A stretch of 64,000 nt of DNA from Patescibacteria group bacterium (GTDB lineage Bacteria; Patescibacteriota; JABMPQ01; JAQVVF01), in NCBI GenBank assembly GCA_041662665.1, contig JBAZSC010000001.1, positions 129,511 to 193,510 of the forward strand, read 5' to 3'. How positions within the stretch are numbered: the stretch's first letter is position 1; each line of letters starts with the position of its first letter. The position numbers and the translations under genes are program-made. A model generated the notes under the pieces. That model made no database searches. It was not told the DNA's origin and worked only from the letters and a program-made list of their open reading frames with translations. Of this stretch, positions 1-64,000 are shown piece by piece.

Positions 1-204
1 AACCGAAATGCCTCAAACTTTAGTTAGGAGATATAGATTTTCCAGAAAAGCTAGTGAAGTCGAAATAAATTCTTGCCATAGTATAAGGCATGAAGGTTGA
101 TTTGCGAGTTTTAAGGTTCAATAAAGAATTTCATATACTATCATATAGGTATATATAATTATAAACGAGTATATAACAATGCGTCAATATGAATGTGTGG
201 ATAA

Positions 205-969
205 TTATGAGTTGACAAAATTTATCAATTTATTATGTAATATTTTATTTGAACAAATCATTGTTTTCATATTTCGCGACCAATTTTTATTAGAAAAATC
301 AGTTACTTTTCCGCCGGCTTCTTCAATAATTAATGTTGATGCCGCATTCCCAAATGGATCTGTTTTGATTGAAATTTTTCCATCAAGTTTTCCGCAAGCA
401 ACATAGCAAGAAGTCAGAGCTCCGCTTTCAAAAGCTCTTAAGCCTCTAATTTTGGGAGCAATTTTTTTTATAATGTTGCAGTTATTATTAAATTGATTTT
501 TAGAATAATGCGCGCTAAATCCAATATTAATTAGCGATGAAGAAAGATTATTGTTTTTAGACACTTTTATTTTTTTGTTATTTAAATATGCTCCTTTATT
601 TTTTTGTGCAAAAAATAGTTCATTCAAACTCGGACAAAAAACTCCGCCAATTTCAATTTTATTTTTATAAATCAATGCAATTGAAACAGAATAGAGTGGA
701 ATTTTTGCTGCAAAGTTTATCGTTGCATCAAGTGGATCAATTATCCATAAATAATCATTTTTTAGTCCAACTGTCCCAATTTCTTCAGACAATATTTGAT
801 GTTTTGGAAAATTATCTTTAATAATTTTTATAATAATTTTTTCCGACAAAAAATCATTTTCAGTCACAATGTCATTCCTAGTTTTTAATTTGAAAGTTTG
901 ATTTTTTAAAAAATTTTCATTTAATTTTTTGCCAGCTGATTTTAAAGCCTTAAGTAATGTTTTTTTCAT
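205..969 (-). CDS. inositol monophosphatase family protein (IMPase/SuhB-like)
   Basis: 254 aa ORF. Motif WIIDPLDAT matches the IMPase metal-binding DPLDGT motif, within an Mg-dependent phosphatase-like sequence context. Confidence 0.65.
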   Translation of the reverse strand: MKKTLLKALKSAGKKLNENFLKNQTFKLKTRNDIVTENDFLSEKIIIKIIKDNFPKHQILSEEIGTVGLKNDYLWIIDPLDATINFAAKIPLYSVSIALIYKNKIEIGGVFCPSLNELFFAQKNKGAYLNNKKIKVSKNNNLSSSLINIGFSAHYSKNQFNNNCNIIKKIAPKIRGLRAFESGALTSCYVACGKLDGKISIKTDPFGNAASTLIIEEAGGKVTDFSNKNWSRNMKTMICSNKILHNKLINFVNS

Positions 970-1003
970 AACAATATTTTATTAGTAAAAAAAGCGATAA
1001 AAA

Positions 1004-2230
1004 TTATCGCTTTACCATTTTCGATGCCTCTTTTAATGCCATACCTAAAAGGTAAGGCCGAAAAGAAGAACGATCAGTACCGCTGACATCTCTACGTCGA
1101 TGAGCCCATTGCATTGCTCTTAAGAAAAACATCATTGAGAAAGCAGAAATAATTCGATGATCAATAGCAATTCCATTACTCCTTAAATAATCAAGCATAT
1201 ATTTTCTGCATTCTTTTACATAATCTCTCAATTCAAATCTCGTTTCAAAATCAATGATCAACTGTCCATTTTTAATCGTTGCATTAAATGATCCATCCCA
1301 TTTTGTTGGACTTGCCATAATTTCTGGAAACCAGTTCGTAAATTTTACGATTCCTTCTGGAAGCAACCGATAATCAACTTTTTCGTTGTCAATTGCATAA
1401 ATATTTTGTTCAGAAGTTACCAGAAAATTTCCAGCGCCTTCATCGCCATGCTGAAGACAAATCCAAGGATAGCTCAAAATATTTTCTTTCATAATCTCAA
1501 ACATTTCCTTTAAAGAAGGCAATTCCAAACCATTTAAAACTAAAGGCAGATCCAAAACTATTCCTAGTTTCATTTTTATAGCATTAATCATTATTGTTGC
1601 TTCTTGCAAAAGATTAAATGTGTCGTCTAGCTTTTCACCATAACCAGCAAATTTTCTAGAATCTTTCAATGCTTTTGTTGCGCACCACATTTTCAGATTC
1701 CGTTTCAAAACTTTCTTTGCAATTGTCCAAACTTTTGCTCTGCTGATAATCAATTCATGCAATGTCTTTGCATTTTCTACGAAAGCTGCTATATGCAGAT
1801 CAGGGTTTACAATTGGAAAAACAGTTGGTGTCAAAAGATGGGGCTTTAATAATTCTGATCCGATTCTCTCACGCCTGCCGACACCTGGTGCGAATTTTGC
1901 GATTGCTCTTCTAATTGCCCAACTATTGGTATCTAGTTCGATAGTACAAAGCAAAGCGCCACTGACACTGCCAGAAGAAAAATTTGAAATTCTTAACGGA
2001 TTCAAATGTTCTGCTCTTAAAACAGTTTCAATATTTCTTGTAACAGATGTAAACAAATCAGAAGAGACAAAGCAAGCACGTTCTTGTAACAATATTTCAA
2101 TTCTTTGCAAAACATCAAAAGTTTCTGCTGTTGGTTCACTTCCAGAAGCTTTGTCAATTGCTGACAGTAAATTCCTTAATGTTTCGTAAAGCGTTTGTAG
2201 AAGTACCAAGTCAACATTTTGCTGTTCCAT
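1004..2230 (-). CDS. kinase-fold phosphotransferase (APH/ChoK family; possibly an anomeric sugar kinase)
   Basis: ICLQHGDEGAGNFLV...IDNE matches the Brenner HxDxxxxN...D motif of the APH/choline-kinase fold. The internal Met (MEQQNVDL) at 2230 sits 5 nt after a GGGAGG SD, whereas the track ORF extends to 2257 without an SD. This gene is somewhat GC-richer than its neighbours. Confidence 0.5.
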   Translation of the reverse strand: MEQQNVDLVLLQTLYETLRNLLSAIDKASGSEPTAETFDVLQRIEILLQERACFVSSDLFTSVTRNIETVLRAEHLNPLRISNFSSGSVSGALLCTIELDTNSWAIRRAIAKFAPGVGRRERIGSELLKPHLLTPTVFPIVNPDLHIAAFVENAKTLHELIISRAKVWTIAKKVLKRNLKMWCATKALKDSRKFAGYGEKLDDTFNLLQEATIMINAIKMKLGIVLDLPLVLNGLELPSLKEMFEIMKENILSYPWICLQHGDEGAGNFLVTSEQNIYAIDNEKVDYRLLPEGIVKFTNWFPEIMASPTKWDGSFNATIKNGQLIIDFETRFELRDYVKECRKYMLDYLRSNGIAIDHRIISAFSMMFFLRAMQWAHRRRDVSGTDRSSFRPYLLGMALKEASKMVKR

Positions 2231-2485
2231 TTTTCCTCCCTCTTTTATTTGAGGCATACATTTTAAGGTACGATAATTTCATATAGTATCATACTTTTTA
2301 GCAACCTAATTATATTTTTTAAAAATTATTAAAGCAATGGTCAGGTTGTGGATAACTTTCTTTGTCCGCCATAGTCCAGCATTTTTCGCAAAAAGTGCTG
2401 GACGAAGGCGGATCAAAACAAAAAAGCCCAAATATTTAGGCTTAAGTAATTTTGTTATTTAGTTATTTTTAATTTAGTTATTTTT

Positions 2486-3322
2486 TTACGCCTGCCATTC
2501 TTTCAACACTCTTTCATAAATTTCAGGTGTAGAAATATCATACCATTCGCCATCAAAATGATAGCCGTACAGATTTCCTTCGCTTGCTAATTTTGGCAAA
2601 ACATCTTCTTCTAATTTTGAATATTCTTTTTTTGGAATTAATTTAATAATCTTTGGATCAATTACAAATATGCCAGCTGAAATTAATCTGGAAAGATTCG
2701 GTTTTTTTTCTGGCTTTTCCAAAAATCCTAATATTTTTGAACCTCTTAATTTCACAACTCCATAACCTTCTGGATTTGGGACAGATGTTAAAGCGATTGT
2801 TGCCAAGCCTCCTTCTTCTTTATGGAATGCCAGCATATCTTTCAAATCAACATTCGCTAAAGTATCGCCATATAACATCAAAAAAGATTCATCAGTCAAA
2901 TATTTTTTAGCTTTTAATAATGCTTTGGCAGTTCCAACTTTTTTCTTGCACATCACATAAGTAATGCTAACACCAAATTTTTTTCCATCGCCAAAATATT
3001 TTTTTATTTTTTCTGACATGTGCCCAACCAAAATAATAATATCTTTTATTTCATTATCTCTTAACTGTTCAATAATATGCTGTAAAATCGGTTTGCCTTT
3101 GACTGGCAACATTGATTTTGGCATTTCATAAGTGAATGGTCGCATCTTGACGCCTTGTCCAGCTGCCAGCAAATAAGCTTTTTTGACTCTTGATCGCAAA
3201 CTTTTCAAAACTAAATACTCGATCGCATGTGATCGATTTCTAATTTTTTCGCCATCAATAACTTTGTCAATTTGTGGCAAAATATCTTTTCGTAATGTTA
3301 TTGTTAATCTTGATCTTTCCAT
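2486..3322 (-). CDS. sugar-1-phosphate nucleotidyltransferase with an N-terminal ribbon-helix-helix (CopG-like) domain
   Basis: The N-terminus RLTITLRKDILPQIDKVIDG...RNRSHAIEYLVLKSL has an RHH beta-alpha-alpha pattern. It is followed by LLAAGQGVKMRPFTYEMPKSMLPV...GDG..FG, the signature of the NDP-sugar pyrophosphorylase (RmlA/MurU/GlmU N-domain) family. Confidence 0.65.
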   Translation of the reverse strand: MERSRLTITLRKDILPQIDKVIDGEKIRNRSHAIEYLVLKSLRSRVKKAYLLAAGQGVKMRPFTYEMPKSMLPVKGKPILQHIIEQLRDNEIKDIIILVGHMSEKIKKYFGDGKKFGVSITYVMCKKKVGTAKALLKAKKYLTDESFLMLYGDTLANVDLKDMLAFHKEEGGLATIALTSVPNPEGYGVVKLRGSKILGFLEKPEKKPNLSRLISAGIFVIDPKIIKLIPKKEYSKLEEDVLPKLASEGNLYGYHFDGEWYDISTPEIYERVLKEWQA

Positions 3323-3481
3323 GAATTTTTCATGAAGTTCATAATGTTATAAAGTTATAAAGTTCGTAAAGTCGGCAATGACTTTATAACTTTAAAAACT
3401 TTAAGAACTTTATAAACTTGTTTTATACTTTAAATTATACTATCATAAAGCTAGTTTTATTTCAACAGTAAAAATATAATT

Positions 3482-4492
3482 ATGCAAAACACAGTTGATA
3501 AATCAAATTTCAAAGACGTTGTAAAAAATTATCCAAAACAATTTGCCAAAGCTCTAGATTTTGCCAAGGATGTTAAAATCGAAGGTCAGTTTGAAAATGT
3601 CATTGTTTGTGGTTTGGGAGGATCTGCCTTGCCAGTTGATATGGTGATTTCATATTTAAAATCAAAAAATATTAATTTTCCGATTTCAGTTTGCCGAAAT
3701 TATACCTTGCCAGTAGAGGCCAATGAAAAAAGTTTGATCATTGCTTCATCTTTTTCAGGTTCAACTGAAGAAACAATTTCTTGTCTCAACGAAGCATTAG
3801 CAAAAAATTACAAAGTTGTTGGCATTGCTCGTGGTAAAGATATTTTAGAAATTTGTCAGTCAAAAAATATTCCATATATTCAATATCCAGATGATGGCCC
3901 AACATTCCAGCCTCGTTGTGCATCAGGCTATATTTTTACATCAATTGTAACGATTTTATCTAAAATAAAAGTTTTAGAAAATATTGAAAATGATTTAACA
4001 AATTTAGGTAAATTTTTAGAATCAATAAATATAGAACAAGAAAAAGCTGGTCAAGAATTAGCGCCTAAATTAAAAAATAATATTCCATTAATTTATACAA
4101 CAGAATTTTATCGCGATTCTATAGCTCGCATTTTTAAAATCAAATTAAATGAAAATGCAAAGACGCAAAGTTTTTTCAATTATTTTCCAGAATTGAATCA
4201 TAATGAAATGGTTGGTTTTACAAATTTAGTTGGCAAATATTTTATCATAATTCTGCAAGATCCAAATGATCATGACCGAAACAAAAAAAGAATGAATATT
4301 TTTAAAAATCTTTTAGAACAAAAAGGAATTAGTGTTGAAATTATCTTGATGAAAGGAAATTCTGTTTTAGAAAAAATATTTGCATCTTCACTTTTGGCAG
4401 ATTGGACTTCATATTATTTAGCTTTAGCTTATAATCAAGATCCAACGCCAGTAAATATGGTTGAAGAATTTAAAGAATTGATGAAAAAATAG
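3482..4492 (+). CDS. bifunctional phosphoglucose/phosphomannose isomerase-like SIS-domain protein
   Basis: 336 aa. VIVCGLGGSALP is a SIS-domain glycine-rich loop. Size and layout resemble archaeal-type PGI/PMI. Confidence 0.5.
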   Translation: MQNTVDKSNFKDVVKNYPKQFAKALDFAKDVKIEGQFENVIVCGLGGSALPVDMVISYLKSKNINFPISVCRNYTLPVEANEKSLIIASSFSGSTEETISCLNEALAKNYKVVGIARGKDILEICQSKNIPYIQYPDDGPTFQPRCASGYIFTSIVTILSKIKVLENIENDLTNLGKFLESINIEQEKAGQELAPKLKNNIPLIYTTEFYRDSIARIFKIKLNENAKTQSFFNYFPELNHNEMVGFTNLVGKYFIIILQDPNDHDRNKKRMNIFKNLLEQKGISVEIILMKGNSVLEKIFASSLLADWTSYYLALAYNQDPTPVNMVEEFKELMKK

Positions 4493-4521
4493 TTGACTGT
4501 TTAATCAAATTTTGTTTTAAT
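4493..4521 (+). promoter_or_regulatory. sigma70-like promoter (cassette A): TTGACT - 17 nt - TTTAAT
   Basis: Near-consensus -35, 17-nt spacer and -10, followed by a short leader with a GGAGGAG SD. One of three near-identical copies (approximate coordinates). Confidence 0.55.
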
Positions 4522-4549
4522 TTACGTAGCACCCTAACAGGAGGAGAGA

Positions 4550-4705
4550 ATGGATAGAGACAAAACTGCGATTGATCAAGAAGCTTTGCAATGGCTTCGG
4601 CAAAAAGAAAATAGTCGAAAAGTCATTATTGTAATTGACGATTTCAGCCTAAGAGTTTTACAGAAAGCTGTCAGTCCATTGTCAGTTCTGATCTCCGCAA
4701 ATTAG
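4550..4705 (+). CDS. small hypothetical protein (51 aa), first gene of cassette A
   Basis: ATG 8 nt after a GGAGGAG SD. Not in the ORF track because it is below the length cutoff. Sequence is MDRDKTAIDQEALQWLRQKENSRKVIIVIDDF... Confidence 0.4.
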   Translation: MDRDKTAIDQEALQWLRQKENSRKVIIVIDDFSLRVLQKAVSPLSVLISAN

Positions 4706-4732
4706 TTGTGATAGCAAAGAAGGAGGACAACG

Positions 4733-4921
4733 ATGGCCGATCAAAACAAAGAAAAGCAATTATCCGGATTTGAACAATTTGTTTTTGATCCCAAATCAAC
4801 TTTAAGCGCAACAGATCAAATGCTTGCCTGGCTAAAAAGACATGAAGAAGAAATTGCAGCAGCAGATAGAGAATCTGAAGCAGAATTTAGAAAAGCGCAA
4901 CCAATTTTTGATAAGTTCTGA
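4733..4921 (+). CDS. small hypothetical acidic protein (62 aa), second gene of cassette A
   Basis: ATG preceded by AAGGAGGA. Ends just before a hairpin + T-run terminator. Confidence 0.5.
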   Translation: MADQNKEKQLSGFEQFVFDPKSTLSATDQMLAWLKRHEEEIAAADRESEAEFRKAQPIFDKF

Positions 4922-4936
4922 TTCAGTCGAACTTTT

Positions 4937-4960
4937 TAGAGCTTAATTGCTCTTTTTTAT
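4937..4960 (+). terminator. rho-independent terminator AGAGC-ttaatt-GCTCT + T-run (cassette A)
   Basis: Stem-loop followed by TTTTTT. One of three near-identical copies (5388-5411 and 5870-5895 are the others). Confidence 0.55.
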
Positions 4961-4975
4961 ATTCAAAAATTAATA

Positions 4976-5004
4976 TTGACACATCGTTTAGATTTTGTTT
5001 TAAT
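4976..5004 (+). promoter_or_regulatory. sigma70-like promoter (cassette B): TTGACA - 17 nt - TTTAAT
   Basis: Consensus -35, 17-nt spacer, -10 TTTAAT, then the leader AGTACCTTGAGAGGAGG. Confidence 0.6.
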
Positions 5005-5032
5005 CTATACAGTACCTTGAGAGGAGGAAGCA

Positions 5033-5389
5033 GTGGATCAGACAATCAAGCAAATGCTCGAAAAGAAACTTCAACAAGCGCAAGAATCATCTGATTCAGT
5101 TCAAATTGCAATTGTTGAAAAAACTTTAGCAGCCTTAAGTCAAGAAATTTTATCAATTGTCATTCCAGAAGATTTACCATCTGGTCGTCATGGACTTATG
5201 AGCGAAAATAAACTGAGAACTGTTGTCAAGCTGGTTAGATTAATGCTAAGAAGTCATAATGATTCGGAATGGCAATTTTTCCTTGATTTCGTAAATAAAG
5301 TCAATCAATTGCAAACTGCATTTGATGTTGATTTAGACGAGCAAGAAAAGATTTTGGATCAAATCACTGGTAGAAATTGTACAGTTTAG
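5033..5389 (+). CDS. small hypothetical helical protein (118 aa, GTG start), cassette B
   Basis: GTG start 6-7 nt after a GAGGAGG SD. The stop codon overlaps a terminator hairpin. Confidence 0.5.
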   Translation: MDQTIKQMLEKKLQQAQESSDSVQIAIVEKTLAALSQEILSIVIPEDLPSGRHGLMSENKLRTVVKLVRLMLRSHNDSEWQFFLDFVNKVNQLQTAFDVDLDEQEKILDQITGRNCTV

Positions 5390-5411
5390 AGCAATTTATG
5401 CTCTTTTTTTA
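5388..5411 (+). terminator. rho-independent terminator AGAGCAatttaTGCTCT + T7 (cassette B)
   Basis: Near-identical to the terminators at 4937 and 5870. Confidence 0.6.
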
Positions 5412-5427
5412 TCCTCAAAAATTATTG

Positions 5428-5456
5428 TTGACAGTCAATTCAAAATTTGTTTTAAT
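5428..5456 (+). promoter_or_regulatory. sigma70-like promoter (cassette C): TTGACA - 17 nt - TTTAAT
   Basis: Third copy of the same promoter module, followed by the leader AGTACCTTGGGAGGAGAGGAGGG. Confidence 0.6.
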
Positions 5457-5488
5457 TTAACAGTACCTTGGGAGGAGAGGAGGGAAAG

Positions 5489-5851
5489 GTGACTGTTAGG
5501 GAAATGATCGAAGCTAGAATCAGAGAAGCAGAAAGATTGGAAATTGTACAAGAACAAATTGATTTCTTAAGAACAGTTGAAAACAAGCTTTCAGAAATTG
5601 ATCCAAACATTCTAAGCATTAGTATGCCAGATAGATCGATACCTCCAAGTTGGTTTAGCGAAGTTGAAAGGAATGTCTTGATCGATCTTGTCGAACTATT
5701 CATAAAAGCAAAAACAGTAACTGAGCGAGCAACTTTTCTTGATATGATTAGAAGAGTTCATACCGAAAAAGGAAATAGGAAATTTGATTTTAGCGTTTCT
5801 GATTATCATGCAGTTAGTCGCGCAATTTGCCCTCTACAATCTAGCACTTGA
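5489..5851 (+). CDS. small hypothetical helical protein (about 120 aa, probable GTG start), cassette C
   Basis: The track ORF starts at TTG 5468 inside the SD-like GGAGGAGAGGAGGG run, so GTG 5489 (MTVREMIEAR...) is the more plausible start. Shares a loose pattern with the cassette B protein. Confidence 0.45.
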   Translation: MTVREMIEARIREAERLEIVQEQIDFLRTVENKLSEIDPNILSISMPDRSIPPSWFSEVERNVLIDLVELFIKAKTVTERATFLDMIRRVHTEKGNRKFDFSVSDYHAVSRAICPLQSST

Positions 5852-5869
5852 ATGCACTTTTATCCTAAT

Positions 5870-5895
5870 AGAGCAGTTTATGCTCTTTTTTTATT
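5870..5895 (+). terminator. rho-independent terminator AGAGCAgtttaTGCTCT + T7 (cassette C)
   Basis: Third copy of the terminator module. Confidence 0.6.
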
Positions 5896-5944
5896 TTTAA
5901 AAATTTATTATAATAAAATTAATTTAAAAAATAAGGAGGGAAAA

Positions 5945-8212
5945 ATGTTAAAACAAAGAAACAGTTTTAGAATATTTTGTATTTGCCTTGCCATTTTTTT
6001 GGGAGGCTTTTTTATTTGGCCAAATATTAGTTTTGCGAGTTTTCAAGATGTTATTATTAACGAACTAATGTGGATGGGATCAAGCGAATTTGGCTCAACT
6101 GATGAATGGCTGGAATTAAAAAATTTAACAAATCAAGATATTGATTTTAGTCAGACAAATTTCGCAATCTTCAAAAATGACGCAATAATGTTATCCATTA
6201 ATAATGGCTTTCTTAAGGCAAATGATTATTTTTTAATTTCCAGAAAAGATAAAGATAATTCTATTTTAAATATTAATCCTGATTTAGTTGCATCTTTTAC
6301 ATTAAATAATACTGAAACAAATTATAAATTGTATGATTCTGGAAATAATTTAATTGATGAAATTAAAGCGCCATTAGCTGGTCTTAATAATGAAACAAAA
6401 GTTTCAATGGAAAGAAATCAAGAGCCAGACAATGGTTTGCTTGCAACGGACTGGCATAATGCGCAAACAAAAATTAATTTAGATGAAAATTCAACTGCAC
6501 TAGCAACTCCAAAATCAGAAAATAGCCAGACTCAACAACAGCCAGAAATTTTTCCAGATCAAATATTTATTAATGAAATTCTGCCAAATCCCAAAGATTC
6601 AGATGATGCTGAATTTATTGAGCTTTATAATAATAATTCATTTGAAGTTGATTTATTAAATTGGCAAATTGGCGATAGCACAACTTCTCGTTACATAATC
6701 AAAGCTTCTGATTTCGCAGACACAAAAATTAAATCTAAAAATTATTTTCTTTTGCCAAAATCAATTACTAATTTAACATTAAATAATGATTTAGATTCTG
6801 TAAAAATTTATCAGCCAAATCAAAATTTATTAAATCAAATTGATTATCAAAATTGTTTAGAAGGTCAAAGCTATAACAAACTTAGCGATAATAATTGGCA
6901 ATGGTCAACGACTTTAACGCCAAATTCAGCAAATATAATTACAACGCCAACTGAAATTATTGATGATCAAAATAATAATCCAGTTGAAATAAAAGAGGAA
7001 GAATTAACAATTCCAGCTGGTCCATATTCTAAAAAAATAATTATTACCGAATTTTTGCCAAATCCAAAAGGATCAGATTCAGAATTAAAAGGCGAATTTA
7101 TAGAAATAAAAAATGTTGATTCAAAAAATATAGATCTCTATGGCTGGTACATTGATGATCAAAAAGATGGTTCAACGCCTTATCAAATAAAAAATCATTT
7201 GCAATTAAAACCAAATCAATATTATGTTTTTTATAAAGGCGAAACAAAATTATCTTTAAATAATTCTAATGAATCTGCCAGAATTTTATTGCCAGACAAA
7301 AAAGTTCTGCAAGAAATAAAATTTACAGGCACTGCAAAAGAAGCCGAGTCTTACGCGCTCAAAGATAATAAATGGCAATGGACAACGACTTTAACGCCTG
7401 GCAAAGATAACATTATAAAACAACAAAACAACGAAACAACAAAACAAGACGAAAACACCGAAACACCAGAACAAAAAAACACCGAAACAAACGTCATGAC
7501 AATCAAAGAAGTTCGCGGTTTAAAACGTTATGACACTTTAAAAACAACTGGCATTGTTATTGTTCCTCCAAAAACAATTTCTCAAACTTCATTCTATATT
7601 CAAGACGAAACAGCTGGCATCCAAATTTATTTTTCCAAAAAAGATTTTCCAAATTTAAAATTAGGCGACAAAATTGAAGTTAGCGGAAAATTATCAGAAG
7701 CCTCAAATGAAAAAAGAATTTTAATTGCTAGCAAAGACGATTTTAAAATTTTAGCCAATAATCAAAATTTGAAGCCTGCGCAAATTGAAACTGGCAAAGT
7801 TTCTGAAGATTTGGAAGGAGAATTTGTCATAACTTCTGGCCAATTAGAAAAATCAGTTGGTGGAACATTCTATATCAATGATGGTTCAAAGACTCTCAAA
7901 GTTTATATTCCAACAGATTCGAAAATAGAAAAACCGAAATTAAAAAAAGGCGATTGGGTAACAGTTCAAGGCATTATCAGCGAGACATCAAGCGGTTATC
8001 GTTTAATTCCTCGTTTTACAAGCGACATCAAAGCTGGAAAATTTTCTTTAAATCCAAGTCTTGGTCTAACCCAAATTCCAAAAGCCGGAGCAGATTCCAA
8101 AATATTTCTAATTTTATCTTTTGCAATCATTTTAATTTATTTATCAAAAGTATATGCCAAAAGCATTAGAACGAAAATTAAAGAAACAAGCCAAGAAAAA
8201 AGGTCTAGGTAA
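5945..8212 (+). CDS. surface-anchored protein with lamin-tail-domain (LTD) repeats and a C-terminal OB-fold-like region; possible extracellular DNA-binding protein
   Basis: ATG at 5945 lies 5 nt after AAGGAGGG. Signal peptide LAIFLGGFFIWPNISFA. Three LTD-like segments (INELMWMGSSEFGSTDEWLELKN; INEILPNPKDSDDAEFIELYN; ITEFLPNPKGSDSELKGEFIEIKN). The C-terminal third (YIQDETAGIQIYF...WVTVQGII) looks like an OB fold, followed by a terminal TM anchor. No nuclease catalytic domain was seen. Confidence 0.6.
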   Translation: MLKQRNSFRIFCICLAIFLGGFFIWPNISFASFQDVIINELMWMGSSEFGSTDEWLELKNLTNQDIDFSQTNFAIFKNDAIMLSINNGFLKANDYFLISRKDKDNSILNINPDLVASFTLNNTETNYKLYDSGNNLIDEIKAPLAGLNNETKVSMERNQEPDNGLLATDWHNAQTKINLDENSTALATPKSENSQTQQQPEIFPDQIFINEILPNPKDSDDAEFIELYNNNSFEVDLLNWQIGDSTTSRYIIKASDFADTKIKSKNYFLLPKSITNLTLNNDLDSVKIYQPNQNLLNQIDYQNCLEGQSYNKLSDNNWQWSTTLTPNSANIITTPTEIIDDQNNNPVEIKEEELTIPAGPYSKKIIITEFLPNPKGSDSELKGEFIEIKNVDSKNIDLYGWYIDDQKDGSTPYQIKNHLQLKPNQYYVFYKGETKLSLNNSNESARILLPDKKVLQEIKFTGTAKEAESYALKDNKWQWTTTLTPGKDNIIKQQNNETTKQDENTETPEQKNTETNVMTIKEVRGLKRYDTLKTTGIVIVPPKTISQTSFYIQDETAGIQIYFSKKDFPNLKLGDKIEVSGKLSEASNEKRILIASKDDFKILANNQNLKPAQIETGKVSEDLEGEFVITSGQLEKSVGGTFYINDGSKTLKVYIPTDSKIEKPKLKKGDWVTVQGIISETSSGYRLIPRFTSDIKAGKFSLNPSLGLTQIPKAGADSKIFLILSFAIILIYLSKVYAKSIRTKIKETSQEKRSR

Positions 8213-8285
8213 AAAAAGAACAGCTGCTTACGTTTACGGAACTTTGCGCAAAACTGGTTGGTCACCAAAAAGAAAGAAGAAATAA
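8154..8285 (+). CDS. possible very basic 43-aa peptide overlapping the 3' end of the LTD gene in another frame
   Basis: MPKALERKLKKQAKKKGLGKKRTAAYVYGTLRKTGWSPKRKKK. No SD. Could be a chance ORF in an A-rich sequence. Confidence 0.2.
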   Translation: MPKALERKLKKQAKKKGLGKKRTAAYVYGTLRKTGWSPKRKKK

Positions 8286-8356
8286 TTGACAAAATTTGAT
8301 TCAAAGATTATATTTATTAATCAGCACTTTTTACAACCCAAGGAGGGAAAAGAAAA

Positions 8357-8704
8357 ATGAAAAACACAATCAACATTGTGCTTGGATATTTTGCAATGTT
8401 TCTTGTTGTTGTCATTTATATTCTTTGCTTCATTATTTTTTATCGGCTGATTAACGTAAATCTTTTTTCAGAAATATTGTTGTTTATCCCAATGCTTATT
8501 GTCTTCTCAATCCTTTTCATCATTTTTGTAATTATCATCGGAGTTCCTGTTATTCTATTCTATTACTACTTTGTCAAGAAATGTGATCTATGCAACAAAA
8601 GAGGTTTCGTTTTTGCCTTTGAAACATCAGATTCAGAAGTTCCATTCTCTGATCCTTATCTTTGTTATAGATGTCGAAGTTTGCGAAAACAATTGAGAGC
8701 CTAG
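8357..8704 (+). CDS. small polytopic membrane protein with a C-terminal CxxC...CxxC zinc ribbon
   Basis: SD AAGGAGGG upstream. Two hydrophobic helices, then CDLCNKRGFV...CYRCRSL. Confidence 0.5.
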   Translation: MKNTINIVLGYFAMFLVVVIYILCFIIFYRLINVNLFSEILLFIPMLIVFSILFIIFVIIIGVPVILFYYYFVKKCDLCNKRGFVFAFETSDSEVPFSDPYLCYRCRSLRKQLRA

Positions 8705-8717
8705 AGAGGAGGAGAAA

Positions 8718-9113
8718 ATGGGCAAGAGAGCAGAAATACTGTTTATTACATCTGTTTTCTCATTTTCAGCAGCTTACGCGGTTTGTCTGATCTGCAATCT
8801 CAAAGATTTGTTACTCATTCTCCATGACAAACCTAATCTATCAATCACAGTATTTTTTCTTTTTATGCTCTTCCTTGGAATTGGTTTACTTTATCTCTCG
8901 ATCTTAGTATTTACAAATACTTTTCTAAAAAGATGCAATTGTTGCAAAGGTCGCGGATTAGTAAAAAGAGTCATTCTTGCTAGTCAATGTTTAGAACATC
9001 ATGAAAGAGAATACAACCTTTGTTCTAAATGTCGTAATGAAGAATCCTGGCGTCATAATGAAGAGTTTATCTTTGTAAAAGATCATTCGGTCATTCATGT
9101 TTCTTTGATCTAA
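8718..9113 (+). CDS. paralog of the preceding membrane + zinc-ribbon protein
   Basis: SD AGAGGAGGAG upstream. Same architecture, ending in CNCCKGRGLV...CSKCRNE. Confidence 0.5.
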   Translation: MGKRAEILFITSVFSFSAAYAVCLICNLKDLLLILHDKPNLSITVFFLFMLFLGIGLLYLSILVFTNTFLKRCNCCKGRGLVKRVILASQCLEHHEREYNLCSKCRNEESWRHNEEFIFVKDHSVIHVSLI

Positions 9114-9146
9114 CCCAATTTTGTTGGGTTTTTTTATTGTTTAAAT
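9113..9146 (+). terminator. rho-independent terminator CCCAAttttgTTGGG + T7
   Basis: Hairpin immediately after the stop codon at 9113, followed by a T-run. Confidence 0.6.
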
Positions 9147-9221
9147 TATTTTTTTGTTTTATTGTTAAATTATAGAAATAAATTTAGCATTTAGTTATTT
9201 ATAATTTAAAATTTAGCAACT

Positions 9222-10376
9222 ATGCCAGACGTATTTAAAGAAGTGAGCCATCAAGGCTATGGATCAAGAGTCATGGGATCATTTGGTGGAATTTTAATCG
9301 GAATTATTTTATTCTTTGCCTCATTTATTGTCCTTTATTGGAATGAAGGAAGGGTAGATATTTCTCAAATTGCCAAAAAATCAGTTGAAGTCCAATCTAG
9401 CAAAGTTGATGCAAGTTTAGATCAAAAATTAATTTCAGTTACTGGTCCAATTACTTCTTCAGAAAAATTAAGCGACAAATTATTTTTAAATGAATCAGAT
9501 TACATTGCAATTTATCGAAAATCTGAAATGTATGCGTGGACCGAAAAAACAGATACAGACACAACAACCCAAACAGGCGGATCACAGACAACTGAAACAA
9601 CTTATACCTATGACACTGCTTGGACTTCAAGTCCAGAAAAATCTTCTAGCTTTAAACATCCAGAAGGCCATCAAAATCCAAACCAATCAATAACAAGTGA
9701 AACTTTCAAAGTTAATAATTCTAATTTAGAAGAATATAAATTAGACATGGCAAATTTAAAACTTGATACAAGTTTATTAGTTAGCGCCAAAAAATTGCAA
9801 TTAGATTCAGAAAATACAACTTTAACTGAAGCAAACAAAATAGTTGAAAATTATTATGTTTATCAGGGAGCTGGAAATATTTCTAATCCTCAAGTTGGCG
9901 ATCAAAAAATCAGCTATTATGTTTTACCGCAAAAAGAAATAATTACAGTATTTGGAAAATTAGACAGCGGAAAAATTACAACTTTCACTGATGAAAAAGA
10001 TAACACTTTATTCCGCATCTTTTTAGGCGATAGAGCAACTGCAATTTCCACAATGAAAACAGAATATACAGTCATGACTTGGATTTTAAGACTAGTTGGC
10101 TTCTTGATGATGTGGATCGGTCTATCAGCAATGTTTGGTCCAATCAGTGTTGTCTTAGATTTCTTGCCATTCTTAGGATCTGCTAGTCGAGGAATTATTG
10201 GCTTTATTACATTTATCGTTGCCTTAGCTTTATCAGTTTTGACAATTTTAATTTCCATGATCATTCATAATATTGTCGCCTTAATTATAATTTTAGCAAT
10301 TATCGTAATTTCTGCTATTATCATTACTGCAATATTTATGAAAAAGAAAAAAGGTGCAAAACCAGCAAGCGCATAA
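9222..10376 (+). CDS. hypothetical membrane protein (N-terminal TM, extracellular domain, C-terminal TM cluster)
   Basis: 384 aa with hydrophobic segments at both ends. No recognised catalytic motif. Confidence 0.5.
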   Translation: MPDVFKEVSHQGYGSRVMGSFGGILIGIILFFASFIVLYWNEGRVDISQIAKKSVEVQSSKVDASLDQKLISVTGPITSSEKLSDKLFLNESDYIAIYRKSEMYAWTEKTDTDTTTQTGGSQTTETTYTYDTAWTSSPEKSSSFKHPEGHQNPNQSITSETFKVNNSNLEEYKLDMANLKLDTSLLVSAKKLQLDSENTTLTEANKIVENYYVYQGAGNISNPQVGDQKISYYVLPQKEIITVFGKLDSGKITTFTDEKDNTLFRIFLGDRATAISTMKTEYTVMTWILRLVGFLMMWIGLSAMFGPISVVLDFLPFLGSASRGIIGFITFIVALALSVLTILISMIIHNIVALIIILAIIVISAIIITAIFMKKKKGAKPASA

Positions 10377-10488
10377 TAATCAATAAATTTTAACGAATTT
10401 TAAAACGGCCAGAAATGGTCGTTTTAATTTAATTAAAATTTTAAGCTACAAAAAAAATCCGTCAAAACGGATTACAAAGTACAAATAA

Positions 10489-10722
10489 TCAATGTGTTTT
10501 AGCGCGAATGAGTTTCGGATCAAAAGTGATTTCATCTTGACGCACATCATGATTGACATCGCCACTTGGCAAACGAACAGCATAATGCTTTTCGCGATTA
10601 GCATCCATCCAATCACTGACAATAGTCACAATCTTGCCAGCATACAAACCAACAATAGCATTACCAGACAATTCTCGATCAAGAAAGCGATCAAATGATT
10701 CAGGAATCAGGTGTCCACACAT
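10489..10722 (-). CDS. small hypothetical protein (77 aa)
   Basis: Minus-strand ORF with an upstream AGGAGGAA SD and a downstream hairpin terminator (10449-10478). Locally GC-richer. The overlapping plus-strand ORF was judged spurious. Confidence 0.45.
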   Translation of the reverse strand: MCGHLIPESFDRFLDRELSGNAIVGLYAGKIVTIVSDWMDANREKHYAVRLPSGDVNHDVRQDEITFDPKLIRAKTH

Positions 10723-10800
10723 TTCCTTTTCCTCCTTCTTCTTGGTCCTCTCGCTCGATACCTTATCAAGACTATAACACTAAAAACTAATAAGTCAAGA

Positions 10801-13410
10801 TTATTTTTTTTGTCTCAAATCAATCACATCAGCTCTATCATTAACATCTTTTGCAGGATTTGGTTTAACAACATTTTGTTCTTTTTTGACAGTTTCTTTA
10901 ACCTTTTTATGAATCTCTTTTTTCAATCCAGAAAATATAAAAATATTAATAATCACAATACTAAACATTACAAGATATGGCACAGCTTCAGTTGAAATCA
11001 ACCTCTTGCCAAAAATCATGCTTGCTGCTTTTATTTTTTCATGTGATTTATTAAAATTATCATTTAATCTTTGCCAAAGACTATTTGCTTTTGGCATCAC
11101 TTCAATTTCTTTTGTTCTAGCGCTTTCATTACCACTTAAATCAACAGCCGAAATTGATACAAAATATTTATAATTATTTTCCAAATTTTCTAATATATAA
11201 ACATTTTTTTCAGGCTTTATTTCAATTGCATTATAAAAACTTTTTTCTTGTTTGTAATATAATTTATAAAAAGCTAAATCTTTTTCGCTATTTTTTGTCC
11301 AGCTTATTTCAATTTTTGCATCGCTAGATAAAATAATAGGTTCGCTTGGAATTTTTGGCGGAATTGTATCAATTGTATTTGTTGAAACTGCATTAGAAAT
11401 TAATGACGGATTTTTTTCTTCATCAACTGCTTTTATTGCAAAATAATATTTAGTTCCAGGAGTTAAGGATTTTAATTGTATTTCTTGCAATGATGGAGGA
11501 ATTAAGGGTTCAGGATATAATTTGTATTGTGTTGCAGAATAAAAACTATCTTCATCAATTAAATTTTCAGAATATCTAATATCATAATAATTTGCCAAAC
11601 CTTGATCATAATCATCGCCAGAAGCAGTCCATTCTAGATTGATTGTTGTATCAGTTGGATTCAAAGCTTTCAAATCTTTTATTGTATTAGGAAATGAATA
11701 ATCATTTGGTGTTGCCACAACTTGCGGTTCTAAATTTTCTTCATCAACATCATCATTGATCAGAGCATCCCAAGTCAATGGCAAAATAGTTATATAATAT
11801 TCTTCATTATTTTCTAAATTTGGAATCAGCATTTCTGTTTTTCCAAAAACGCTCAAAAATCTTTGCTCTCCGCCTTGTTTTTTGAATAAAACTTTATAGC
11901 CTTTAAAATCTTTATTAATCGGCGCTTCCCAAGATAAATTTATTTCTGAATCTTTTGGCTCAACATTAATATTATAAACTGAATCAACTTCTAATCGTTT
12001 AATATTTTTTAGCGGCGTAAAATTTCCTTGATCTTCATTTCCTAATCTCCAAATTGCAACTCCGGCAATTCCCAATTTTTTAATCACATTTATTTTTTCA
12101 GTAATGCTTCTTTCATTTTCAAAATAAACAGTATGCGGATTGTCTTTGTCATCTGTGTAATAAAACCAAGGGCATTTTGCATCATCATCCCATTCTATTT
12201 CAATATTATTTTCATCTAAAATATTTTTTACTCCATCATAAACCAAGCCTCTATTTTCGCACATTCCTTCAGTGCACCAGTCATAAGCATAAAAAGGCAA
12301 ACCAGCAATTATCTTTGTAGAATCAACTTTGCTTTGCGCATAAGTCAAAGCCCTAACCATCCATTTGATCGGCGCAATAGGTCCAGGTTGAGTATTCGCT
12401 CTGGCATGATCATAAGTCATAATCCTAATTTGATCAGCATTTTTGCCTAATTCTTCAAAGTCATAGGCTTGCGTCCAAGATTCATCATCAGATTGTTTTG
12501 CTTGCAAAGTTACTGATAAAATTTTGTTAATTTGATGCAATTCTTTTGCCAAGACTTTAATATATTGGCTAAAATCTTCTCTTGCTTTGTTATCTAAATT
12601 TTCATAATCAATATCAATGCCATCGTAATTATTTTCTTTAACTTCCGAAATTATCATCTCAATATTCTTTTTTCTTTTTCGCCAATCCATTACAACATTT
12701 GTACCTTTGGAATTATCATCAAAATTATTCGTAATTGTTGGAATATTTTTTTTGCCTGAATCATTTAATTTATTTATCAAATCATCATCCAAAACATCGC
12801 CATGTTTTTTTATCGTTCCATCTGGTTCAAGAGAATAAATAAAAGGCGATAGAGAAGTGAAGACTTCAAAATTATTATTAACTGTATTTTTTTGATCTGG
12901 CACATCAATTAATGGCATCCAGCCAATGACTTCAAATCCACTGTTTTCAGAACTATTTGGCGCAATTCCAATTTCTTTTGTTGCCTTGCTTTTATTTCCT
13001 GACCGATCAATTGCTTCTATGCTTACAAAATAAAATGCATTTGTTAAATCCTTAATTTGATAAGATGTTACATCAGGATTTACAGCAACAGGATCGCTGT
13101 CTTGTTTTTCTACTGAAGTTCTTAGATTAATTAAATATTTATCAACCTCATCTTCTTTGACATTTTGTTTCCAATTTAATTCCAAAGTATTGTCCAAAGC
13201 TTTGACACTAAATCCTTGTGGAATATGGGGCGGGTTCGTGTCATTCTTATTTGCAGAACCTAAATCAGCAGTATTAGAGTTTTTATTCGTCGTATTAGAG
13301 CTAGTATTAGAGAAAGCATTAGTCTGCAACACGAAAAAGACCTGAAATATCATTAGGACTAATACAAAACTGCAGATTATTTTTTGGTTTTTGAATTTTT
13401 TCATCTGCAA
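10801..13410 (-). CDS. secreted, membrane-anchored glycoside hydrolase family 18 (chitinase-like) protein with fibronectin-III-like repeats
   Basis: N-terminal signal peptide. YDGIDIDYENL matches the GH18 catalytic DGxDxDxE motif. Several FN3-like segments and a C-terminal TM helix (LVMFSIVIINIFIFSGL). Confidence 0.7.
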   Translation of the reverse strand: MQMKKFKNQKIICSFVLVLMIFQVFFVLQTNAFSNTSSNTTNKNSNTADLGSANKNDTNPPHIPQGFSVKALDNTLELNWKQNVKEDEVDKYLINLRTSVEKQDSDPVAVNPDVTSYQIKDLTNAFYFVSIEAIDRSGNKSKATKEIGIAPNSSENSGFEVIGWMPLIDVPDQKNTVNNNFEVFTSLSPFIYSLEPDGTIKKHGDVLDDDLINKLNDSGKKNIPTITNNFDDNSKGTNVVMDWRKRKKNIEMIISEVKENNYDGIDIDYENLDNKAREDFSQYIKVLAKELHQINKILSVTLQAKQSDDESWTQAYDFEELGKNADQIRIMTYDHARANTQPGPIAPIKWMVRALTYAQSKVDSTKIIAGLPFYAYDWCTEGMCENRGLVYDGVKNILDENNIEIEWDDDAKCPWFYYTDDKDNPHTVYFENERSITEKINVIKKLGIAGVAIWRLGNEDQGNFTPLKNIKRLEVDSVYNINVEPKDSEINLSWEAPINKDFKGYKVLFKKQGGEQRFLSVFGKTEMLIPNLENNEEYYITILPLTWDALINDDVDEENLEPQVVATPNDYSFPNTIKDLKALNPTDTTINLEWTASGDDYDQGLANYYDIRYSENLIDEDSFYSATQYKLYPEPLIPPSLQEIQLKSLTPGTKYYFAIKAVDEEKNPSLISNAVSTNTIDTIPPKIPSEPIILSSDAKIEISWTKNSEKDLAFYKLYYKQEKSFYNAIEIKPEKNVYILENLENNYKYFVSISAVDLSGNESARTKEIEVMPKANSLWQRLNDNFNKSHEKIKAASMIFGKRLISTEAVPYLVMFSIVIINIFIFSGLKKEIHKKVKETVKKEQNVVKPNPAKDVNDRADVIDLRQKK

Positions 13411-13588
13411 TCTTAGTATAGCAGAAAACAGAAAATAGAAAAAGTTATCATTTAAAGTTAATAGTCAATTGTTAATTGTTAAATGTTAGAAAACAAGTTA
13501 TCAACTGTTCAAGTAATTGTTCAAATTAACATTTTTTGCTATACTATACTTAATTAGAAATATTTATAAAAACAAAAAACAATTTATC

Positions 13589-14347
13589 ATGAAAAACTTT
13601 AAACCATTAGGGGAAATTTTTAGTTCAGCTTGGAAACAATTTGAAAAAAATTGGGGTAATTATGTTGGTCTATCAGCAATTTTCACTGTTGCTCAATTTG
13701 TGATTATTTTTGTCGTTGTTTTTTCAATGGTCTTCTTGCAACTAGCCGGTATTTTCGGAAGTATTCCATTAATGATCAATCAAGATTCAACAACAGCTGG
13801 TTTTGGCGGAATGATAATGATCATAACAGTTATCACAACATCTCTGCTCTTATTCATTGCTGTCTTCGGCCTAAGTTTTCTTATCAATGCTTGGTTGATG
13901 AGAACAATGATTACCCTTATTGCTAAAAAACAATCTGGCAGTTTAGATTTTGTTCAATTCATTAAATCTTGCTGGCCAAAAGTTTGGCGAGTATTTTTTG
14001 CTATGATTTTAATGATGCTAATTATTTTTGTAGGTTTCATTTGTTTTATTATTCCAGGTATTATTTTTGGTCTCTGGCTTTCTCAAGTCTTATTCCTAAT
14101 AATTTTAGAAGATTTATCAATTAGCGATGCCTTCAAAAAATCTAAAGAATTAGTTTCAGGCCACATAGGTACAGTCTTTCTCTATAATTTCGTTTTTATG
14201 TTAGTAATGGAAGTTGGGCTAATGGCAATTAATATAATCCCATTTTTAGGAACTTTAGCCATGCCTGTATTGAGCATTGTCATGATTCCTTTAATGACAA
14301 TTTTTCAATATCATATATTTTTAGAACTTAAAAAACTTAATGGTTAA
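13589..14347 (+). CDS. hypothetical polytopic membrane protein
   Basis: The track ORF starts at 13517 over promoter-like sequence, so the internal Met at 13589 (MKNFKPLGEIF) is more plausible. Six or more hydrophobic helices. Confidence 0.45.
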   Translation: MKNFKPLGEIFSSAWKQFEKNWGNYVGLSAIFTVAQFVIIFVVVFSMVFLQLAGIFGSIPLMINQDSTTAGFGGMIMIITVITTSLLLFIAVFGLSFLINAWLMRTMITLIAKKQSGSLDFVQFIKSCWPKVWRVFFAMILMMLIIFVGFICFIIPGIIFGLWLSQVLFLIILEDLSISDAFKKSKELVSGHIGTVFLYNFVFMLVMEVGLMAINIIPFLGTLAMPVLSIVMIPLMTIFQYHIFLELKKLNG

Positions 14348-14458
14348 ATTGCTGAACTGTTAAATTGTTAACTGCCAAATTGTTTAACCATTAAGCAATT
14401 TAGCAATCGAACAATTTAGCAATTAAGCAATTTAGCAATAATTAATTTAATTTAAAAT

Positions 14459-17400
14459 ATGCCTCAAACGCAAAAAACTGAAGTAAAAACAAGAAGTCGA
14501 ACCAGTCAAATTACTGGTGTCGTTGCAGCTGTTGTTGCAGCAATTGGTATCGGCGCCCTTATCTATTTTGCCGTTGTCAACTACAACACAAAAATAACAA
14601 CACAAACAGAATTTTCTGTTTTTGAACAAGAGTATCAGCCAAATGTTGAGCCAGTTTCTGCAATTGTAACTGATCAAAATCAACTCGCTGATGCACAAAC
14701 AAAATTGGATGCAATTAAAGGTGTTGTTACTCCTGTAATTGAACAACAAGCTCAAGATACCGGCACAACTCCTGGACAGATAATTGATGTTACCCAAAAA
14801 GATGCAATGATTGAATCTCTTTCTGACCAAGTTGTTTCCGAAACCGCAACAGAAATTAAAGATGAAGTTAACATTTTAATCGGCAAAGACGAGCTCGATT
14901 TTTCTCAAGCACAGGCTGCTGAAGATTATACGATGATAAAAGTATTTGGTGATCTGACTAACGCAACAGGCGGTACAGATACAACTAGTTCAGGTGTAAC
15001 CTTAACAGATGCTCAAAAGAATACACTTGATACAATTGCTGAAAATACTTCAACTGATACAACTCAAAAAATTACGGAAGGTTCTACAAAAATTGCTCGA
15101 GAAACTAGTGGCAATGAAAGTGAAATCAATAGCGAACTTACTGCTGAAGTTATCAGTATTTTTGGACAGGCAACTGATTTCACGCTTACTGGAACAAAAG
15201 ATGAATTTGCTGCAGCAGAAGCTCCAGCACCAAACGAAGTAACTCCAGATATCTGGTTTTGTAATTCTGAAAATAATTGTCAGCAATCAGAATATGCTAC
15301 TTTAGATAAATGTAAACTAGAAAAAGGCATAGACAAATGTTTTGAAGGCAACACTTGCGGTGATTGCAAACAAGCAGCTCCAGTAGATGAAAGAGTCCAT
15401 ACTTGCTCTCCTGATAATATTTGTATGCCATCAACTTTGTATCCTACTTTAGCGGATTGTGTGACAGCTATAGGTGCTGACAAATGTTTTGAAGGCAATA
15501 CTTGTGTTTGTCAAGCTACACCAGCAAATGAACCAGCTGCCAGTCAATTTCAATTATATTTTTGTTTAAATGGAAATTGGACATCTGATAGTTTTGGAGG
15601 TAACTCTATAGATGAAGCAAAACAAGTTTGTAGTACTGCCATAGGCAACCAATGCTTTATTGATTCAAGTGATCCAGGTCATGATGCCGCAAAAGAAGCT
15701 TGCAAGCCAGCAGTTGATGAGCCAGTAATCGATGAATCAGCATTTTGTGTTGATAATGCCTGTGTACCTGGCCCAATTAATGTAAAGTGTACTCCTCCAA
15801 ATTGCCCTGAACGTTTTGATAATATGGAAGCATGCAATCTTTCAGATTGCGAGCCAAAGCAAGAATATGTATACTGTGCAGAAACTGGTTGTTTAGCTGA
15901 AAGTTTTAGCAGTCAAGGCGAATGTGAAGCACAGCATATCGGCGCTAATTGCAAATTATCAACACCTGAATCTATACAAGAGTGTAGTGATGCTTGCATC
16001 AAGATGGAGCAAGATCAACAATATTACACTTGCGATAGAGACGTAAATCAATGCAAGGCAGTTCAAAATCTTGATGAATGTGAAGTTAATGGCGGTACCA
16101 AATATTGCACAACGAATAATGATTGTTGCAAAGCAAATGTAATTCCAGTTCAAAAACAATATTACTATTGCGATAAAAATGATAAAACTAATGGTTGTAA
16201 ACAAACAGAACTACTTGACTCCTTAGAAGCCTGTCAAAATGCGCATCCAGATGGTGGCTGTATAGCTGATGTTAAAAAAGCTATTTGCGATGAAACATGC
16301 AAGCCCGATCCAGTTTTAGATGTAATTGAAGACGAATGTCATAATAATTTGCCAAATGATCCTAAATGCTCATTGCAAGTAATTGACAAAATAGAAAATA
16401 AACCAACAGGTGAAATTACAGAATACAAATTATCAGTCACATCTTCAATTATTTATCGAGGTTTAGGCAGAGTTATTATGAAATTCTGGGCCAATCCAAA
16501 CGATCCAGTTAACTTTGAATATACAAAGCAAAAATTAGCTAATGATTTTAAAGACAATAAATTAAGAGTCAGATTTGGCGATAAAAAAGAAGATTTGTCT
16601 GATGTCCTAAAAGTTTACAAAGATCCAAGAAATCCAAACAAATATTATGCTATTGCTTATAAATTAAATATTGATAATCTTTGGCAAAATGATGATGGAA
16701 AATATAATAGCAAAAAATATTTTTATCAAGTCAATGCCGACAATAAAAAATCAGATTTCTTTGATTTCCAATCTTTGCAAAGAGGCGGAGAAGTTCTTTA
16801 TGTCAAAAACAGATTATATAATGGACATTATGATTTAAAAAAATATGGAACTATTGAATTAAATCTAAAAAATAGTGGACAACTTGCCGGCAATATAAAA
16901 ACCTTGAACAACAAATTGAAAAATTTCGAAAATGGCGGTGTTAATTTCTGGACGCAAACTTCAAAAGTTTCTCCTTATGGCTTGAGAACTGCAATGGCTG
17001 GAGATCAAAGATTCAAACAATATTTTAGCATTTTGAAAAATCTGCAAAAGAAAAATGATATTACAAAAGCTGTTCAAGTTCTTTACAATTATCATGATCG
17101 TCTAAAACCTGAAGATATTTATCGTCGTTATGATCAAGGCGGTGTTAATTATTGGGTTAAGCAAGTTAACAATGATAAATTGTCGTTCAGCAGTATGGTT
17201 ACTTATGTCATGCTAGGTACAGATGAGCCAAAAACAAATCTTACACAATTCTGGGGCACAGGAAAATTAGCTACTAGAAAAGCAGAAATCGAATTAGGCT
17301 TTGTTAAATCTTTAAGCCGAGGCATTACTCAAATGTCAGATATTGATCGATTCATGAATTCTTCCAAATATATTTCTTCTGCAAGCATTAGAGCAGATTT

Positions 17401-17653
17401 AAGAAATTCAGATGAATTCAGAAGATTGTTGAATGATGTTTATAAACGTGGTGAAGCATCTGACGCCATATCATTGTTATATATTGCTGATTTAGGAAGA
17501 CCAGTTGATCCAGATGGCCAGCCATTCTATGTCAACAAATTTAATCAACTTAGAAAAGATGGTCTAAACGCTACAGATGCTTTGAATGAAATTGATAAAG
17601 AATTAACGAGTAGTAAAGAATACAAAGATGCAATTGCAAGACCAATAAAGTAA
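14459..17653 (+). CDS. giant membrane-anchored Cys-rich secreted protein with a C-terminal DUF4214-like domain
   Basis: 1064 aa. N-terminal TM. Repeated Cys-rich modules (CFEGNTCGDCKQA / CFEGNTCVCQATPA and others). The C-terminal LLYIADLGRPVDPDGQPFYVNKFNQLRKDGLNATDALNEIDKELTSSKEYKDAI fits the DUF4214 consensus (LY..LGR..D..G..YW..L..G......F..S.EY). Paralogous to the next gene. Confidence 0.6.
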   Translation: MPQTQKTEVKTRSRTSQITGVVAAVVAAIGIGALIYFAVVNYNTKITTQTEFSVFEQEYQPNVEPVSAIVTDQNQLADAQTKLDAIKGVVTPVIEQQAQDTGTTPGQIIDVTQKDAMIESLSDQVVSETATEIKDEVNILIGKDELDFSQAQAAEDYTMIKVFGDLTNATGGTDTTSSGVTLTDAQKNTLDTIAENTSTDTTQKITEGSTKIARETSGNESEINSELTAEVISIFGQATDFTLTGTKDEFAAAEAPAPNEVTPDIWFCNSENNCQQSEYATLDKCKLEKGIDKCFEGNTCGDCKQAAPVDERVHTCSPDNICMPSTLYPTLADCVTAIGADKCFEGNTCVCQATPANEPAASQFQLYFCLNGNWTSDSFGGNSIDEAKQVCSTAIGNQCFIDSSDPGHDAAKEACKPAVDEPVIDESAFCVDNACVPGPINVKCTPPNCPERFDNMEACNLSDCEPKQEYVYCAETGCLAESFSSQGECEAQHIGANCKLSTPESIQECSDACIKMEQDQQYYTCDRDVNQCKAVQNLDECEVNGGTKYCTTNNDCCKANVIPVQKQYYYCDKNDKTNGCKQTELLDSLEACQNAHPDGGCIADVKKAICDETCKPDPVLDVIEDECHNNLPNDPKCSLQVIDKIENKPTGEITEYKLSVTSSIIYRGLGRVIMKFWANPNDPVNFEYTKQKLANDFKDNKLRVRFGDKKEDLSDVLKVYKDPRNPNKYYAIAYKLNIDNLWQNDDGKYNSKKYFYQVNADNKKSDFFDFQSLQRGGEVLYVKNRLYNGHYDLKKYGTIELNLKNSGQLAGNIKTLNNKLKNFENGGVNFWTQTSKVSPYGLRTAMAGDQRFKQYFSILKNLQKKNDITKAVQVLYNYHDRLKPEDIYRRYDQGGVNYWVKQVNNDKLSFSSMVTYVMLGTDEPKTNLTQFWGTGKLATRKAEIELGFVKSLSRGITQMSDIDRFMNSSKYISSASIRADLRNSDEFRRLLNDVYKRGEASDAISLLYIADLGRPVDPDGQPFYVNKFNQLRKDGLNATDALNEIDKELTSSKEYKDAIARPIK

Positions 17654-17663
17654 ATTATAAAAA

Positions 17664-17690
17664 AGGCGAGATCGAAAAAGATCTCGCCTT
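17664..17690. terminator. hairpin AAGGCGAGATC-gaaaaa-GATCTCGCCTT between the two paralogs
   Basis: Perfect 11-bp stem. Weak T tract. Confidence 0.45.
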
Positions 17691-17704
17691 AATATTCCAA
17701 TTAT

Positions 17705-20700
17705 ATGGAGGCAAAAAACAAATTTTATAGATTAATTGGGATTATAATTATTTTTTTAAGCATTGGAGCAATCGCTTATCTTTCATTTTCTAATTATTTT
17801 GGAAAAACTAAAATTAATAATTTTGGTGAAGATTATCCAGTTGATGAAATAAAAGATGCCAATGAAGAAAAACTCGAAGAACTAGTAGTATCTGCCCAAA
17901 AAACATTAGACCAGCAGATTAAAAATCAAGCGCCAGATACTTCAAAATCAGATCAAGAGATGATCCGAGAGCAAATTATCAATAAAATTTATAGTGAGAA
18001 TGTTAATGCTGAAGTTTTAGCACAAGAAAAAAATATTGCTCAATCCATATCTAATCAGTCAATTGCTCAGCTTAATAGCGAGATTGCTAGTGGAGGAAAC
18101 GATAATAATCAAAATTTAAATAGTAAAATTTTAGATTTAGCTGACAAGCTTTTTATTAAACAAAAAGCTAAAAAAACAGCTCAAGAAACTGTTAACGAGA
18201 TCAATGATGAAGTTACATCAGCAATTAATAATAGCAATTTAGATAGTCGTAAGCAAAGCAGCAGTGCAGTTAATATTATGCATGCAATAATTTTTGATGA
18301 TCCAAACCTTGCTTTTTCAAATGCCAGCAATAGCAAAGAAAAAAGAGCTTTGCAAGATATCTACAAAAATGCTTTGAATGATTCAAATAATAAAATTGAT
18401 AATAATCTATTAACTTTGAATAACCAGAATAACAAAGATGAATTTAATTATCAATTTAAAGAAAGCTTGAAACAAGTAGTTACAGTCGTCAAGCAAGATA
18501 CAAAAGTTAGGATGTCCAGTGCGCTTAGTGATAATGCTAAAAAAACAATTGCTGATCAAGTAGTTGCTGATTCCAATCCGAATAATTCTGCTGATCAAAT
18601 AATTGATTGCGCAAACAATGCAAATATTGAACAATGTTTAACAAAAGGCAATCAAAAACCAATTGCCGAACAAGTTAAACAAGTAGAACAAGTGACCCAA
18701 ACCATCAATAATACTTATGATAATCTTGATAATGAAAACGGTAAGATAATGAATCAAGAAGATAAACAAGAAATTATTGATACAACAATCAAAAAAACAA
18801 AAGAAGAAATAAAAAATCAACCGCTTGTTGAATATATTTGTACTTGCAAAGCGCCAGAAAATGTTTGCCAGTCAACTGGAAAAAATTATACTGACAAAGA
18901 TCAATGCGCAAATGAACAAGGAGGAGAATGTTTCGAGAGCTTAGATGCCTGTTATGGTTATTGCAAGCAACCAGCAACAGTAGAAGAAGAAACTGTTGCT
19001 ACTTGCACAAAACTAATCATATGTCACATTCCATCAGACAATCCAGAAAATCAGCAAGAGATTTGTGTTGCAGAATCAGCAGCCAAAGCGCATTATGCTC
19101 ATGGTGATTATGAAGGCTATTGTAAGACAGCCCCAACTAACGAGCCAGTCAATGAAAATACGAATACATCAAATGAAACTAATGAAAATATTAATACCAA
19201 CACAAATGAAATAGCTAATGAAAATGCAAATCAGCCTTTGAATGAGAATACGAATATTAATGAATCAACAAATCAAGTAGCTAATGAAAATACGAATATC
19301 AACATTAACACAAATCAAAACGTTAATGTCAACGAAAATACAAACGTTGTTACTAATGCAAACCAGAATACTAATCAATCGACAGGAGGAGGAATAGATG
19401 TTCCTAATGTCCCTCCGACAGACAATCCAGACCCAAATCAAAAACCACCTCTTGATATCCAGCCAGTAGAAAATGGAAATTTTTTTGCTTATTGTGATCG
19501 TGAAGTTGGACAATGCAGGACAGCAGAAAATATGTTTAAGGATGAAAATTCTTGTCTTTCTTCATTACAAAGTCAATTTCCTAACAAAAATATTACTGCC
19601 TGCATTCCTTTCGATTCAACCACACAATCTTATCCATGTTTAGAAAGTTGTACTAAAACAACTCCAGAAAATCAACAAATAAATGATTTAGAGAAAAGCT
19701 TGCATGATTATGTTGTCGAAAATCCAGTTTTTCTAAAAGAAGAAATTAATAAAATAAAAGAAGACATCACTGAAAAGACAATCAGAGTCTTTAATGAAAA
19801 GGTAAAACCTACCCCAATAGATCAGCAAAAACAAGATCAGATAGTCAACGATCTTAAAAATGAAATAAACCAACAAATTCAAGCCTTGCCAGAAAATGCA
19901 AGACCAAGCTACGAAGAAGTAATTGACAAATTAGCTCATAATGAATCTGATGAAATTTCACTTAAGGCTTGGATAGTTTACAAGGGGTTAGGTAGAGTAA
20001 TCTTGAAATTTGAAGAAAATGAATTTGATGTTTATAAAAAACTATATAGTGAGAATGTAATCAAATCAGCTTTTGACGCCGGAAATCTAAAATTTAAATT
20101 TGGTGAAAAAGCAGATGATCTAAAGTATGACTTCAAAATTTATAAGGACCAGAAAAGCGATCGTTTTTATGCTGTTGTCTATAATTTAGGTGAGGATAAT
20201 TTGGTGAATAAAGATAATGATCAATATGGTTCAAAAGAATATTATTTTCAAGTTGCTACAGATGAAAAGTTTTCTGAAATTTTCACTTTTAAATCTTTAA
20301 ATAGGGTTGGCGAGGCTTTGTATGATCAAAATAAATTATTTGGACAGAACCATGATTTAAAACGCTACGGCACTATTGCTTATGATTTCAACAAAGGCAG
20401 TCAAGAAAATAATTATATTAAAAAATCTGGCTTATCGTCCTACATTGATTCAAATGCAAGTCCTTATGGTCTAAAAACTGCCATGGCCAAAAGCCCAAAT
20501 TTCATAAACGCGTTAAAAAAAATCAATAACATTGATTCAATCAAAAAAGTCTATACAGGGTATGTTGATCTATTAATTCCTCAAGATATTTATTACCAAT
20601 ATAGCGAACCAACTGTAAAATATTGGGCAAACACTATTGCAAAAAAAGATCTCAATTTTAATTCTGTGGTACAAAATTTATTTTTCACTACCAAAGAGCA

Positions 20701-21112
20701 AGATTTAAATTTAATTGATTTTTGGAATAAACCGCAATATGCAACGATTGAGGACAGCTATCTAAAAACATTGAGGCGTGGTATCATATCAAATGATGAA
20801 ATTAATCAATTCCTAAATCAAGCAGAATATTCTTCTAAAGCATTAATCAGAGAAAAATTAAGATCTCAAGAAGAATATAGTCTTATTAAAAAACAGATTA
20901 TTAAACAAAAAGACAGTTCAATCTTAGCTTTTATTTTCTCCGCAGTTCTCGGCCGAGAAATTACTCCAAGAGAAAATAGCCATTATCTTGCCCAATATCA
21001 AAAGCTCGAAAAAGAAAAAGGCATGAATAAAGAAAAAGCTGCTGATAGAATAGAATCTGAATTAATTAATAGTTCTGAATATAAAAAAGAATTACAACAA
21101 ACAATAAAATAA
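17705..21112 (+). CDS. giant membrane-anchored Cys-rich secreted protein with an Asn-rich low-complexity tract and a C-terminal DUF4214-like domain (paralog)
   Basis: 1135 aa. N-terminal TM. Cys-rich centre. A NENTNT...NQNVNVNENTN low-complexity tract at about 19140-19390. The C-terminal region is homologous to the previous gene (YKGLGRVILKF.../YRGLGRVIMKF...) and ends in a DUF4214-like segment AVLGREITPRENSHYLAQYQKLEKEKGMNKEKAADRIESELINSSEYKKEL. Confidence 0.6.
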   Translation: MEAKNKFYRLIGIIIIFLSIGAIAYLSFSNYFGKTKINNFGEDYPVDEIKDANEEKLEELVVSAQKTLDQQIKNQAPDTSKSDQEMIREQIINKIYSENVNAEVLAQEKNIAQSISNQSIAQLNSEIASGGNDNNQNLNSKILDLADKLFIKQKAKKTAQETVNEINDEVTSAINNSNLDSRKQSSSAVNIMHAIIFDDPNLAFSNASNSKEKRALQDIYKNALNDSNNKIDNNLLTLNNQNNKDEFNYQFKESLKQVVTVVKQDTKVRMSSALSDNAKKTIADQVVADSNPNNSADQIIDCANNANIEQCLTKGNQKPIAEQVKQVEQVTQTINNTYDNLDNENGKIMNQEDKQEIIDTTIKKTKEEIKNQPLVEYICTCKAPENVCQSTGKNYTDKDQCANEQGGECFESLDACYGYCKQPATVEEETVATCTKLIICHIPSDNPENQQEICVAESAAKAHYAHGDYEGYCKTAPTNEPVNENTNTSNETNENINTNTNEIANENANQPLNENTNINESTNQVANENTNININTNQNVNVNENTNVVTNANQNTNQSTGGGIDVPNVPPTDNPDPNQKPPLDIQPVENGNFFAYCDREVGQCRTAENMFKDENSCLSSLQSQFPNKNITACIPFDSTTQSYPCLESCTKTTPENQQINDLEKSLHDYVVENPVFLKEEINKIKEDITEKTIRVFNEKVKPTPIDQQKQDQIVNDLKNEINQQIQALPENARPSYEEVIDKLAHNESDEISLKAWIVYKGLGRVILKFEENEFDVYKKLYSENVIKSAFDAGNLKFKFGEKADDLKYDFKIYKDQKSDRFYAVVYNLGEDNLVNKDNDQYGSKEYYFQVATDEKFSEIFTFKSLNRVGEALYDQNKLFGQNHDLKRYGTIAYDFNKGSQENNYIKKSGLSSYIDSNASPYGLKTAMAKSPNFINALKKINNIDSIKKVYTGYVDLLIPQDIYYQYSEPTVKYWANTIAKKDLNFNSVVQNLFFTTKEQDLNLIDFWNKPQYATIEDSYLKTLRRGIISNDEINQFLNQAEYSSKALIREKLRSQEEYSLIKKQIIKQKDSSILAFIFSAVLGREITPRENSHYLAQYQKLEKEKGMNKEKAADRIESELINSSEYKKELQQTIK

Positions 21113-21119
21113 TCTTTTT

Positions 21120-21701
21120 ATGCCAACAAAAGTTTCAACAAAAATTAATGTTTCTGTTTTAACAGGCGTCATTCTAGCAGGAGCGATGATGTTCGCTCTT
21201 GCCGGATTTGGCTTTTTGAAAACAGAAATAGAGCCAACCATCAAAAATAATTTGCCTGGCTGGGCATGGAGTTTTCAGACTCCAGACAATTATAGTTTTG
21301 ATAACAGCAAGATTAAGATCGAAAATTCAGTTGTCGAATTACAACAAGGAATAGAGCAAGGAGAAATAAAAAATAATTATCCTTACTCTTACGGCTGTTT
21401 GCCAAATCCTGCTGTTGCATTTATTACTGATTCTGATGGCGAAATTTCATATCAAATCAGCAAAGACAATTTGAATTGGTATTACTGGAATTCTGGATCT
21501 TGGAAAAATGCGACTAATATTGACCAAGCAAATACTGCCACAGAAGTTAATCAGCATATTGTCGATTTTTATCCATTATCTTTGAATCAATTTTACTTTA
21601 ATGCTATCTTGAACAAAAAAGATAGTAGATTAAGAGGAATTCAAATTACTTGCGATGAATCAACACTGAAAAAAGTTGAACTTTATCCAAAAAGTCTCTA
21701 G
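21120..21701 (+). CDS. hypothetical membrane-anchored/secreted protein
   Basis: 193 aa with an N-terminal hydrophobic helix. Followed by a hairpin + T-run terminator at about 21715-21741. Confidence 0.45.
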   Translation: MPTKVSTKINVSVLTGVILAGAMMFALAGFGFLKTEIEPTIKNNLPGWAWSFQTPDNYSFDNSKIKIENSVVELQQGIEQGEIKNNYPYSYGCLPNPAVAFITDSDGEISYQISKDNLNWYYWNSGSWKNATNIDQANTATEVNQHIVDFYPLSLNQFYFNAILNKKDSRLRGIQITCDESTLKKVELYPKSL

Positions 21702-21860
21702 AATATTTTAAAAGCCAGCAAAATAAAATGCTGGTTTTTTTAATTTAGTAATGATAAAATAATTTGACAAGTTAAATAAGTTAGACTAGTTAGACTTGTT
21801 AGATTAGTTCGTTAACTTATTTAACCAGTCTAACAAATCTAACCAGTCTAACAAATATTC

Positions 21861-22973
21861 ATGTATCTTTCTTCTCTTCAACTTAAAAATTTTCGCAATT
21901 ACAAAGATTTTGAATCAAGTTTCACCAATGGCTTGATTATTTTGACTGGCCAGAATGCTTCCGGAAAAACTAATTTATTAGAAGCAGTTGAATTATTGTC
22001 ATTATCAAAATCTTTTCGTGCCAGGTCAGAATACGATTTAATTTTATTTGGTATGGATTTCGCCAAAATTTTAGGAACATCACAGAAAAATAATCACCAA
22101 ACAAAATTAGATATTACTATTGATTCATTAACTTCCAAAAATCAAAAAGTAATTAAAATTGATGGTTTAAAAAGTCGCGCTTTTGATTTGATCGGCGAAT
22201 TAGTTACTGTACTTTTTTCTCCAGAAGATTTGAATTTAGTTAATTCAGCGCCACAACTTCGCCGACGTTATTTAGATGTTGTCATTTGCCAGATTAATAA
22301 AGACTATTGCCGAAATTTGTCCGAATACAAAAAAGTTTTAATTAATCGAAATCAGCTTTTAGCTAATATCAAAGATGGTTATGCAAAAAAAGAGGAATTA
22401 AGTTTTTGGAATGAAAAATTAATTGATTTAGGAACAAGGATTATTATCGAACGCCAAAAAACTTTACAATTTTTTAATACTAAATTGTCAGAAATTTACA
22501 ATGATATCTGCGATACTAAAGATCAAAAACTTCGTATAATTTATCTACCAAATTTGCCTTTGTTAAAAGATTCAGACATCAAAAAATTATTTGAACAAGA
22601 ATTAAATAATAAATACGAAAGAGAAATTTATAAAACTTACACTTTAGTTGGTCCGCATCGAGATAATTTTGTTTTTGAACTTAATAAAAAGAGATTAGCC
22701 ATCTTTGGTTCGCGAGGTGAATATCGCAGCGCAATATTAGCTTTAAAATCTGCAGAATTAGATTTTATTGAACAAAGCTTGGGAGAACGACCGATTCTTT
22801 TGCTTGATGATGTTTTTTCTGAATTAGATGAAAAAAGACGCAATCACATGTTTGATTTAGTCAGACGCCAGCAAACTTTTATCACTTCTGCTGATTTTGT
22901 CGGACTTGAAGTTGGTTTTGTTAGAGATGCGCAAGTACTTCAAATCAAAAATGGAGAAATAACGAATAAATAA
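21861..22973 (+). CDS. recF: DNA replication and repair protein RecF
   Basis: LQLKNFRNYKDFESSF...GQNASGKTNLLEAVELL (Walker A). SMC-like ABC ATPase, 370 aa. Confidence 0.85.
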   Translation: MYLSSLQLKNFRNYKDFESSFTNGLIILTGQNASGKTNLLEAVELLSLSKSFRARSEYDLILFGMDFAKILGTSQKNNHQTKLDITIDSLTSKNQKVIKIDGLKSRAFDLIGELVTVLFSPEDLNLVNSAPQLRRRYLDVVICQINKDYCRNLSEYKKVLINRNQLLANIKDGYAKKEELSFWNEKLIDLGTRIIIERQKTLQFFNTKLSEIYNDICDTKDQKLRIIYLPNLPLLKDSDIKKLFEQELNNKYEREIYKTYTLVGPHRDNFVFELNKKRLAIFGSRGEYRSAILALKSAELDFIEQSLGERPILLLDDVFSELDEKRRNHMFDLVRRQQTFITSADFVGLEVGFVRDAQVLQIKNGEITNK

Positions 22974-22974
22974 C

Positions 22975-23075
22975 AAAATCCAAATTCCAAACAAATCACA
23001 AATAACAAACGACAAATCGTCGATTTTGTAATTTGGATTTTGTAATTTGTTTGGAATTTGGTATTTGTAATTTAT
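22975..23075. repeat. intergenic composite palindrome, 'caaatcccaaat' family (copy 1)
   Basis: ccaaattccaaacaaatcacaaataacaaacgacaaatcgtcgattttgtaatttggattttgtaatttgtttggaatttgg is a long imperfect inverted repeat. The same sequence family recurs at 26252-26360, 37489-37612, 48279-48330/48700-48762 and 50612-50715. Confidence 0.7.
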
Positions 23076-23081
23076 TTCGAG

Positions 23082-23381
23082 ATGTCTATTTTTTCTCTCA
23101 AAGATTTACTGCCAGTTGCAATTAACAATGCTGGCATTAAAACACAGCTTGAAGCTTCTCAAGTTTGTTTGACTTGTGAAAAATTAATTAAAGAATTAAA
23201 TCACAAAGCTTTTAAGCTCGCAAAACCAATTAGTCTAAAAAATAAAACGCTAACCATTCAAGTTCCATCTTCATCTCATGCTCAAGAATTATTAATGCAC
23301 CAACATATCATCAAGCAAAAAATCAACCAGCATTTTAGAAAACAGCTGGTTGATCGGATAAGTTATAAAATAGAATTTTAG
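23082..23381 (+). CDS. DUF721/DciA-like protein (recF-adjacent small protein)
   Basis: The internal Met (MSIFSLKDLLP) is the likelier start. The position after recF and the pattern TLTIQVPSSSHAQELLMHQHIIKQKIN are typical of DUF721. Confidence 0.5.
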   Translation: MSIFSLKDLLPVAINNAGIKTQLEASQVCLTCEKLIKELNHKAFKLAKPISLKNKTLTIQVPSSSHAQELLMHQHIIKQKINQHFRKQLVDRISYKIEF

Positions 23382-23394
23382 TTAGATTATAGTA

Positions 23395-23775
23395 TTATAC
23401 AAGAACAGAAATTTTTCTTTCTATACCGGAAATCAATTCATCACTATTTGAATATTCAAGAAAATAATTTGTTATTGCGTGCAAAGATCCTGACAATTTT
23501 ACATTTTTCCTATATATACAAATTATAGGAATATTATAGAAATTAGCCCAACCTAATTCGATACCTAAACCTGTAGATGGATAGGAAACCTCAGCAAGAA
23601 TAACATCACATTCTTTTTTAAAAAAATCTTTAGAATAAAATGGCTTTTCGTTATTTTCATGAGGTAAAACAAAATTATATTTACTATTTAGATTACTTTT
23701 ACGAATAGGTCCATACAAATCTCTTTTGTAATCAAAATCTCTTGAATGAGCAACATATATATTCATAAAATACAA
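23395..23775 (-). CDS. nucleoside 2-deoxyribosyltransferase-like protein
   Basis: CDVILAEVSYPSTGLGIELGWANFYNIPIICI resembles the NDT-family D...DG.D.D.GTAFE.G.A.A.GKPVI region. Confidence 0.45.
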   Translation of the reverse strand: MYFMNIYVAHSRDFDYKRDLYGPIRKSNLNSKYNFVLPHENNEKPFYSKDFFKKECDVILAEVSYPSTGLGIELGWANFYNIPIICIYRKNVKLSGSLHAITNYFLEYSNSDELISGIERKISVLV

Positions 23776-23779
23776 AAAG

Positions 23780-24115
23780 TTATATTTTCATCATTTTCTC
23801 AACATTCACAATAAAAACAGTTGCTCCTCCAATTCTAATCTTCGTTGCTTCTTCAACATTCATCCCACTTTCCATACCATGAGTCATATATGCTGGAGCA
23901 GAAATAACCTTTTCTTTAACTTCGCAATTCTTTTTTATAATTTCTAAAACCTTTTCAATTTTTTCATCCTCAACACCAACTAAAAAAGTGGTGTTTTTTT
24001 TCTCTAAAAATCCGCCTTCAGATGTTAATTTCGTTAAACTAAATCTACCAGCAACAAGTTCTGCCTTCAATTTTTTCGTATTTTCTTTAGGTGTAATAAT
24101 AACTAGTAATTTCAT
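23780..24115 (-). CDS. DarA/PstA-like PII-fold c-di-AMP receptor (DUF970/YaaQ family)
   Basis: MKLLVIITPKENTKKLKAELVAGRFSLTKLTSEGGFLEKKNTTFLVGVEDEKIEKVLEIIKKNC...GGATVFIVNVE closely follows the B. subtilis YaaQ/DarA pattern. Confidence 0.55.
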   Translation of the reverse strand: MKLLVIITPKENTKKLKAELVAGRFSLTKLTSEGGFLEKKNTTFLVGVEDEKIEKVLEIIKKNCEVKEKVISAPAYMTHGMESGMNVEEATKIRIGGATVFIVNVEKMMKI

Positions 24116-24293
24116 ATATTAAAATTATAGCATAAATTTAGAAAATAGAAAACAGGAAACAGAAAAATAATCAAATTATTTGCTTTTGTTTTGACTTTAT
24201 TTAAAAAATATAGTAAAATCAGTAATTAGTAACTAGTAATTAGCAAACTTTCATCGTCTCTAGTTACTAGTTCCTAGTTACTAATTACTTTTA

Positions 24294-26252
24294 ATGAACA
24301 TATCAACTTTAGCAAAAAAATTAGGTTACCATAGCCAAGAAATGCGCAAGATGATTGAGGCAATGGGATATCGACTTCGACCAACAGCGTCGAAGATTTC
24401 TGATAAAAAAGCAAAAGAAATTACCAAAAAAGTAGAAAAGCTAGAAAAGGAAAAAACTCTAGAAATGAAAGAAGAACAGAAAAAAGTTGAAAAAGCCAAA
24501 GAACCAAAAAAACTTTATGTCGCCCAAACTATTACAGTTAAGGATTTCGCACAAGTTTTAGAAATGGAAGTTACTGATGTCATTAGACAATTGATCCAGG
24601 AAGGCATCATGGCAACAATCAATGAAGAAATTGATTTTGAAACAGCGAGTATTATTGCTGAAGAATTAGGCCATAAAATTGAATTAAAAAAAGAAGAAAA
24701 AGATTTGATTAAGGAAAAAGGAGTTCGCAAACAGATTCTCGAAGATTTATCTCATGAAGAAGAAAAGAATTTAAAGCCTCGTCCTCCAGTTGTTGTTGTC
24801 ATGGGTCACGTTGATCATGGCAAGACAAAATTATTGGATGTCATTCGCGAAACAAATATTATTGCTACTGAAGCAGGAGGTATTACTCAAAAAATCGGTG
24901 CTTATCAAGCAAAATGCAATGGCAAAGTCATTACGTTTTTAGATACTCCTGGTCACGAAGCTTTCAAAGCAATGCGCGAAAGAGGTGCAAAAGTTACTGA
25001 TATGGCAATTCTTGTTGTTGCAGCTGATGACGGTGTTATGCCTCAAACAGAAGAAGCAATTGCGCATGCCAAAAATGCTGGCGTGCCAATTATTGTTGCT
25101 ATCAACAAAATAGATAAAGAAGGTGCTGATCCAGAAAAAGTAAAAAGACAGCTCGCTGATTTAGGTTTGCAACCAGAAGATTGGGGAGGCGATACAATTA
25201 TGGTTGAAATATCTGCCAAAATGAATAAAAATATCGATAAGCTTTTAGAAATGGTTTTATTGCAAGCGGAAATTTTAGAATTAAAAGCCAACCAAGAATC
25301 AAAAGCCATAGGCACAATCATTGAAGCAAACAAAGATCCCAAAAAAGGTCCAGTTGCTACAGTTTTGATTCAAAATGGAACTTTGAATTTGGGCGATTAT
25401 GTTACTTGTGGCAGTATCTATGGAAAAATCAAGGCAATGGAAAATTTCTTAGGCAAAAGAATAAATCATGCTAAGCCATCAACTCCAGTTCAAATTTTAG
25501 GTCTTACAGCAGTTCCAGATTCTGGCGATATTTTGCAAGAAGAAAAATCCAAAGAAGCAGCTCGAGAAAAAATTGCCAAAATCGCAAAAGCAGAAATCAA
25601 GATTAAACGCAATTTGACTCCAGAAGAAGAAAGAAAAATTAAAAAATTAAATATAATTTTAATTGCTGATTTTTATGGATCTCTTGAAGCAATTATTGAT
25701 GAGCTAAACAAAATCAATTCCAAGCAAGTTATGCCTCAAATCATTGATTATTCTGCTGGCAAGATTACTGAATCAAATGTCATGAATGCTCAATCTTCAA
25801 ATGCAATTATTTTTGGTTTTAATTCTAAGCCAACAACTGTTGCATCTCGTCTTGCCGAAGATAAGCATGTCAAAATATTTTCCTACGATATTATTTACGA
25901 ATTAATTGACGAAATCAAAAAACAATTGAGTTCTTTGATCGAGCCAGAAGTCATTAAGACAAAATTAGGCAAACTTAATGTTTTAGCAATTTTCAGATCT
26001 GAAAAGAAAAGAAAAATTATTGGCGGCAGAGTCTTGTCTGGCTTCCTAGCAAAAGATTCAATTGTAAAAATAATCAGAGAAGATGTAGAAATTGGCCAAG
26101 GAAAAATTACTACTGTTCAAAAAAATATGGCTGATGTACAAAAGGTAGAAGCAGGTTCAGAATGTGGAATGTCAATTGATACGACTGTCAAAGTTAAAGA
26201 AGGTGACGTGATTGAAGCTTGGAAAGAAGAAATCAAAAAAATCACTTTATAA
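24294..26252 (+). CDS. infB: translation initiation factor IF-2
   Basis: G-domain VVVVMGHVDHGKTKLLD, DTPGHEAF and NKIDK motifs. 652 aa with a short N-terminal region. Confidence 0.9.
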   Translation: MNISTLAKKLGYHSQEMRKMIEAMGYRLRPTASKISDKKAKEITKKVEKLEKEKTLEMKEEQKKVEKAKEPKKLYVAQTITVKDFAQVLEMEVTDVIRQLIQEGIMATINEEIDFETASIIAEELGHKIELKKEEKDLIKEKGVRKQILEDLSHEEEKNLKPRPPVVVVMGHVDHGKTKLLDVIRETNIIATEAGGITQKIGAYQAKCNGKVITFLDTPGHEAFKAMRERGAKVTDMAILVVAADDGVMPQTEEAIAHAKNAGVPIIVAINKIDKEGADPEKVKRQLADLGLQPEDWGGDTIMVEISAKMNKNIDKLLEMVLLQAEILELKANQESKAIGTIIEANKDPKKGPVATVLIQNGTLNLGDYVTCGSIYGKIKAMENFLGKRINHAKPSTPVQILGLTAVPDSGDILQEEKSKEAAREKIAKIAKAEIKIKRNLTPEEERKIKKLNIILIADFYGSLEAIIDELNKINSKQVMPQIIDYSAGKITESNVMNAQSSNAIIFGFNSKPTTVASRLAEDKHVKIFSYDIIYELIDEIKKQLSSLIEPEVIKTKLGKLNVLAIFRSEKKRKIIGGRVLSGFLAKDSIVKIIREDVEIGQGKITTVQKNMADVQKVEAGSECGMSIDTTVKVKEGDVIEAWKEEIKKITL

Positions 26253-26360
26253 ATCCCAAATCCCAAAAAACAAACAAATAACAAATTACAAATCACAATC
26301 CGTCGACTTTGTAATTTGTTATTTGGGATTTGTTTGGAGTTTAGAATTTGTAATTTTACG
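26252..26360. repeat. intergenic composite palindrome, 'caaatcccaaat' family (copy 2)
   Basis: aaatcccaaatcccaaaaaacaaacaaataacaaattacaaatcacaatccgtcgactttgtaatttgttatttgggatttgtttgg, lying between infB and rbfA. Confidence 0.7.
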
Positions 26361-26363
26361 ATT

Positions 26364-26693
26364 ATGTCACATCGTTTAGAAAAACTTAACAGCCTAATTC
26401 AGCAAGAATTAGGTTTCATTATCAAAGAGGAAGTAGAGATTCCGATTGATTCTTTGATTACTGTTTCAAAAGTAGATACTTCTGTTGACATTAAACACAC
26501 AAACGTGTATATTTCTGTGATCCCAAAAAACAAAGCTGTTAGCGTTATCAAAAAGCTTAATCACAATGTTTATCATTTGCAAAAAGCTTTAAATAAAAAA
26601 TTGGTAATGCACTTTGTTCCAAAGATCCGATTTGTCTTAGACCATTCTGAAGAGCATGCTGAGAAAATCGAAAAGATTTTAGCAAAAATATAA
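26364..26693 (+). CDS. rbfA: ribosome-binding factor A
   Basis: MSHRLEKLNSLIQQELGFII... immediately downstream of infB, which is the conserved arrangement. About 110 aa. Confidence 0.7.
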   Translation: MSHRLEKLNSLIQQELGFIIKEEVEIPIDSLITVSKVDTSVDIKHTNVYISVIPKNKAVSVIKKLNHNVYHLQKALNKKLVMHFVPKIRFVLDHSEEHAEKIEKILAKI

Positions 26694-26811
26694 GAGAATC
26701 TAGAATCTTGAATTTAGAATCTAGAATAGAATAATGAATTCAGAATTTAAGAATTCTATATTCCTTATTCTATATTCATTCCAGATTCCAGATTCTAAAT
26801 TCCAGATTCTC

Positions 26812-27795
26812 ATGTTTAAATTTATCGACATTCAAATAAATCGCGCATTATATTTAATCAAAAAAGCAGAAAATATCCTGATTATTTGCCATCGCAAGCC
26901 GGATGCTGATACTATTGGATCTGCATTAGCTTTGGGTGATATTTTAGAAAAACAAAATAAAAAAATTGAATACGCTTGCCAGGATCAAATCCCTAGCAAG
27001 TTTTTTTTCCTAAAAAATGCCGACAAAATAAAAAAGATTGATGAAATTTTAAAGAATTTTATTAATTACAAGTTACTAATTACTTTGGATTGTGGAAGTT
27101 TCGAACAGACAGGTCTACACAACTTTTTTAGCATCAATGAATTTAAAACGCCTATCATAAATATTGATCATCATCATGATAATCCGCATTACGGAAAACT
27201 CAATATTATTGAAGCTAATGCCTCTTCAACTTCAGAAATTGTCCACAATTTTTTGCTAAAAATGAATGTTGATTTAGATAAAAATATTTCAACAAGTTTA
27301 TTAAATGGAATTTTTGGCGATACTGATAGTTTCAAAAATCCAAATACATCTCATGACACTTTAAAAACAACATCAGACCTTTTGGCATCAGGTGCAAATT
27401 TAAAAGAAATTACCAAAAATACTTTGCAAGACAAATCTTTGTCAACTTTAAGACTTTGGGGTAAGATATTGTCAGATATAAAAAAGAACAAAAAACTTGG
27501 CATAGTTTATGCTGTCATTACTAAAAAAGATTTGCAAGAATGCAACGCCAAATCAGAAGATTTAGAAGGCATTGCCAACTTTTTAAATTCAATTCCAGAT
27601 GTTAAGGCCTCATTAGTTTTATCAGAAAATGAAAAAGGCGAGATCAAAGGTTCATTTCGAACTTTGCATGATCATATTGATGTCTCAAAGTTAGCTCGCA
27701 GTTTAGGTGGCGGAGGACATAAAAAAGCTGCTGGATTTACATTGCCTGGCAGATTAATAAAAGAAGATAATGAAATCAAAATAAATCTCGAGTAA
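26812..27795 (+). CDS. nrnA: DHH/DHHA1 phosphoesterase NrnA-like (nanoRNase / pAp phosphatase)
   Basis: ILIICHRKPDADTIGSALAL, IDHHHDNP (DHH motif) and GGGGHKKAAGF (DHHA1 GGGH motif). The internal Met at 26812 (MFKFIDIQ) was chosen because the track start lies inside an intergenic palindrome. Confidence 0.7.
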   Translation: MFKFIDIQINRALYLIKKAENILIICHRKPDADTIGSALALGDILEKQNKKIEYACQDQIPSKFFFLKNADKIKKIDEILKNFINYKLLITLDCGSFEQTGLHNFFSINEFKTPIINIDHHHDNPHYGKLNIIEANASSTSEIVHNFLLKMNVDLDKNISTSLLNGIFGDTDSFKNPNTSHDTLKTTSDLLASGANLKEITKNTLQDKSLSTLRLWGKILSDIKKNKKLGIVYAVITKKDLQECNAKSEDLEGIANFLNSIPDVKASLVLSENEKGEIKGSFRTLHDHIDVSKLARSLGGGGHKKAAGFTLPGRLIKEDNEIKINLE

Positions 27796-28276
27796 AATTA
27801 ATAAAATAAGTAAAATTAATAAAACGACGAAATAAAAACAAAAAAATGGCAAAAATAAATCGAATAGAAGATTTAGATGCATGGCAAGAGGCAAGAAAAC
27901 TTTGTCAAGGAATATATCTTATTACAAATCATTTTCCAAAATATGAACTTTATAATATTATGAAGCATTTGAGAGAAAATGGTCGAGGAGTACCTGCTAA
28001 TATTGCAGAAGGATTTGGCAGATATTTTTTCAAGGAAAAATTAAGATTTTATGGAATAGCTAAGGGTTGTTTAGAAGAGATGAGAAATGATATTTATTTA
28101 TCTTATGACAGTAAATATATTAACAAAGAAATATTCAACAAATTTATCAATCAGATTAATAAAGTTTGCAAACAAATTAATGGACTGATTTCTATTACCC
28201 TTCAATTTATGAAAAAGCATTAAAAATTTCTATTAATTTTATTTCTTATTAATTTTACTAATCTTACTTATTTTAC
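27793..28276 (+). mobile_element. IVS-like element: four-helix-bundle gene carried inside an intergenic inverted repeat
   Basis: Left arm gtaaaattaataaaataagtaaaattaataaaa (about 27793-27825) and right arm ttctattaattttatttcttattaattttactaatcttacttatttta (about 28228-28276) are mutually inverted. They flank the CDS 27846..28223. Confidence 0.45.
27846..28223 (+). CDS. four-helix-bundle protein (family typically encoded in 23S rRNA intervening sequences)
   Basis: LDAWQEARKLCQGIYLITNHFPKYELYNIMKHLRENGRGVPANIAEGFGRYFFKEKLRFYGIAKGCLEEM carries the family hallmarks FP..E.Y.L..Q.RR...S...NIAEG.GR......FL.IA.GS..E. Confidence 0.65.
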   Translation: MAKINRIEDLDAWQEARKLCQGIYLITNHFPKYELYNIMKHLRENGRGVPANIAEGFGRYFFKEKLRFYGIAKGCLEEMRNDIYLSYDSKYINKEIFNKFINQINKVCKQINGLISITLQFMKKH

Positions 28277-28281
28277 AGTTT

Positions 28282-29043
28282 ATGTTCAGCAGCATTTCTG
28301 CATATTTTTCCACATTTACATTAATAGATTATATTACAACAATTTTAGACATTGGAATTGTTGCTGTTTTGATTTACTTTGCTTTCGCATTTGTCAAAGG
28401 TACTAAAGCTACAAGAATAATTTATGGCATAATAATTTTAAGTGTTGTTGTAGTTATTGGCAGATTACTAAATTTGCAAACTTTGAATTGGGTCTTGTCG
28501 CATTTAACATTATTAATTTTAGTCGCTATACCAGTTGTCTTTCAGCCAGAATTAAGAAGAGCTCTAGAGAGATTAGGCCGTGCCAATATTTTTGGCAAAA
28601 CAAAAAAAGAGTCAACAAAAATCAACGATATTATTGAAGCAATTGAAATTTTAAAGAAAAACAGAATTGGCGCATTAATAGTAATTCAAAGAAAAACTGG
28701 CTTATTAGAATATGTTGAATCAGGAACAGAGCTAAATGCTAATTTATCAATTGCATTATTGCTAAATATTTTCTTTCCAAATTCTCCATTGCATGACGGT
28801 GCAGTCATAATTTTAGGCAACAAGATTCTAGCTGCTGGCTGTATGTTGCCACTTACAGAAGGCGAATATTCAATGACCTACGGCACTCGCCACAAAGCAG
28901 CAATTGGCGTTACCGAAAATACAGATGCCATTGCCTTAGTTGTTTCTGAAGAAAGAGGCGAGGTCTCGATTGCCATTGACGGACATTTGGAGGAAAAAGT
29001 TGGAACGGAAAAATTAGCGAATAAGCTTGAACAGCTTGTTTAG
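28282..29043 (+). CDS. cdaA: diadenylate cyclase CdaA (c-di-AMP synthase)
   Basis: N-terminal TM helices. DAC-domain motifs HDGAVIILGNKI and GTRHKAAIGVTE (cf. DGA / RHRAA). Confidence 0.85.
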   Translation: MFSSISAYFSTFTLIDYITTILDIGIVAVLIYFAFAFVKGTKATRIIYGIIILSVVVVIGRLLNLQTLNWVLSHLTLLILVAIPVVFQPELRRALERLGRANIFGKTKKESTKINDIIEAIEILKKNRIGALIVIQRKTGLLEYVESGTELNANLSIALLLNIFFPNSPLHDGAVIILGNKILAAGCMLPLTEGEYSMTYGTRHKAAIGVTENTDAIALVVSEERGEVSIAIDGHLEEKVGTEKLANKLEQLV

Positions 29044-29157
29044 AATTTTCAATTACCAATTTCCAATTTTCAAATAATATTCAATGGACAATTTTCATTG
29101 GAAATTGATCATTGGTAATTGATTGTAAATTGATAATTGGAAATTGAAAATTATTTT

Positions 29158-30357
29158 ATGTCTAACAACTTTTATCTCAAAATTTTGGCCATAATCTCTG
29201 CAATTTGTTTGTGGTTTTTTGTCATTAACGAAGGCTTTAGAGTTGATAATTTAGATACTGAATTGACAATTAAAGCACAGAATCTTTCTGAAGATTTGAT
29301 AATTACTAATAATTTGCCAAACGTTAAAGTAAAATTGCGCGCTCCAAATGACGTCTGGCAAAAAAAAGATATTGCCACCAAAATAGATGCCTCAATTAAT
29401 TTGCAATATTATAGCCAAGGTGAATATGATATTGAAGTAAAAGTAGAAGCTTTAGACAAGAATATTCAAATCATAGAACAAGAGCCAAAATCAGTTCACG
29501 TAATTTTATCGCCAATTATTTCAATTGAAAAACAAGTTGAATTAGAAACATCTGGAAATTTGGGCAAAGATTATCAAGCATCCAAACCAAAATTTTCACA
29601 AAGCGAAGTTAATGTTGAAAGCGCTCAAGTCATTTTAGATAAAATTGTTAAAGTTGTTGCGCCAATAAAATATAATGGCGAAATGTCAGAAATTAAAAAG
29701 ACTGTAGAATTAGAAGCCAGAGATAAAGATAATAAAAAAATTGATAAAGTAAATATTCTGCCAAAAACAGTTGAAGTTATTATTCCTGTTAATAAAGAAA
29801 ATGGCGAAAAAACAGTTGGTGTTAAAGCAAATATTATTGGCAATTTGCCTGCTGGCGCTACGATTGAAAAAATAGAAACCAATCCGTCAACTGTTACGAT
29901 CAAAGGCAAGAATGAAAAGATTAAGGATATTGACACAGTCGAAACGGAAATCATAGATTTAAGTGAAATGACAGAAGATGTTAATGAAAAAAAAGTTAAT
30001 TTAAATTTGCCAGATGGAATTGAAATCTTAGGCAATCCGCAAATTACAGTCAAAATTTATTTAAACCAGCAAACAATTTCCAAACAATTTTCAGGCATTA
30101 TAAAATACAAAAATCTTAACGATCAATTTAAAGTTGGTGGTATTATGCCAAGTCGCATCCAATTGACAATTGAAGGCCCATCTGCTAAAATCAATAGCTT
30201 AAATGAGGATGATGTTTTTATAGAAATTGATTTAGCAAATAAAACAGAAGGAACTCCAGAATTTAGTATTTCGCCTGAAAGCATTTCAGTCCCATCAGGC
30301 ATCACTGTTAAGAGCGTTGAAACAAGATCAATCAAAGTTATTATTGTCAAGAAATAA
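29158..30357 (+). CDS. cdaR: YbbR-like domain protein CdaR (regulator of CdaA)
   Basis: Immediately downstream of cdaA. N-terminal TM (LKILAIISAICLWFFV) and repeated YbbR-like beta-rich segments. The track start 29137 lies in an intergenic palindrome, so Met 29158 is preferred. Confidence 0.65.
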   Translation: MSNNFYLKILAIISAICLWFFVINEGFRVDNLDTELTIKAQNLSEDLIITNNLPNVKVKLRAPNDVWQKKDIATKIDASINLQYYSQGEYDIEVKVEALDKNIQIIEQEPKSVHVILSPIISIEKQVELETSGNLGKDYQASKPKFSQSEVNVESAQVILDKIVKVVAPIKYNGEMSEIKKTVELEARDKDNKKIDKVNILPKTVEVIIPVNKENGEKTVGVKANIIGNLPAGATIEKIETNPSTVTIKGKNEKIKDIDTVETEIIDLSEMTEDVNEKKVNLNLPDGIEILGNPQITVKIYLNQQTISKQFSGIIKYKNLNDQFKVGGIMPSRIQLTIEGPSAKINSLNEDDVFIEIDLANKTEGTPEFSISPESISVPSGITVKSVETRSIKVIIVKK

Positions 30358-30398
30358 CTTTATAAACTTTATAACTTTAAGAACTTTATAACTCGTTT

Positions 30399-30971
30399 AT
30401 GTTAATTCCCACAGTCATCGAAAAATCAAATTATGGCGAACGTGCTTATGATATTTATTCCAGACTATTAAAAGATAGAATCGTTTTTTTAGGCGGAGAA
30501 ATTGATGATAATTTAGCTAATACAGTTATTGCTCAATTATTATTTCTTGAATCCGAAGACAAAACAAAAGATATTAAATTATACATTAATTCAAATGGCG
30601 GATCAGTTAGCGCTGGACTAGCAATCTATGATACAATGCAATATATCAAGCCAGATGTGTCAACAATTTGTGTTGGCTTGGCTGCATCAATGGGAGCAAC
30701 TCTTCTTTTAGCTGGTGCTAAAAATAAAAGAATGGCTTTGCCAAATGCTGAAATAATGTTGCATCAAATTATGGGTGGAGTACAAGGCCAGGCATCTGAT
30801 ATTGAAATTACAGCCAAACAAATTTTAAAGCTAAAAGAAAGATTAAATAAAATTATTGCTAAACATACCAATCAGAAATTAACTCAAATTGAACAAGATA
30901 CAGATCGTGATTATTATATGACTTCTGATGAAGCTAAAAAATATGGAATCGTTGATCAAATTATAAAATAA
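30399..30971 (+). CDS. clpP: ATP-dependent Clp protease proteolytic subunit
   Basis: [24 protein letters not shown]...[38 protein letters not shown], with Ser/His catalytic context. Confidence 0.9.
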
Positions 30972-31063
30972 TACAAATATACAAATCTACGCAAATGATG
31001 CGAATATGCAAATTCGTATATTTGTATCATTTGCATAAATTCGTAAATTAGTATTATAATTTT

Positions 31064-31192
31064 ATGAAAAAAATCACTAGCATTTTAAAATCAATTCCAG
31101 CAGTAATTATTGGATTCATTTCCGGAATATTTTTGTTCGGAGTCTTAGGAATTCTCTGGAGAAGAAAAAAGAAAAAAGAAATTAAAAAATAA
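31064..31192 (+). CDS. possible 42-aa single-TM peptide
   Basis: MKKITSILKSIPAVIIGFISGIFLFGVLGILWRRKKKKEIKK. No strong SD. Below the track cutoff. Confidence 0.25.
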   Translation: MKKITSILKSIPAVIIGFISGIFLFGVLGILWRRKKKKEIKK

Positions 31193-31244
31193 TATTTTTC
31201 ATTTAATAAAATTTTGTTAAAATAAAAATAAGGAGGAACAAATT

Positions 31245-31370
31245 ATGAAAAAGAAAAATAATAAAGTTTTAATTGTTTCTAATCAAGAAAGATTAATGAT
31301 TTTAATCGAATTATTATTCAAAAAGAAAATTTTAAGTAAAAAAGAATTTAATTTGTTGCAAGAAGTTTAA
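31245..31370 (+). CDS. possible 41-aa small protein
   Basis: ATG 8 nt after an AAGGAGG SD. MKKKNNKVLIVSNQERLMILIELLFKKKILSKKEFNLLQEV. Confidence 0.4.
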   Translation: MKKKNNKVLIVSNQERLMILIELLFKKKILSKKEFNLLQEV

Positions 31371-31379
31371 ATTAAAAAA

Positions 31380-31601
31380 ATGGAAAAAAAATATCAAAGC
31401 AAAACATTTGGATTATTTAAATCAATGCCATCTTTTTCAAGAGGAATAAGCAGAGCTTTTGATTTGACAGGAATTATCAATGAAAATAATTACAATACTT
31501 CAAAAACAGATAAAGAAGCAGATTTTAATGCTTTAAAAGGTGATTGGGAAGTTGTTGGAAATGATTTAAAAACAGCAATAAAAAATTATGACAAAGAATA
31601 A
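31380..31601 (+). CDS. small hypothetical protein (73 aa)
   Basis: ORF followed by a hairpin terminator (CTCACCAagctaaTGGTGAG + T-run at about 31640-31670). Confidence 0.4.
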   Translation: MEKKYQSKTFGLFKSMPSFSRGISRAFDLTGIINENNYNTSKTDKEADFNALKGDWEVVGNDLKTAIKNYDKE

Positions 31602-31700
31602 TTATAAAGAAAAAATCAGAAAAAACCAAAAAAAATCTCACCAAGCTAATGGTGAGTTTTTTGTTTTTTATATAAATAAAAAAAAGACCATCAGGTCTTA

Positions 31701-32201
31701 TTAAAAAGTGCTTTTTCCATGCAAAGCCAGAATCAAAGCCAGGAAAGAATTAAAACAGAAATGAGCTATTGTACAGATCATCAATGCTTTAAAACCTTTT
31801 TTATTGATTCCGCCAGTTTTCAAAAAAAGAATGCAAAGCGTAAATCCAGACACACCTTGAACCAAAATATTTGATGACCCTCCATGAAGATACCCAAAGG
31901 CAGCAGATAGCATGATTGCCATTATTAAAGCATAACGAAATTTTTTATCATCAGGAAAATAATTCATTAATAGTAATGGAGCGCGAAAAAAAAGTTCTTC
32001 ACGTAGTGCAAAAGTAAACAATATGATGAACGTTTTATAATTGCATATTGGCATTTCTAGTTCTATTTTTGGTAATTTTATATTACTGAAATGAATTAAT
32101 ATATCAGCAGCAATCAATGAGTAAACCAAATTGAAGAGAAGGGCTGTCAATATTAGCATTGGAATTTCCGAATTTTTGGCTTCATTTTTTAGCCAATCCA
32201 T
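31701..32201 (-). CDS. CPBP-family intramembrane metalloprotease (CAAX protease-like)
   Basis: Polytopic. EELFFRAPLL (EExxxR motif) and FGYLHGG (conserved His). A terminator hairpin overlaps the stop at about 31684-31706. Confidence 0.6.
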   Translation of the reverse strand: MDWLKNEAKNSEIPMLILTALLFNLVYSLIAADILIHFSNIKLPKIELEMPICNYKTFIILFTFALREELFFRAPLLLMNYFPDDKKFRYALIMAIMLSAAFGYLHGGSSNILVQGVSGFTLCILFLKTGGINKKGFKALMICTIAHFCFNSFLALILALHGKSTF

Positions 32202-32301
32202 TTCTTCCTCCTTGTCTAGTTTTAAAGTGCAATAATTTGCTTATCGCAAAGAATAGCATAATAAAACAAAAATTGTCAAGTCTATAAATTTCCTTTTTTC
32301 C

Positions 32302-32330
32302 TTGCCAAATCGTTTTATTTTTGCTATACT
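32302..32330 (+). promoter_or_regulatory. sigma70-like promoter TTGCCA - 17 nt - TATACT upstream of rny
   Basis: Near-consensus hexamers with 17-nt spacing, about 240 nt upstream of the rny start. Implies a long 5' leader (approximate coordinates). Confidence 0.45.
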
Positions 32331-32570
32331 CAAAGGTGCTAAAAAGTAAAAATTTTAGCATGAATTTTATAAATAAATTGGTCGCATACCGTAATTTGTT
32401 GTATTTTCATTAAACTTGAATTATTTTTGAAAAAAATTATGTTTGACTTTTGTAAAAAACTTTATTTAAGCCAAAATTTATCAAAAATCACCAAGATTCT
32501 TTCTTAAAGAATAGTTTTTTAAAACCAAAAAAATCCAAGTTTTCCACTTTTTACGGATGTGAATATTGAA

Positions 32571-34103
32571 ATGAACAGTATCTTATTAGTACTTATTAGC
32601 GCAATTATTGCTTTAATCGTTGGTTTAGCAGCTGGTTACGTATTAAGAAAATTTATTGCCAAAAGCAGGCAAGATTCAATTGAAGCAAAAACTGAAGCGT
32701 TAGTTGAAACAGCAAAAGCAAAACAAAAAGAAATCTTATTAGAAACAAAGACACAGGCTCTAGAAATCAAAGAAAACGCTGAAAAAGATCAGCGAGAAGG
32801 AAGAGCTAAGCTTTTAGATTTTCAATCGAAATTATCTCAAAGAGAAGGAATTCTTAATCAAAAATTAGATTCAATTTCTCAAAAAGAAGAACAATTAGAA
32901 AAAGGCAATCGAACAATTCAAAGAAAAACTCAAGAATTAGGCGAGATCCGAAAAAAACAAATGGCAACATTAGAAAAAGTTGCTTCATTATCACGAGAAA
33001 AAGCCAAAGAAGTTTTGTTAGAAATGGTTGAAAAAGATCAGCAAGAAAGAGTTTTAGGTATTATCAAAAAAGCTGAAAATCGCGCTAAAGACGAAGCTGA
33101 CACAAAAGCAAAAAATATTATTTCTCAAGCAATTGAACGTTATGCTCGTCCTCAAGCTTCTGAATCAACAGCAACAACTGTTTCTTTACCTTCAGACGAA
33201 ATGAAAGGCAGAATTATTGGACGCGAAGGACGAAATATCAAAAGAATTGAAGAATTATGCGGTATTGAAATTGTTGTCGATGATACTCCAGAAGCAATTG
33301 TTATTTCAGGATTTAATCCAATCAGACGCCATGTTGCCAAAAGAACATTGGAAAGATTAATCCAAGATGGCAGAATTCATCCAGCAAAAATCGAAGAAAC
33401 AGTTAATATGGTTAAAAAAGAAATCGCTCATGAAATCAAAGAAGCTGGCGAGCAAGCAGCATATGAATTAGGTATTGCTGATTTAGATTCAAAATTAGTT
33501 CAAGTTTTAGGCAGATTGAGATTCAGATCATCTTATGGACAAAATGTTTTAAGGCACTCCATCGAAGTTGCAAATTTTGCCAAAATCATGGCCGAAGAAT
33601 TGGGAGCTGATGTTAACATCGCTAAAAAAGCTGGTCTTTTGCATGATATTGGAAAAGCAGTTGATCATGAAATTGAAGGAACACACATTGAAATTGGTAG
33701 AAATATTTTGAAAAAATTTGGTGTCTCCGAAGAAATTATTCATGCAGTAGAATGCCATCATGAAGATGTTGAACCGCATACAGTTGAAGCAGTTATCGTC
33801 AAAGCAGCTGATGGAATTTCAGGTGCCAGACCAGGTGCTCGAAAAGATACTTATGAAAATTATATTAAACGTTTAACAGATCTTGAAAATATTGCTTTGA
33901 GCTTCGAAGGTGCAGAAAAAGCTTATGCTATTCAAGCTGGTCGCGAAGTTCGTATTTTCGTTACTCCAGAAGAAGTTGATGACTTGGGAGCAAAGAAATT
34001 AGCTCAAGCTATTGCTGACAAAATTGAAAAAGAACTGCGATATCCAGGTGAAATTAAGGTTAACGTGATTCGCGAGACTCGTGCAGTTGATTTTGCGAGA
34101 TAA
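32571..34103 (+). CDS. rny: ribonuclease Y
   Basis: N-terminal TM (MNSILLVLISAIIALIVG). KH domain GRIIGREGRNIKRIEELCGIEIVVDD. HD domain HSIEVANFAKIMAEELGADVNIAKKAGLLHDIGKAVDHE. Confidence 0.9.
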   Translation: MNSILLVLISAIIALIVGLAAGYVLRKFIAKSRQDSIEAKTEALVETAKAKQKEILLETKTQALEIKENAEKDQREGRAKLLDFQSKLSQREGILNQKLDSISQKEEQLEKGNRTIQRKTQELGEIRKKQMATLEKVASLSREKAKEVLLEMVEKDQQERVLGIIKKAENRAKDEADTKAKNIISQAIERYARPQASESTATTVSLPSDEMKGRIIGREGRNIKRIEELCGIEIVVDDTPEAIVISGFNPIRRHVAKRTLERLIQDGRIHPAKIEETVNMVKKEIAHEIKEAGEQAAYELGIADLDSKLVQVLGRLRFRSSYGQNVLRHSIEVANFAKIMAEELGADVNIAKKAGLLHDIGKAVDHEIEGTHIEIGRNILKKFGVSEEIIHAVECHHEDVEPHTVEAVIVKAADGISGARPGARKDTYENYIKRLTDLENIALSFEGAEKAYAIQAGREVRIFVTPEEVDDLGAKKLAQAIADKIEKELRYPGEIKVNVIRETRAVDFAR

Positions 34104-34233
34104 ATATAAACATGAAGATATTACGGAAATTATTGATCAAAAACAATATCCTAATATCTTAATATCCGAATATCTAACAAGTTTGTACTGAAAAAACGAT
34201 TTTGATATTACGGATATTAATAAAATTTATAAT

Positions 34234-34869
34234 ATGGAACCAGGATCACCAGAAGGACAAGTTGTAGAAGAACAAGGACCATTGCCTAAAGAAACACAGA
34301 AAGCATTAGATTTTGTCAATGATATTGAAATGTCTTTGACAACTCCGAAAGAAAAAGAAGAATTTTTTCGTGATTTACAATCACAATTATTTAGTTTTAT
34401 GCTGAATATTAGACCTTCTGTTCTTGCCATTGGCTTTAAAGACCCAGATGCCATCCAAAAATTAGTAGACCAATATAAGAAAAATGCTTTTGTCTATAAT
34501 GGAAAAATGATAGTTGATCGAGATTTAGTTCAGCAAAGAATTTCTGAAGAAACTGATTTTGCTAAAGCATTAGGATGGAAAGACGGAATGAGTATTGATG
34601 CCTGGTTAAAACAAGGGAGTCCAAAGAAAATGGGTAGACAAAGTGGGATAATTGGTTTTTTTCTTGGATATCCTAAAAGTGCAGTTATAGCATATTCATT
34701 TAGACGTATAAAAAAAAGTGTTACTGTAAATATTGAGGGACCTTATGAAAGTGATGCATTAATTTTTGCAACTGACAAAAGTCTTGTCGATTCCGAAGAT
34801 GTTAAAGCTCTAAAAGAAAAATATAAAACAGCTTTTGAAAAAGCTGGATTAGGAAGAGACTTAAAATAA
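34234..34869 (+). CDS. hypothetical protein (211 aa) inserted between rny and ymdB
   Basis: ORF with no recognised motif. Confidence 0.4.
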   Translation: MEPGSPEGQVVEEQGPLPKETQKALDFVNDIEMSLTTPKEKEEFFRDLQSQLFSFMLNIRPSVLAIGFKDPDAIQKLVDQYKKNAFVYNGKMIVDRDLVQQRISEETDFAKALGWKDGMSIDAWLKQGSPKKMGRQSGIIGFFLGYPKSAVIAYSFRRIKKSVTVNIEGPYESDALIFATDKSLVDSEDVKALKEKYKTAFEKAGLGRDLK

Positions 34870-34873
34870 ATTT

Positions 34874-35662
34874 ATGATAATTTTATTCTTCGGTGATATC
34901 GTTGGCAGAGCTGGTCGTTCTGCAATTAAAAAAATATTACCAGAACTAAAAACTAAATATAATCCAGATTTAATAATTGCTAATGGCGAAAATCTTGCCC
35001 ATGGTCTTGGTATTACAAAAAAAACAGTTCAAGAAGTTTTAGATTCAGGTGTTGATGTTTTAACATCTGGAAATCATATTTATGACAAGACAGAAGGCAT
35101 TGAAATGTTACAGCAAGATAGTAATTTGCCAATTATCAGACCAGCAAACTACCCATTAGATAATCCAGGCAAAAGATATATCATTAAACAAGTTCGGACT
35201 AAAAAAGTTTTGATCACAAATGTTTTAGGCCGAGTTTTTATCAAAGAAGATTTAGATTGTCCATTTAAGACAATTGATAAAATTTTAGAAGAAAATAAAA
35301 ATGAAAAAATAGATTTCAGTATCGTTGATTTTCACAAAGAAGCAACTTCAGAAGTCAAAGCTTTAGGTTTTTATTTAGATGGCAAAGTCTCGGTAGTACT
35401 AGGCACTCATACTCATGTTCAAACTTCTGATGAACAAATTTTAGAAAAAGGAACTGCTTATATTTCTGATGTTGGCATGGTTGGACTAAAGGATTCTGTT
35501 TTAGGCGTTCAAAAAGAAAAAGTTATTGATCAATTCTTGACTCAAATGCCTCATCGATGGGAAGTTGATGAAAGCGGAAAATGCATAATCAATGCTGTTG
35601 TCCTTAATTTTGAAAACGACAAAAAAACAATCACAAGAATTAATGAAGAAGTAGAGATCTAA
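34874..35662 (+). CDS. ymdB: YmdB-like metallophosphoesterase (TIGR00282 family; 2',3'-cyclic-nucleotide phosphodiesterase)
   Basis: MIILFFGDIVGRAGRSAIKKILPELKTKYNPDLIIANGENLAHGLGIT...GNH...GTHTHVQTSDEQILEKGTAYISDVGMVG closely parallels B. subtilis YmdB. Located in the rny neighbourhood. Confidence 0.85.
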   Translation: MIILFFGDIVGRAGRSAIKKILPELKTKYNPDLIIANGENLAHGLGITKKTVQEVLDSGVDVLTSGNHIYDKTEGIEMLQQDSNLPIIRPANYPLDNPGKRYIIKQVRTKKVLITNVLGRVFIKEDLDCPFKTIDKILEENKNEKIDFSIVDFHKEATSEVKALGFYLDGKVSVVLGTHTHVQTSDEQILEKGTAYISDVGMVGLKDSVLGVQKEKVIDQFLTQMPHRWEVDESGKCIINAVVLNFENDKKTITRINEEVEI

Positions 35663-35829
35663 TTTCTAATTTCTATTAAATTTTCAATGAATAATTTCTA
35701 AACGCAGAGCTAATTGCTCTGTTTTAAATTGTTCTTTGCGCTAAAATAAGTTAAAATAACACTAAGGTTTTAAAATTTATAATTAGAAATTTAATAAAAA
35801 TTGAAAATTGAAAATTGTAATACAAATTT

Positions 35830-36897
35830 ATGTCAAATAAAAATCAAAATGTCTCTGAATTGAGACAAGATATCGTCTCCAAAAACTGGGTCGTTATTGC
35901 GTCAGGCAGATCAAAAAGACCAAAAACCTATCAAGGAATAAAAGTTGCTGTTTTAGAACAGCCAAAAAAAGATTGTCCATTTTGCAATTTTGATAAACAG
36001 CCTGACACTCATGTCACTTTAATTCATCCTTTAATTCCAAATGATCCATATATTGCTGAATTAAAAAAAGAAGGCAACCCTTTGCCTACCTGGAAAAAAG
36101 AGCCATATAGCATCATTGATGTCCAAAACAAATTTCCAGCTTTTGTGTCAGATCAAAAATTTACCGAAAAACAAGTTGGACCTTACAAGGTATTGCCTGG
36201 CTTTGGCTATCATGAAGTCATAATTCCAGCTTCACATAACAAAACTTATGGTCAGTTAGCAGATTCAAGAGTCAAAGAAATAATTGATGTTTTTCAAGCT
36301 CGCTATTTAGCTTTAGCCAAAGAACCTCATATCGATTACATTTCTATAATTCATAATCACAGACCAGAAGCAGGCGCATCAGTTGCTCATCCTCATTCTC
36401 AGCTTTTTGCAATTCCAGTTATTCCAAAAGATATTAGAAATTCTTTGCATGGCTCAAAAAAATATTTTGCCGAACATGGAAAATGTCCACATTGTGAAAT
36501 TTTAGAATGGGAGAGAGAAAAAAAAGTTCGCGTGATTTTTGAAAATGATGATTTTATTGCCATCTGTCCATTTACATCTGTTGTTGCTTTTGAAGTCAGA
36601 ATTTATCCAAAGCTTCACTCGCCATATTTTGAAAGAATCGAAGATACAGAAAAAATAAATCTCGCCAAAGCATTAAAATTTTCTTTAAACAAACTTTATA
36701 AGGCTTTAAATGATCCGCCATTTAATTTTTTTATCCATACCGCACCAGCTGATGAGCAGAATCATGATCATTATCATTGGCATATTGAAATTTTGCCAAA
36801 AGTCACAATCTGGGCTGGCTTTGAATTATCAACAGGTATTGAAATTTCAACAGTCGAACCAGAAGAAGCTGCAAAGCTACTTCGAGATACTAAGTAA
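35830..36897 (+). CDS. GalT-family (HIT-like) hexose-1-phosphate uridylyltransferase-like protein
   Basis: CPFCNFDKQPD (zinc site) and SVAHPHSQLFAIP (HPH.Q active-site motif of galactose-1-phosphate uridylyltransferase). Confidence 0.6.
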   Translation: MSNKNQNVSELRQDIVSKNWVVIASGRSKRPKTYQGIKVAVLEQPKKDCPFCNFDKQPDTHVTLIHPLIPNDPYIAELKKEGNPLPTWKKEPYSIIDVQNKFPAFVSDQKFTEKQVGPYKVLPGFGYHEVIIPASHNKTYGQLADSRVKEIIDVFQARYLALAKEPHIDYISIIHNHRPEAGASVAHPHSQLFAIPVIPKDIRNSLHGSKKYFAEHGKCPHCEILEWEREKKVRVIFENDDFIAICPFTSVVAFEVRIYPKLHSPYFERIEDTEKINLAKALKFSLNKLYKALNDPPFNFFIHTAPADEQNHDHYHWHIEILPKVTIWAGFELSTGIEISTVEPEEAAKLLRDTK

Positions 36898-36965
36898 GAA
36901 AGTTATTAACAAGTTATCATTTGCTATTATCTTTTGGCTTACTTATAATAAAAACATACAAATCT

Positions 36966-37085
36966 AAAAACAAATGTCATCCTGAGCCAAAGCTTCGGAT
37001 CCCGAGAATAAGAAAATAATTACGGGATTCTTCCTGCCCGCAGTGCTACAGCGTTGCAGGCGGGCGGCTTTGGCCTCAGAATGAC
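36966..37085. repeat. GC-rich nested hairpin element (copy 1 of 2)
   Basis: The outer stem is gtcatcctgagccaaagc...gctttggcctcagaatgac and the inner stem ggatcccg...cgggattc. It also contains cctgcccgc..gcgggcgg. A second copy with the same outer and inner stems lies at 60553-60630. Confidence 0.55.
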
Positions 37086-37142
37086 GCGAAATTTTTCATT
37101 TTGCATTTATAATTTTTAATTTTTTGAGAGGTGGTGATAATT

Positions 37143-37424
37143 ATGACTAAGATGGCTTTAATTGAAAAACTATCTGCCAAATTAGGTATTTCAAAAAGAG
37201 AAACTGATAAATACATTTCAACATTTGTTGAAATCGTCACTGAAGAGTTAAAACAGAATAATAAAGTTGCTGTTACTGGTTTTGGTACTTTTTCTGTTTC
37301 AGATCGAAAAGCAAGAGAAGGTGTCAATCCACAAAATCCAAAACAAAGAATTACAATTCCAGCGATGAAATTACCAAAATTTACTGCAGGAAAAACACTT
37401 AAAGATAAATTACGTGCTGTTTAA
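37143..37424 (+). CDS. hup: HU/IHF-family DNA-binding protein
   Basis: MTKMALIEKLSAKLGISKRETDKYISTFVEIV...VAVTGFGTFSVSDRKAREGVNPQNPKQRITIPAMKLPKFTAGKTLKDKL. Followed by a hairpin + T-run terminator (37446-37476). Confidence 0.85.
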   Translation: MTKMALIEKLSAKLGISKRETDKYISTFVEIVTEELKQNNKVAVTGFGTFSVSDRKAREGVNPQNPKQRITIPAMKLPKFTAGKTLKDKLRAV

Positions 37425-37488
37425 GATTTTATTTTTATATATTTAAAAAGGCGAGAATCAATTCTCGTCTTTTTTAAAAAACCAAAAA

Positions 37489-37612
37489 AAATCCCAAATA
37501 CCAAATCCCAAACAAATTACAATAACCAAATTACAAAATTTTAAGAATAAGTTTTGTGATTTGTAATTTGTTAATTGTTTGGAATTTGGGATTTGTAATT
37601 TCGACGTTTAAT
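37489..37612. repeat. intergenic composite palindrome, 'caaatcccaaat' family (copy 3)
   Basis: atcccaaataccaaatcccaaacaaattacaataaccaaattacaaaatttt...gttttgtgatttgtaatttgttaattgtttggaatttgggatttgtaattt. Confidence 0.7.
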
Positions 37613-37627
37613 TGTTAAAATCATTTC

Positions 37628-39763
37628 ATGCATCAAATTTTAGATCAACTTAACGATATCCAAAAACAAGCAGTTCTTCATCAGCAAGGACCTCTTTTAA
37701 TTTTGGCTGGTGCAGGTTCAGGCAAAACAAAAACATTGACTCATCGCATTGCTTATTTAGTTGCTAATGGTGTTTCGCCATTCAACATCTTGGCAGTTAC
37801 ATTTACCAACAAAGCAGCTCAAGAGATGAAAGAGCGTGTTGGTAAATTAATCAAAAGCCTTAATTTGCCAAAATATTCTTCTAGTCAAAAACGGATTGAT
37901 TATAGATTGCCTTTTCTTGGCACTTTTCATGCAATTTGTGTTCGGATCTTAAAAATAGAAATTGAACATTTAGGTTACAGTAAAAATTTTAATATTTATG
38001 ATTCTGAAGATCAGTTATCCGCAATCAAGCAGTCAATGCGAAAATTAAATTATAATACCAACGAAATAAATCCAAGAATTATCCATTCTATTATTTCTAG
38101 CGCTAAAAATGATTTATTAGAACCAAATGATTTAAAAAATAAATCTAATGAATTTATCGAAGAGGTGGCAGGAGAAACTTATGAAGTCTATCAATCTTTT
38201 TTGAAAGAAAATAATGCTCTTGATTTTGATGATCTAATCATGATGACCATTAAAATTTTTCAAAAATTTCCACAAATTTTAGCAAAATATCAAAATCAAT
38301 TTCAATATGTTTTAGTCGATGAATATCAAGATACAAACAAGGCTCAATATTTATTAGTAAATTTATTATCAAAACGTTATCAAAATATTACTGTTGTTGG
38401 TGATGATTGGCAATCAATTTATTCTTGGCGCGGTGCAGATATTTCCAATATTTTGAATTTTGAAAAGGATTTTAAAAAAGCCAAGACTTTGAAATTAGAA
38501 CAAAATTATCGTTCAACTCAAAATATCTTAGATGTTGCCCATTGTATTATCGAAAAAAATAAAAATAAAAAAGATAAAAAATTATGGACTGATAATGAAA
38601 AAGGCGACAAACCAGTTTTGTTCGAAGCCGAAGATGAGCAAGAAGAAGCAAGATTTATAATTGATGAAATAAATAATTCCAAGCAACCATACAATCGATT
38701 TGTTGTTTTATATCGCACGAATGCCCAATCTCGATCTTTAGAAGAAAATTTTTTAAAGCACGATATTCCATATAAAATTATTGGTGGCTTAAAATTTTAT
38801 GAACGAAAAGAAATTAAGGATATCATTGCTTATCTTAGAGTCATAAATTCTTTCAAAGACACAGTTGGTTTAAGCAGAATTATCAATACTCCGCCAAGAA
38901 GAATTGGCGCCAAGACTTTGGGAGCTTTAGAAAAATATGCCAAACAAAATAAAATTGATTATATCAAAGCAGCAATTGCTTCAGAAAAATTAACTGGTGT
39001 TTCAAGTCAAACAAAAAATAATCTCAATCAATTTGGTTTAATTATGGAATATTTAAATGCTAAATCAAAAGAAATAAATCTGACTTCTTTAATTGATTTA
39101 TTATTACTAAAAATAGGTTTTAAAGAATTTATTTTAGATGGTTCTGAAGAAGGCGAGTACCGTTGGGAAAATATTCAAGAAATCAAAACAGTTGCTTCAA
39201 AATTTGATGATAATAAAGATGGTTTAGCAAAATTTTTGGAAGAAATTGCTTTAGTTTCAGATACCGATGAAGTTGATGATAAAAATAATTCTGTGACGTT
39301 AATGACAATGCATTCTGCCAAAGGTCTAGAATTTAGCAATGTTTTTATTGTTGGTTTGGAAGAAAATCTTTTTCCTCATTCAAGAGCGCTTGTATCGCAA
39401 GAGGAGCTTGAAGAAGAGAGAAGATTGTGCTATGTTGCTATGACTAGAGCTAAAGAAAAACTCTATTTAATTTTTGCCAAAACCAGAGAAATCTTTGGTC
39501 AAATGCAAGCCAATCCAGTCTCTCGTTTCATCGAAGATATTCCCAAGAAAAATCTTGATTCCTATTCCAAATCTTTCAATCAAAATGTTGTTTATCAAGA
39601 TAATAAAAAAGATTGTGAATTTAAGTCAGGCGATAAAGTAAAACATGCCGAATTTGGCAAAGGTATGGTTATTGGTTTTAACGAAGATTTAATCACTGTT
39701 ATTTTTGAGAAAATCGGAATAAAAAAATTGTCTTTAGAATACGCAAAGCTGAAGAAGATTTGA
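37628..39763 (+). CDS. pcrA: ATP-dependent DNA helicase UvrD/PcrA family
   Basis: LNDIQKQAVLHQQGPLLILAGAGSGKTKTLTHRIAYL (motif I), DEYQDTN (motif II) and later helicase motifs. 711 aa. Confidence 0.9.
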   Translation: MHQILDQLNDIQKQAVLHQQGPLLILAGAGSGKTKTLTHRIAYLVANGVSPFNILAVTFTNKAAQEMKERVGKLIKSLNLPKYSSSQKRIDYRLPFLGTFHAICVRILKIEIEHLGYSKNFNIYDSEDQLSAIKQSMRKLNYNTNEINPRIIHSIISSAKNDLLEPNDLKNKSNEFIEEVAGETYEVYQSFLKENNALDFDDLIMMTIKIFQKFPQILAKYQNQFQYVLVDEYQDTNKAQYLLVNLLSKRYQNITVVGDDWQSIYSWRGADISNILNFEKDFKKAKTLKLEQNYRSTQNILDVAHCIIEKNKNKKDKKLWTDNEKGDKPVLFEAEDEQEEARFIIDEINNSKQPYNRFVVLYRTNAQSRSLEENFLKHDIPYKIIGGLKFYERKEIKDIIAYLRVINSFKDTVGLSRIINTPPRRIGAKTLGALEKYAKQNKIDYIKAAIASEKLTGVSSQTKNNLNQFGLIMEYLNAKSKEINLTSLIDLLLLKIGFKEFILDGSEEGEYRWENIQEIKTVASKFDDNKDGLAKFLEEIALVSDTDEVDDKNNSVTLMTMHSAKGLEFSNVFIVGLEENLFPHSRALVSQEELEEERRLCYVAMTRAKEKLYLIFAKTREIFGQMQANPVSRFIEDIPKKNLDSYSKSFNQNVVYQDNKKDCEFKSGDKVKHAEFGKGMVIGFNEDLITVIFEKIGIKKLSLEYAKLKKI

Positions 39764-39769
39764 GGTTCT

Positions 39770-39950
39770 ACCCAGCTTTAGCTGGGGTTCGAAAAACTTT
39801 AGTTTTCGTCGGCGTTCTACTGCAACTTTAGTTGCACAAACCCCAGCTGAAGCTGGGTCATAAACGAGTTACTACCCAGCTTTTAGCTGGGGATTAAAAA
39901 TTTTGGATTGCAAAATTTTTACTGCAACTTTAGTTGCAGTAGTAGAAATT
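39770..39950. repeat. cluster of five short hairpins sharing a cTTTAg loop
   Basis: cccagctttagctgggg occurs three times and tgcaactttagttgca twice, arranged A-B-A-A-B between pcrA and rsmA. Confidence 0.6.
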
Positions 39951-39955
39951 ATATT

Positions 39956-40741
39956 ATGTTTCCAAACAAAGTCCTTGGCCAAAATTTTTTAGAAAATGAA
40001 GCAATAGTTGACAAAATGTTAAAGTCAGCTGAATTAAGTTTGCAAGATATAGTTCTAGAAGTTGGTCCAGGTCAAGGCGCCATAACTTCCAAATTATATC
40101 CAAAAGTTAAACAAGTCATTGCCGTAGAAAAAGATGGAGAGTTAGTCAAATATTTAGAAAACAAATTTAAAAATGCCAAAAATTTAAAAATTTTAGAAGG
40201 CGATATTTTAAAATCCCAATATTCAATATTTAATATTCAATCTTACAAAATAGTTTCTAATCTACCATTTTATCTTACCTCACGTTTCTTAAGAGTTTTT
40301 CTAGAATTACAAAACAAGCCGTCGTTGATGGTTTTAATAATTCAAAAAGAAGTTGCAGAAAGGATTTGCGATCAACCTCCTCAAGCAAGTCTTCTTTCAA
40401 ATTCTGTTCAATTCTATGGCAAGCCAGAAATTATTGATATTGTCCCAAAAGAAAATTTTAATCCGATTCCAGAAGTTGATGCTGCAATTATAAAGATAAA
40501 TGTTTTTAAAGAACCAAAAATAAAAGTTGATAATGTTGATGAATTTTTCAAAATTTTAAAAATTGGTTTTTCTCAAAAAAGAAAACAACTTCATAATAAT
40601 TTTTCATCAGGTTTGCATATTAGCAAAGAAGAAGCTAAAAAATTATTGCAAAATTGCGGCATTAATCCAGAAAGACGAGCACAGACTTTGAGTTTAGAAG
40701 AGTGGGAAAAGCTGTATAAGTTACTAGTAACTAGTGACTAG
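39956..40741 (+). CDS. rsmA: 16S rRNA (adenine1518/1519-N6)-dimethyltransferase RsmA/KsgA
   Basis: VLGQNFLENEAIVDKML...VLEVGPGQGAITSKL (SAM-binding site) ...VSNLPFYLTS. The internal Met (MFPNKVLGQNFL) was chosen because the track start (TTG 39908) lies inside the hairpin cluster. Confidence 0.8.
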   Translation: MFPNKVLGQNFLENEAIVDKMLKSAELSLQDIVLEVGPGQGAITSKLYPKVKQVIAVEKDGELVKYLENKFKNAKNLKILEGDILKSQYSIFNIQSYKIVSNLPFYLTSRFLRVFLELQNKPSLMVLIIQKEVAERICDQPPQASLLSNSVQFYGKPEIIDIVPKENFNPIPEVDAAIIKINVFKEPKIKVDNVDEFFKILKIGFSQKRKQLHNNFSSGLHISKEEAKKLLQNCGINPERRAQTLSLEEWEKLYKLLVTSD

Positions 40742-41000
40742 TAACTAGTTACTCGAATAAGTTATACACAAGCAACAAAAATCAGAGAAATAATTATTTT
40801 ATTTAGGCTTAAACAAGGTTATTATTCTTATAACTTACAACTTATAACTTATTTCTTCGTTTTGACACAAATTCATAAAATTGTTATTATTAAGCTAATA
40901 GAAAAAGTCCGCAATTTCTGCGTTAGCTTCTGCGTTAGCTTCTGCGTTAGCTTCTGCGTAGTTTAGCGAGTATTTACAAAACAAAATCAAATTAATCAAA

Positions 41001-42041
41001 ATGGCGAAACGAAAGCTCAAGCTATTTTTGCTTGTTATTTCCGGCCTCTTTATCTTTGGTGTAGGCTATATTTTCGCACAAAAATACCAAGACGATAATC
41101 AAAGTTCAACGAGTTCTTTTTTTCAATCAAGTCTTGATTCAGATAATGATGGCATAGTTGATGATCAGGAAAGAAAACTTAGTACAAATCCATATTTAGC
41201 AGATTCAGATTCTGATGGTTTTACTGACAAGCAAGAGGTTGATACAAAACACAATCCAAATGTTGCCGAATCTAAAGATAATCTAGATCAAGACAATGAT
41301 GGTTTAATTGGTTCAGATGAGAAAAAATTCGGTACTGACCTAAATAATGCTGATTCAGATTTTGATGGTTATCAAGATGGTGAGGAAATTGCTAATGGTT
41401 TTGATCCAACAAAAGCCAATTTAGGAAATATTAAGGCTCTGCTTAGCCAAATTCCAGATGAAAAAAAGCAAGAAGCAAAAGATATAACTGGAGTTGATCT
41501 AACTACTGGTTCATCAATTGATTCTTTGCAAGGAGTTCTAAATTCTGATCAATCTGAAGATTTGCAAAAAAATATTGATCAAATAGTAAGTGGCGCAAAT
41601 CAGGAATTAACTTTAGTTGAAGTAAAAGATAATGAAATAATTATTTCAGGTGATTCAAATTCTGAAACAAAAGATCAATATTTTGAATCATTTAACAATA
41701 TCGTAAAACAAAATCTAAATTTTTTGCTAGATCCAAATATTCAAGGCGAAATGATTAGCAAATATGGTGAAACAGAAACAACAATCAAAATTTCTCAAGC
41801 CTTCAGTAAATCAGCTGATGAATTTGAAAAAATAGCAGTTCCAAATGATTCAGATCTTATTAGTACACATCGAAAAATGATTTCTGTTTTCAGAACTTTA
41901 TCGCAAAAATATGATCTTATAGCCAATTCTCAAAGCAATAATTTGCCAACATTATCTCAAGCTCTAAAAGATATTTTGTCTTTAAATAAAATATTATACG
42001 AAGATATATTTGTTAAAATAAAAGAATTATCAATTTATTAA
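41001..42041 (+). CDS. secreted protein with thrombospondin-type-3-like Ca-binding Asp-rich repeats
   Basis: N-terminal TM/signal. DSDNDGIVDDQE, DSDSDGFTDKQE, DQDNDGLIGSDE and DSDFDGYQDGEE are DxDxDG-type repeats. Confidence 0.5.
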   Translation: MAKRKLKLFLLVISGLFIFGVGYIFAQKYQDDNQSSTSSFFQSSLDSDNDGIVDDQERKLSTNPYLADSDSDGFTDKQEVDTKHNPNVAESKDNLDQDNDGLIGSDEKKFGTDLNNADSDFDGYQDGEEIANGFDPTKANLGNIKALLSQIPDEKKQEAKDITGVDLTTGSSIDSLQGVLNSDQSEDLQKNIDQIVSGANQELTLVEVKDNEIIISGDSNSETKDQYFESFNNIVKQNLNFLLDPNIQGEMISKYGETETTIKISQAFSKSADEFEKIAVPNDSDLISTHRKMISVFRTLSQKYDLIANSQSNNLPTLSQALKDILSLNKILYEDIFVKIKELSIY

Positions 42042-42153
42042 ACGAGCAAATTCCGCGTTTTCTGCGATTAAAAATTTATTTCAAAATTTTTAATTTCCGC
42101 GTAATTCTGCGTTAAAAACTAATTAAATAGACTAGTAGCAATTAAATTTATAA

Positions 42154-42990
42154 ATGCTTAAAAAAATATCACTATTACTGTTAATCTTAACTCTATTCAT
42201 TACTTATAATGCTACTATTTTAACTGTCAAAAAAGCAGATGCCATTCCAGTAACAATCGATCTTCCAAGAGATACTGCAGATCGTGTTGGCATCACAATT
42301 TGGAAAGCTGCAATTTATCCATTAGTTCGCGATATGGTTTTATCTTTTGTTTCAACTGGCGATTTCAAGCTTAGCTGGAATAATGTTAAAGATTGGTTAA
42401 TTCACGATTTAGCTTTTCAAACCGCTAATGCTATTTTGCAAGAATATGTTGGTTTTAATTTGTGCACCACAATTGGAGCAGATGTCAGGATTGCTCTACT
42501 TCAAATGTACGATGACACTGGCTTTGCGCCAGATTGTACCTTTGATCAGAGTCAGCTTGCTCAAGTGACGGAAAAGCTCTTTTCGGATGATAGCACTTCC
42601 GCTTGGCAAGATGTAAGAAATTATTATTATGCCAATTTTCATTTAAGTCTTTTAGGCGAGGCAAATCAATTTGGCACTTGGTTCAAACTGCGAGATAATA
42701 TCAATGCTCAAGCGAATCAACGCCAACAAAATATCCGATTTGAAATGCTAATAAATGAGGGATTTTTAGGCAATTATGATTGTGCCGGTGTTCCAGAAAG
42801 CCGTCGTCCAGATGATTGTCGAGTTTTATCTCCTGGCATGATTACTGCAGAATTAATAAAAAGTAGCATAAGAGATCCAATGGATTCAGCTCTCAAGGCC
42901 CAAATGATAAATGATGTCGCAGCTCTTGGTGGAGTTGTTACTGATATGTTGAAAAATAAATTTATATATTCTATTTACGATAAATTATAA
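42154..42990 (+). CDS. secreted hypothetical protein
   Basis: Signal peptide MLKKISLLLLILTLFITYNA. No recognised domain. Confidence 0.45.
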   Translation: MLKKISLLLLILTLFITYNATILTVKKADAIPVTIDLPRDTADRVGITIWKAAIYPLVRDMVLSFVSTGDFKLSWNNVKDWLIHDLAFQTANAILQEYVGFNLCTTIGADVRIALLQMYDDTGFAPDCTFDQSQLAQVTEKLFSDDSTSAWQDVRNYYYANFHLSLLGEANQFGTWFKLRDNINAQANQRQQNIRFEMLINEGFLGNYDCAGVPESRRPDDCRVLSPGMITAELIKSSIRDPMDSALKAQMINDVAALGGVVTDMLKNKFIYSIYDKL

Positions 42991-43148
42991 AATTAATAAA
43001 ATAGTTTTAGTCAGTTTCTGTGTTTTCTGCGTTAGATTCTGCGTCATTCTGCGAAAACGTTTTAAGCGCAGAAAAACGCAGAATCTAACGCAGAGTCAAA
43101 AATTTTTATAACAAAATTTTTGACGCAGAAAAAATAGCCACAATCAAC

Positions 43149-45395
43149 TTGTTCAAAAATAAATCAAAATTAAAAAAAATATTAATAATTGCAATTTCCC
43201 TTGCTCTGTTTTTGATACCAACAGTTTTTGTTTTCGCGGACACAGGAGCAACTACAGCTCAGGCTAGTACTGGAACTAATGTCATAGATAAAACACTTTT
43301 GGGAGCAGTTACTTTGATTGTCGGTGGACTTTGCTATATTGCTGTTACAGTAATCACATTAGGCTTATGGATTATTGGTACAATTTTTGATTGGGTTATT
43401 GGTGGAACAACAATCAATGCTAGCTCAATGAATGAAATTGTTACAGCTGGTTGGGTATTGGTACGAGATATCTTAAATATTATTTTCGTTCTTGCATTAT
43501 TAGGCATTGCTTTTGCGACAATCTTAAGAATCGAAGCCTATCAATTTAAAACTTTATTGCCAAAATTATTAGTTGGCGCTTTGCTAGTTAATTTCAGCAA
43601 AACAATTGCATTAACATTAGTAGATTTTTCAAATGCTATTATGAGCGGAATAATGGGCACTCAAAATGGCGCAACAGCTTCTGCTTCTCTTTTAGCTTTA
43701 TTTAATGTTTCCAGTTTCTTGGATTTAAGTATGAATTTAGGAACACAGCTAAAAGTTGCAAGCACTGAACCTGCAGTATTAGGAACGAACATATTAGTTG
43801 TTGTGTTTTTAGGAATGTTTACGATGGCTTTAGCTGGATTAGCAGTTTTGTTAGTTATTCGTACTGTTGTTTTAATGATTTTAGTAGTTTTTTCTCCAAT
43901 TGCTTTTGTTTTAAATGTTTTACCAGTAACTCAAAAATATGCCAGCAAATGGTGGGAAGAATTTACAAAATATTTATTTGTTGGTCCAGTTGTTTGTATT
44001 TGTTATCTATTAGCTCTTCTTTTTGCTGTTAAATTTTCTCAAGGTGGAGGAATTACTGGTCTTACGGGTAATGTTGCTACGCAATTCAAAACCAATGTCG
44101 GCATGTCATCAGGCACAATTGGTCAATTCTTCGGCATGGCAATCGCTTGTGGAATTATGTTTGTTGGATTTACTTTTTCAAAAGAAGCAGCTGAAGGTTT
44201 AGCTGGTTCGGCGATGGGATTAGTTAAAAAAGGATTAATGGGAACAGCTGCATTGGCTGGCGGATTTGGAGCTAGAAAATTAAATGAATCATTAATGTCT
44301 GGTAAAAAGGGAAATATTGGCAAATTAATTTCAAAAGGATTGCAACTTGCTCGAGTTAGTCCGGGAACAGCAGACAAAGCTGGTGATCTTACTAAATTCC
44401 TAAGTCCGACTTTAGTTGCCGAAGGCTGGAAAGAAAGACAAGCTAAAAGAACAGCTGAAGCAATGTCCGGTGGCGCTGGTTTTATTCATGGCAGGATCAA
44501 TGCAGTTACAAATAAAATGCCATGGCTATTTGGCAAGGATGAAACTGATTTTGAACGACGTGGTCAAATGGAAAGTGTTGATAAACATATGTCAGAAATG
44601 AAAAAATATGGCAAAGGCAGTCATGAATATTATCGAAAAGAATTACGTGATTCTTTGGTCAAAAAAGATATGAGTCGGGCAGAAGCAGCTGTTATGTTGC
44701 TAGAAGGAGATGTGAATTTCAATGAAATTATGCGTGATGGAGTCTTGGGAAAAATGGTTGGTAATAAGTCGTATGATAAAGAAGGAAATGTTACAGGTTC
44801 TACGAAAACAGATTCAGTTACCGGCGCAGTAACTCCGATAGACAATACTCATAGCACCTCTTATGAAGCCTGGCAAGATTTCTTAATCCATAATTTCGGC
44901 AATCAGCGCGCAAAGTATATTGCTGGTAATTCCAATGATCTCTTGAAAGGTAAAGGAGAATGGGATAAAGCCGAATCTGTTAGAATTAATGAGCAAGGTC
45001 AAATGTTTTGGAATCCTGATCATGCTAAAGATGCAGCTGTCGAATGGTCAAAAGTTGGTTCTAGAAGTTCTGCTGCAGTTCCTAGATTTGCTGTCTCTAA
45101 TGAGAGGTATCAAAATGGTAGTGCTGTTGAACTCGCAATATCTCCAGTTCTACAAGAATATTTAAAAATTGGTGGTGTCAAAGGTTATTCTAAAGGTACT
45201 TTGGAGCAATTTATGCCGGATGCAACCAAAAAAGTTGTTCAACAACTCGAGACTCAGGTACGTGGAGTAATATCTGCTACGACTGTTTCAGCCCCAGCAC
45301 AAGCAGCAGGTACTGACTTTTTGACAATAGTGAGAGATCAGACCGGTGGAGAAGGTTTTTATCCAGGCACTACTAGAATTGTCGACAAAATTTAA
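43149..45395 (+). CDS. large polytopic membrane protein, VirB6/TrbL-like candidate
   Basis: 748 aa. Signal-like N-terminus, then 6 or more TM helices (residues about 55-340) and a long soluble C-terminal domain. The assignment rests on architecture and its position upstream of VirB3/VirB4-like genes, not on a motif. Confidence 0.4.
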   Translation: MFKNKSKLKKILIIAISLALFLIPTVFVFADTGATTAQASTGTNVIDKTLLGAVTLIVGGLCYIAVTVITLGLWIIGTIFDWVIGGTTINASSMNEIVTAGWVLVRDILNIIFVLALLGIAFATILRIEAYQFKTLLPKLLVGALLVNFSKTIALTLVDFSNAIMSGIMGTQNGATASASLLALFNVSSFLDLSMNLGTQLKVASTEPAVLGTNILVVVFLGMFTMALAGLAVLLVIRTVVLMILVVFSPIAFVLNVLPVTQKYASKWWEEFTKYLFVGPVVCICYLLALLFAVKFSQGGGITGLTGNVATQFKTNVGMSSGTIGQFFGMAIACGIMFVGFTFSKEAAEGLAGSAMGLVKKGLMGTAALAGGFGARKLNESLMSGKKGNIGKLISKGLQLARVSPGTADKAGDLTKFLSPTLVAEGWKERQAKRTAEAMSGGAGFIHGRINAVTNKMPWLFGKDETDFERRGQMESVDKHMSEMKKYGKGSHEYYRKELRDSLVKKDMSRAEAAVMLLEGDVNFNEIMRDGVLGKMVGNKSYDKEGNVTGSTKTDSVTGAVTPIDNTHSTSYEAWQDFLIHNFGNQRAKYIAGNSNDLLKGKGEWDKAESVRINEQGQMFWNPDHAKDAAVEWSKVGSRSSAAVPRFAVSNERYQNGSAVELAISPVLQEYLKIGGVKGYSKGTLEQFMPDATKKVVQQLETQVRGVISATTVSAPAQAAGTDFLTIVRDQTGGEGFYPGTTRIVDKI

Positions 45396-45413
45396 AAGTA
45401 TTATCAATAAGAC

Positions 45414-46835
45414 ATGCAAAGATTAAGTTTAACACAATTAGTCGATCAAAATATTTTTGACAAGATTTTCAAACAAGCACAAGACTGTGAGCGTTTTAGT
45501 TTTCAAGGAGAATATGGTCCAATAGCTTATCAGATTATTTTGACAATTGATAATGCGTTGCAAAAATTCCCTCAATTGAAATCAGAAAATCCAGAAATTT
45601 ACAAAAAATATAATGATCTAAATATTCATCTAAAATTCCATTGCCAAGAATATCTGCCAGATGATAATGATGTTTTAGATCTCTATGAAAAACATTTAGC
45701 TGATGCTTTGAAAAGAAATATGAATTTAGAAAGATGGCTTCGAAACAAGCTTATCTCAATGCGGATGACTTATCGCGATGAATACGTGAACAAAATAAAG
45801 GCAATAATCAAAAAAAACCAGCAAAAAATTGGTGAAAAAGAAATCATAATTTCTAATAAAAAATATCAGCCAACAATTGAAAATTGGATCAAAGATTATG
45901 AATATGAAGCTAATCCCGGCATCCATTCTTTAGTTGAAAGAAATAATTATTTTTTCCAATCCAAAAATCCTAGAAATTTGAATGAGCAAGAAAAGAAAGA
46001 ATTAAAAAAACTTTTGCAGCTTTTTGATCGAATGCAATTAAAAATAACTGACGCTGGAAGTTTAACTGGTTATTCAGCATCAATGTATGGCATTGAACTC
46101 AAAAAAACAGTTGATTTAGGCGCTTTTACAACCAAAGAGCAAGAGCATATTGATAAGGGAATCAAACAGCCTGCATCAAGTGTCAAGCCAATCCCATTCC
46201 CAACTAAAAAAACAGAACAGCGAGAAAAATTATTAGCAGAAAACAAAAAACTTGCCGAAAGAGAAATGCTTGGTGTAGTAGATATTAAAAAACTTCAGGC
46301 AGCTGAACCAAGCAATAGATTTATTGCATCTATAAAGAGAATCGGCAAACCAATAAAAAAAACAGAACCAAAAATTGAAGAAACAAAAGTAATAAAAGCA
46401 GTTCCAGAAAAAGAAGTTGTCAAAGAAATTGCAAAGCCAAAAACAGAAGAATTACCAAATCCTCCAAAAAAAGTTTTTCACAAAGAACACAAAATTTTAA
46501 CCCCAGCAAAGCCAGTCATTGTTTCCAAACAAATCAACAGAATTCAAAATCTTACTATTTTAGAATTCAGAGATCTAGGTACTGATGCAAAACAATCCGC
46601 GCAGAAATTATTAAATAATCTTCGCGATATTGCCAAGACTCATGAAGAGAGAAAAATTGCTCAAGAAAATTTCATGAAAAGTCCGCTTTACAAATTATAT
46701 GAGGCAATGACAAATCAAAGCGAAACAGAAAAAAAATCAATCAGCCAAGTTTCAAAAGATAGGCAAGATCAGAAAATGGAATATTTGTCGGAAGATGAAT
46801 ACATCGCGGTGAAAAGTATAAGCAAGCTTATCTAA
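45414..46835 (+). CDS. hypothetical Lys/Glu-rich soluble protein (473 aa)
   Basis: ORF inside the T4SS-like locus. No recognised motif. Confidence 0.45.
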   Translation: MQRLSLTQLVDQNIFDKIFKQAQDCERFSFQGEYGPIAYQIILTIDNALQKFPQLKSENPEIYKKYNDLNIHLKFHCQEYLPDDNDVLDLYEKHLADALKRNMNLERWLRNKLISMRMTYRDEYVNKIKAIIKKNQQKIGEKEIIISNKKYQPTIENWIKDYEYEANPGIHSLVERNNYFFQSKNPRNLNEQEKKELKKLLQLFDRMQLKITDAGSLTGYSASMYGIELKKTVDLGAFTTKEQEHIDKGIKQPASSVKPIPFPTKKTEQREKLLAENKKLAEREMLGVVDIKKLQAAEPSNRFIASIKRIGKPIKKTEPKIEETKVIKAVPEKEVVKEIAKPKTEELPNPPKKVFHKEHKILTPAKPVIVSKQINRIQNLTILEFRDLGTDAKQSAQKLLNNLRDIAKTHEERKIAQENFMKSPLYKLYEAMTNQSETEKKSISQVSKDRQDQKMEYLSEDEYIAVKSISKLI

Positions 46836-46949
46836 TTTCCAATTAACAATTTCCAATTTTCAATAAATTACCAATTTTCAATTTACAATGAATTCTCGCA
46901 GTTTTGAAAATTGGTTATTGGAAATTTATTGTAAATTGGTCATTGAAAA

Positions 46950-47393
46950 TTGAAAACTAATTTTATGCAGTATCCCATTCCTCAATTTGTCGAAATAGAA
47001 GACCAGATTATCGGCCCTCTGACTTTAAAACAATTTTTTTATTTATTAGGTGGCGGAATATTTTTACTGATTGCTTGGTCATTTGTTGATCTGACATTAT
47101 TCATTTTTCTAGCAATAATTGTTGCTGGAATAACAATGCCATTAGCTTTTGTCAAACCTTATGGCAGACCATTGACTGATTATCTTTCTGCAGTTTTCAA
47201 ATACATTTTAGGTCCAAAAATATTAGTCTGGCATAAAAGTGGAAGAGCTCCGAGAGTAAAAGCCTATGATCTTAATAAGAAAAAATCTGGTCCAGAAAAA
47301 ATCACCATTGGCGAAAAAAAATATACACCAAGCTCTATTCATCGTCTTGCAAGACAACTTGATTTTAAGACGGTCATGAGCGAAAAAAAATAA
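46950..47393 (+). CDS. small two-TM membrane protein, VirB3/PrgI-like candidate
   Basis: 147 aa. Two adjacent hydrophobic helices (LLGGGIFLLIAWSFVDLTLFIFLAIIVAGITMPLAF). Lies immediately upstream of the VirB4-like gene, as VirB3/PrgI does. Confidence 0.4.
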   Translation: MKTNFMQYPIPQFVEIEDQIIGPLTLKQFFYLLGGGIFLLIAWSFVDLTLFIFLAIIVAGITMPLAFVKPYGRPLTDYLSAVFKYILGPKILVWHKSGRAPRVKAYDLNKKKSGPEKITIGEKKYTPSSIHRLARQLDFKTVMSEKK

Positions 47394-47533
47394 TCATAAA
47401 TGATCAATTTCCAATTCTCAATTTTCAATAAGTTGCCAATGAACAATTTTCAATGGCTACTTCGTAAGTTTTGAAAATTGGTTAATTGATAATTTATTGG
47501 AAATTGTAAATTGATAATTGAAAATTAAAACTG

Positions 47534-48277
47534 ATGTCCAAAAAACAAGACAAGAAAAAAAATAGTGCTGAAACAAAGCAACAAGAAGAAACAATGCTTT
47601 CAAGCAAAGCAGTCAAGAAAGAAGAAGAGACTACTCAGAAGTTTTTAAAATTGTCTGGAATTAGAGATGGAATAGTAATTTTAAATAATAAAGCTCTACG
47701 AGCAATTGTAATGTGTTCATCAATTAATTTTGCTTTAATGTCTGAAGATGAACAAAAAGCAAAAGTTTTTGGCTATCAAGATTTTTTAAATTCATTAAAT
47801 TTTCCAGTTGAGATTGTCATTCAGACCAGAAAATTAAATATTGGAAGTTACTTAGAAAAAGTCAAAGAAGCAGAAAGAATGCAGGAAAACGAATTATTGA
47901 GAATCCAGACAGCAGAATATGCTGAATTTATCAAATCTTTAGTTGAACTAGCAAATATCACAACTTCTCATTATTATGTTGTTGTCCCATATTCTCCTCC
48001 TGGCATTGAAGCAACAGAAGGAATTTTAGATAAACTAAAAGGCATAATTTCACCAGCTTCAAAAATAAAAGAAGAGCAAGTTGGTTTTCAAAAGCAACAA
48101 GAAGAGCTTTTGCTTCGTGTTAATTCAGTTATCAGTGGTTTAGGCGGAGTTGGAATTCAATCAGCACAGCTAAATACTCAGGAAGTAGTTGAGCTATTAT
48201 ATTCATGGTATAATCCAGATGAGAGCACCACTGAGATTTTAGGAGAATTAGAGAAGCTCAAGATAGAGCAGGCATAA
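47534..48277 (+). CDS. VirB4/TrsE-like ATPase, N-terminal domain encoded as a separate ORF
   Basis: FLKLSGIRDGIVILNNKALRAIVMCSSINFALMSEDEQKAKVFGYQDFLNSLNFPVEIVIQTRKL matches the N-terminal region of Gram-positive VirB4 homologs (pattern I..DG.I......F.K.Y.L.DINF.....EEQ...F..F..FLNS....V.FQI). In homologs this region is contiguous with the segment that opens the next ORF. Confidence 0.55.
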   Translation: MSKKQDKKKNSAETKQQEETMLSSKAVKKEEETTQKFLKLSGIRDGIVILNNKALRAIVMCSSINFALMSEDEQKAKVFGYQDFLNSLNFPVEIVIQTRKLNIGSYLEKVKEAERMQENELLRIQTAEYAEFIKSLVELANITTSHYYVVVPYSPPGIEATEGILDKLKGIISPASKIKEEQVGFQKQQEELLLRVNSVISGLGGVGIQSAQLNTQEVVELLYSWYNPDESTTEILGELEKLKIEQA

Positions 48278-48278
48278 A

Positions 48279-48762
48279 AAAAATCCCAAATCCCAAATTC
48301 CAAACAAATTACAAATCACAAAAAACAAAATTGCCCGAACAAAATAAAACTAACAAATTATATAATCTCGAAGACCGAACTTTAGAATTTAGTAAAAGAG
48401 TTGCCAATATGTGCAACGCTTTGCCTAAAAATTATATTAATATTGTTTATATAAATCAGATTTTAAGATCAGGGAGTTCGATAGGTGCTAATTACATAGA
48501 AGCAAATGAATCATTAGGAAAAAAAGATTTTAAAATGAAAGTAAGAATTGCTAGAAAAGAAGCAAAAGAAACAACTTATTGGCTGAATTTAATAATAGAT
48601 GCTAATCCAGAATTTAGAAAAAGAATTGAACCATTATTACAAGAATCAATCGAAATAAGAAATATTTTATCAACAATAATAAACAAATCTAATTAATTTT
48701 TTTTGTAATTTGTATTTTGTATATTGTAATTTGTTTGGAATTTGGGATTTGTAATTTATAAT
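48279..48762 (+). mobile_element. IVS-like element: four-helix-bundle gene carried inside a 'caaatcccaaat'-family inverted repeat, inserted at the junction of the split VirB4 gene
   Basis: Left arm aaaatcccaaatcccaaattccaaacaaattacaaatcacaa (about 48279-48330). Right arm ttgtaatttgtattttgtatattgtaatttgtttggaatttgggatttgtaattt (about 48700-48762). Both flank CDS 48331..48696. Confidence 0.45.
48331..48696 (+). CDS. four-helix-bundle protein (23S rRNA IVS-type family), second copy
   Basis: LEFSKRVANMCNALPKNYINIVYINQILRSGSSIGANYIEANESLGKKDFKMKVRIARKEAKETTYWLNLI. Shares the family pattern with the 27846 gene. Non-ATG (TTG) start per the track. Confidence 0.55.
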   Translation: MPEQNKTNKLYNLEDRTLEFSKRVANMCNALPKNYINIVYINQILRSGSSIGANYIEANESLGKKDFKMKVRIARKEAKETTYWLNLIIDANPEFRKRIEPLLQESIEIRNILSTIINKSN

Positions 48763-50313
48763 AACGTTATGCAGGACAAAGATTTGCCAGTTGGCAAAAA
48801 AAATATCGAAAATTTGACTGAAGATGAGCAACAAGAAATCCTTAAGGCTGAAGAAATTTACAGAAAGGGTCTGGTTTCGATTCGCGATATTATTGCGCCA
48901 AGTGCATTGCAGGTTAATCCAAATTTTCTTAAATTAGGCGACAAGTTTGTCAGAACTTTGTTTATTTTTACATATCCTCGTTTTGTAAATACTGGCTGGT
49001 TTGCTCCAGTTATCAACATGAACATCGAAGCTGATATGGCGATGTATATTAATCCAGTTAGCTCCGAAAAAATCCTAAAAACTTTAAAAAATAAAGTTGG
49101 ACAAATCCAATCCACAATGGCAGGCAAGCAAGAAAAAGGCGAAGTTAGAGATCCAATGCTAGAAACAGCACTCAATGATGTTGAAGAACTTCGCGATCGT
49201 TTGATACAAGGCACAGAAAGATTTTTTCATTTTGCATTATATATCACAATTTACGAGAATTCTGAAAAAAAATTAGAGCAAACAACCAAAGAAATTGAAG
49301 ATTTACTTGGTCAAAGATTAATTTATTCCAAGCGAGCTTTTTTTCAAGCTGAACAAGGATTCAATACTACAACTCCGCTAGGTTTAGATGAACTAGGAGT
49401 CCTCAACAATTTTAATACATCTCCATTATCAACTAGTTTTCCATTTGTTTCTTCAGAATTAACTTCCGATGAAGGTGTTCTTTATGGAATTAATCGTCAT
49501 AATAATAGTCTAATTTTATTCGATCGTTTTACTTTGCCAAATGCTAATTCAGTTGTATTTGCAACTTCTGGTGCTGGAAAAAGTTATGCTGTAAAATTAG
49601 AAATTTTAAGATCTTTAATGTTTGGAACAGAAGTTATCGTCATTGATCCAGAAAATGAATATAAATATTTATGTGAATCAGTTGGAGGAACATTTTTAAA
49701 AATGTCTCTAGAATCAGAATACAGATTAAATCCATTTGATTTGCCAGTAGCAATTTCCGGCATGAAAACAAAAGACATTATTAGATCTGCAGTTATCAAT
49801 ATCAAAGGCTTATTAAGAATCATGTTGGGCCGTCTTACTAAAGAAGAAGATGCTTTGTTAGATAGAGGAATTATTGAGACATATGCTAAAAAAGATATTA
49901 CTGCTGAATCAGATTTGTCAAAAATAGAAGTTCCGACAATGAAAGATCTGCAAGAAATTCTAGAAGGCATGCAAGGAGCAGAGGATATAGTTCCAAGAAT
50001 TAAAAAATATACTGAAGGCACTTTTGCTGGATTATTAAATCAAGCCACAAATGTCAGAATTGATAATCCATTTGTCGTTTTTAGCATCAGAGATCTAGAA
50101 GATGAGTTACGTCCAATCGCAATGTATGTTATTCTTAATCATATCTGGAATATTGTTAGAGCAGAGATGAGAAAAAGAATTTTGGTAGTTGATGAAGCTT
50201 GGTGGATGATGCAATACGAAGAATCTGCCAGATTTATGTACAGTATTGCCAAAAGAGGCCGAAAATATTATCTTGGCACAACCACAATTTCTCAGATGTT
50301 AATGATTTTCTAA
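48742..50313 (+). CDS. VirB4/TrsE-like ATPase, central ATPase portion (frame changes near 50300)
   Basis: DIIAPSALQVNPNFLKLGDKFVRTLFIFTYPRFVNTGWFAPVIN (conserved VirB4 segment). Walker A VVFATSGAGKSYAVKLE. Walker B/arginine region ILVVDEAWWMM...AKRGRKYYLGTTTISQ. The likely start is the Met at about 48769, which has no SD. The ORF terminates 2 codons after the conserved TQ. Confidence 0.7.
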   Translation: MGFVIYNNVMQDKDLPVGKKNIENLTEDEQQEILKAEEIYRKGLVSIRDIIAPSALQVNPNFLKLGDKFVRTLFIFTYPRFVNTGWFAPVINMNIEADMAMYINPVSSEKILKTLKNKVGQIQSTMAGKQEKGEVRDPMLETALNDVEELRDRLIQGTERFFHFALYITIYENSEKKLEQTTKEIEDLLGQRLIYSKRAFFQAEQGFNTTTPLGLDELGVLNNFNTSPLSTSFPFVSSELTSDEGVLYGINRHNNSLILFDRFTLPNANSVVFATSGAGKSYAVKLEILRSLMFGTEVIVIDPENEYKYLCESVGGTFLKMSLESEYRLNPFDLPVAISGMKTKDIIRSAVINIKGLLRIMLGRLTKEEDALLDRGIIETYAKKDITAESDLSKIEVPTMKDLQEILEGMQGAEDIVPRIKKYTEGTFAGLLNQATNVRIDNPFVVFSIRDLEDELRPIAMYVILNHIWNIVRAEMRKRILVVDEAWWMMQYEESARFMYSIAKRGRKYYLGTTTISQMLMIF

Positions 50314-50603
50314 CATCAGATTATGGTAAAGCAATTGTTACTAATTCCGCTTTGCAATTATTATTAAAACAATCTCCAGCCTCAATTGATTTATTGAAAA
50401 AAACTTTTTATCTAACAGAAGAAGAAAAATATTTACTTTTAGAATCAGATGTTGGTGAAGGTATTTTCTTTGCAGGTAGCAAACATGTTGCAATTAAAAT
50501 AGTCGCTTCATATTCAGAAGACCAAATCATTACCACAGATCCAAAACAATTATTAGAATTAGAACAAGCCAAGAAGAATTATGAACAAGAACAAAATGTT
50601 TAA
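50199..50603 (+). CDS. VirB4/TrsE-like ATPase, C-terminal portion in the -1 frame
   Basis: From ...DVNDFLTSDYGKAIVTNSALQLLLKQ onward this frame continues the VirB4 C-terminus. It overlaps the previous ORF by 115 nt. This means a frameshift, an authentic pseudogene, or a sequencing indel near 50300-50315. Confidence 0.55.
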   Translation: MVDDAIRRICQIYVQYCQKRPKILSWHNHNFSDVNDFLTSDYGKAIVTNSALQLLLKQSPASIDLLKKTFYLTEEEKYLLLESDVGEGIFFAGSKHVAIKIVASYSEDQIITTDPKQLLELEQAKKNYEQEQNV

Positions 50604-50611
50604 AAACAAAA

Positions 50612-50715
50612 GCCACAAATCCCAAATTCCAAACAAATTTCAAATTACAAATCACAAAATTGCAAGTTTGTTTATTGTGATTTGTGATTTGTTTGGATTT
50701 TGGAATTTGTAATTT
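50612..50715. repeat. intergenic composite palindrome, 'caaatcccaaat' family (copy 6)
   Basis: ccacaaatcccaaattccaaacaaatttcaaattacaaatcacaaaattgcaagtttgtttattgtgatttgtgatttgtttggattttggaatttgtaattt. Confidence 0.7.
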
Positions 50716-50741
50716 ATTTCTATATTTAATAAAATAAAAAT

Positions 50742-51410
50742 ATGTTTAAAAAATCTTACATCATTTTAGCTCTAACATTAATTGCACTTGCAACAACTGC
50801 CTTCGGTTGTAAAAAAGCCGACACAAATACTAATCAGCCAGCCAATCAAAATGCAAATGTTGTTGCCAACAATACAAACGTGGTTGCAACAAATGATAAT
50901 GAGTTTCCGATTGTAAATGCCAATGAAGCATTAAATGCAAATGAAAATGTTACACTTAATGTCAATGAAACAGAAAATGCAGTTACAGAAAATTTAAATG
51001 CCATCGAAAATCAAGGCGAAATAAAAGTTGAGCAAGACCAAGAAAAAACAGTTTTAGCTTTAGCTTCAAAAATTGCTGAAATTTACGGCACTTTTACTAA
51101 CAAGGACAAAGAAGCCTACAAAAATCTAAAAACAATCAAAACTTACTCAACAGAAAAAATGAGCGCTTTTCTTGATGAACAAATTGCCAAACCGATAGAT
51201 CCAAAAGCATCATTTTATGGTGTAACCACAAAAACAATCAGTTCTGGAATTTCTGATACAACTGATAAAGAAATGACTGCCATTGTTACAACCAAGAGAG
51301 AAGAAATCACAGCTCAAAATAACAAGCCAACTGTCAAATATCAAATTTTAAAACTTGAATTTACAAAAGTCGGTGAAGAATGGAAATTAAGCGGGGCTTT
51401 CTGGTTGTAA
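50742..51410 (+). CDS. lipoprotein (Asn/Val-rich N-terminal region)
   Basis: Signal peptide + lipobox LATTAFGC. Confidence 0.5.
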   Translation: MFKKSYIILALTLIALATTAFGCKKADTNTNQPANQNANVVANNTNVVATNDNEFPIVNANEALNANENVTLNVNETENAVTENLNAIENQGEIKVEQDQEKTVLALASKIAEIYGTFTNKDKEAYKNLKTIKTYSTEKMSAFLDEQIAKPIDPKASFYGVTTKTISSGISDTTDKEMTAIVTTKREEITAQNNKPTVKYQILKLEFTKVGEEWKLSGAFWL

Positions 51411-51600
51411 TAATACAAATATGCAAATTTATGCAAATGATACGAATATACGAATTCGCAAATTATAATTAGTTCTAAAAAGTGATTTACAATCAAAAAT
51501 AAAATATTCGCTCGATTCGCATATTTGCAACATTTGCATTATTCGTATATTCGTATTATATTTTCACGTTTCTACTCGATAATTTTTTTAAATAATCAGT

Positions 51601-52266
51601 ATGAGAAATACTGTTAGTGATATAAATATAAATAAAGAATTATTTTATTATGAAAAACTAAAGGAGATTAAACACAAAAAAAAATCATCTCCAGATTTTG
51701 ATAATTATAAAAAAAATTTTTCTTCAAACTATGGTGCGCATTTAGCAAATCAAAAAAGTATCTCTGCTTTTGATGGAGCAGAAGGAGCAGAAGCAGAACA
51801 ATCTGCTGAAGAAATGCCAGATACTGTTGCAAGAGGTGAAGAAGGCGGTAACTATGAACAATTTAACCGTCTAAAAAGTGAAGCATTAGAAAGAGCCAAA
51901 AAAACAAAAGGCGGAGCAGAAAGAGCAGCTAAAGTTGCGAAAGCAGCTCAACAGCTTAAAAATATAAAAAACATAAAAAATTTATTAACGTTGGTAAAAG
52001 CTTTTGCCGCTTTTGATCCTATTACATTGTTGGTCACTTGGGTAATTATGAATGTTCAGTTTATCGGTGGCAATATCTTTAAATCAAAAAAAATTCCTCC
52101 ACTTGGAGGGATCGAATTACTTATCTATATTCCAGTCGCAATTTTCGTTTTTACCTTTAGTCTTCCTATGATTATGCTACCTCTCATTACAACCGGATTA
52201 GTTGGTGGCGCCCTTGCAGGCATTGCAAATATTGCGAGTTCAATTGGCACAAACATAGGTATATAA
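51601..52266 (+). CDS. hypothetical protein with two C-terminal TM helices (a pilin/VirB2-like role is speculative)
   Basis: Soluble Ala/Glu-rich N-terminal half, then LLTLVKAFAAFDPITLLVTWVIM and IYIPVAIFVFTFSLPMIMLPLITTGLVGGALAGIANIASSIG. Confidence 0.35.
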   Translation: MRNTVSDININKELFYYEKLKEIKHKKKSSPDFDNYKKNFSSNYGAHLANQKSISAFDGAEGAEAEQSAEEMPDTVARGEEGGNYEQFNRLKSEALERAKKTKGGAERAAKVAKAAQQLKNIKNIKNLLTLVKAFAAFDPITLLVTWVIMNVQFIGGNIFKSKKIPPLGGIELLIYIPVAIFVFTFSLPMIMLPLITTGLVGGALAGIANIASSIGTNIGI

Positions 52267-52271
52267 AATAT

Positions 52272-53750
52272 ATGAACAAAAACAAAATAATCATTTTCTT
52301 TGGGTTAATAACATTGCTTTTAGGTTTTAATCAAGTTTTTGCGCAAGACGAGGTTCAATTCCCAAGCGATCTGCAAAGCTTTATTAATGCTAACCCAAAC
52401 AATATTACTTCGAATGATCTTAAAAACATGCTTCCATTAAGCGTTACTTTAGATTATTCTCCAAAGCCAGTTTCAGCAACAAGTCCAGTCAAAGTGACAG
52501 CTAATGCGATTAGCAGTACTCAATCAAATGGCGTAACTTATCGCTGGTTTTTGGATGGCCAAGAAAAAAAGGTCAGCAATTCTGTTTTTGAATTTAATAT
52601 GAATGAAGGATTAATTCGCCAAGATTTGCGTTGCGGAGATTCTCGAGAAATAAAAGTTGAAGCCTCAAATTCTAATACTAAAGAAAAAGCAATTTCCACA
52701 TTAAAAATTCCGATTGGCTTAGATTTGTCATTTAACAAAAGATCAATTGGTGTTGCTGATCAAAATAATGCTGCTACAACAGATTATAATTTGAATAAAG
52801 CAGATATTGATCCAAATAGCATTATTTTGCAGGCTCCAGATATTTTCTTAAAGCCAACTCCTTCGCAAAATGAATTTCGTTTTGGAGATATTGTTCAAGT
52901 TGAAGCTGTAGATTTAAGGAATACTTATAACAATCAAGCTTGTACTTCCGCTTCCAATTTCACAAGTTTAGACAGCTATTTAGATAGCCTAAATTATCAA
53001 TGGACATATAATGGAACAGTTCAACAAGGAAAAAGCGGCAAAGGACAAAAATTTAAAACTGCTTCTTTCGTTATCAACACTTTGCCTGCACAAGTAATCC
53101 AAAATGATTTAGGATCATGCAACGCTACACAATCCCAAAATATCAATGTTGTTGGTTTAACAATTGCAGATTCTTCTGGAAAAACTTTAGCAACAAAGCA
53201 AGAATCATTAAATGTCATCGCTCCTCAAATTAATATCAAGCCAATTTGCGGCGCTTTCGGCAAAGATGTTAATTGCGCAAATATTAATTCCACAAATTTA
53301 AAATCAACTTATGGCGTTGCTCAAAGTTATCAATTAAATTCTGGCCAAACAATTAATTTTCAAGCAAATTTAAATAATTTTCAGCCATCACAACAATTAA
53401 ATTTAATTTGGAAAGTTAATGGCACAGAAGTTGATAACAAAACTATCGTTGATCCAAATACTCCATATTTCACTTCTCCAAATCTTACAATGACTAGCCA
53501 AATTCAGATTGTCGAAGTTAGCGCAATTAACACTGTCTATAATTCCAATCAAACAGAAAATGCCACTCAAAAAATTATTTTAACTCCAACTCAAGTTAAT
53601 GCCCAAATTTCTACATCTGGCACTCTAGGATCATTGCAAAAATTCTTGCCTAAAAATTTCCGAAATTTATATAATTTTATTGCAGCAGCCGGATTATTAG
53701 GTATTATAATTTTATTAATAACTATAAAAGAGAAGAAAAAAAATGGATAG
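52272..53750 (+). CDS. secreted protein with a C-terminal TM anchor
   Basis: Signal peptide IIIFFGLITLLLGFNQVFA. Beta-rich body. C-terminal AAAGLLGIIILLITI + KEKKKNG. Confidence 0.45.
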   Translation: MNKNKIIIFFGLITLLLGFNQVFAQDEVQFPSDLQSFINANPNNITSNDLKNMLPLSVTLDYSPKPVSATSPVKVTANAISSTQSNGVTYRWFLDGQEKKVSNSVFEFNMNEGLIRQDLRCGDSREIKVEASNSNTKEKAISTLKIPIGLDLSFNKRSIGVADQNNAATTDYNLNKADIDPNSIILQAPDIFLKPTPSQNEFRFGDIVQVEAVDLRNTYNNQACTSASNFTSLDSYLDSLNYQWTYNGTVQQGKSGKGQKFKTASFVINTLPAQVIQNDLGSCNATQSQNINVVGLTIADSSGKTLATKQESLNVIAPQINIKPICGAFGKDVNCANINSTNLKSTYGVAQSYQLNSGQTINFQANLNNFQPSQQLNLIWKVNGTEVDNKTIVDPNTPYFTSPNLTMTSQIQIVEVSAINTVYNSNQTENATQKIILTPTQVNAQISTSGTLGSLQKFLPKNFRNLYNFIAAAGLLGIIILLITIKEKKKNG

Positions 53751-54984
53751 AAAAAGAATATTAATTATCATTGGTATCGTCGCGTTGATTATTGCTTTCG
53801 CTGCAACAATCTATTTTGTGATTTTCCGAAAGCAAACAAAAGTTGCTTCAGATCTTCCAGCTTTAAATGAATCAGAACAACAAAGATTGCAATTAACAAA
53901 TGAAGAAAGAGCTGCCGGCGTTACTGAAGACCAAAAAATCCAGCAATATGTTGCTGAAAAAAGGAAAGAAATTGCCTTACAAGCAGAAACAGCAGTTACA
54001 AATAAATATCGAGTCATTCCAGTCTTAAACCAAAAATCAATTAGCCCAACATTATCAGCTGATTTTAGTAAACTTATTTTTTACAGCCCAGAAAATAAAG
54101 AATTTTATGTTGCCAATTTAGATGGCAGTCAGCCTTCGCCAATAACTTCATCTGCAATTGACAAAGTTTATGATATTTCATGGTCCAAGAAAAAAGATCG
54201 AGCAGTCATGACATTGTCAGACAATCAAGGATTGACCAGAAATTATTTAATTTTTGATATTAACAATCAAAAACAAACTCCAGTTGATCCAAATTTCAAA
54301 TCTCCAACATTATCTCCAGATGGTGAAAAAATCGCATATTTATTTAAAGACAAAGCATCAGGCACTTCCAATATTTCTGTTTCTAATTTAGATGGCACGA
54401 ATTGGAATAGCGTTTCTCCTTTTGAAGGCGAGTTTCCAATTATCAATTGGAATCTAGAATCAAAGCTTCTTTATTACAGCGAGCCAAGCACTCAAACAAA
54501 TGCCACTGCTTTTTCCGCCAATATTATTGGCAAAAGTTTCAATCAATTAGTTAGTGATTTTGGTCTTAATGTTAATATTTCAAATGACGGCAACAAAATT
54601 GTTTATTCAGGACAAAATGTTTCAAGCGCCACTACAACAAATTTGCAATTCTATGATGTTTTAGCAAATAAAAATGTTGATTTAGGCGTTCAAACATTTG
54701 CTGATAAATGTACTTGGCTTCCAGATAATCAAAATTTAATTTGCGCAATTCCAGAGAATCTAAGCAAATGTATGATTTTGCCAGATGCCTATAATAATTA
54801 TAATTTTGTTTCCAAAGATTCTTTCTTCAAAGTTGATACTCAAAATAACAAGACAACAAAATTAGCAGATACAAGTTTATTCGCTCAAGATTATGATGTC
54901 TTCAAGCCATTCATGCTTGGCGAAAAAATAATGTATTTTACAAGAAGACAGGATGGATTGCTTTATGCGTTTGTTATTCCTTGA
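53743..54984 (+). CDS. membrane-anchored TolB-like beta-propeller (PD40 repeat) protein
   Basis: N-terminal TM. PD40-like repeats LSPDGEKIAYLFKD and ISNDGNKIVYSGQN. Confidence 0.45.
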   Translation: MDRKRILIIIGIVALIIAFAATIYFVIFRKQTKVASDLPALNESEQQRLQLTNEERAAGVTEDQKIQQYVAEKRKEIALQAETAVTNKYRVIPVLNQKSISPTLSADFSKLIFYSPENKEFYVANLDGSQPSPITSSAIDKVYDISWSKKKDRAVMTLSDNQGLTRNYLIFDINNQKQTPVDPNFKSPTLSPDGEKIAYLFKDKASGTSNISVSNLDGTNWNSVSPFEGEFPIINWNLESKLLYYSEPSTQTNATAFSANIIGKSFNQLVSDFGLNVNISNDGNKIVYSGQNVSSATTTNLQFYDVLANKNVDLGVQTFADKCTWLPDNQNLICAIPENLSKCMILPDAYNNYNFVSKDSFFKVDTQNNKTTKLADTSLFAQDYDVFKPFMLGEKIMYFTRRQDGLLYAFVIP

Positions 54985-55123
54985 CGAATTTTCAATTTAT
55001 AATTTCTAATTTCTATTAAATTTTAAATAACTAATTTCTAAAGCTATCGTAGAGAAGGTTTGAAAATTTTAGCATTGAAAATTTAATAGAAATTAGGAAT
55101 TAGAAATTAGAAATTTTCTCTTT

Positions 55124-57031
55124 ATGAATTCTAAAATAAAAAAAATAATCTATTCCTTCATAATATTCCTGAATATTCTTTTTTTTGCGTCTCCAATTTT
55201 GCCAACTTATGCTGCCGGTTGTCCTGAAGGTAAAGTTGCAGTAATCGGCGATTCGTTGACAGTAGGATATGGCCCAAGGTTAAAGGCCAAATGTCCGAAA
55301 GTTGATGTTTTTGCCAAAAGTGGTGCCGAAACTTCTTTTATTAAAGGCCTTCTTGAACAAAATGTTTTAAATGGGGGATATAACCAGGTTATAATTTTCG
55401 CAGGAGTAAATGATGCAAACAATCTTAAATCTCCAGCAAATATCGAAAAAAATCTTGCTGACATGTACAAAGAAGCCAAAGATAAAAATATTGCAGTTAC
55501 AGCTATTACTATTCCATATTGGACTGAGCTCGCAACAGATAGAAAAGGTCAGCAAAAAAAACAGATTATATCTGAAGTAAATACATGGATTCAACAAAAT
55601 GCGCCAAATACTATAACTGCTCCAACATGGGTTGAAAAGCTGCACAGTGGAACAAATTATACCAATCTGATTGCCAAAATCATGAGTGCATCATTGCCAG
55701 CAACACAGACGACGACTACTCCAACTCCTACTCCAATAGCTCCTACGACTCCAACTACAAATGATGTCAAAGCAACTTGCAAAGGAACTGATTCGCTAGA
55801 TCAAAGTCAAACAAAAGATATAACTTTTTCAACCACAGAAACCGATCAAAGTAAAATCGCCACTGGAGCTTCTGATCAATGCTATAAAGAATGTGATACT
55901 GAAGGATGGACGAATTGCTCAGCTACAGTTAATAGCGTTACTGCTCAAGCACCAACTCAAACTCCAATTCCAGGAAGTGACGGTTCAACTCCAGCTACAG
56001 GTGTTGATACTACAGCTCAAGCTCCAACATTTGAGCCTAATCCATCATCATTAGTTTCTGGCAGTACTGCCTGTGAAATTTGGAAAAATGCTTTTAATTT
56101 AGGAATTTCATTTATCGGTGTCGCTGCATTGGCTGGAGTAATCTGGGGCGGATTCGGATATATCACATCTTATGGTAATCAAGAAAAAATAAAATCTGCC
56201 AAAGAAACAATTTGGGGATCAGTTGGTGGAATGTTTATCGGTCTTTTTGCTTATGTTTTATTTTCTTTAGTAAATCCTTATGTTTTGCAATGTAAAATAG
56301 ATGCGCCGTTTAAATTAAGTATTAGCGGTGCAACTGGGCAAAATCCAAGTGGGACTGGAACACAAGGACAAGGACAAGGACAAGGAGGTACTCTTCTTTC
56401 AGGCAGTGCAAGCGATTTAGGAAAATGCGCCAAGACCTACGATACAAATAATAAGAGCAATCGTTATACACAGATAGTAGAAAATGCTGCAAGGACATAC
56501 AATGTTGATCCATTCTTCCTTGAATCAACACTCGATCATGAAAGTTCATTTGACAATGGTGCTGTAAACAAAAATAGCGGTACTCTTAGTATGGGGCAAT
56601 TTATGCCTGGTACCTTTGATGCAGCTGCCTCAGAATGGTCAAAATCTACTGGCAAAAGCGTTGAGCAATCTTGCCTTAATGAAATTAGCTCAGGACCTGT
56701 TGACCCCAATGCAGGCTACTGTTCAAAAAAGAGAAATCCTAATTGCCCAGCATACATCAGTTATTCTCCAAGATGTAAGCAATGGGTCAAAGATCATTCG
56801 AATGAAATGGTAGAAATCGTTGCTGTTCATCTAAAACAATTATTAAGAAATATCCCAACCGACAATTATGCTTGTGTTGCTGCTGGATATTTTTCTGGAG
56901 CCGGTGGTGGAAGGACTTGGTGCAAAGATCCTAATATGCCTGGGTGGAAAGAAGAAGACAGAGCAGAAGTTAATAAATATGTGAATAAAGCAGCAACCCT
57001 ATATAATAAAGCCTGCCAGAGAGGAAAATAA
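55124..57031 (+). CDS. fusion protein: SGNH/GDSL hydrolase + Thr/Pro linker + TM hairpin + lytic transglycosylase (SLT) domain; VirB1/PrgK-like candidate
   Basis: VAVIGDSLTVGYG (GDSL block I). TTTPTPTPIAPTTPTT linker. Hydrophobic hairpin ISFIGVAALAGVIWGGFGYI / MFIGLFAYVLFSLV. LESTLDHESSFDNGAVNKNSGTLSMGQFMPGTF matches SLT-domain motifs ES.F....S.AGA.GLMQ..P.T. Confidence 0.55.
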   Translation: MNSKIKKIIYSFIIFLNILFFASPILPTYAAGCPEGKVAVIGDSLTVGYGPRLKAKCPKVDVFAKSGAETSFIKGLLEQNVLNGGYNQVIIFAGVNDANNLKSPANIEKNLADMYKEAKDKNIAVTAITIPYWTELATDRKGQQKKQIISEVNTWIQQNAPNTITAPTWVEKLHSGTNYTNLIAKIMSASLPATQTTTTPTPTPIAPTTPTTNDVKATCKGTDSLDQSQTKDITFSTTETDQSKIATGASDQCYKECDTEGWTNCSATVNSVTAQAPTQTPIPGSDGSTPATGVDTTAQAPTFEPNPSSLVSGSTACEIWKNAFNLGISFIGVAALAGVIWGGFGYITSYGNQEKIKSAKETIWGSVGGMFIGLFAYVLFSLVNPYVLQCKIDAPFKLSISGATGQNPSGTGTQGQGQGQGGTLLSGSASDLGKCAKTYDTNNKSNRYTQIVENAARTYNVDPFFLESTLDHESSFDNGAVNKNSGTLSMGQFMPGTFDAAASEWSKSTGKSVEQSCLNEISSGPVDPNAGYCSKKRNPNCPAYISYSPRCKQWVKDHSNEMVEIVAVHLKQLLRNIPTDNYACVAAGYFSGAGGGRTWCKDPNMPGWKEEDRAEVNKYVNKAATLYNKACQRGK

Positions 57032-57043
57032 TTTTTAAAGAAT

Positions 57044-58132
57044 ATGAAAACTCGTTCAAAATTAATTATTGGAAGTTTAATCTTTTTAATCCTAATTATT
57101 GTTGGTGCGCTTTTGGTTCAATATTTTTTTAAGAATAAAAATGAAACACAATTGCAGACTTCCCTAGAATCAGTTACTGCTTTTTCGGCAAATGAAACAA
57201 ATCAAATCAAAACAGAAATTAGCGAAACCATCCAATTTCCGAGTCATATTCTAAGTAACGGAGAGATCTATTCTTATAATTTAGATAATAGCAAATTTTA
57301 TAAGACCAATTTAAGCACAAAAAAAAGTTTAGCTATTATACCTTTTGCCAATACAGATAATATTATTAACGCCCAATGGGATCAAAGTAATGATAAGGTT
57401 CTTGCTATTCAAGATAATTCTTACAAGATATTTAGTTTAAATGATAGCAAAGTATATCCGCTTGATAATAATTTATCCAATCTTTTTTGGCTTGATGGCA
57501 ACAGATTAATTGGAAATTATTATAAACCTGAGGATAGTACAAATAGAATTTTAATTATCAATAGTCAAGGAGAGCTTCAAGAAACTATTTTAGATTTAGA
57601 AACTTCAATTGATGCTTTGCCAGTAAATATAATTGGCGCAAGCAATAATAATGTTTATTATCTTTTGAATGGCTATTTATATGAACTGAATCTATTAACA
57701 AAAGAGAATAATAAAATTATTGAACAGCAAATTACATCTGCCAAAATTTCACCTAGATCTGATAAAATAATATATAGTACTTTCATTGATGAAAAATTTT
57801 CTGATTTTGTTTTTGATTTAAATACAAGAGCGACTGCTCAATTACAAAATATTGATATTGATGCCAGCAATATTCTTTGGAGCAGTGATGAAAGTACTCT
57901 CTATTTAATAAAAAACAGCCTTGAAATAAGTGAAGGCTCCAGTGCATCTAGCTATTATCTTTTAGACAAAATAGAAAAATACAATTTAAATAATCAGCAA
58001 GTAGAATCAACAATAGACATTGCAGGTCAAGGTAAATATGGAGCAGACGATTTTTTCTTATCTAGCGATGAATCAAAAATCTATTTTGTAAATTCAGCCA
58101 ATTCTTTTCTCTACTCAATCAACTTAAAATAA
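57044..58132 (+). CDS. hypothetical N-terminally anchored protein
   Basis: N-terminal TM. Beta-rich body. No recognised motif. Confidence 0.4.
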   Translation: MKTRSKLIIGSLIFLILIIVGALLVQYFFKNKNETQLQTSLESVTAFSANETNQIKTEISETIQFPSHILSNGEIYSYNLDNSKFYKTNLSTKKSLAIIPFANTDNIINAQWDQSNDKVLAIQDNSYKIFSLNDSKVYPLDNNLSNLFWLDGNRLIGNYYKPEDSTNRILIINSQGELQETILDLETSIDALPVNIIGASNNNVYYLLNGYLYELNLLTKENNKIIEQQITSAKISPRSDKIIYSTFIDEKFSDFVFDLNTRATAQLQNIDIDASNILWSSDESTLYLIKNSLEISEGSSASSYYLLDKIEKYNLNNQQVESTIDIAGQGKYGADDFFLSSDESKIYFVNSANSFLYSINLK

Positions 58133-58166
58133 TAAATTCATCTAATAATTAAAGTAATAATCAACT

Positions 58167-58850
58167 ATGGCAAATGAAATGCAAACGCCTCAAGAAGTTA
58201 TAGACGCAGCAGAATCAGAAATTCCGACACAACAGGAGGCAGTAGAAGCGCAAGGAGAATCAAAAACATATGGAGCAGTAGATCTTGATGCCAAGCTCAT
58301 AACATACCAAGACAAGAATGCTCAAGAATATACGAAAGAAGAAGGTTATCGTAGTGAGGATGTCAGCAATTATAGTGAAGGAGATATGATTGGTGCTCTA
58401 CAAGATGGAAGAAAAATGTCCAAAGATGATACTAGATCAGCATTGGCCTCTTTAGATTCCTCTGGCATCAAAAGACTGCAAGAGATGGCTGCCGATAGTA
58501 GAGTAAGAAATCGAGAAAGAAATAAAAACGTAGAACAAGAATATACTAATGCAGGACGATTAGAAAAACTTGCACAGCAAGCTGAGCAACTGACATCTTT
58601 GAGGAGCGAAGAAGGACAGCGAAAATTTATCCAAGAAATTGCTCAATCATTAAATTTTGGCACATATTTAAATCGTAAAACTACAAATAAACTTAACTCA
58701 ACTCTTTCTTTACTTCAAACGCATGATCCTGAAGCAAAAAAGATAATTTTTAATGAAATAAAACCTGCGCTTCAAGATGCAGTTAAAGACAGCAATTTGC
58801 CATCAGACAAAGACACTGTAGATAAGATTATTGCAGAATATCAAGGTTAA
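58167..58850 (+). CDS. hypothetical acidic protein
   Basis: 227 aa. Followed by the terminator GCCTGCcaaaattaaGCAGG + T-run (about 58867-58892). Confidence 0.4.
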   Translation: MANEMQTPQEVIDAAESEIPTQQEAVEAQGESKTYGAVDLDAKLITYQDKNAQEYTKEEGYRSEDVSNYSEGDMIGALQDGRKMSKDDTRSALASLDSSGIKRLQEMAADSRVRNRERNKNVEQEYTNAGRLEKLAQQAEQLTSLRSEEGQRKFIQEIAQSLNFGTYLNRKTTNKLNSTLSLLQTHDPEAKKIIFNEIKPALQDAVKDSNLPSDKDTVDKIIAEYQG

Positions 58851-58940
58851 AATAAAAAATTTAAAAGCCTGCCAAAATTAAGCAGGTTTTTTGTTTGCCA
58901 AAAACAAAGTTTAAAGATAAACTATATTAAGACTCAAGCA

Positions 58941-59160
58941 ACGTCATAAGGTTCGGCCTTTTACTTGAAGAAATAAAATATTTTTTATATAAAGAACTTA
59001 GCTAGCAATATGAGCGTGGATTTTTGATAAGGCCGAACCTTTTACGTCTAGTTCATAGATTTAAAAGGTTCGGCTTTGTACATGTTTCCAAATTAGTTTT
59101 GCTTGCCAAGATAACAAAAAAATATTATCCATCCTTTAAGTAAAAAGCCGAACCTTGTGG
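58941..59160. repeat. two tandem MITE-like units with 13-20-bp GC-rich terminal inverted repeats (core aaggttcggcYtt)
   Basis: Core copies at about 58949-58962 (+), 59029-59042 (-), 59065-59077 (+) and 59145-59156 (-). Each +/- pair is about 80 nt apart. The first pair has extended arms acgtcataaggttcggcctt / aaggccgaaccttttacgt. Confidence 0.5.
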
Positions 59161-59178
59161 AAAAGAAATTAAAAAAAC

Positions 59179-60528
59179 ATGCCCAAATCAACAACAATTT
59201 ATTCCTGCCAAAGTTGCGGCGCTGAATTTGTACGCTGGGCAGGAAAATGCGAAAAATGCGGAGAATGGAATTCTTTGTCTCAAATAACAAAACAGCCAAC
59301 TATCTCAATGGGTAGGTCTTTGAATTTAGCTCAAGCTCTGAAACCACAAATATTTTCTCAAGTTTCAGCTCAAAATTTTAAAAGACTAGAAACAAAAATA
59401 TCTGAATTCGATCGAGTTCTTGGTGGTGGTTTTGTCCCAGGATCCGTTATTCTTATAGGTGGAGATCCAGGCATTGGCAAATCAACTCTTGCTTTACAAA
59501 TTTGTTGTATTTTACAAAGCTTAGGCAAAAAAATATTATACGCATCTGGCGAGGAATCAGCACAACAAGTCAAAATGAGAGCAGAGAGACTATCTCATAA
59601 ATCAGATAATATTCAATTTTTAGGCACTAATAATGTTGATAGCATTCTTCAAACAATTGAACAAATCAAACCAGATCTAACGATCATTGATTCTATCCAG
59701 ACCATGCAAACCGAAAATATTCAAACTGTCATGGGAAGTGTTAGCCAAGTCAAAACTTGTGCTATTATGTTGACTGAAGTTGCCAAAAGGAATAATTTAC
59801 CAGTAATACTTATTGGTCATGTTACAAAAGAGGGTACAGTTGCAGGACCAAAAACATTAGAACATTTAGTTGATACAGTATTATATTTAGAAGGCGATCG
59901 TTATCATTCTCTTCGCGTTTTGCGTTCAATAAAAAATCGTTTTGGATCAACAAATGAATCAGGAATTTTTGAAATGAAAGAATCTGGTTTAGTTGAAGTC
60001 AAAAATCCATCTGGCATATTTTTGGAAGAAAGATTAAAAGGCGCTGAAGGTACTTGTGTTACAGCAACAATTGAGGGTTCGCGTTCATTTTTGATTGAAG
60101 TGCAAGCATTAGTTTCTAAAACAAATCTCGCTTTTCCAAGACGAACAGCATCAGGATTCAGTTTGAATCGTTTGCAGATGTTGATTGCTGCAATATCTAA
60201 CAAAGTAGGTTTAAGATTAGATTCTCAAGATGTTTATGTCAATATCGTTGGCGGTATCAAAACAACAGAACCAGCAGTTGATCTGGCAGTTTGTTTATCA
60301 ATTGTCTCTGCCTTTCAGCGAAGACCAATTGATGCAGAAACAATTGTCTTGGGAGAAGTCGGTCTGACAGGTGAAGTCCGCTCTGTTCCGCAGATTGAAA
60401 AAAGACTTTCTGAAGCTGAAAAATTAGGTTTCAAAAAAATTATAATGCCAAGAAGTGAAGTCAAAACAAGTCTACAAATAATTCGTGTTAATAGTTTGCG
60501 TGATGCAATTACGAAAATACTATTTTAA
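59179..60528 (+). CDS. radA: DNA repair protein RadA/Sms
   Basis: N-terminal zinc ribbon CQSCGAEFVRWAGKCEKCGEW. Walker A GGDPGIGKSTLALQ. C-terminal Lon-protease-like domain. Confidence 0.9.
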   Translation: MPKSTTIYSCQSCGAEFVRWAGKCEKCGEWNSLSQITKQPTISMGRSLNLAQALKPQIFSQVSAQNFKRLETKISEFDRVLGGGFVPGSVILIGGDPGIGKSTLALQICCILQSLGKKILYASGEESAQQVKMRAERLSHKSDNIQFLGTNNVDSILQTIEQIKPDLTIIDSIQTMQTENIQTVMGSVSQVKTCAIMLTEVAKRNNLPVILIGHVTKEGTVAGPKTLEHLVDTVLYLEGDRYHSLRVLRSIKNRFGSTNESGIFEMKESGLVEVKNPSGIFLEERLKGAEGTCVTATIEGSRSFLIEVQALVSKTNLAFPRRTASGFSLNRLQMLIAAISNKVGLRLDSQDVYVNIVGGIKTTEPAVDLAVCLSIVSAFQRRPIDAETIVLGEVGLTGEVRSVPQIEKRLSEAEKLGFKKIIMPRSEVKTSLQIIRVNSLRDAITKILF

Positions 60529-60552
60529 AAAACAAAAAACAAAAAATAAAAA

Positions 60553-60630
60553 TTGTCATCCTGAGCGAAGCGAAGGATCCCATGACTAAACAAAAAAATC
60601 ATGGGATTCTTCGCTGCGGCTCAGAATGAC
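60553..60630. repeat. GC-rich nested hairpin element (copy 2 of 2)
   Basis: gtcatcctgagcgaagcgaaggatcccatgac...gtcatgggattcttcgctgcggctcagaatgac. Same outer and inner stems as 36966-37085. Lies between the convergent radA and 60694 genes. Confidence 0.55.
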
Positions 60631-60640
60631 GATGCAAAAA

Positions 60641-60670
60641 TAAAAAAACTAGCAAATGCTAGTTAAAACG
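60641..60670 (-). terminator. rho-independent terminator for the minus-strand small gene (AACTAGCAaatGCTAGTT + T-run on the minus strand)
   Basis: 8-bp stem with an A-run on the plus strand, which reads as a T-run on the minus strand. Confidence 0.55.
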
Positions 60671-60693
60671 AAAGTGCAAAAAATAAAAATGTG

Positions 60694-60921
60694 CTAGAGG
60701 AGACCTTTCTGATTCAAGATTGCGAGATGATTGTGATCCCATTTCATACGAGGTACCATCTTCATTGCTTCGCGAACACGACTCAGCTCTTCAGGAGTGC
60801 TAGCAGATCTGACATGAGCGAACAACTTTTCACGAAACATGATACCTGGAAAAGAAATTTCACCCTTTACATACGACTGAGTCAAAGCAACAGGATCTTC
60901 ATTCTGAAACTTGAGTGCCAT
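60694..60921 (-). CDS. small hypothetical protein (75 aa) in a GC-rich island
   Basis: Start MALKFQNEDPV lies 9 nt after a GGAGG SD. Has its own terminator. The overlapping plus-strand 112-aa ORF was judged spurious. The track ORF extends upstream to 61005. Confidence 0.4.
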   Translation of the reverse strand: MALKFQNEDPVALTQSYVKGEISFPGIMFREKLFAHVRSASTPEELSRVREAMKMVPRMKWDHNHLAILNQKGLL

Positions 60922-61060
60922 TTCCCTTTTCCTCCGAAGCCCGCCAAAGTTTGTAAAGGCGGGGAAAAGGCCTTCCGCTGTTTCTCGCGGAAAGCCGGAA
61001 ACCATGAGAAAAACAACTTGTTAATATAATATAACAAAATCAATATAAAGCAAGTCCTTT

Positions 61061-63196
61061 TTACTCAAAATGAGTAATTTGGTCAAAATCAGCCATTTTT
61101 TCCCTTAATAGAGGGAATTTTTTTATGTCATTTTTCGCCACAAAATTTTCTGCTTCTGCTTTTGCCAGTTTTAACAAATTTACATCCATTAAAGAAGCCA
61201 TTTTTAAATCAGGCAAACCAGATTGCCTAATTCCATAAACTTCACCAGGACCGCGCAATTCCAGATCTTTTTCTGCTAAAACAAATCCATCATCGCAATC
61301 AACCAAAGCCATTAGTCTATCATAAGATTTTTGTGACATAGAATCAGAAAACAGAAAGCAAAAAGACTGTTTTTCACTTCTGCCAACACGTCCTCTGAAT
61401 TGATGAAGTTGTGACAATCCAAAACGTTCTGCTCCTTCAATCATCATGATTGTTGCATTTGGAAAATCAATTCCAACTTCAATTACAGATGTTGAAACTA
61501 ATATCTTGACTTCATTATTTTTAAATTTTAATAGTGTTTTTTCTTTTTCTTCTTTTTTTAATTTGCCGTGCATCATTGCGATTTCAAATTCCGGAAAAAT
61601 TTCTTTGCTTAATTTTTCATATTCTTCTTCAACTGCTTTCACATCATCCCATTGATTATTTTGAGGACTAAATTCTTTTTCATCATTTTTTTCTTCGCCT
61701 GCCTTAATTCTTGGACAAACAACAAAAACCTGCCTGCCTAATTTTATTTTTTCTCTAATAAATTCATAAGCTTTATCTCGATTATATGGTGCCACTAATT
61801 TAGTTAGAATTTTTTTTCGTCCAAATGGTTTTTCTTTCAAAATGGAAATATCCAAATCACCATAAAGTCCTAATGCTAAAGTTCTTGGAATTGGTGTTGC
61901 TGTCATTGATAACAGATGCGGCGTTTTTTTCGTAGAAACGTTGCAATGCAACGTCGCTACGGCGTTCAATTTTTTTAATTTCGCTCTTTGCTCAACACCA
62001 AAACGATGCTGTTCATCAATTACAGTTAAAGCCAAATTTTTAAATTTTACATCTTCTTGAATAACTGCGTGCGTGCCGATCAAAATGTCAACATCGCCAT
62101 TTTTAATTTTATTCAACAAAATCTTTTTACTGACAGTCTTGTCATTGAATTTACGATCAACGCGAGTCAACAATGCCAGCGTAGCGACAGGGCAGTGCCC
62201 TGTCGCTACGAGTTTTTGTATTGTTTCAAAGTGTTGTTTAGCCAAAATTTCTGTTGGCGCCATTAAAATTGATTGTTTTTTCTGATTCGCAATCAAATAC
62301 ATTGCCATCAATGCGACAACAGTTTTGCCAGATCCAACATCACCTTCCAACAATCTATTCATTGGCTTATTTTTTTCTAAATCTAAGAAAATTTCCCAAG
62401 CTGATATCTTTTGATCTTTTGTTAATTTGAAGGGTAGGGAATCAACAAATTTTTTAATTAAATCTTTATTAAATTTAATTTTAAATGCTTTATTTTCCTG
62501 CCATTTTTTCTTTTTTAATAAATTATTTAATTGTAATAAAAATAATTCATCAAAAGCTAATCTTAACCTTGCTTTTTTCAAAATTTCTAAATTATCTGGA
62601 AAATGAATTTGTTTTAATGCCTCGCCTAAATTTATCAAGCTTAATTTTTCTTTAATTTCTTCTGGCAAAAAGTCATCAAATTTATCCGACAATTTTAGCA
62701 ATGGTCTTAGAATAAATCTTAAATATTTTGAAGACATGCCATTTGTTTCAGAATAAACTGGCAAAATTTTTCCTGACCCATCGTTAAATTTTTCAAAAGC
62801 AGGGGAATTCATTGATACCGAATTATAATTCAATTCAACTTTGCCATTCAATGTTACAAATGTCCCAACGCGAAAATATTTTTCTAAATATGGCTGATTA
62901 AACCAAACAATTTTAAGATCGCCAGATTCATCAGAAATTTTCGCTTCAGTCAAAGTCAGCCATCTTTTTGAAGTCGGCTTGTTTTTTATTGATTTGATCA
63001 TTCCTCTGATTGTCTGTTTCTCATTTATTTTTAAATTTTTGATTAAAGTAATATTGCTAAAATCATCATAGCGAAAAGGAAAATAAAAAAATAGATCAGA
63101 AACAGTTTTCAATTCTAATCTTTCTAAAGCACGTTTATGCTTCAGATCAAATTTCCGCAAACTATTCAATTTTGTTGATAATCTAACATTTTTCAT
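61061..63196 (-). CDS. recG: ATP-dependent DNA helicase RecG
   Basis: LLEGDVGSGKTVVALMAMYLIA...MAPTEILAKQH (motif I/Ia), VIDEQHRFGV (motif II), LSMTATPIPRTLAL (motif III). N-terminal wedge domain. Carries two in-frame 10-aa palindromic insertions (see findings). Confidence 0.85.
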   Translation of the reverse strand: MKNVRLSTKLNSLRKFDLKHKRALERLELKTVSDLFFYFPFRYDDFSNITLIKNLKINEKQTIRGMIKSIKNKPTSKRWLTLTEAKISDESGDLKIVWFNQPYLEKYFRVGTFVTLNGKVELNYNSVSMNSPAFEKFNDGSGKILPVYSETNGMSSKYLRFILRPLLKLSDKFDDFLPEEIKEKLSLINLGEALKQIHFPDNLEILKKARLRLAFDELFLLQLNNLLKKKKWQENKAFKIKFNKDLIKKFVDSLPFKLTKDQKISAWEIFLDLEKNKPMNRLLEGDVGSGKTVVALMAMYLIANQKKQSILMAPTEILAKQHFETIQKLVATGHCPVATLALLTRVDRKFNDKTVSKKILLNKIKNGDVDILIGTHAVIQEDVKFKNLALTVIDEQHRFGVEQRAKLKKLNAVATLHCNVSTKKTPHLLSMTATPIPRTLALGLYGDLDISILKEKPFGRKKILTKLVAPYNRDKAYEFIREKIKLGRQVFVVCPRIKAGEEKNDEKEFSPQNNQWDDVKAVEEEYEKLSKEIFPEFEIAMMHGKLKKEEKEKTLLKFKNNEVKILVSTSVIEVGIDFPNATIMMIEGAERFGLSQLHQFRGRVGRSEKQSFCFLFSDSMSQKSYDRLMALVDCDDGFVLAEKDLELRGPGEVYGIRQSGLPDLKMASLMDVNLLKLAKAEAENFVAKNDIKKFPLLREKMADFDQITHFE
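61931..61961. repeat. 31-nt GC-rich palindrome inside recG (cgtagaaacgttgca-a-tgcaacgtcgctacg)
   Basis: Imperfect inverted repeat with GTAG...CTAC termini. On the minus strand it encodes VATLHCNVST in frame. Confidence 0.6.
62180..62210. repeat. 31-nt GC-rich perfect palindrome inside recG (cgtagcgacagggca-g-tgccctgtcgctacg)
   Basis: 15-bp perfect arms with GTAG...CTAC termini. On the minus strand it encodes VATGHCPVAT in frame. Confidence 0.65.
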
Positions 63197-63258
63197 CTTA
63201 TCTTATTATCTCTAGAAAATAAAAAAAGAGCAATATCATGCTCTAAAAGATCAATAAA

Positions 63259-64000: not shown

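Follow-up and report, generated by a model that had tools for sequence, protein, structure and literature searches.

A probably vertically inherited, Gram-positive-type T4SS gene cluster with a GDSL-pilin-SLT fusion in a Patescibacteria genome

The window, the whole stretch of 64 kb analysed here, is part of a 645-kb contig from a Patescibacteria group bacterium. At 41001-58850 it carries a cluster of genes, all co-directional on the + strand, encoding a type IV secretion system (T4SS) core of Gram-positive type; every ORF of the initial annotation was found in its place and on that strand. The cluster is flanked by housekeeping genes, encoding PcrA and KsgA upstream and RadA and RecG downstream, and its G+C content is that of the flanks, with no compositional break. 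Features are reported below; the evidence for each assignment is given in brackets.

40862..40890, + strand: best match to a sigma-70-like promoter ahead of the first gene, TTGACA-17-TATTAT with TG extension (consensus match)
41001..42041, + strand: Ca-binding protein, either secreted or anchored, four TSP3/DxDxDG repeats (Pfam TSP3_bac, 8.6e-10)
42154..42990, + strand: secreted 278-aa protein (signal-like segment at residues 4-26; syntenic in L001, L002, L005, L061)
43149..45395, + strand: extended VirB6/TrbL-like polytopic channel protein, 748 aa (hydropathy)
45414..46835, + strand: 473-aa conserved soluble protein, rich in Lys; its gene separates that of the VirB6-like protein from that of PrgI (syntenic in 13 loci)
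46950..47393, + strand: PrgI/VirB3-like small membrane protein (Pfam PrgI, 2.3e-8, 34.9 bits against a cutoff of 27)
47534..48277, + strand: TrsD-like protein, 247 aa, the extreme N-terminal VirB4 module as a gene of its own (NCBIfam TrsD, 3e-5)
48281..48757, + strand: cassette in the trsD-virB4 spacer, with a 23S-rRNA-IVP/four-helix-bundle ORF at 48331-48696 (Pfam 23S_rRNA_IVP, 4.7e-17)
48769..50603, + strand: VirB4/TrsE-type ATPase, 611 aa after repair of a 1-nt deletion (Pfam, NCBIfam, Walker motifs)
50742..51410, + strand: VirB8-like (NTF2-fold) probable lipoprotein (lipobox-like motif, profile search, AF2 and Foldseek)
51601..52266, + strand: 221-aa membrane protein (charged cytoplasmic N-terminal region, C-terminal transmembrane segments)
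52272..53750, + strand: 492-aa surface protein with signal peptide and C-terminal transmembrane anchor (hydropathy)
53743..54984, + strand: PD40/TolB-like beta-propeller, N-terminally anchored (Pfam PD40, DPPIV_N, Peptidase_S9_N)
55124..57031, + strand: fusion of GDSL, VirB2-like pilin hairpin and SLT, 635 aa (Pfam, NCBIfam, motifs)
57044..58132, + strand: second propeller-like protein, N-terminally anchored (transmembrane anchor; syntenic in L002, L003)
58167..58850, + strand: 227-aa soluble protein (absent from the closest relatives)

The promoter match, a consensus in AT-rich DNA, is only suggestive.

The ATPase matches the Pfam families P-loop_TraG, AAA_10 and CagE_TrbE_VirB. When repaired, it reaches 352 bits with NCBIfam conju_CD1110 (cutoff 325, model positions 169-734), with SGAGKS as Walker A and VVDEAW as Walker B; these profile matches assign it to the MPF-FATA lineage. 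The initial annotation had described a split VirB4/TrsE-like ATPase: the ATPase stands, but the split resolves into three things, a conserved TrsD/VirB4 pair, a mobile spacer cassette and a 1-nt deletion. The 247-aa ORF, a gene of TrsD type, forms with virB4 an ancient, conserved pair: in 71 of 80 related loci, virB4 is preceded by a separate TrsD-like ORF of 210-260 aa. Compared directly, the TrsD-like and VirB4 genes show no similarity; in NCBIfam the TrsD-like one matches VirB4_plasma (model positions 91-233, 2.8e-9) and conju_CD1110 (positions 11-134), and the positions matched complement those matched by the VirB4 gene. The spacer cassette is a mobile insertion, outside the T4SS proper, flanked by a 49-nt inverted repeat (arms 48281-48329 and 48709-48757, 88% complementary); similar cassettes sit in other spacers of L001, L002 and L046. 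The deletion, located between 50294 and 50295, leaves VirB4 frameshifted as written in the window, which has TCTCAGATG where L001, L002 and L003 have TCTCAAGATG. The same strain has also been assembled independently: a Logan contig from SRR18595301 is identical to the window over 1803 nt save this one base, and its virB4 is intact; the deletion is a probable assembly error. All other ORFs of the cluster are intact.

The small protein placed in the VirB3/PrgI position passes the Pfam cutoff for PrgI, as reported above, and also shows a weak TcpE match; a PrgI homologue is found upstream of virB4 in 66 of the 80 related loci. Hydropathy bears out the polytopic nature of the 748-aa protein, which features a transmembrane region (about 45-360) and a well-folded C-terminal soluble domain (about 470-740): it has no direct Pfam match, and provides the VirB6-like polytopic protein characteristic of the Patescibacteria-clade T4SS. 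The product of 50742..51410 had been listed simply as a lipoprotein. This is probable, given the lipobox-like AFGC at residue 20; what had been missed is its VirB8-like nature. A profile built from 14 homologues matches the whole domain of PrgL (7aed) with an E of 0.077, weak evidence if taken alone. The AF2 model (pLDDT 90) finds in Foldseek, as its best match, the VirB8 domain of PrgL (9.3e-4), followed by TcpC, TraH, OrfG, CagV and Rickettsia VirB8. Because NTF2 folds are common, the assignment rests on the ranking of the hits and on genomic position; the predicted product is a VirB8-like, membrane-anchored NTF2-like domain, encoded beside virB4.

The 635-aa protein is composed, in this order, of a signal peptide, a GDSL/SGNH esterase (40-158), a Thr/Pro linker, the pilin hairpin (318-384), a Gly/Gln linker and an SLT domain (from about 452). 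The GDSL and lytic transglycosylase fusion had been recognized from the start, and is confirmed by Pfam: Lipase_GDSL_2 scores 6.3e-10 and SLT 2.2e-4, the latter 0.1 bit under the Pfam cutoff, with homologues reaching 3e-18. The motifs GDSLT42, GVND94, EKLH171, HES473 and SMGQF489 are present. Between the two enzymes, T4SS_pilin (PF18895) is matched at 4.8e-4, and the NCBIfam Mbov_0395 pilin-like model at 7.8e-4. PF18895 is matched by 17 of 17 homologues of the fusion protein, the best at 1.7e-18, and the VirB2-like module is the conserved core of the family. One or two pilin-module genes are found in 56 of the 80 related loci. Both ends of the pilin hairpin face outward, and each carries an enzyme, the GDSL esterase at one and the lytic transglycosylase at the other. 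A pilin-like protein had instead been sought in the two-TM, 221-aa product of 51601..52266, for which a homologue search yielded just three close sequences: it is not matched by the pilin HMM, the fusion protein being the sole match in the window.

The Ca-binding repeats of the first protein are verified, with DxDxDG motifs at residues 46, 68, 96 and 118, following an N-terminal hydrophobic segment; 13 related loci carry its gene in the interval from ksgA to the VirB6-like gene. The 278-aa protein has no Pfam or NCBIfam match. The 473-aa protein has no transmembrane segment, no Pfam match among 14 homologues and no credible PDB match. No significant Pfam match is available for the 492-aa surface protein, to which correspond, in relatives, proteins of 494 to 1143 aa. 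Anchored beta-propellers had also been reported, and the PD40 match agrees with this: the propeller at 53743..54984 is found in 34 of the 80 loci, and the one at 57044..58132 is its distant paralogue (BLASTP E 4e-5). The original delimitation of 41001-58850 as one system holds for the core cluster, which is syntenic, but probably not for the last gene: 58167..58850 has no tblastn counterpart in the closest relatives, and in L002 and L003 radA directly follows the 362-aa homologue of 57044..58132. To judge from these comparisons, this gene may lie outside the T4SS.

No relaxase, coupling protein (T4CP) or integrase domain was found by Pfam in any ORF of at least 100 aa in the 64 kb, nor any T4CP- or FtsK-like domain other than VirB4 itself, in agreement with the initial annotation. 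A T4CP may be encoded elsewhere on the 645-kb contig; most Patescibacteria genomes have one in published surveys.

The 80 related loci are all Patescibacteria-type MAG contigs, with VirB4 identities from 97% down to 54%; these nearest loci share the same neighbourhood, the clade of VirB4 being judged from such nearest neighbours only. The synteny comparison proposed initially reveals a conserved order, from ksgA through TSP3, 278-aa, VirB6, 473-aa, PrgI, TrsD, VirB4 and VirB8-like genes to radA and recG. Order and housekeeping flanks are retained in genomes where VirB4 is only 55-75% identical, the order being followed down to about 60%. The chromosomal, non-conjugative, Gram-positive-type system first proposed is upheld by these data, together with the curated thresholds passed by VirB4 and PrgI. 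The locus is best described, with a probability of about 0.85, as a vertically inherited chromosomal T4SS typical of Patescibacteria (CPR), derived from monoderm MPF-FATA conjugation machinery. An integrated conjugative element, or its decaying remnant, with relaxase, T4CP and integrase outside the window or lost, might be suspected from the homology of the core to Gram-positive conjugation genes (conju_CD1110, PrgI, TrsD, PrgL-like) and from the frameshift in VirB4. The frameshift, however, is not present in the independent assembly, identical in all else; the remaining ORFs are intact, composition is uniform and the transfer genes are absent from the 64 kb. Recent integration is excluded by the housekeeping flanks and by synteny across diverged Patescibacteria genomes; the conserved synteny shows this explanation, which is hardly credible, to be false.

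The cluster encodes an inner-membrane translocon (extended VirB6-like protein, PrgI/VirB3, TrsD-like VirB4 module, VirB4 ATPase, VirB8-like lipoprotein) and an extracellular module (pilin-GDSL-SLT fusion, two anchored TolB-like propellers, Ca-binding TSP3 protein, other surface proteins). Such a system would not conjugate, and would act at the site of contact with a host cell. VirB4 would power the assembly of a VirB6/VirB3/VirB8 channel, as well as that of a surface structure based on the pilin. By stripping O-acetyl groups from peptidoglycan, the GDSL domain may let the fused transglycosylase breach the wall of the cell itself or of its host; macromolecules could then cross. As to direction, uptake is tentatively preferred, with host nucleic acid or other macromolecules as the cargo: import without a T4CP has precedents (ComB, Ced), and radA and recG adjoin the cluster.

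Rather unlikely is the export of effectors, injected into a host bacterium through a T4CP encoded elsewhere in the genome. This has been put forward, as a speculation, for Saccharibacteria (PMC10633639); of 3,035 Patescibacteria genomes, 2,918 encode T4CP homologues, in most cases at a distance from virB4 (PMC12102498), and a pilin module with wall-degrading domains would suit contact-dependent delivery. Yet neither a T4CP nor a candidate effector is recognized in the window, there is no known substrate, and in S. epibionticum the distant T4CP homologue is not essential, whereas the T4SS genes are (PMC12102498). Mainly a surface pilus or adhesion organelle, attaching to the host and translocating no substrate, is a doubtful reading: a full VirB6/VirB3/VirB8/VirB4 channel set is kept, and a hairpin set inside a 635-aa enzyme fusion is hard to square with polymerization into a thin pilus. 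It would account for the VirB2-like core of the fusion family, the frequency of pilin-module genes and the many anchored proteins (propellers, TSP3 protein, C-terminally anchored 492-aa protein); tubular structures at a parasite-host interface are, in the suggestion of the authors of a 2026 preprint, possible T4SS pili.

A more novel reading, decidedly improbable, is that of a feeding device. In this sub-lineage, the hairpin would present an O-acetyl-peptidoglycan esterase and a lytic transglycosylase drilling the host wall, after which host nucleic acids or other macromolecules would be taken in, through the T4CP-less VirB4/VirB6 channel, by a cell unable to make its own nucleotides. If this were true, the pilin-enzyme fusion would represent a previously undescribed type of T4SS component.

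Relaxase-less chromosomal T4SS clusters are real, well conserved and carried by nearly all ultra-small Patescibacteria (CPR bacteria). The same conclusion has already been published for the phylum (PMC10633639; PMC12102498), and the locus is an ordinary example of a system already described since 2023-2025 and essential in the one species tested. What is added is the annotation of a sub-lineage: VirB8-like lipoprotein, extended VirB6, GDSL-pilin-SLT fusion and conserved TolB-like propellers, details that could guide structural or biochemical work.

Among conjugative systems, those of the pGO1/pSK41 type (TrsC-TrsD-TrsE; MPF-FATA) share with the locus the order VirB3-like, TrsD, VirB4, the separate N-terminal VirB4 module and a monoderm architecture, devoid of the VirB7, VirB9, VirB10 core. 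Unlike them, the window locus is chromosomal and vertically inherited, has no relaxase, oriT or T4CP, and features a VirB2-like pilin module, absent from Gram-positive systems. The Prg/Pcf system of pCF10 includes the VirB6-like PrgH, PrgI, the VirB4 PrgJ, the hydrolase PrgK and the VirB8-like PrgL. The PrgI family, the PrgL-like NTF2 domain (the best structural match) and an SLT-domain wall hydrolase are found in the present cluster as well. The hydrolase, however, has the pilin hairpin and GDSL esterase as its fusion partners here, LytM and CHAP domains in pCF10; VirB4 is divided into a TrsD-like and an ATPase gene, and PrgB adhesin, PcfC coupling protein and PcfG relaxase are missing. DNA uptake systems without a T4CP (H. 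pylori ComB; archaeal Ced) are likewise chromosomal, with a VirB4-type ATPase and no dedicated coupling protein or relaxase. ComB, in contrast, has a diderm VirB7-10 core, and Ced components are unrelated to the locus save the ATPase; in S. epibionticum, ComEC-dependent competence is separable from the T4SS, and an uptake role in Patescibacteria is a proposal.

The closest likeness is to the Patescibacteria-clade T4SS (Quinonero-Coronel et al. 2025, PMC12102498; S. epibionticum SEML1_0006-0019, Wang et al. 2023, PMC10633639). In Saccharibacteria, Tn-seq of S. epibionticum showed the system, which has no recognizable coupling or relaxase proteins, to be essential for epibiotic growth (PMC10633639). 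The survey of the phylum reports VirB4, TrsD, PrgI, VirB6 and VirB2-like pilins, few relaxases, T4CP genes far from virB4, and ksgA, radA and recG as neighbours (PMC12102498). The window locus likewise has VirB4 with an adjacent TrsD-like gene, PrgI/VirB3, VirB6 and a PF18895 pilin domain, here part of a fusion protein; it is chromosomal, beside ksgA, radA and recG, with no relaxase or T4CP nearby, and its relatives are only Patescibacteria MAGs. It differs in its VirB8-like lipoprotein, clear here, whereas VirB8 homologues are rare in the survey (PMC12102498), with none in S. epibionticum by structure-based annotation; in its conserved TolB-like propellers and TSP3 protein, unmentioned in the survey text (PMC12102498); and in carrying a single pilin module, inside a GDSL-pilin-SLT fusion, in place of an array of small pilins.

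The locus is a real feature and belongs to a system that has been described before. In the ORF listing of the window, positions 41001-58850 are occupied by consecutive ORFs on the + strand, separated by short spacers; the G+C content, about 30-36%, is the same in the flanks. PcrA/UvrD and KsgA are encoded upstream, RadA and RecG downstream, and the remaining genes of the window are housekeeping ones (RecF, DciA, IF-2, RbfA, CdaA, ClpP, RNase Y, YmdB). In Pfam scans, none of the window's ORFs of 100 aa or more showed a domain of a relaxase, coupling protein or integrase, in agreement with the initial annotation; no reverse transcriptase (DGR) was found there either, and tRNA and Rfam scans of the whole window gave no match. 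Hydropathy bears out the architectures originally proposed: N-termini resemble signal sequences, the 748-aa protein is polytopic, one small protein has 2 TM segments, and others have an N- or C-terminal anchor.

Outside the locus, cumulative GC skew reaches a minimum at about 13.4 kb (window ~12000-14500), where gene orientation flips from - to +; skew minimum and strand switch hint that replication may start some 27 kb upstream of the T4SS locus. However, there is no enrichment of DnaA boxes, and neither dnaA nor dnaN is present; recF and dciA are located at 21.9-23.4 kb. Two very large ORFs (14459-17653 and 17705-21112, 1064 and 1135 aa) are essentially without family matches, while a 786-aa protein (5852-8212) contains three lamin-tail domains and an OB-fold/DUF5689 region: all three are possible surface or nucleic-acid-binding proteins that could matter for life as an epibiont.

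Species-representative genomes were scanned with the repaired VirB4 (see below), yielding 80 related loci of 97-54% identity, nearly all labelled as Patescibacteria, Parcubacteria, Kerfeldbacteria, Komeilibacteria, Moranbacteria or 'Saccharibacteria' MAGs. In the synteny comparison with related genomes, recommended in the initial annotation, the order from ksgA to radA/recG is retained: by tblastn it reads ksgA-TSP3-278-aa-VirB6-473-aa-PrgI-TrsD-VirB4-VirB8-like-surface module-radA-recG, and persists in relatives to about 60-75% VirB4 identity. The locus is a chromosomal, vertically inherited system and not a recent ICE. Nine of the contigs with this Patescibacteria-type T4SS neighbourhood (L014, L021, L026, L029, L031, L034, L042, L054, L070) bear one of the titles 'uncultured Gammaproteobacteria', 'Bdellovibrionales' and 'Pacearchaeota archaeon'; the MAG taxonomy is probably mislabelled in these records.

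The VirB4 ATPase ORFs match Pfam P-loop_TraG, AAA_10 and CagE_TrbE_VirB. Once one missing base is restored, the resulting 611-aa protein, with Walker A and Walker B motifs, scores 352 bits against the NCBIfam model "VirB4-like conjugal transfer ATPase, CD1110 family" (cutoff 325; model positions 169-734). The split noted at first is three things and not one: a conserved two-gene arrangement, a spacer cassette and a single-base deletion. The 247-aa ORF (47534-48277) matches NCBIfam TrsD (3e-5) and aligns with the extreme N-termini of two VirB4 models (11-134 of 752 positions in one, 91-233 of 894 in the other), complementing the positions matched by the ATPase gene. In 71 of the 80 related loci virB4 is preceded by a separate ORF of 210-260 aa, and TrsD is the commonest VirB4 partner in Patescibacteria (PMC12102498). 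For these reasons the two-gene split is ancestral, as in pGO1, where TrsD and TrsE are also two genes. Duplication of the VirB4 N-terminal domain was rejected for the 247-aa ORF, since pairwise similarity is absent and the family-model positions are complementary. As to the deletion, at 50294/50295 the window has one base fewer (TCTCAGATG) than the related loci L001, L002 and L003 (TCTCAAGATG). Logan contig SRR18595301_516426 matches window 49743-51544 over 1803 nt without a mismatch, except for an extra base at this very position, so that in run SRR18595301 the virB4 ORF is intact. The pseudogene reading was rejected on this ground; the deletion is likely an assembly or consensus error, or a minor variant or allele.

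The spacer between the trsD-like gene and virB4 holds a 121-aa ORF of the 23S-rRNA-IVP/four-helix-bundle family (Pfam), bracketed by a 49-nt inverted repeat. Similar cassettes were found as follows:

Window 48281-48757: the cassette between trsD-like gene and virB4
Window 27792-28276: second copy, upstream of cdaA, outside the T4SS operon
L001 8295-8783, 9528-9984 and 11842-12323: three cassettes in T4SS operon spacers
L002 8648-9128: one cassette in a T4SS operon spacer, at a site differing from the window's
L046 2573-3032: cassette in a T4SS operon spacer

The genes encode about 110-125 aa, and the repeat arms (18-65 nt) are some 350-430 nt apart. Different intergenic spacers of the operon are occupied among close relatives; identity between the window's T4SS copy and those in related loci is only 40-60%, and the repeat sequence differs for every cassette. 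The layout is that of rRNA intervening sequences, although the spacers here belong to mRNA; this suggests a mobile cassette and, possibly, a site of RNase III processing.

Among the membrane components, the protein annotated at the VirB3/PrgI position (46950-47393) belongs to the PrgI family by HMM (34.9 bits, Pfam cutoff 27). The 748-aa VirB6-like protein has no significant match in direct Pfam and NCBIfam scans, and its family profile yields only noise against PDB sequences: its assignment was obtained by fold comparison and transitive Pfam hits only. For the lipoprotein at 50742-51410, a profile of 14 homologues matches PrgL (7aed) weakly (E 0.077), over the whole C-terminal domain. Its AlphaFold model (pLDDT 90) has the PrgL VirB8 domain as best Foldseek hit, followed by TcpC, TraH, OrfG, CagV and Rickettsia VirB8, mixed with unrelated NTF2-fold proteins. 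Direct Pfam and NCBIfam scans found nothing significant for the 278-, 473-, 221-, 492-, 362- and 227-aa proteins. None of 14 members of the 473-aa family matches Pfam; ferritins, its sole PDB matches, were judged spurious.

The annotated fusion of GDSL and lytic transglycosylase domains is recovered, with a pilin-like segment between them:

55124-57031, + strand: signal peptide, GDSL/SGNH domain, Thr/Pro linker, two-helix hairpin (318-384) and SLT domain, in this order (Pfam, NCBIfam, motifs)

The GDSL/SGNH domain (Pfam, 6.3e-10) carries the motifs GDSLT42, GVND94 and EKLH171, the SLT domain HES473 and SMGQF489. The hairpin weakly matches Pfam T4SS_pilin and NCBIfam "pilin-like conjugal transfer protein". 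All 17 homologues in related loci match PF18895 (best 1.7e-18); an SLT, GDSL or M15 domain is present in some of them only. A hairpin HMM found no second copy in the window and 85 ORFs in 56 of the 80 related loci; with the window protein included, 83 of 86 pilin-module sequences match PF18895, and 10 contain SLT, 6 GDSL and 2 Peptidase_M15 domains. Since PF18895 is nearly universal and enzymes are present in some members only, the VirB2-like module is the conserved core of the family, and the enzyme domains are add-ons. In Moranbacteria-like loci (L029-L058, ~6.5-8.7 kb) the region upstream of prgI carries these modules as tandem pairs of ORFs, 140-350 aa long; the window's closer relatives have them as parts of larger proteins encoded downstream of virB4. 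Were VirB2 topology to hold, GDSL and SLT domains would both face outward. Lytic transglycosylases require a free MurNAc C6-OH, so, on established peptidoglycan biochemistry, a fused O-acetyl esterase would make mechanistic sense. The 221-aa 2-TM protein, first thought possibly pilin-like, is rejected as a pilin: its N-terminal region is charged and cytoplasmic, a signal peptide is absent, the pilin HMM is silent and only three homologues were found.

Other surface proteins behave as annotated: four TSP3/DxDxDG repeats are present in 41001-42041, and the beta-propellers correspond to a PD40/TolB-like protein (53743-54984, present in 34 related loci) and its distant paralogue (57044-58132). The soluble 227-aa protein ending the interval (58167-58850) has no counterpart in L002 and L003, where radA directly follows the propeller gene; it is a lineage-specific insertion.

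What is shown comprises the genes, their homology and folds, the synteny, and the lack of conjugation-specific genes in the window; the mechanism beyond this is proposed. VirB4, with TrsD and PrgI, would provide energy both for a VirB6/VirB8 membrane channel and for displaying or assembling the protein that bears the pilin hairpin. The esterase and transglycosylase of that protein would open peptidoglycan at the contact site, and macromolecules would then be exchanged with a host cell by the T4SS. A more novel reading, a pilin-anchored device for wall-drilling and feeding, is improbable.

As to direction, import without a coupling protein has precedents in ComB and Ced. Together with these, the recombination genes flanking the locus and the essential function of the S. 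epibionticum T4SS, independent of its T4CP homologue (PMC12102498), make uptake the tentatively favoured reading (about 40%). Effector export is less probable, and a role in adhesion or as a pilus alone is unlikelier still. An ICE remnant is very unlikely, gene order and housekeeping flanks being kept across relatives by tblastn.

The reading of the locus as a chromosomal, T4SS-like, non-conjugative apparatus was correct and is already in print. Southlakia epibionticum has an essential T4SS, similar to Gram-positive conjugative systems, with pilins; neither a coupling protein nor a relaxase could be recognized in it (Wang et al. 2023, PMC10633639). VirB4 is present in 2,417 of 3,035 Patescibacteria genomes, where it forms a clade within MPF-FATA (Quinonero-Coronel et al. 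2025, PMC12102498); TrsD, PrgI/VirB3, VirB6 and VirB2-like pilins are adjacent, relaxases few, and T4CP homologues far from virB4. The same survey reports ksgA among the neighbours and, in class ABY1, also comF, recG and radA. A 2025 review describes the Patescibacteria T4SS as unique among monoderms, a 2024 perspective calls its role "completely unknown", and a 2026 preprint reports feeding on host RNA and tubular structures at the parasite-host interface, which may be T4SS pili. GDSL, PD40 and pilin-enzyme fusions are not mentioned in the survey text, where VirB8 homologues are rare (PMC12102498): the GDSL and PD40 domains, the pilin-enzyme fusion and the VirB8-like lipoprotein of the window are modest additions to the described system.

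Follow-up and report, generated by a model that had tools for sequence, protein, structure and literature searches.

The locus described here is, with high probability, a normal two-gene TrsD/VirB4 arrangement in which one A is missing from virB4 and an element of the intervening-sequence (IVS) type lies in the spacer. The initial annotation of the window (the whole 64,000-nucleotide stretch of Patescibacteria DNA that was analysed) had described a VirB4 gene interrupted twice, first by an inverted-repeat-flanked four-helix-bundle element and then by a frame change. This description is not borne out, since the relatives are naturally two-gene and the frameshift amounts to one missing base. The spacer between TrsD and VirB4 is filled by an IVS-type element, namely an S23p ORF within a tandem-heptamer stem of about 49 bp.

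The type IV secretion locus

The locus is an ordinary Patescibacteria type IV secretion system (T4SS) operon, with VirB6-like, 473-aa, PrgI/VirB3, TrsD, VirB4 and further genes. On the + strand, the PrgI/VirB3-like gene (46950..47393; Pfam PrgI, E 2.3e-8) is the first of a conserved PrgI-TrsD-VirB4 trio. It is followed by a stand-alone TrsD/TraC-like gene (47534..48277, 247 aa), whose product is akin to the N-terminal portion of one-piece VirB4, by the four-helix-bundle ORF (48331..48696, 121 aa), and by the VirB4 ATPase gene of the CD1110 family (48769..50603), which is intact but for one missing base. The gene order around PrgI is the same in the related loci L001, L004, L006 and L088 and in C. 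perfringens pJFP838A. SLT and T4SS_pilin were found on ORF 55124-57031 and TrbL_3 on the orthologous 770-795 aa proteins of relatives, which are VirB6-like; VirB4 is thus accompanied by PrgI/VirB3, VirB6-like and pilin/VirB1-like genes. VirB4 itself matches the Pfam families P-loop_TraG, DUF87, AAA_10 and CagE_TrbE_VirB and contains both the GAGKS and the DEAW motif (Walker A, ATSGAGKSYAV; Walker B, ILVVDEAWW). Its deposited reading frames correspond to ORFs 48742-50313 and 50199-50603. The real start is ATG 48769, which lines up with the start codons of relatives, and the earlier start, TTG 48742, falls within the right repeat arm of the element.

An IVS-type element in the trsD-virB4 spacer

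The initial annotation had recognized an inverted-repeat-flanked four-helix-bundle gene between the ORFs, and we confirm it by a PF05635 match and 49-nt arms, with the boundaries refined to 48281-48757. The element occupies an intergenic spacer: trsD stops before it, at 48277, and virB4 starts after it, at 48769. The left arm (48281..48329) consists of tandem CAAATCC-type heptamers, with a lag-7 autocorrelation of 0.73; it is 88% complementary to the right arm (48709..48757), each arm being 49 nt long, and the whole element folds with the stem closed at -92 kcal/mol. The ORF 48331-48696 sits in the loop of this stem in the same orientation as the operon and matches PF05635 23S_rRNA_IVP (E 4.7e-17) and TIGR02436 (E 2.7e-23), the 23S_rRNA_IVP or S23p type of four-helix bundle. 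Judged by this ORF and by the enclosing inverted repeat with its long stem of tandem heptamers, the element is a member of the known IVS-type family. The classical 23S members lie inside an rRNA gene helix, whereas this one lies in the trsD-virB4 spacer, and an Rfam search of the whole window at gathering thresholds gave no match and found no rRNA. The L088 orthologue of the ORF encodes a protein that is approximately 92% identical; with a dN/dS of 0.10, the ORF is evidently under purifying selection.

According to the mechanism that we propose, which is modelled on the intervening sequences of 23S rRNA, the operon transcript would include the element, whose long stem would form in the RNA and be cut by RNase III. 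Such a cut would part the trsD and virB4 messages and free the message of the four-helix-bundle protein, which is kept by selection.

Other hairpins in the window

The arm motif of the element occurs 10 times in the window compared with 0.02 occurrences expected by chance, and four cargo-less hairpins of the element's own family are present. A CAAATCC-family hairpin at 50615..50710 (-39.7 kcal/mol, z -7.0) follows directly after the VirB4 stop and is 84-86% identical to the element arms; CAAAT-family hairpins were located at 22965..23076, 26247..26356 and 37483..37614 by motif scans, inverted-repeat scans and RNA folding. A further cargo-less hairpin (47404..47527; -41 kcal/mol, z -7.4), an inverted repeat of tandem CAATTTT-type heptamers with lag-7 periodicity, fills the PrgI-TrsD spacer. 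Moreover, a second inverted-repeat-flanked four-helix-bundle element is present on the + strand at 27792..28276, with arms of a different family (27792-27822 and 28246-28276, 87% complementary, period about 9 nt) and an ORF, 27846-28223, that matches PF05635 at 2.2e-29. This copy was missed by phmmer with one four-helix-bundle protein as the query and was recovered by the inverted-repeat scan together with Pfam.

The cargo-less copies resemble REP/BIME and MITE-like palindromes in being multi-copy, non-coding, hairpin-forming and confined to intergenic DNA, with a sequence family shared within one genome. They differ from REP/BIME in that the arms are degenerate tandem heptamers of approximately 50 nt, compared with REP units of 20-40 nt, and from both groups in that some copies of the element carry a four-helix-bundle ORF. 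Six of 12 hairpins are more stable on the + strand, with neither a sense-strand bias nor a G-U bias, and these energies do not separate an RNA-level from a DNA-level role. The homology between the CAAAT-family hairpins and the element extends only about 4 nt into the ORF, and ATG-GAC/AAC-like remnants are found near the tips of the CAATTTT hairpins; these observations are suggestive, although not conclusive, of cargo-less hairpins being deletion derivatives that keep the ORF start.

Spread and turnover among relatives

At Patescibacteria loci, a flanking inverted-repeat score of at least 40 was obtained for 15 of the 17 four-helix-bundle genes and for eight of the 617 control ORFs (Mann-Whitney p 8e-11). 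The window, L001, L004 and L088 do not share the same occupancy of the three spacers; for example, what lies between PrgI and TrsD is a four-helix-bundle gene in L001 and L004 and a cargo-less hairpin in the window. In the TrsD-VirB4 spacer, the four-helix-bundle proteins of the window and L004 are only 40% identical, whereas the adjacent TrsD proteins are 89-93% identical. Because stems with or without an ORF come and go in the spacers of close relatives, they behave as selfish or semi-domesticated spacer elements. The same tandem-heptamer inverted-repeat architecture flanks four-helix-bundle genes on cyanobacterial and Riemerella plasmids. In Picosynechococcus, such a gene with such flanks lies between cas10 and cmr3, and other plasmid operons likewise contain co-oriented four-helix-bundle genes in tight gaps between tandem-heptamer inverted repeats.

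A different interpretation, which we consider rather unlikely, is that the hairpins mainly punctuate genes, either as terminator-plus-promoter modules or as mRNA stabilisers, and that the four-helix-bundle ORFs ride at their tips only incidentally. The placement of the hairpins agrees with this interpretation, as about 14 long hairpins each stretch from within a few bases of a stop codon to a point just short of the start codon that follows. Furthermore, -35/-10-like matches in the right arms stop 7 nt short of ATG 48769 and of ATG 50742; the one upstream of ATG 48769, at 48735-48762, contains TTGGAA-16-TATAAT and is a consensus match only. However, promoter-like matches are not clearly enriched (29 vs. 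20.4 +/- 5 in shuffles), and consensus scans for promoters and terminators together were not clearly above shuffles. The hairpins are devoid of U-tracts, while classic terminators exist elsewhere in the window, and the more distant relatives L092 and L006 manage with spacers of 5 to 23 nt that contain no hairpins. In addition, the four-helix-bundle ORF is under purifying selection, and its linkage to such arms is tight across phyla.

Comparison with known IVS and S23p systems

Intervening sequences of 23S rRNA were discovered in the early 1990s. Those with an S23p ORF are described for the 23S rRNA of Coxiella burnetii, Leptospira and Xanthomonas in PMC4990558 (and in Ralph & McClelland, 1993, cited there). 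In the Coxiella intervening sequence, an inverted repeat forms the stem, tandem heptamers precede the S23p start codon, and the stem is itself where RNase III cuts (PMC4990558). The spacer element shares with these sequences an ORF of approximately 120 aa of the PF05635 family that lies in the loop of an inverted repeat in the sense of the host transcript, tandem heptamers that form the stem beside the start codon, and a sporadic distribution suggesting mobility (PMC4990558). It differs in its host site, which is a spacer of a protein-coding operon and not rRNA helix 9, 25 or 45. Moreover, decay and a probable lack of translation are reported for the Coxiella ORF (PMC4990558), in contrast to the selection seen on the present ORF, and the RNase III cuts reported there are postulated here by analogy.

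The initial annotation had regarded residence outside rRNA as a novel behaviour for this class of element, which it is not, given the plasmid copies described above and the cas loci. According to passages of PMC3936711, 23S_rRNA_IVP genes occur between operon genes in cas loci, where they were treated as candidate cas-associated functions; inverted-repeat or heptamer stems are not described in those passages. The common feature is a small co-oriented four-helix-bundle gene in a tight operon gap, and the difference from the loci in those passages is the host, here a T4SS operon of Patescibacteria.

We tentatively suggest, as a broader reading that falls somewhat short of being probable, that S23p ORFs in inverted tandem-heptamer arrays form one cross-phylum class of elements that colonises transcribed spacers (rRNA helices, cas operons and T4SS operons) with rapid strain turnover that leaves cargo-less hairpins behind. 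The 23S intervening sequences would then be the rRNA-resident subset. Because the Patescibacteria ORF is under selection, the four-helix-bundle protein would have a role under this reading, for example in binding its own repeat stem or in aiding spread. The wider value is modest: IVS/S23p elements, which are rarely studied, turn up here in mRNA spacers, and their heptamer-stem anatomy is as in rRNA. The combination of purifying selection on the ORF and strain-variable occupancy offers a tractable way to ask what the elements and their protein do.

One missing base in virB4

The frame change announced before the C-terminus is present, with the conserved C-terminal part running on in the -1 frame to 50603, although its position had been misread: the ATPase frame terminates in TTTISQMLMIF, with the stop five codons after SQ rather than two after TQ. 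The cause lies at 50294..50295 of the + strand, where relatives read TCTCAAGAT (CAA GAT) and the window reads TCTCAGAT (CA GAT), one A fewer. The alignment of VirB4 with L001, L002 and L004 is gap-free but for this one column, at 85.6% nucleotide identity, and the missing A is the sole indel upstream of the stop codon in the 1.8-kb alignment with these three relatives. An independent contig, L095, is identical to positions 48519-51057 of the window except for the added A; the VirB4 that it encodes is intact, at 611 aa. The protein P0269 (611 aa) is 100% identical to the corrected VirB4 of the window. Against the NCBIfam profile of one-piece VirB4, NF045971 (752 positions), residues 19-576 of this intact allele align with positions 169-734 and score 352.1 bits, above the cut-off of 325, whereas the truncated ORF of the window, taken by itself, stays below it at 301.3 bits.

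Because the otherwise identical contig has the A and the dN/dS of the tail is about 0.02 (0.017-0.023, compared with 0.028-0.034 for the remaining gene), the most likely explanation is an error of assembly or consensus, or else a minor variant within the population, rather than decay or recoding. An indel error near 50300 had been the third option of the initial annotation and is the best fit; in the organism, VirB4 is very probably produced intact, at 611 aa. The first option, a decaying pseudogenised T4SS ATPase, does not agree with a single 1-nt deletion, a constrained tail and an intact allele on that contig. A pseudogene in decay would carry several lesions, relaxed downstream constraint and a lesion common to relatives, and we rejected it on these grounds.

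The missing base might instead be a real and very recent inactivating frameshift that truncates VirB4 after residue 509, with five aberrant residues added, in a secretion system that is being lost; we judge this improbable. The deletion is in the deposited sequence, the database holds a 514-aa truncated protein from a 645-kb MAG contig (P0275, the window's own VirB4 call), and the AA-to-A context, not being a long homopolymer, is not a classic error site. Nevertheless, the gene is intact on a 2.5-kb contig that is otherwise base-identical, no other lesions accompany the low dN/dS of the tail, and all other T4SS genes in the compared region of approximately 13 kb match the lengths of those in relatives. 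Moreover, in the sole experimentally tested system of Patescibacteria, VirB4 and TrsD are listed as essential (PMC12102498). The -1 frame runs open through the junction and codes for the conserved tail, but its use by a programmed -1 ribosomal frameshift or by slippage during transcription is extremely improbable, as inspection found no X XXY YYZ slippery heptamer or long homopolymer just upstream of the junction, and four relatives and the identical contig are in frame here, so the shift is not conserved.

Elsewhere in the window, ORFs 5468-5851 and 5852-8212, which abut in the same frame, were considered as a recoding site and rejected; they are separated by an ordinary TGA stop, and a terminator follows.

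TrsD and VirB4 as separate genes

The resemblance of ORF 47534-48277 to the N-terminal domain of VirB4, claimed in the initial annotation, is real. The ORF matches the N-termini of NCBIfam VirB4 profiles and the TrsD/TraD model NF041427, and the top 14 Foldseek matches of its predicted model are all TrwK/VirB4 chains. The kinship surfaced only through the fold comparison and NCBIfam: the ORF itself had no match in the local Pfam copy, and a profile of TrsD homologues against PDB sequences returned only noise. All 120 of the best word-index matches, and all 150 of the best 50%-cluster representatives (of 2116 hits in total), are stand-alone proteins, with lengths of 125-478 aa in both sets, and every homologue carries the precomputed Pfam annotation PF26593 TraC-like. 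The score against NF041427 is 23.9 bits (E 3e-5), and because this is far under the curated cut-off of 200, the TrsD assignment rests on remote homology, gene order and literature. What characterizes TrsD/TraD is a stand-alone protein of approximately 200-270 aa that is remotely homologous to the N-terminus of VirB4 and is encoded immediately before virB4, and we identify ORF 47534-48277, on its sequence and position, as a stand-alone TrsD/TraC-like protein.

The three ORFs are also colinear with single-chain VirB4, as had been proposed. Their stretches on NF045971 are complementary, with residues 43-166 of the TrsD ORF aligned to positions 11-134, residues 19-507 of the ATPase ORF to 169-665, and the -1 frame tail to 669-734. 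This colinearity and the location of the element exactly between the two ORFs are what one would expect if VirB4 had been one fused gene ancestrally and the element had divided it in this lineage. That explanation has almost no remaining probability and is already refuted by the comparative data. TrsD and VirB4 occupy separate ORFs at all 78 informative GTDB species loci, with or without a four-helix-bundle gene between them, including L001, L004, L006 and L092; the spacer is 5 nt in L092 and 123-146 nt, without a four-helix-bundle gene, in L001 and L006. Occupancy varies while the gene boundaries are unchanged, and the element accordingly does not lie inside a protein-coding gene, as the initial annotation had supposed. 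The two-gene form is also found on Firmicutes plasmids. In C. perfringens pJFP838A, the order is PrgI, a TrsD-like gene and a DUF87 ATPase, and VirB4 downstream of TrsD is a separate gene of approximately 610-650 aa both on this Clostridium plasmid and at the informative Patescibacteria loci.

Because the pair is separate in relatives and yet colinear with one-piece VirB4, the split is considered old, conserved and not caused by the element. TrsD (47534-48277) and VirB4 (48769-50603) are two conserved genes, and their separation reflects a fission of ancient date, or else fusion in other lineages, and not a recent disruption. Annotators should not mark trsD and virB4 of Patescibacteria as a broken gene, and should take the VirB4 of the window to be intact unless reads contradict this.

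TrsD next to VirB4 has already been published for Patescibacteria, with 2272 TrsD homologues, 1664 of them associated with VirB4 (PMC12102498). The pair corresponds to TrsD and VirB4 (TrsE) of the MPF-FATA T4SS, of which pGO1 is the prototype (PMC12102498): a stand-alone protein of approximately 210-270 aa lies immediately upstream of a VirB4 of approximately 610-650 aa, PrgI/VirB3 precedes, and the neighbourhood includes both a protein resembling VirB6 (TrbL_3 in the relatives) and one of the pilin/SLT type. Nothing material differs from that system, except that the spacers of the present subclade are unusually long and filled with hairpins.

Two genes rather than one interrupted gene

We conclude that the locus is an ordinary TrsD-VirB4 operon, which is very probably intact in reality and carries one assembly-level indel, and that the spacer between the two genes holds an element of the IVS/S23p class, IVS being the intervening sequence of 23S rRNA. 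The initial annotation proposed a single virB4 gene that was interrupted twice, and its layout is accurate: the ORFs, motifs, frame change and element arms are all present as described. The trsD/TraC-like ORF (47534-48277, 247 aa) is followed by an ORF for a four-helix-bundle (4HB) protein (48331-48696, 121 aa; PF05635 23S_rRNA_IVP, E 4.7e-17; TIGR02436) and by an ATPase ORF that contains Walker A and Walker B motifs and matches P-loop_TraG, DUF87, AAA_10 and CagE_TrbE_VirB. A stop codon ends the ATPase ORF at 50313, and the -1 frame carries the rest of the conserved C-terminus, to 50603. The alignment places the true start of VirB4 at ATG 48769, where the relatives have their start codons; the alternative start TTG 48742 falls within the right arm of the element.

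The expected colinearity with a one-piece VirB4 is also confirmed. In the coordinates of the one-piece VirB4 model NF045971 (752 positions), the trsD-like ORF covers positions 11-134, the ATPase ORF 169-665 and the tail 669-734. Furthermore, when the AlphaFold model of the trsD-like ORF (mean pLDDT 74) was searched with Foldseek, the top 14 hits were TrwK/VirB4 chains of the R388 system, after which the scores fell sharply to noise. We nevertheless reject the view that this ORF is a broken-off piece of VirB4, because its homologues stand alone and the relatives have two genes. Each of the best 120 matches in an index of 5.8 billion proteins is a Patescibacteria protein of 195-364 aa that stands alone (94%-39% identity), and the best 150 representatives of the 2116 matches in an exhaustive HMMER search are 125-478 aa in length, with no VirB4-sized protein among them. 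A separate TraC-like gene followed by an ATPase gene of 610-631 aa occurs in two close relatives, L001 and L004 (91% and 93% identity), and in the more distant L092 and L006 (75% and 58%). When 80 species-representative genomes were taken, the downstream DNA was present at 78 loci, and at every one of these TrsD and VirB4 were encoded in different stop-to-stop ORFs. The plasmid pJFP838A of Clostridium perfringens likewise has the order PrgI, TrsD-like, DUF87 ATPase. In the literature on Patescibacteria, 1664 of 2272 TrsD homologues are associated with VirB4, and TrsD is on the essential list of Ca. Southlakia epibionticum (PMC12102498). Because the halves are colinear and the two-gene state extends across the relatives, the TrsD-VirB4 pair is an ancient conserved fission or an unfused ancestral state, and the element is not its cause.

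A genuine interruption of a Patescibacteria virB4 by a mobile element does exist at the level of protein splicing. In Patescibacteria group bacterium AH-259-L07 (L060:5696-9640), the VirB4 ORF of 1315 aa contains an intein with an endonuclease domain of the LAGLIDADG type (Intein_splicing, 1e-19; LAGLIDADG_3, 2e-18).

The apparent frameshift in virB4

The sequence 48769-50603 was aligned with three relatives (85.6% nucleotide identity), and, a 3-nt difference in L004 beside the stop codon aside, the alignment has a single gap column, at which the window reads TCT CA- GAT GTT and the relatives TCT CAA GAT GTT; the orthologues are in frame here, and the frameshift site contains neither a slippery heptamer nor a homopolymer. 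With the corrected VirB4 protein as query, the relevant matches were a 611-aa entry, P0269, with 100% identity over 100% of the query, and a 514-aa entry, P0275, with 100% identity over 83% of the query, which lies on a 645,164-nt MAG contig and represents the truncated gene as called in the window itself. P0269 is encoded by a short contig of 2539 nt (L095; ENA and JGI) that equals window positions 48519-51057 base for base, except for an extra A. The dN/dS of the VirB4 tail (0.017-0.023) is as low as that of the rest of the gene (0.028-0.034). We therefore attribute the apparent frameshift to an indel introduced in the assembly or consensus, or else to a minor variant in the population. Of the explanations offered initially, the indel error agrees with the extra A of the otherwise identical contig, and the genuine insertion into a coding gene that was paired with it does not stand. 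We regard a real, very recent frameshift allele as improbable.

The otherwise window-identical short-read contigs L094 and L095 end and start, respectively, at 48519-48520, in an A7 run inside the 4HB ORF. The assembly graph seems to have been broken here by repeats or strain heterogeneity within the element.

Anatomy of the spacer element

The element does not lie inside a protein-coding gene, as had been supposed, and instead occupies the trsD-virB4 spacer, which it spans from 4 nt past the stop codon of trsD to a point 11 nt ahead of the start codon of virB4. Its two arms (48281-48329 and 48709-48757, 49 nt each, 88% complementary) enclose the 121-aa ORF and consist of degenerate tandem heptamers of the CAAATCC type (lag-7 autocorrelation 0.70-0.73), and the whole element is predicted to fold with the long stem closed (-92 kcal/mol). 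The arms belong to a multi-copy family: the window contains 10 occurrences of the arm motif, compared with 0.02 expected, and empty hairpins of the same family, which lack a 4HB ORF, are found at 22965-23076, 26247-26356, 37483-37614 and 50615-50710. Additional heptamer families occupy further spacers, and approximately 14 long hairpins are present in the 64 kb (z-scores -5 to -7), including those at 29044-29152, 30968-31057, 35661-35809, 39770-39858, 43026-43094, 46833-46959, 47404-47527 and 54987-55115. These hairpins have arms of approximately 30-55 nt, most of which are built from AT-rich tandem heptamers belonging to several families, and sit in the spacers of co-directional genes, starting a few bases past the upstream stop codon; those at 39770-39858 and 43026-43094 have a higher G+C content than the others. 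A second 4HB ORF (27846-28223; PF05635, E 2e-29) lies within a different inverted repeat of 31 nt with a period of approximately 9 nt (27792-28276), and this second element occupies the spacer between the genes 26734-27795 and 28282-29043. The more distant relatives L006 and L092 have short spacers without such long hairpins.

Among diverse Patescibacteria loci, 15 of 17 4HB genes reached a flank inverted-repeat score of 40 or more, compared with 8 of the 617 control ORFs (p 8e-11). The linkage of the 4HB ORF with an inverted repeat is thus general, and every 4HB ORF found (20/20) is co-directed with its operon.

Turnover and selection among relatives

The occupancy of the spacers turns over between strains. 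In the window, 4HB cargo is present in the TrsD/VirB4 spacer, and the PrgI/TrsD spacer and the spacer downstream of VirB4 contain empty hairpins. L001 carries a 4HB element in the PrgI/TrsD spacer and empty hairpins in the other two, L004 carries a 4HB element in all three, and L006 has only a hairpin between TrsD and VirB4. The arm families in the same spacer of different genomes are not the same; the 4HB proteins of the window and L004 in the same spacer share only 40% identity, and the best match between the two genomes (64%) pairs proteins from different spacers. The closest relative, L088, has an empty hairpin between PrgI and TrsD and has kept the orthologous 4HB element between TrsD and VirB4 (approximately 90% nucleotide identity), the spacer after VirB4 being outside the covered sequence. 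The ORF of this element is intact and under purifying selection (dN/dS 0.10). Between the window and L088, the dS of the 4HB ORF (48331-48693) is 0.41, which is well below the 1.08 of the adjacent trsD; nucleotide-level constraint is possible, as is an exchange of the element more recent than that of its flanks.

Relation to known elements and putative mode of action

The element has the same parts as the 23S rRNA IVS of Coxiella, in which an inverted-repeat stem encloses an S23p ORF in its loop, the start codon comes directly after tandem heptamers (GACAGAT), and the stem is cut internally by RNase III (PMC4990558). In addition, another report describes 23S_rRNA_IVP genes within cas loci, e.g., between cmr3 and cmr2 (PMC3936711). 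On plasmids of Calothrix, Nostoc punctiforme, Riemerella and Picosynechococcus (L096-L099), genes annotated as 'four helix bundle protein' or 'S23 ribosomal protein' sit co-oriented in tight gaps of operons, in Picosynechococcus between cas10 and cmr3. Inverted tandem-heptamer arrays (types GGGTGTA, CAGGAGT, GGTTCAA and GGAGATA) flank each of these genes and may be relatives of the STRR heptamer repeats of cyanobacteria. Because the same anatomy occurs on plasmids and 23S_rRNA_IVP genes occur in cas loci, the window element is a member of a widespread class whose residence outside rRNA was already known, and these precedents remove any novelty of a position next to or between protein-coding genes. 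The heptamer-stem 4HB cassettes in operon spacers of several phyla are the part that merits follow-up.

By analogy with the rRNA IVS, the element would be co-transcribed with the operon, its stem would fold in the RNA, and cleavage of the stem by RNase III may part the messages. Hairpin stability, which bears on action as RNA or as DNA, showed no strand bias. Two arm-derived sequences resemble promoters by consensus match only: TTGGAA-16-TATAAT in the right arm (48735-48762), whose end lies exactly 7 nt ahead of ATG 48769, and TTGTAA-17-TAAAAT at a hairpin end (50707-50735), exactly 7 nt before ATG 50742. Such matches would imply leaderless transcripts; promoter-like matches overall are not enriched. 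The genes behind heptamer hairpins have no obvious Shine-Dalgarno sequence. The region 5380-5900 contains two classic terminators that are nearly identical (AGAGCA...TGCTC followed by a T-run, at approximately 5388-5410 and 5871-5893) and a strong GGAGG-type Shine-Dalgarno sequence upstream of GTG 5490; therefore, the genome also employs conventional signals.

Follow-up and report, generated by a model that had tools for sequence, protein, structure and literature searches.

The question raised by this locus is how two GC-rich palindromes came to lie in frame within recG, a DNA helicase gene of an AT-rich Patescibacteria genome, and what kind of element they represent. The host gene and the two palindromes are placed as follows in the window, the whole 64-kb stretch of DNA that was analysed, numbered from its first nucleotide.

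61061..63196, minus strand: recG, host of P1 and P2, encoding a 711-amino acid ATP-dependent DNA helicase named RecG by both NCBI and JGI (P0001, 100% identity).
62181..62209, minus strand: probable REP copy P1, a perfect 29-nt "double-foot" palindrome with the coding strand GTAGCGAC-AGGGCACTGCCCT-GTCGCTAC, encoding VATGHCPVAT (RecG residues 330-339).
61932..61960, minus strand: probable REP copy P2, a 29-nt palindrome with one decayed arm and the coding strand GTAGCGAC-GTTGCATTGCAAC-GTTTCTAC, encoding VATLHCNVST (RecG residues 413-422).

Taken with its flanking bases P1 (62180-62210) reads cgtagcgacagggca-g-tgccctgtcgctacg with perfect 15-nt arms, and P2 (61931-61961) reads cgtagaaacgttgca-a-tgcaacgtcgctacg with 13 of the 15 arm positions paired. 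P2 is a related palindrome with two mismatches, and its coding strand carries two G/C-to-T changes. P1 presents GTAG...CTAC ends on both strands and P2 also has GTAG...CTAC ends; the conserved unit bounded by them is 29 nt and not the 30 nt given in the initial annotation, the flanking C/G being outside the family. The centers span 1-3 nt, each copy being a single 29-nt palindrome lacking a spacer, and the two are spaced 249 nt apart within recG. P1 is the longest perfect GC-rich palindrome within the window. The arm GTAGCGAC occurs three times in the window (0.16 expected), the arrangement GTAGNNAC-N10-16-GTNNCTAC twice (0.00 expected) and the 29-nt design with up to three mismatches twice (0.01 expected), with no window match to the latter besides P1 and P2. 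The palindromes proposed from the first reading of recG are therefore present, in frame and well above chance expectation. As RNA, P1 folds into a 14-bp stem of -27.7 kcal/mol (z = -6.8) and P2 into a 13-bp hairpin with one mismatched position on each side (-17.4 kcal/mol, z = -4.1), each folding better than 200 of 200 shuffled sequences. The whole window gives no Rfam match at gathering thresholds, and at E below 1 there are just generic chance matches of hairpins to miRNAs around two GC-rich intergenic stretches. A full-text literature search with two 9-mers of the palindromes returned just primers and shRNAs.

Some library preparation artefacts yield perfect palindromes, and a chimeric hairpin or other assembly or sequencing error could in principle create such a unit. 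Two independent assemblies from different samples contradict this: an ENA contig (L250, ERZ27249449) is 100% identical over 4548 nt spanning recG with both palindromes present, and a Logan contig (L251, SRR18595301) is 100% identical to the first 10,969 nt of the window. As these agree completely and the reading frame is preserved, an artefact is excluded for practical purposes.

The host gene has the features of a complete RecG. The helicase motifs are preserved (GDVGSGKT at residues 285-292, MAPTEILA at 312-319, DEQHRFG at 394-400 and MTATPIPRT at 431-439), residues 4-684 align with Thermotoga maritima RecG (1GM5) with E = 3.4e-136, and the precomputed Pfam matches include RecG_wedge, DEAD, Helicase_C and RecG_dom3_C. 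The wedge domain, the SF2 helicase motifs I, Ia, II and III and the full-length similarity to a solved RecG together place the protein in the RecG family. The initial annotation described RecG as an essential helicase; recG is usually not an essential gene. Both palindromes are read in one common phase, GTA GCG ACx giving V-A-T..., while the neighboring phase would read TAG, a stop codon. Since neither the reading frame nor the helicase motifs are disrupted, the inserts are most likely translated as loop decorations of roughly 10 residues. In the AlphaFold model of RecG (mean pLDDT 85.1) the P1 insert is a coil between a helix (residues 316-331) and a strand (residues 340-343) with pLDDT of about 73, and residues 412-420 of the P2 insert are a coil with pLDDT below 50. 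The P2 insert falls in a gap of the alignment to 1GM5, where 12 residues are missing from T. maritima RecG. The coil state and the reduced or low pLDDT of the two inserts agree with the suggestion that they fall in surface loops, and in the model both are variable surface loops of RecG helicase domain 1.

Comparison with related genes shows that neither insert is shared. The five closest RecG orthologues, four with 83-84% identity (L001, L002, L004 and L007) and one with 68% (L006), carry neither insert, in agreement with the lineage specificity proposed at the outset, and roughly 70 kb of sampled sequence from close relatives contains no copy of the window's hairpin family. The P2 position (site 2) is empty in all five, with a net change of +8 codons in the window relative to the closest relatives. 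The P1 position (site 1) is a hypervariable linker of 6 amino acids in distant relatives and 12-26 in close ones, occupied by P1 in the window. The claim that each palindrome adds exactly 10 codons does not hold as a net change. Judged from these alignments P1 and P2 are recent, lineage-specific, in-frame insertions because relatives with 83-84% identical RecG proteins are without them. The relatives also carry other palindromes at hypervariable site 1, and template switching yields perfect arms, so that an origin in place, by template switching or quasipalindrome correction during replication with no mobile element involved, has to be weighed. The arms, however, show no similarity to the orthologous sequence of the relatives.

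Further copies of P1 decide this point. The exact P1 29-mer is found at two additional intergenic loci of the same genome (L220 and L249/L253) with unrelated flanks, 9-10 nt upstream of the start codons of genes for a UDP-glucose 4-epimerase (MFA6296248.1) and CutA (MFA6296183.1), both assigned, like the window's RecG, to a Patescibacteria contig of 645,164 bp. The genome thus contains at least four copies, two in recG and one exact P1 29-mer ahead of each of the epimerase and cutA genes, meaning that the element occupies several loci of one genome as a double-foot REP does. Comparison of the flanks of the P1 copies reveals no target-site duplication and no conserved flanking sequence. Two scans of public collections show that, among the matches listed, the GTAGCGAC...GTCGCTAC hairpin design recurs across many phyla with the family consensus GTAGCGAC-NNN-GCATGC-NNN'-GTCGCTAC, almost all cores being themselves palindromic. 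Intragenic counts leave out most of the long ORFs spanning matches at GC-rich loci, where the palindrome is at the ORF end or the ORF is probably spurious. Near-identical hairpins are present in Chloroflexota, Cyanobacteria and Bacteroidota; P2 on the plus strand of the window with its two decayed bases repaired reads CGTAGCGACGTTGCAATGCAACGTCGCTACG, a sequence found without any change in a Chloroflexota MAG (L017). The palindromes accordingly belong to a repeat family, as first suspected, and are not a local oddity. With identical 29-mers elsewhere in the genome, at two unrelated loci, and near-identical units in other phyla and inside transposase genes (described below), formation in place is effectively refuted and is given hardly any weight. 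The four known copies are a low number for a REP family and fit the low-copy group 4 RAYTs (PMC5581495). That two of the four are located in a single gene is unexpected for random insertion.

The connection to a transposase emerged just on one-by-one reading of AT-rich metagenome loci, which had been chosen by the palindrome alone. A tblastn search with the ORF of one of these loci (L239) identifies homologues in five palindrome-selected loci, and a RayT-type ORF from this set matches Pfam Y1_Tnp with 24.8 bits against a cutoff of 23. In four loci (L239, L248, L179 and L126) the hairpin lies inside the RayT ORF at the same point following the HUH strand, in differing frames. Homologues in the databases go by the name "REP element-mobilizing transposase RayT," and at this point most of them have palindrome-derived peptides, for example CRDVACNVST, VETLHCNVST and VETGHAPSLQ. 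A Nostoc RayT (P0230) contains an internal REP, GTAGAGACGTTGCATTGCAACGTCTCTAC, that is identical to P2 at 27 of 29 positions and is read in the same frame. The RayT motifs NH[IV]H, WQ and Y-I-x-N/L-NP agree with the subclass 2.4 row of the table of Quentin et al. (PMC6006769). The link from the GTAG ends to REP elements and RAYT transposases, drawn initially from the termini, is in this way borne out by RayT-type Y1 genes with the hairpin inside. The search for RayT genes nearer to recG was negative: none is detected in the window by tblastn or by Pfam on 30 ORFs of 100-280 amino acids, and none by tblastn in roughly 5 kb of extra flanks from short contigs of other assemblies. All-against-all clustering of ORFs near the genome-contig matches shows no strongly recurrent neighbor family, the largest cluster comprising 11 of about 120 loci. 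A separate idea, that the palindrome consists of two abutted terminal inverted repeats left as an excision footprint or a minimal MITE, was rejected after a search for unpaired half-sites; those in Planctomycetaceae, about 72 nt upstream and 95 nt downstream, belong to clusters of REPs and not to transposon ends.

The most probable explanation, held with good confidence, is that P1 and P2 are copies of a short mobile repeat, double-foot REP elements associated with the RAYT/TnpA_REP Y1 (HUH) transposases of subclass 2.4. By analogy with published REP/RAYT work the transposase would bind the folded hairpin on single-stranded DNA, recognize the GTAG foot, and cut and rejoin the strand to give new copies, and P1 and P2 would have been mobilized by a resident RAYT. 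Inside genes, survival would be limited to insertions that change the length by a net multiple of three and fall in tolerant loops. P1 is probably the younger copy, with P2 decaying under the AT pressure of a genome of 31.6% GC. Transcripts of recG must fold into the hairpins as well, and ribosomes or RNases could be slowed there.

A rather unlikely alternative, which nevertheless carries more weight than the others, is that the genome has no RayT and that the 29-mers are passive and now immobile, having been acquired by recombination with foreign DNA, for example taken up from neighbors or hosts carrying the hairpin family, or inherited from an ancestor that lost the transposase. The negative searches in the window and its flanks, the near-identical hairpins in three other phyla and the close relatives without family copies in roughly 70 kb of sampled sequence are all consistent with relics or imports of this kind. 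In contrast, three identical 29-mers persisting despite strong AT pressure favor recent copying inside the genome, one 29-nt sequence is unlikely to have been imported three times independently, and the RayT search covers just the window and its flanks out of the 645-kb genome.

The mobile-repeat reading leaves a further feature of the clade to be considered, since the recG genes of relatives carry unrelated GC-rich palindromes at the site 1 loop and at a third loop. The corresponding segment in the window is as follows.

61652..61699, minus strand: third variable RecG loop (residues 500-515), GEEKNDEKEFSPQNNQ, a possible decayed relic of a palindromic insert.

In one relative (L007) the third-loop palindrome is GGAGGCGAAATTCA|TGAATTTCGCCTGC, encoding the peptide GGEIHEFRLQ, and in another (L004) it is AGTCGAGATT-TCGG-AATCTCGCCT. 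The window peptide KEFSPQNNQWDDV is similar to HEFRLQNNQWDDV of L007, residues 501-514 have pLDDT below 50 in the model, and 1GM5 lacks the segment. Tentatively, a palindromic insert that relatives retain intact may have decayed in the third loop of the window. Among different relatives the three recG loops hold palindromes of at least three unrelated families, namely the GTAGCGAC double-foot REPs, GGAGGCGAGA...TCTCGCCTCC and CCTGCCTGC...GCAGGCAGG, and hairpins are almost absent from the other genes of the sampled DNA. Six of the seven intragenic hairpins lie in recG, which makes up 10.6% of the ORF sequence, in about five independent events; this enrichment is biased because the loci were sampled for containing recG. 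It is doubtful that recG of this clade is a preferred sink for hairpin repeats. If it were, and if more than loop tolerance were involved, a mechanistic or selective link would connect a branched-DNA helicase gene with hairpin elements, a connection between repair genes and such elements that was suspected by Di Nocera et al. (PMC3733652), and it might operate in a genome without its own transposase.

The same observations bear on whether the hairpins have been co-opted in recG, either as mRNA or DNA structures tuning RecG expression or through the His-Cys pairs of the inserts (GHC and LHC) as a metal site. In favor of this, the RNA stems are very stable. The clade enrichment points the same way, as does a compensatory pair between the site 1 palindromes of L002 and L004 (GGAGG/CCTCC against GAAGG/CCTTC), and Di Nocera et al. 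considered it unlikely that REPs lie in repair genes by chance (PMC3733652). Co-option is nonetheless improbable. Close relatives without both inserts show that no conserved function is required, the pairing of P2 is already eroding, the second insert is disordered in the model, and the insert peptides follow from the DNA palindrome, which is read in other frames elsewhere; the enrichment is subject to the sampling bias given above.

As a REP family, the palindromes would extend the GTAG/RAYT-type repeats to a Candidate Phyla Radiation (CPR) genome of about 645 kb, a setting poor in repeats and transposases, and recG would join the published repair genes with in-frame REPs. Two odd 10-residue RecG segments that otherwise resemble annotation errors or lineage-specific motifs are explained, and the 29-nt unit can be used as a marker for tracking the population. 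The recurrent recG palindromes of related genomes provide a small natural test set for the question of whether REPs in repair genes are tolerated or effective.

Several known systems resemble the recG palindromes to differing degrees. AT-rich fungal mitochondrial genomes contain mobile GC clusters and double-hairpin elements, short GC-rich palindromes that can sit in coding sequence; these are an analogy from another domain of life with no known GTAG foot or link to an HUH transposase. Rickettsia palindromic elements (RPEs), invoked in the initial annotation, likewise are palindromic repeats inserted in frame within genes that stay functional. RPE-1 type elements are about 100-150 bp in length and specific to Rickettsia. 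The comparison holds as an analogy and not as membership, as the RPEs have a CGTC tag and no known RAYT association, whereas P1 and P2 are 29-nt, GTAG-tagged units in Patescibacteria and fall outside the RPE class. RPE-4 and RPE-6 have been classed as CGTC REPs (PMC3733652). REPINs, defined as a pair of inverted REPs with a spacer between them (Bertels and Rainey 2011, PMC3116915), resemble the present elements in being non-autonomous, hairpin-forming and presumably copied by a RAYT present in single copy, and differ in that P1 and P2 are each one symmetric hairpin without a spacer and hence not REPINs.

Closer parallels are found in the intragenic GTAG REPs of Di Nocera et al. (2013, PMC3733652), which accumulate in repair genes, with two copies in some ORFs, and form in-frame segments of about 7-10 residues in uvrA/B/D, recBCD, polA, dnaE2 and HrpA. 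The REP-tagged repair or helicase ORFs are sometimes the sole REP-tagged ORFs of a species, and some REPs are inserted at the center of host palindromes, comparable to the complementary flanks of some collection matches here. The canonical GTAG tag is one-sided in that work and two-sided in P1 and P2, and the organisms are free-living, mostly GC-rich bacteria plus Rickettsia, in contrast to Patescibacteria here. recG is unnamed in the main text of that paper and in those of its supplementary files that were consulted, and the top matches of a literature search include no work joining the CPR with REP, RAYT or REPIN. The closest system is the double-foot REPs of TnpA_REP (RAYT) subclass 2.4, equivalent to Bertels group 4 (Quentin et al. 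2018, PMC6006769), for which in-frame REPs inside tnpA_REP have been described; group 4 RAYTs are distributed over many classes and associated with low-copy repeats (PMC5581495). Shared features are a long hairpin with a 5' GT[AG]G and its 3' complement C[TC]AC, low copy number, distribution over many phyla and the near identity of P2 to a copy internal to a RayT gene. P1 and P2 have the GTAG/CTAC feet, the long GC-rich stem and the sequence relation to REPs inside RayT ORFs that define this class, differing in the host, a Patescibacteria genome with half of its known copies inside recG. At the level of sequence the elements match both the published double-foot REPs (PMC6006769) and the GTAG REPs in frame in repair genes (PMC3733652), and the recG hairpins are a real, largely ordinary new example of an already described phenomenon.

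The recG gene of the window lies in DNA with an overall GC content of 31.6%, and its product shares 100% identity with a 'Patescibacteria group bacterium' MAG protein that bears the name RecG. Two GC-rich palindromes, termed P1 and P2, are placed within the gene:

61061-63196, minus strand, recG ORF
62180-62210, within recG, P1, perfect palindrome (15+1+15)
61931-61961, within recG, P2, palindrome related to P1 (arms pair at 13 of 15 positions)

P1 is the longest perfect GC-rich palindrome of the whole 64-kb window. The octamer GTAGCGAC occurs three times in the window compared with 0.16 expected, and the two-armed pattern occurs twice compared with 0.00-0.01 expected, with up to three mismatches allowed and no further site in the window, a palindromic signal clearly beyond chance. 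An ENA contig from another sample is 100% identical to the window over 4548 nt and contains both palindromes, and a Logan contig from another sample is 100% identical over the first 10,969 nt. These counts and identical contigs indicate that the palindrome pair is real, as the initial annotation proposed in describing two homologous palindromes in frame in recG; with independent assemblies in agreement, an assembly artefact can be excluded. P1 encodes VATGHCPVAT (RecG residues 330-339) and P2 encodes VATLHCNVST (residues 413-422) in one shared reading phase, with the RecG helicase motifs remaining intact. The RNA hairpins are predicted at -27.7 kcal/mol for P1 and -17.4 kcal/mol for P2, and their co-option as regulatory hairpins, or of the peptides as a His/Cys site, is an improbable and unsupported reading.

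The 120 best RecG homologues were aligned, together with a codon alignment to the DNA of the five closest relatives (L001, L002, L004 and L007 at 83-84% identity and L006 at 68%). The loop holding P2 (site 2) is unoccupied in all five of these relatives, giving the window a net gain of 8 codons, and the loop holding P1 (site 1) is a hypervariable linker of 6 residues in distant Patescibacteria and 12-26 in close relatives, with the 10 residues in the window encoded by the palindrome. The lineage specificity claimed for the insertions therefore holds, whereas the claim of exactly 10 codons each does not, as the net length is +8 at site 2 and the site 1 linker varies from 6 to 26 residues in relatives. 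Against T. maritima RecG 1GM5 (E = 3.4e-136) site 2 coincides with a gap of 12 residues, flanked by the helix that follows motif II and by the motif III strand. In the AlphaFold2 model of the window RecG (mean pLDDT 85.1, pTM 0.79) insert 1 forms coil between helix 316-331 and strand 340-343 (pLDDT ~73) and insert 2 is also coil (residues 412-420, pLDDT < 50), in line with the surface loops anticipated. On the basis of the orthologue alignment, the 1GM5 gap and the modelled coil, P1 and P2 are assigned as lineage-specific additions within RecG loops. At site 2, RecGs of more distant Patescibacteria contain inserts that are either of low complexity or small GTAGC...GCTAC units. Those of L129 (residues 396-441), L130 (412-455) and L131 (413-454) are tandem heptamer-like low-complexity DNA with GAATTAC or CAATCTA repeats, and the L130 insert includes a small GTAGC-TTCG-GCTAC hairpin in the phase V-A...A-T as in P1 and P2.

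The recG genes of the closest relatives hold other GC-rich palindromes lacking the GTAG foot, placed at the P1 loop and at a third loop (~residue 500) and belonging to the families GGAGGCGAGA...TCTCGCCTCC and CCTGCCTGC...GCAGGCAGG:

L002, 10997-11024, recG palindrome
L004, 10996-11025 and 11506-11529, recG palindromes
L007, 2368-2395, recG palindrome
L006, 1161-1182, recG palindrome

At site 1 the sequence is GGAGGCGAGAAA-TCGG-TTTCTCGCCTCC in L002, the same with one compensatory pair change in L004, and CCTGCCTGCAGGCAGG in L006; at the third loop it is AGTCGAGATT-TCGG-AATCTCGCCT in L004 and GGAGGCGAAATTCA/TGAATTTCGCCTGC in L007. The third loop of the window recG may hold a palindrome relic. 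In ~120 kb of clade ORF sequence, of which recG makes up 10.6%, six of seven intragenic GC-rich hairpins lie in recG; as sampling was by presence of recG and two of these hairpins are homologues of each other, their near confinement to this gene is suggestive only. An intergenic hairpin between two long ORFs at window 17663-17690, AAGGCGAGATC-GAAAAA-GATCTCGCCTT, has the motif AGGCGAGA/TCTCGCCT in common with the palindromes of the relatives' recG, and CCTGCCTGC is common to the L006 recG insert and an intergenic site in that locus (3644-3665).

Several other features of the window are apparent:

22965-23076, 50615-50710, 37483-37614, 26251-26356, 30968-31057, 21771-21852 and others, AT-rich intergenic inverted repeats
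27846-28223 and 48331-48696, two 23S rRNA intervening-sequence protein genes (PF05635)

The AT-rich inverted repeats occupy many intergenic spacers, are long (~80-130 nt) and of low complexity, and differ in sequence while being alike in style (e.g. AAATCCCAAATTCCAAACAAATCACAAA). They may be terminators, and in Rfam they match plant and animal miRNA-precursor models as generic hairpins only. Between radA and recG, 60691-61029 is ~340 nt at 60-67% GC in the 31.6% GC genome, with ORFs of 103 and 112 amino acids on opposite strands that have no Pfam match; Rfam finds nothing there, and in relatives an ORF of 74-103 amino acids is called at this position. Candidates for this stretch are a small protein gene and an unrecognised structured RNA. 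The 730-nt inter-ORF gap at 36898-37627 contains a 73% GC island (37022-37091) with hairpin potential, CCTGCCCGC...GCGGGCGG, and a very weak minus-strand tmRNA match at 36914-37144 (10.5 bits, E = 0.06, far below gathering), where ARAGORN finds no tmRNA. The 64-kb window has no tRNA genes and no Rfam families at gathering score.

The exact P1 29-mer (62181-62209) is present in two AT-rich contigs (L220 and L249) with unrelated flanks, stopping 9-10 nt upstream of a start codon, and the unit common to the copies is 29 nt. The neighbouring genes encode UDP-glucose 4-epimerase and CutA, exact matches to 'Patescibacteria group bacterium' proteins of the same source as the window RecG; this brings the count in the source genome to at least four, and three of these copies share one 29-mer sequence. 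The search for other copies suggested initially thus yields two more loci, and these identical copies exclude an in-place origin by template switching. Scanning GTDB representative genomes with CGTAGCGAC-N10-16-GTCGCTACG gives at least 120 loci. Among the matches listed the cores are almost all palindromic themselves, the phyla include Acidobacteriota, Planctomycetota, Chloroflexota, Bacteroidota, Patescibacteria and others, and several genomes have many copies each. A Chloroflexota MAG (L017) has an exact copy of the intact P2 form CGTAGCGACGTTGCAATGCAACGTCGCTACG, and one-base centre variants are present in Roseiflexus, Chloroploca and a second contig of that MAG (L119). A metagenome scan with GTAGCGAC-NNNGC-N1-5-GCNNN-GTCGCTAC gives at least 118 loci, and the consensus of the matches listed is GTAGCGAC-NNN-GCATGC-NNN'-GTCGCTAC with NNN covarying. 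A subfamily, cgtcg-CGTAGCGAC-GNNTGAAnTTCANNC-GTCGCTACG-cgacg, has many copies per genome in a Planctomycetaceae MAG (L013, L016, L050, L057, L074, L077, L084, L087, L101 and L104) and in Acidobacteriota loci. Loci of this MAG and of other Planctomycetota have extra GTAGCGAC half-sites ~72 nt upstream and ~95 nt downstream, an arrangement which looks like BIME-like REP clusters.

AT-rich metagenome matches were inspected singly for genes around the palindrome, which is located in frame inside a HemK/PrmC-type methyltransferase (L169), two large NPPY methylase-like ORFs (L189 and L208) and a 179-amino acid ORF with an HUH motif (L239; Pfam Y1_Tnp 24.8 bits, cutoff 23 bits). Homologues of the latter are found by tblastn at five palindrome-selected loci, and in four of the five (L239, L248, L179 and Brevefilum L126) the transposase gene contains the palindrome at an identical point directly after MPNH[IV]H. 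The internal palindrome is translated in differing frames across these genes (SDVACNVAT compared with DDVATPRRGVATED), and therefore the conserved entity is the DNA and not the peptide. The name 'REP element-mobilizing transposase RayT' recurs among the 120 best database homologues of the L239 ORF, most of which have palindrome-derived peptides at that point (e.g. CRDVACNVST, VETLHCNVST and VETGHAPSLQ). The internal DNA of a Nostoc RayT, GTAGAGACGTTGCATTGCAACGTCTCTAC, is 27/29 identical to P2 and in the same frame, and the GTAG/REP/RAYT connection first drawn from the GTAG ends is substantiated by these genes. By eye, from translations only, in the region L239 4688-7723 the RayT gene with its internal REP appears to be flanked on one side by a LexA-like repressor ORF and on the other by AlkA-like and Ogt-like ORFs reminiscent of alkylation-repair enzymes.

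According to the REP/RAYT literature, a Y1/HUH transposase would copy the unit by binding the hairpin folded in single-stranded DNA, with recognition of the GTAG foot, and survival within a gene would require a frame-keeping net length, avoidance of the TAG-containing phase and a tolerant loop. The coding strand of P2 has two G/C-to-T changes, suggesting that P2 is older than P1 and decaying under AT pressure. A cognate RayT in the same genome is a further defining feature of such REPs, and in the 64-kb window no RayT or Y1_Tnp gene is found by tblastn or by Pfam on 30 ORFs of 100-280 amino acids. That P1 and P2 are imports or relics with no resident transposase is rather unlikely.

At the sequence level both window elements are double-foot REPs, with GTAG and CTAC ends, and the overall reading of the initial annotation is essentially right. 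The top literature-search matches include no paper joining CPR/Patescibacteria with REP, RAYT or REPIN. TnpA_REP subclass 2.4, equivalent to Bertels group 4, has hosts in Cyanobacteria, Bacteroidetes and scattered phyla (Quentin et al. 2018, PMC6006769), and the arrangement described there for its REPs is the same as in the RayT loci found here; in group 4, the repeats are of low copy number and many classes are represented (Bertels et al. 2017, PMC5581495). GTAG and CGTC REPs are described in frame and concentrated in replication and repair genes, sometimes two per ORF and sometimes in the sole tagged ORFs of a species, and some sit in the middle of palindromes of the host (Di Nocera et al. 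2013, PMC3733652), consistent with the complementary flanks of many scan matches here. P1 and P2 are elements of a described kind with described behaviour, and what is new here is the lineage and gene that host them.
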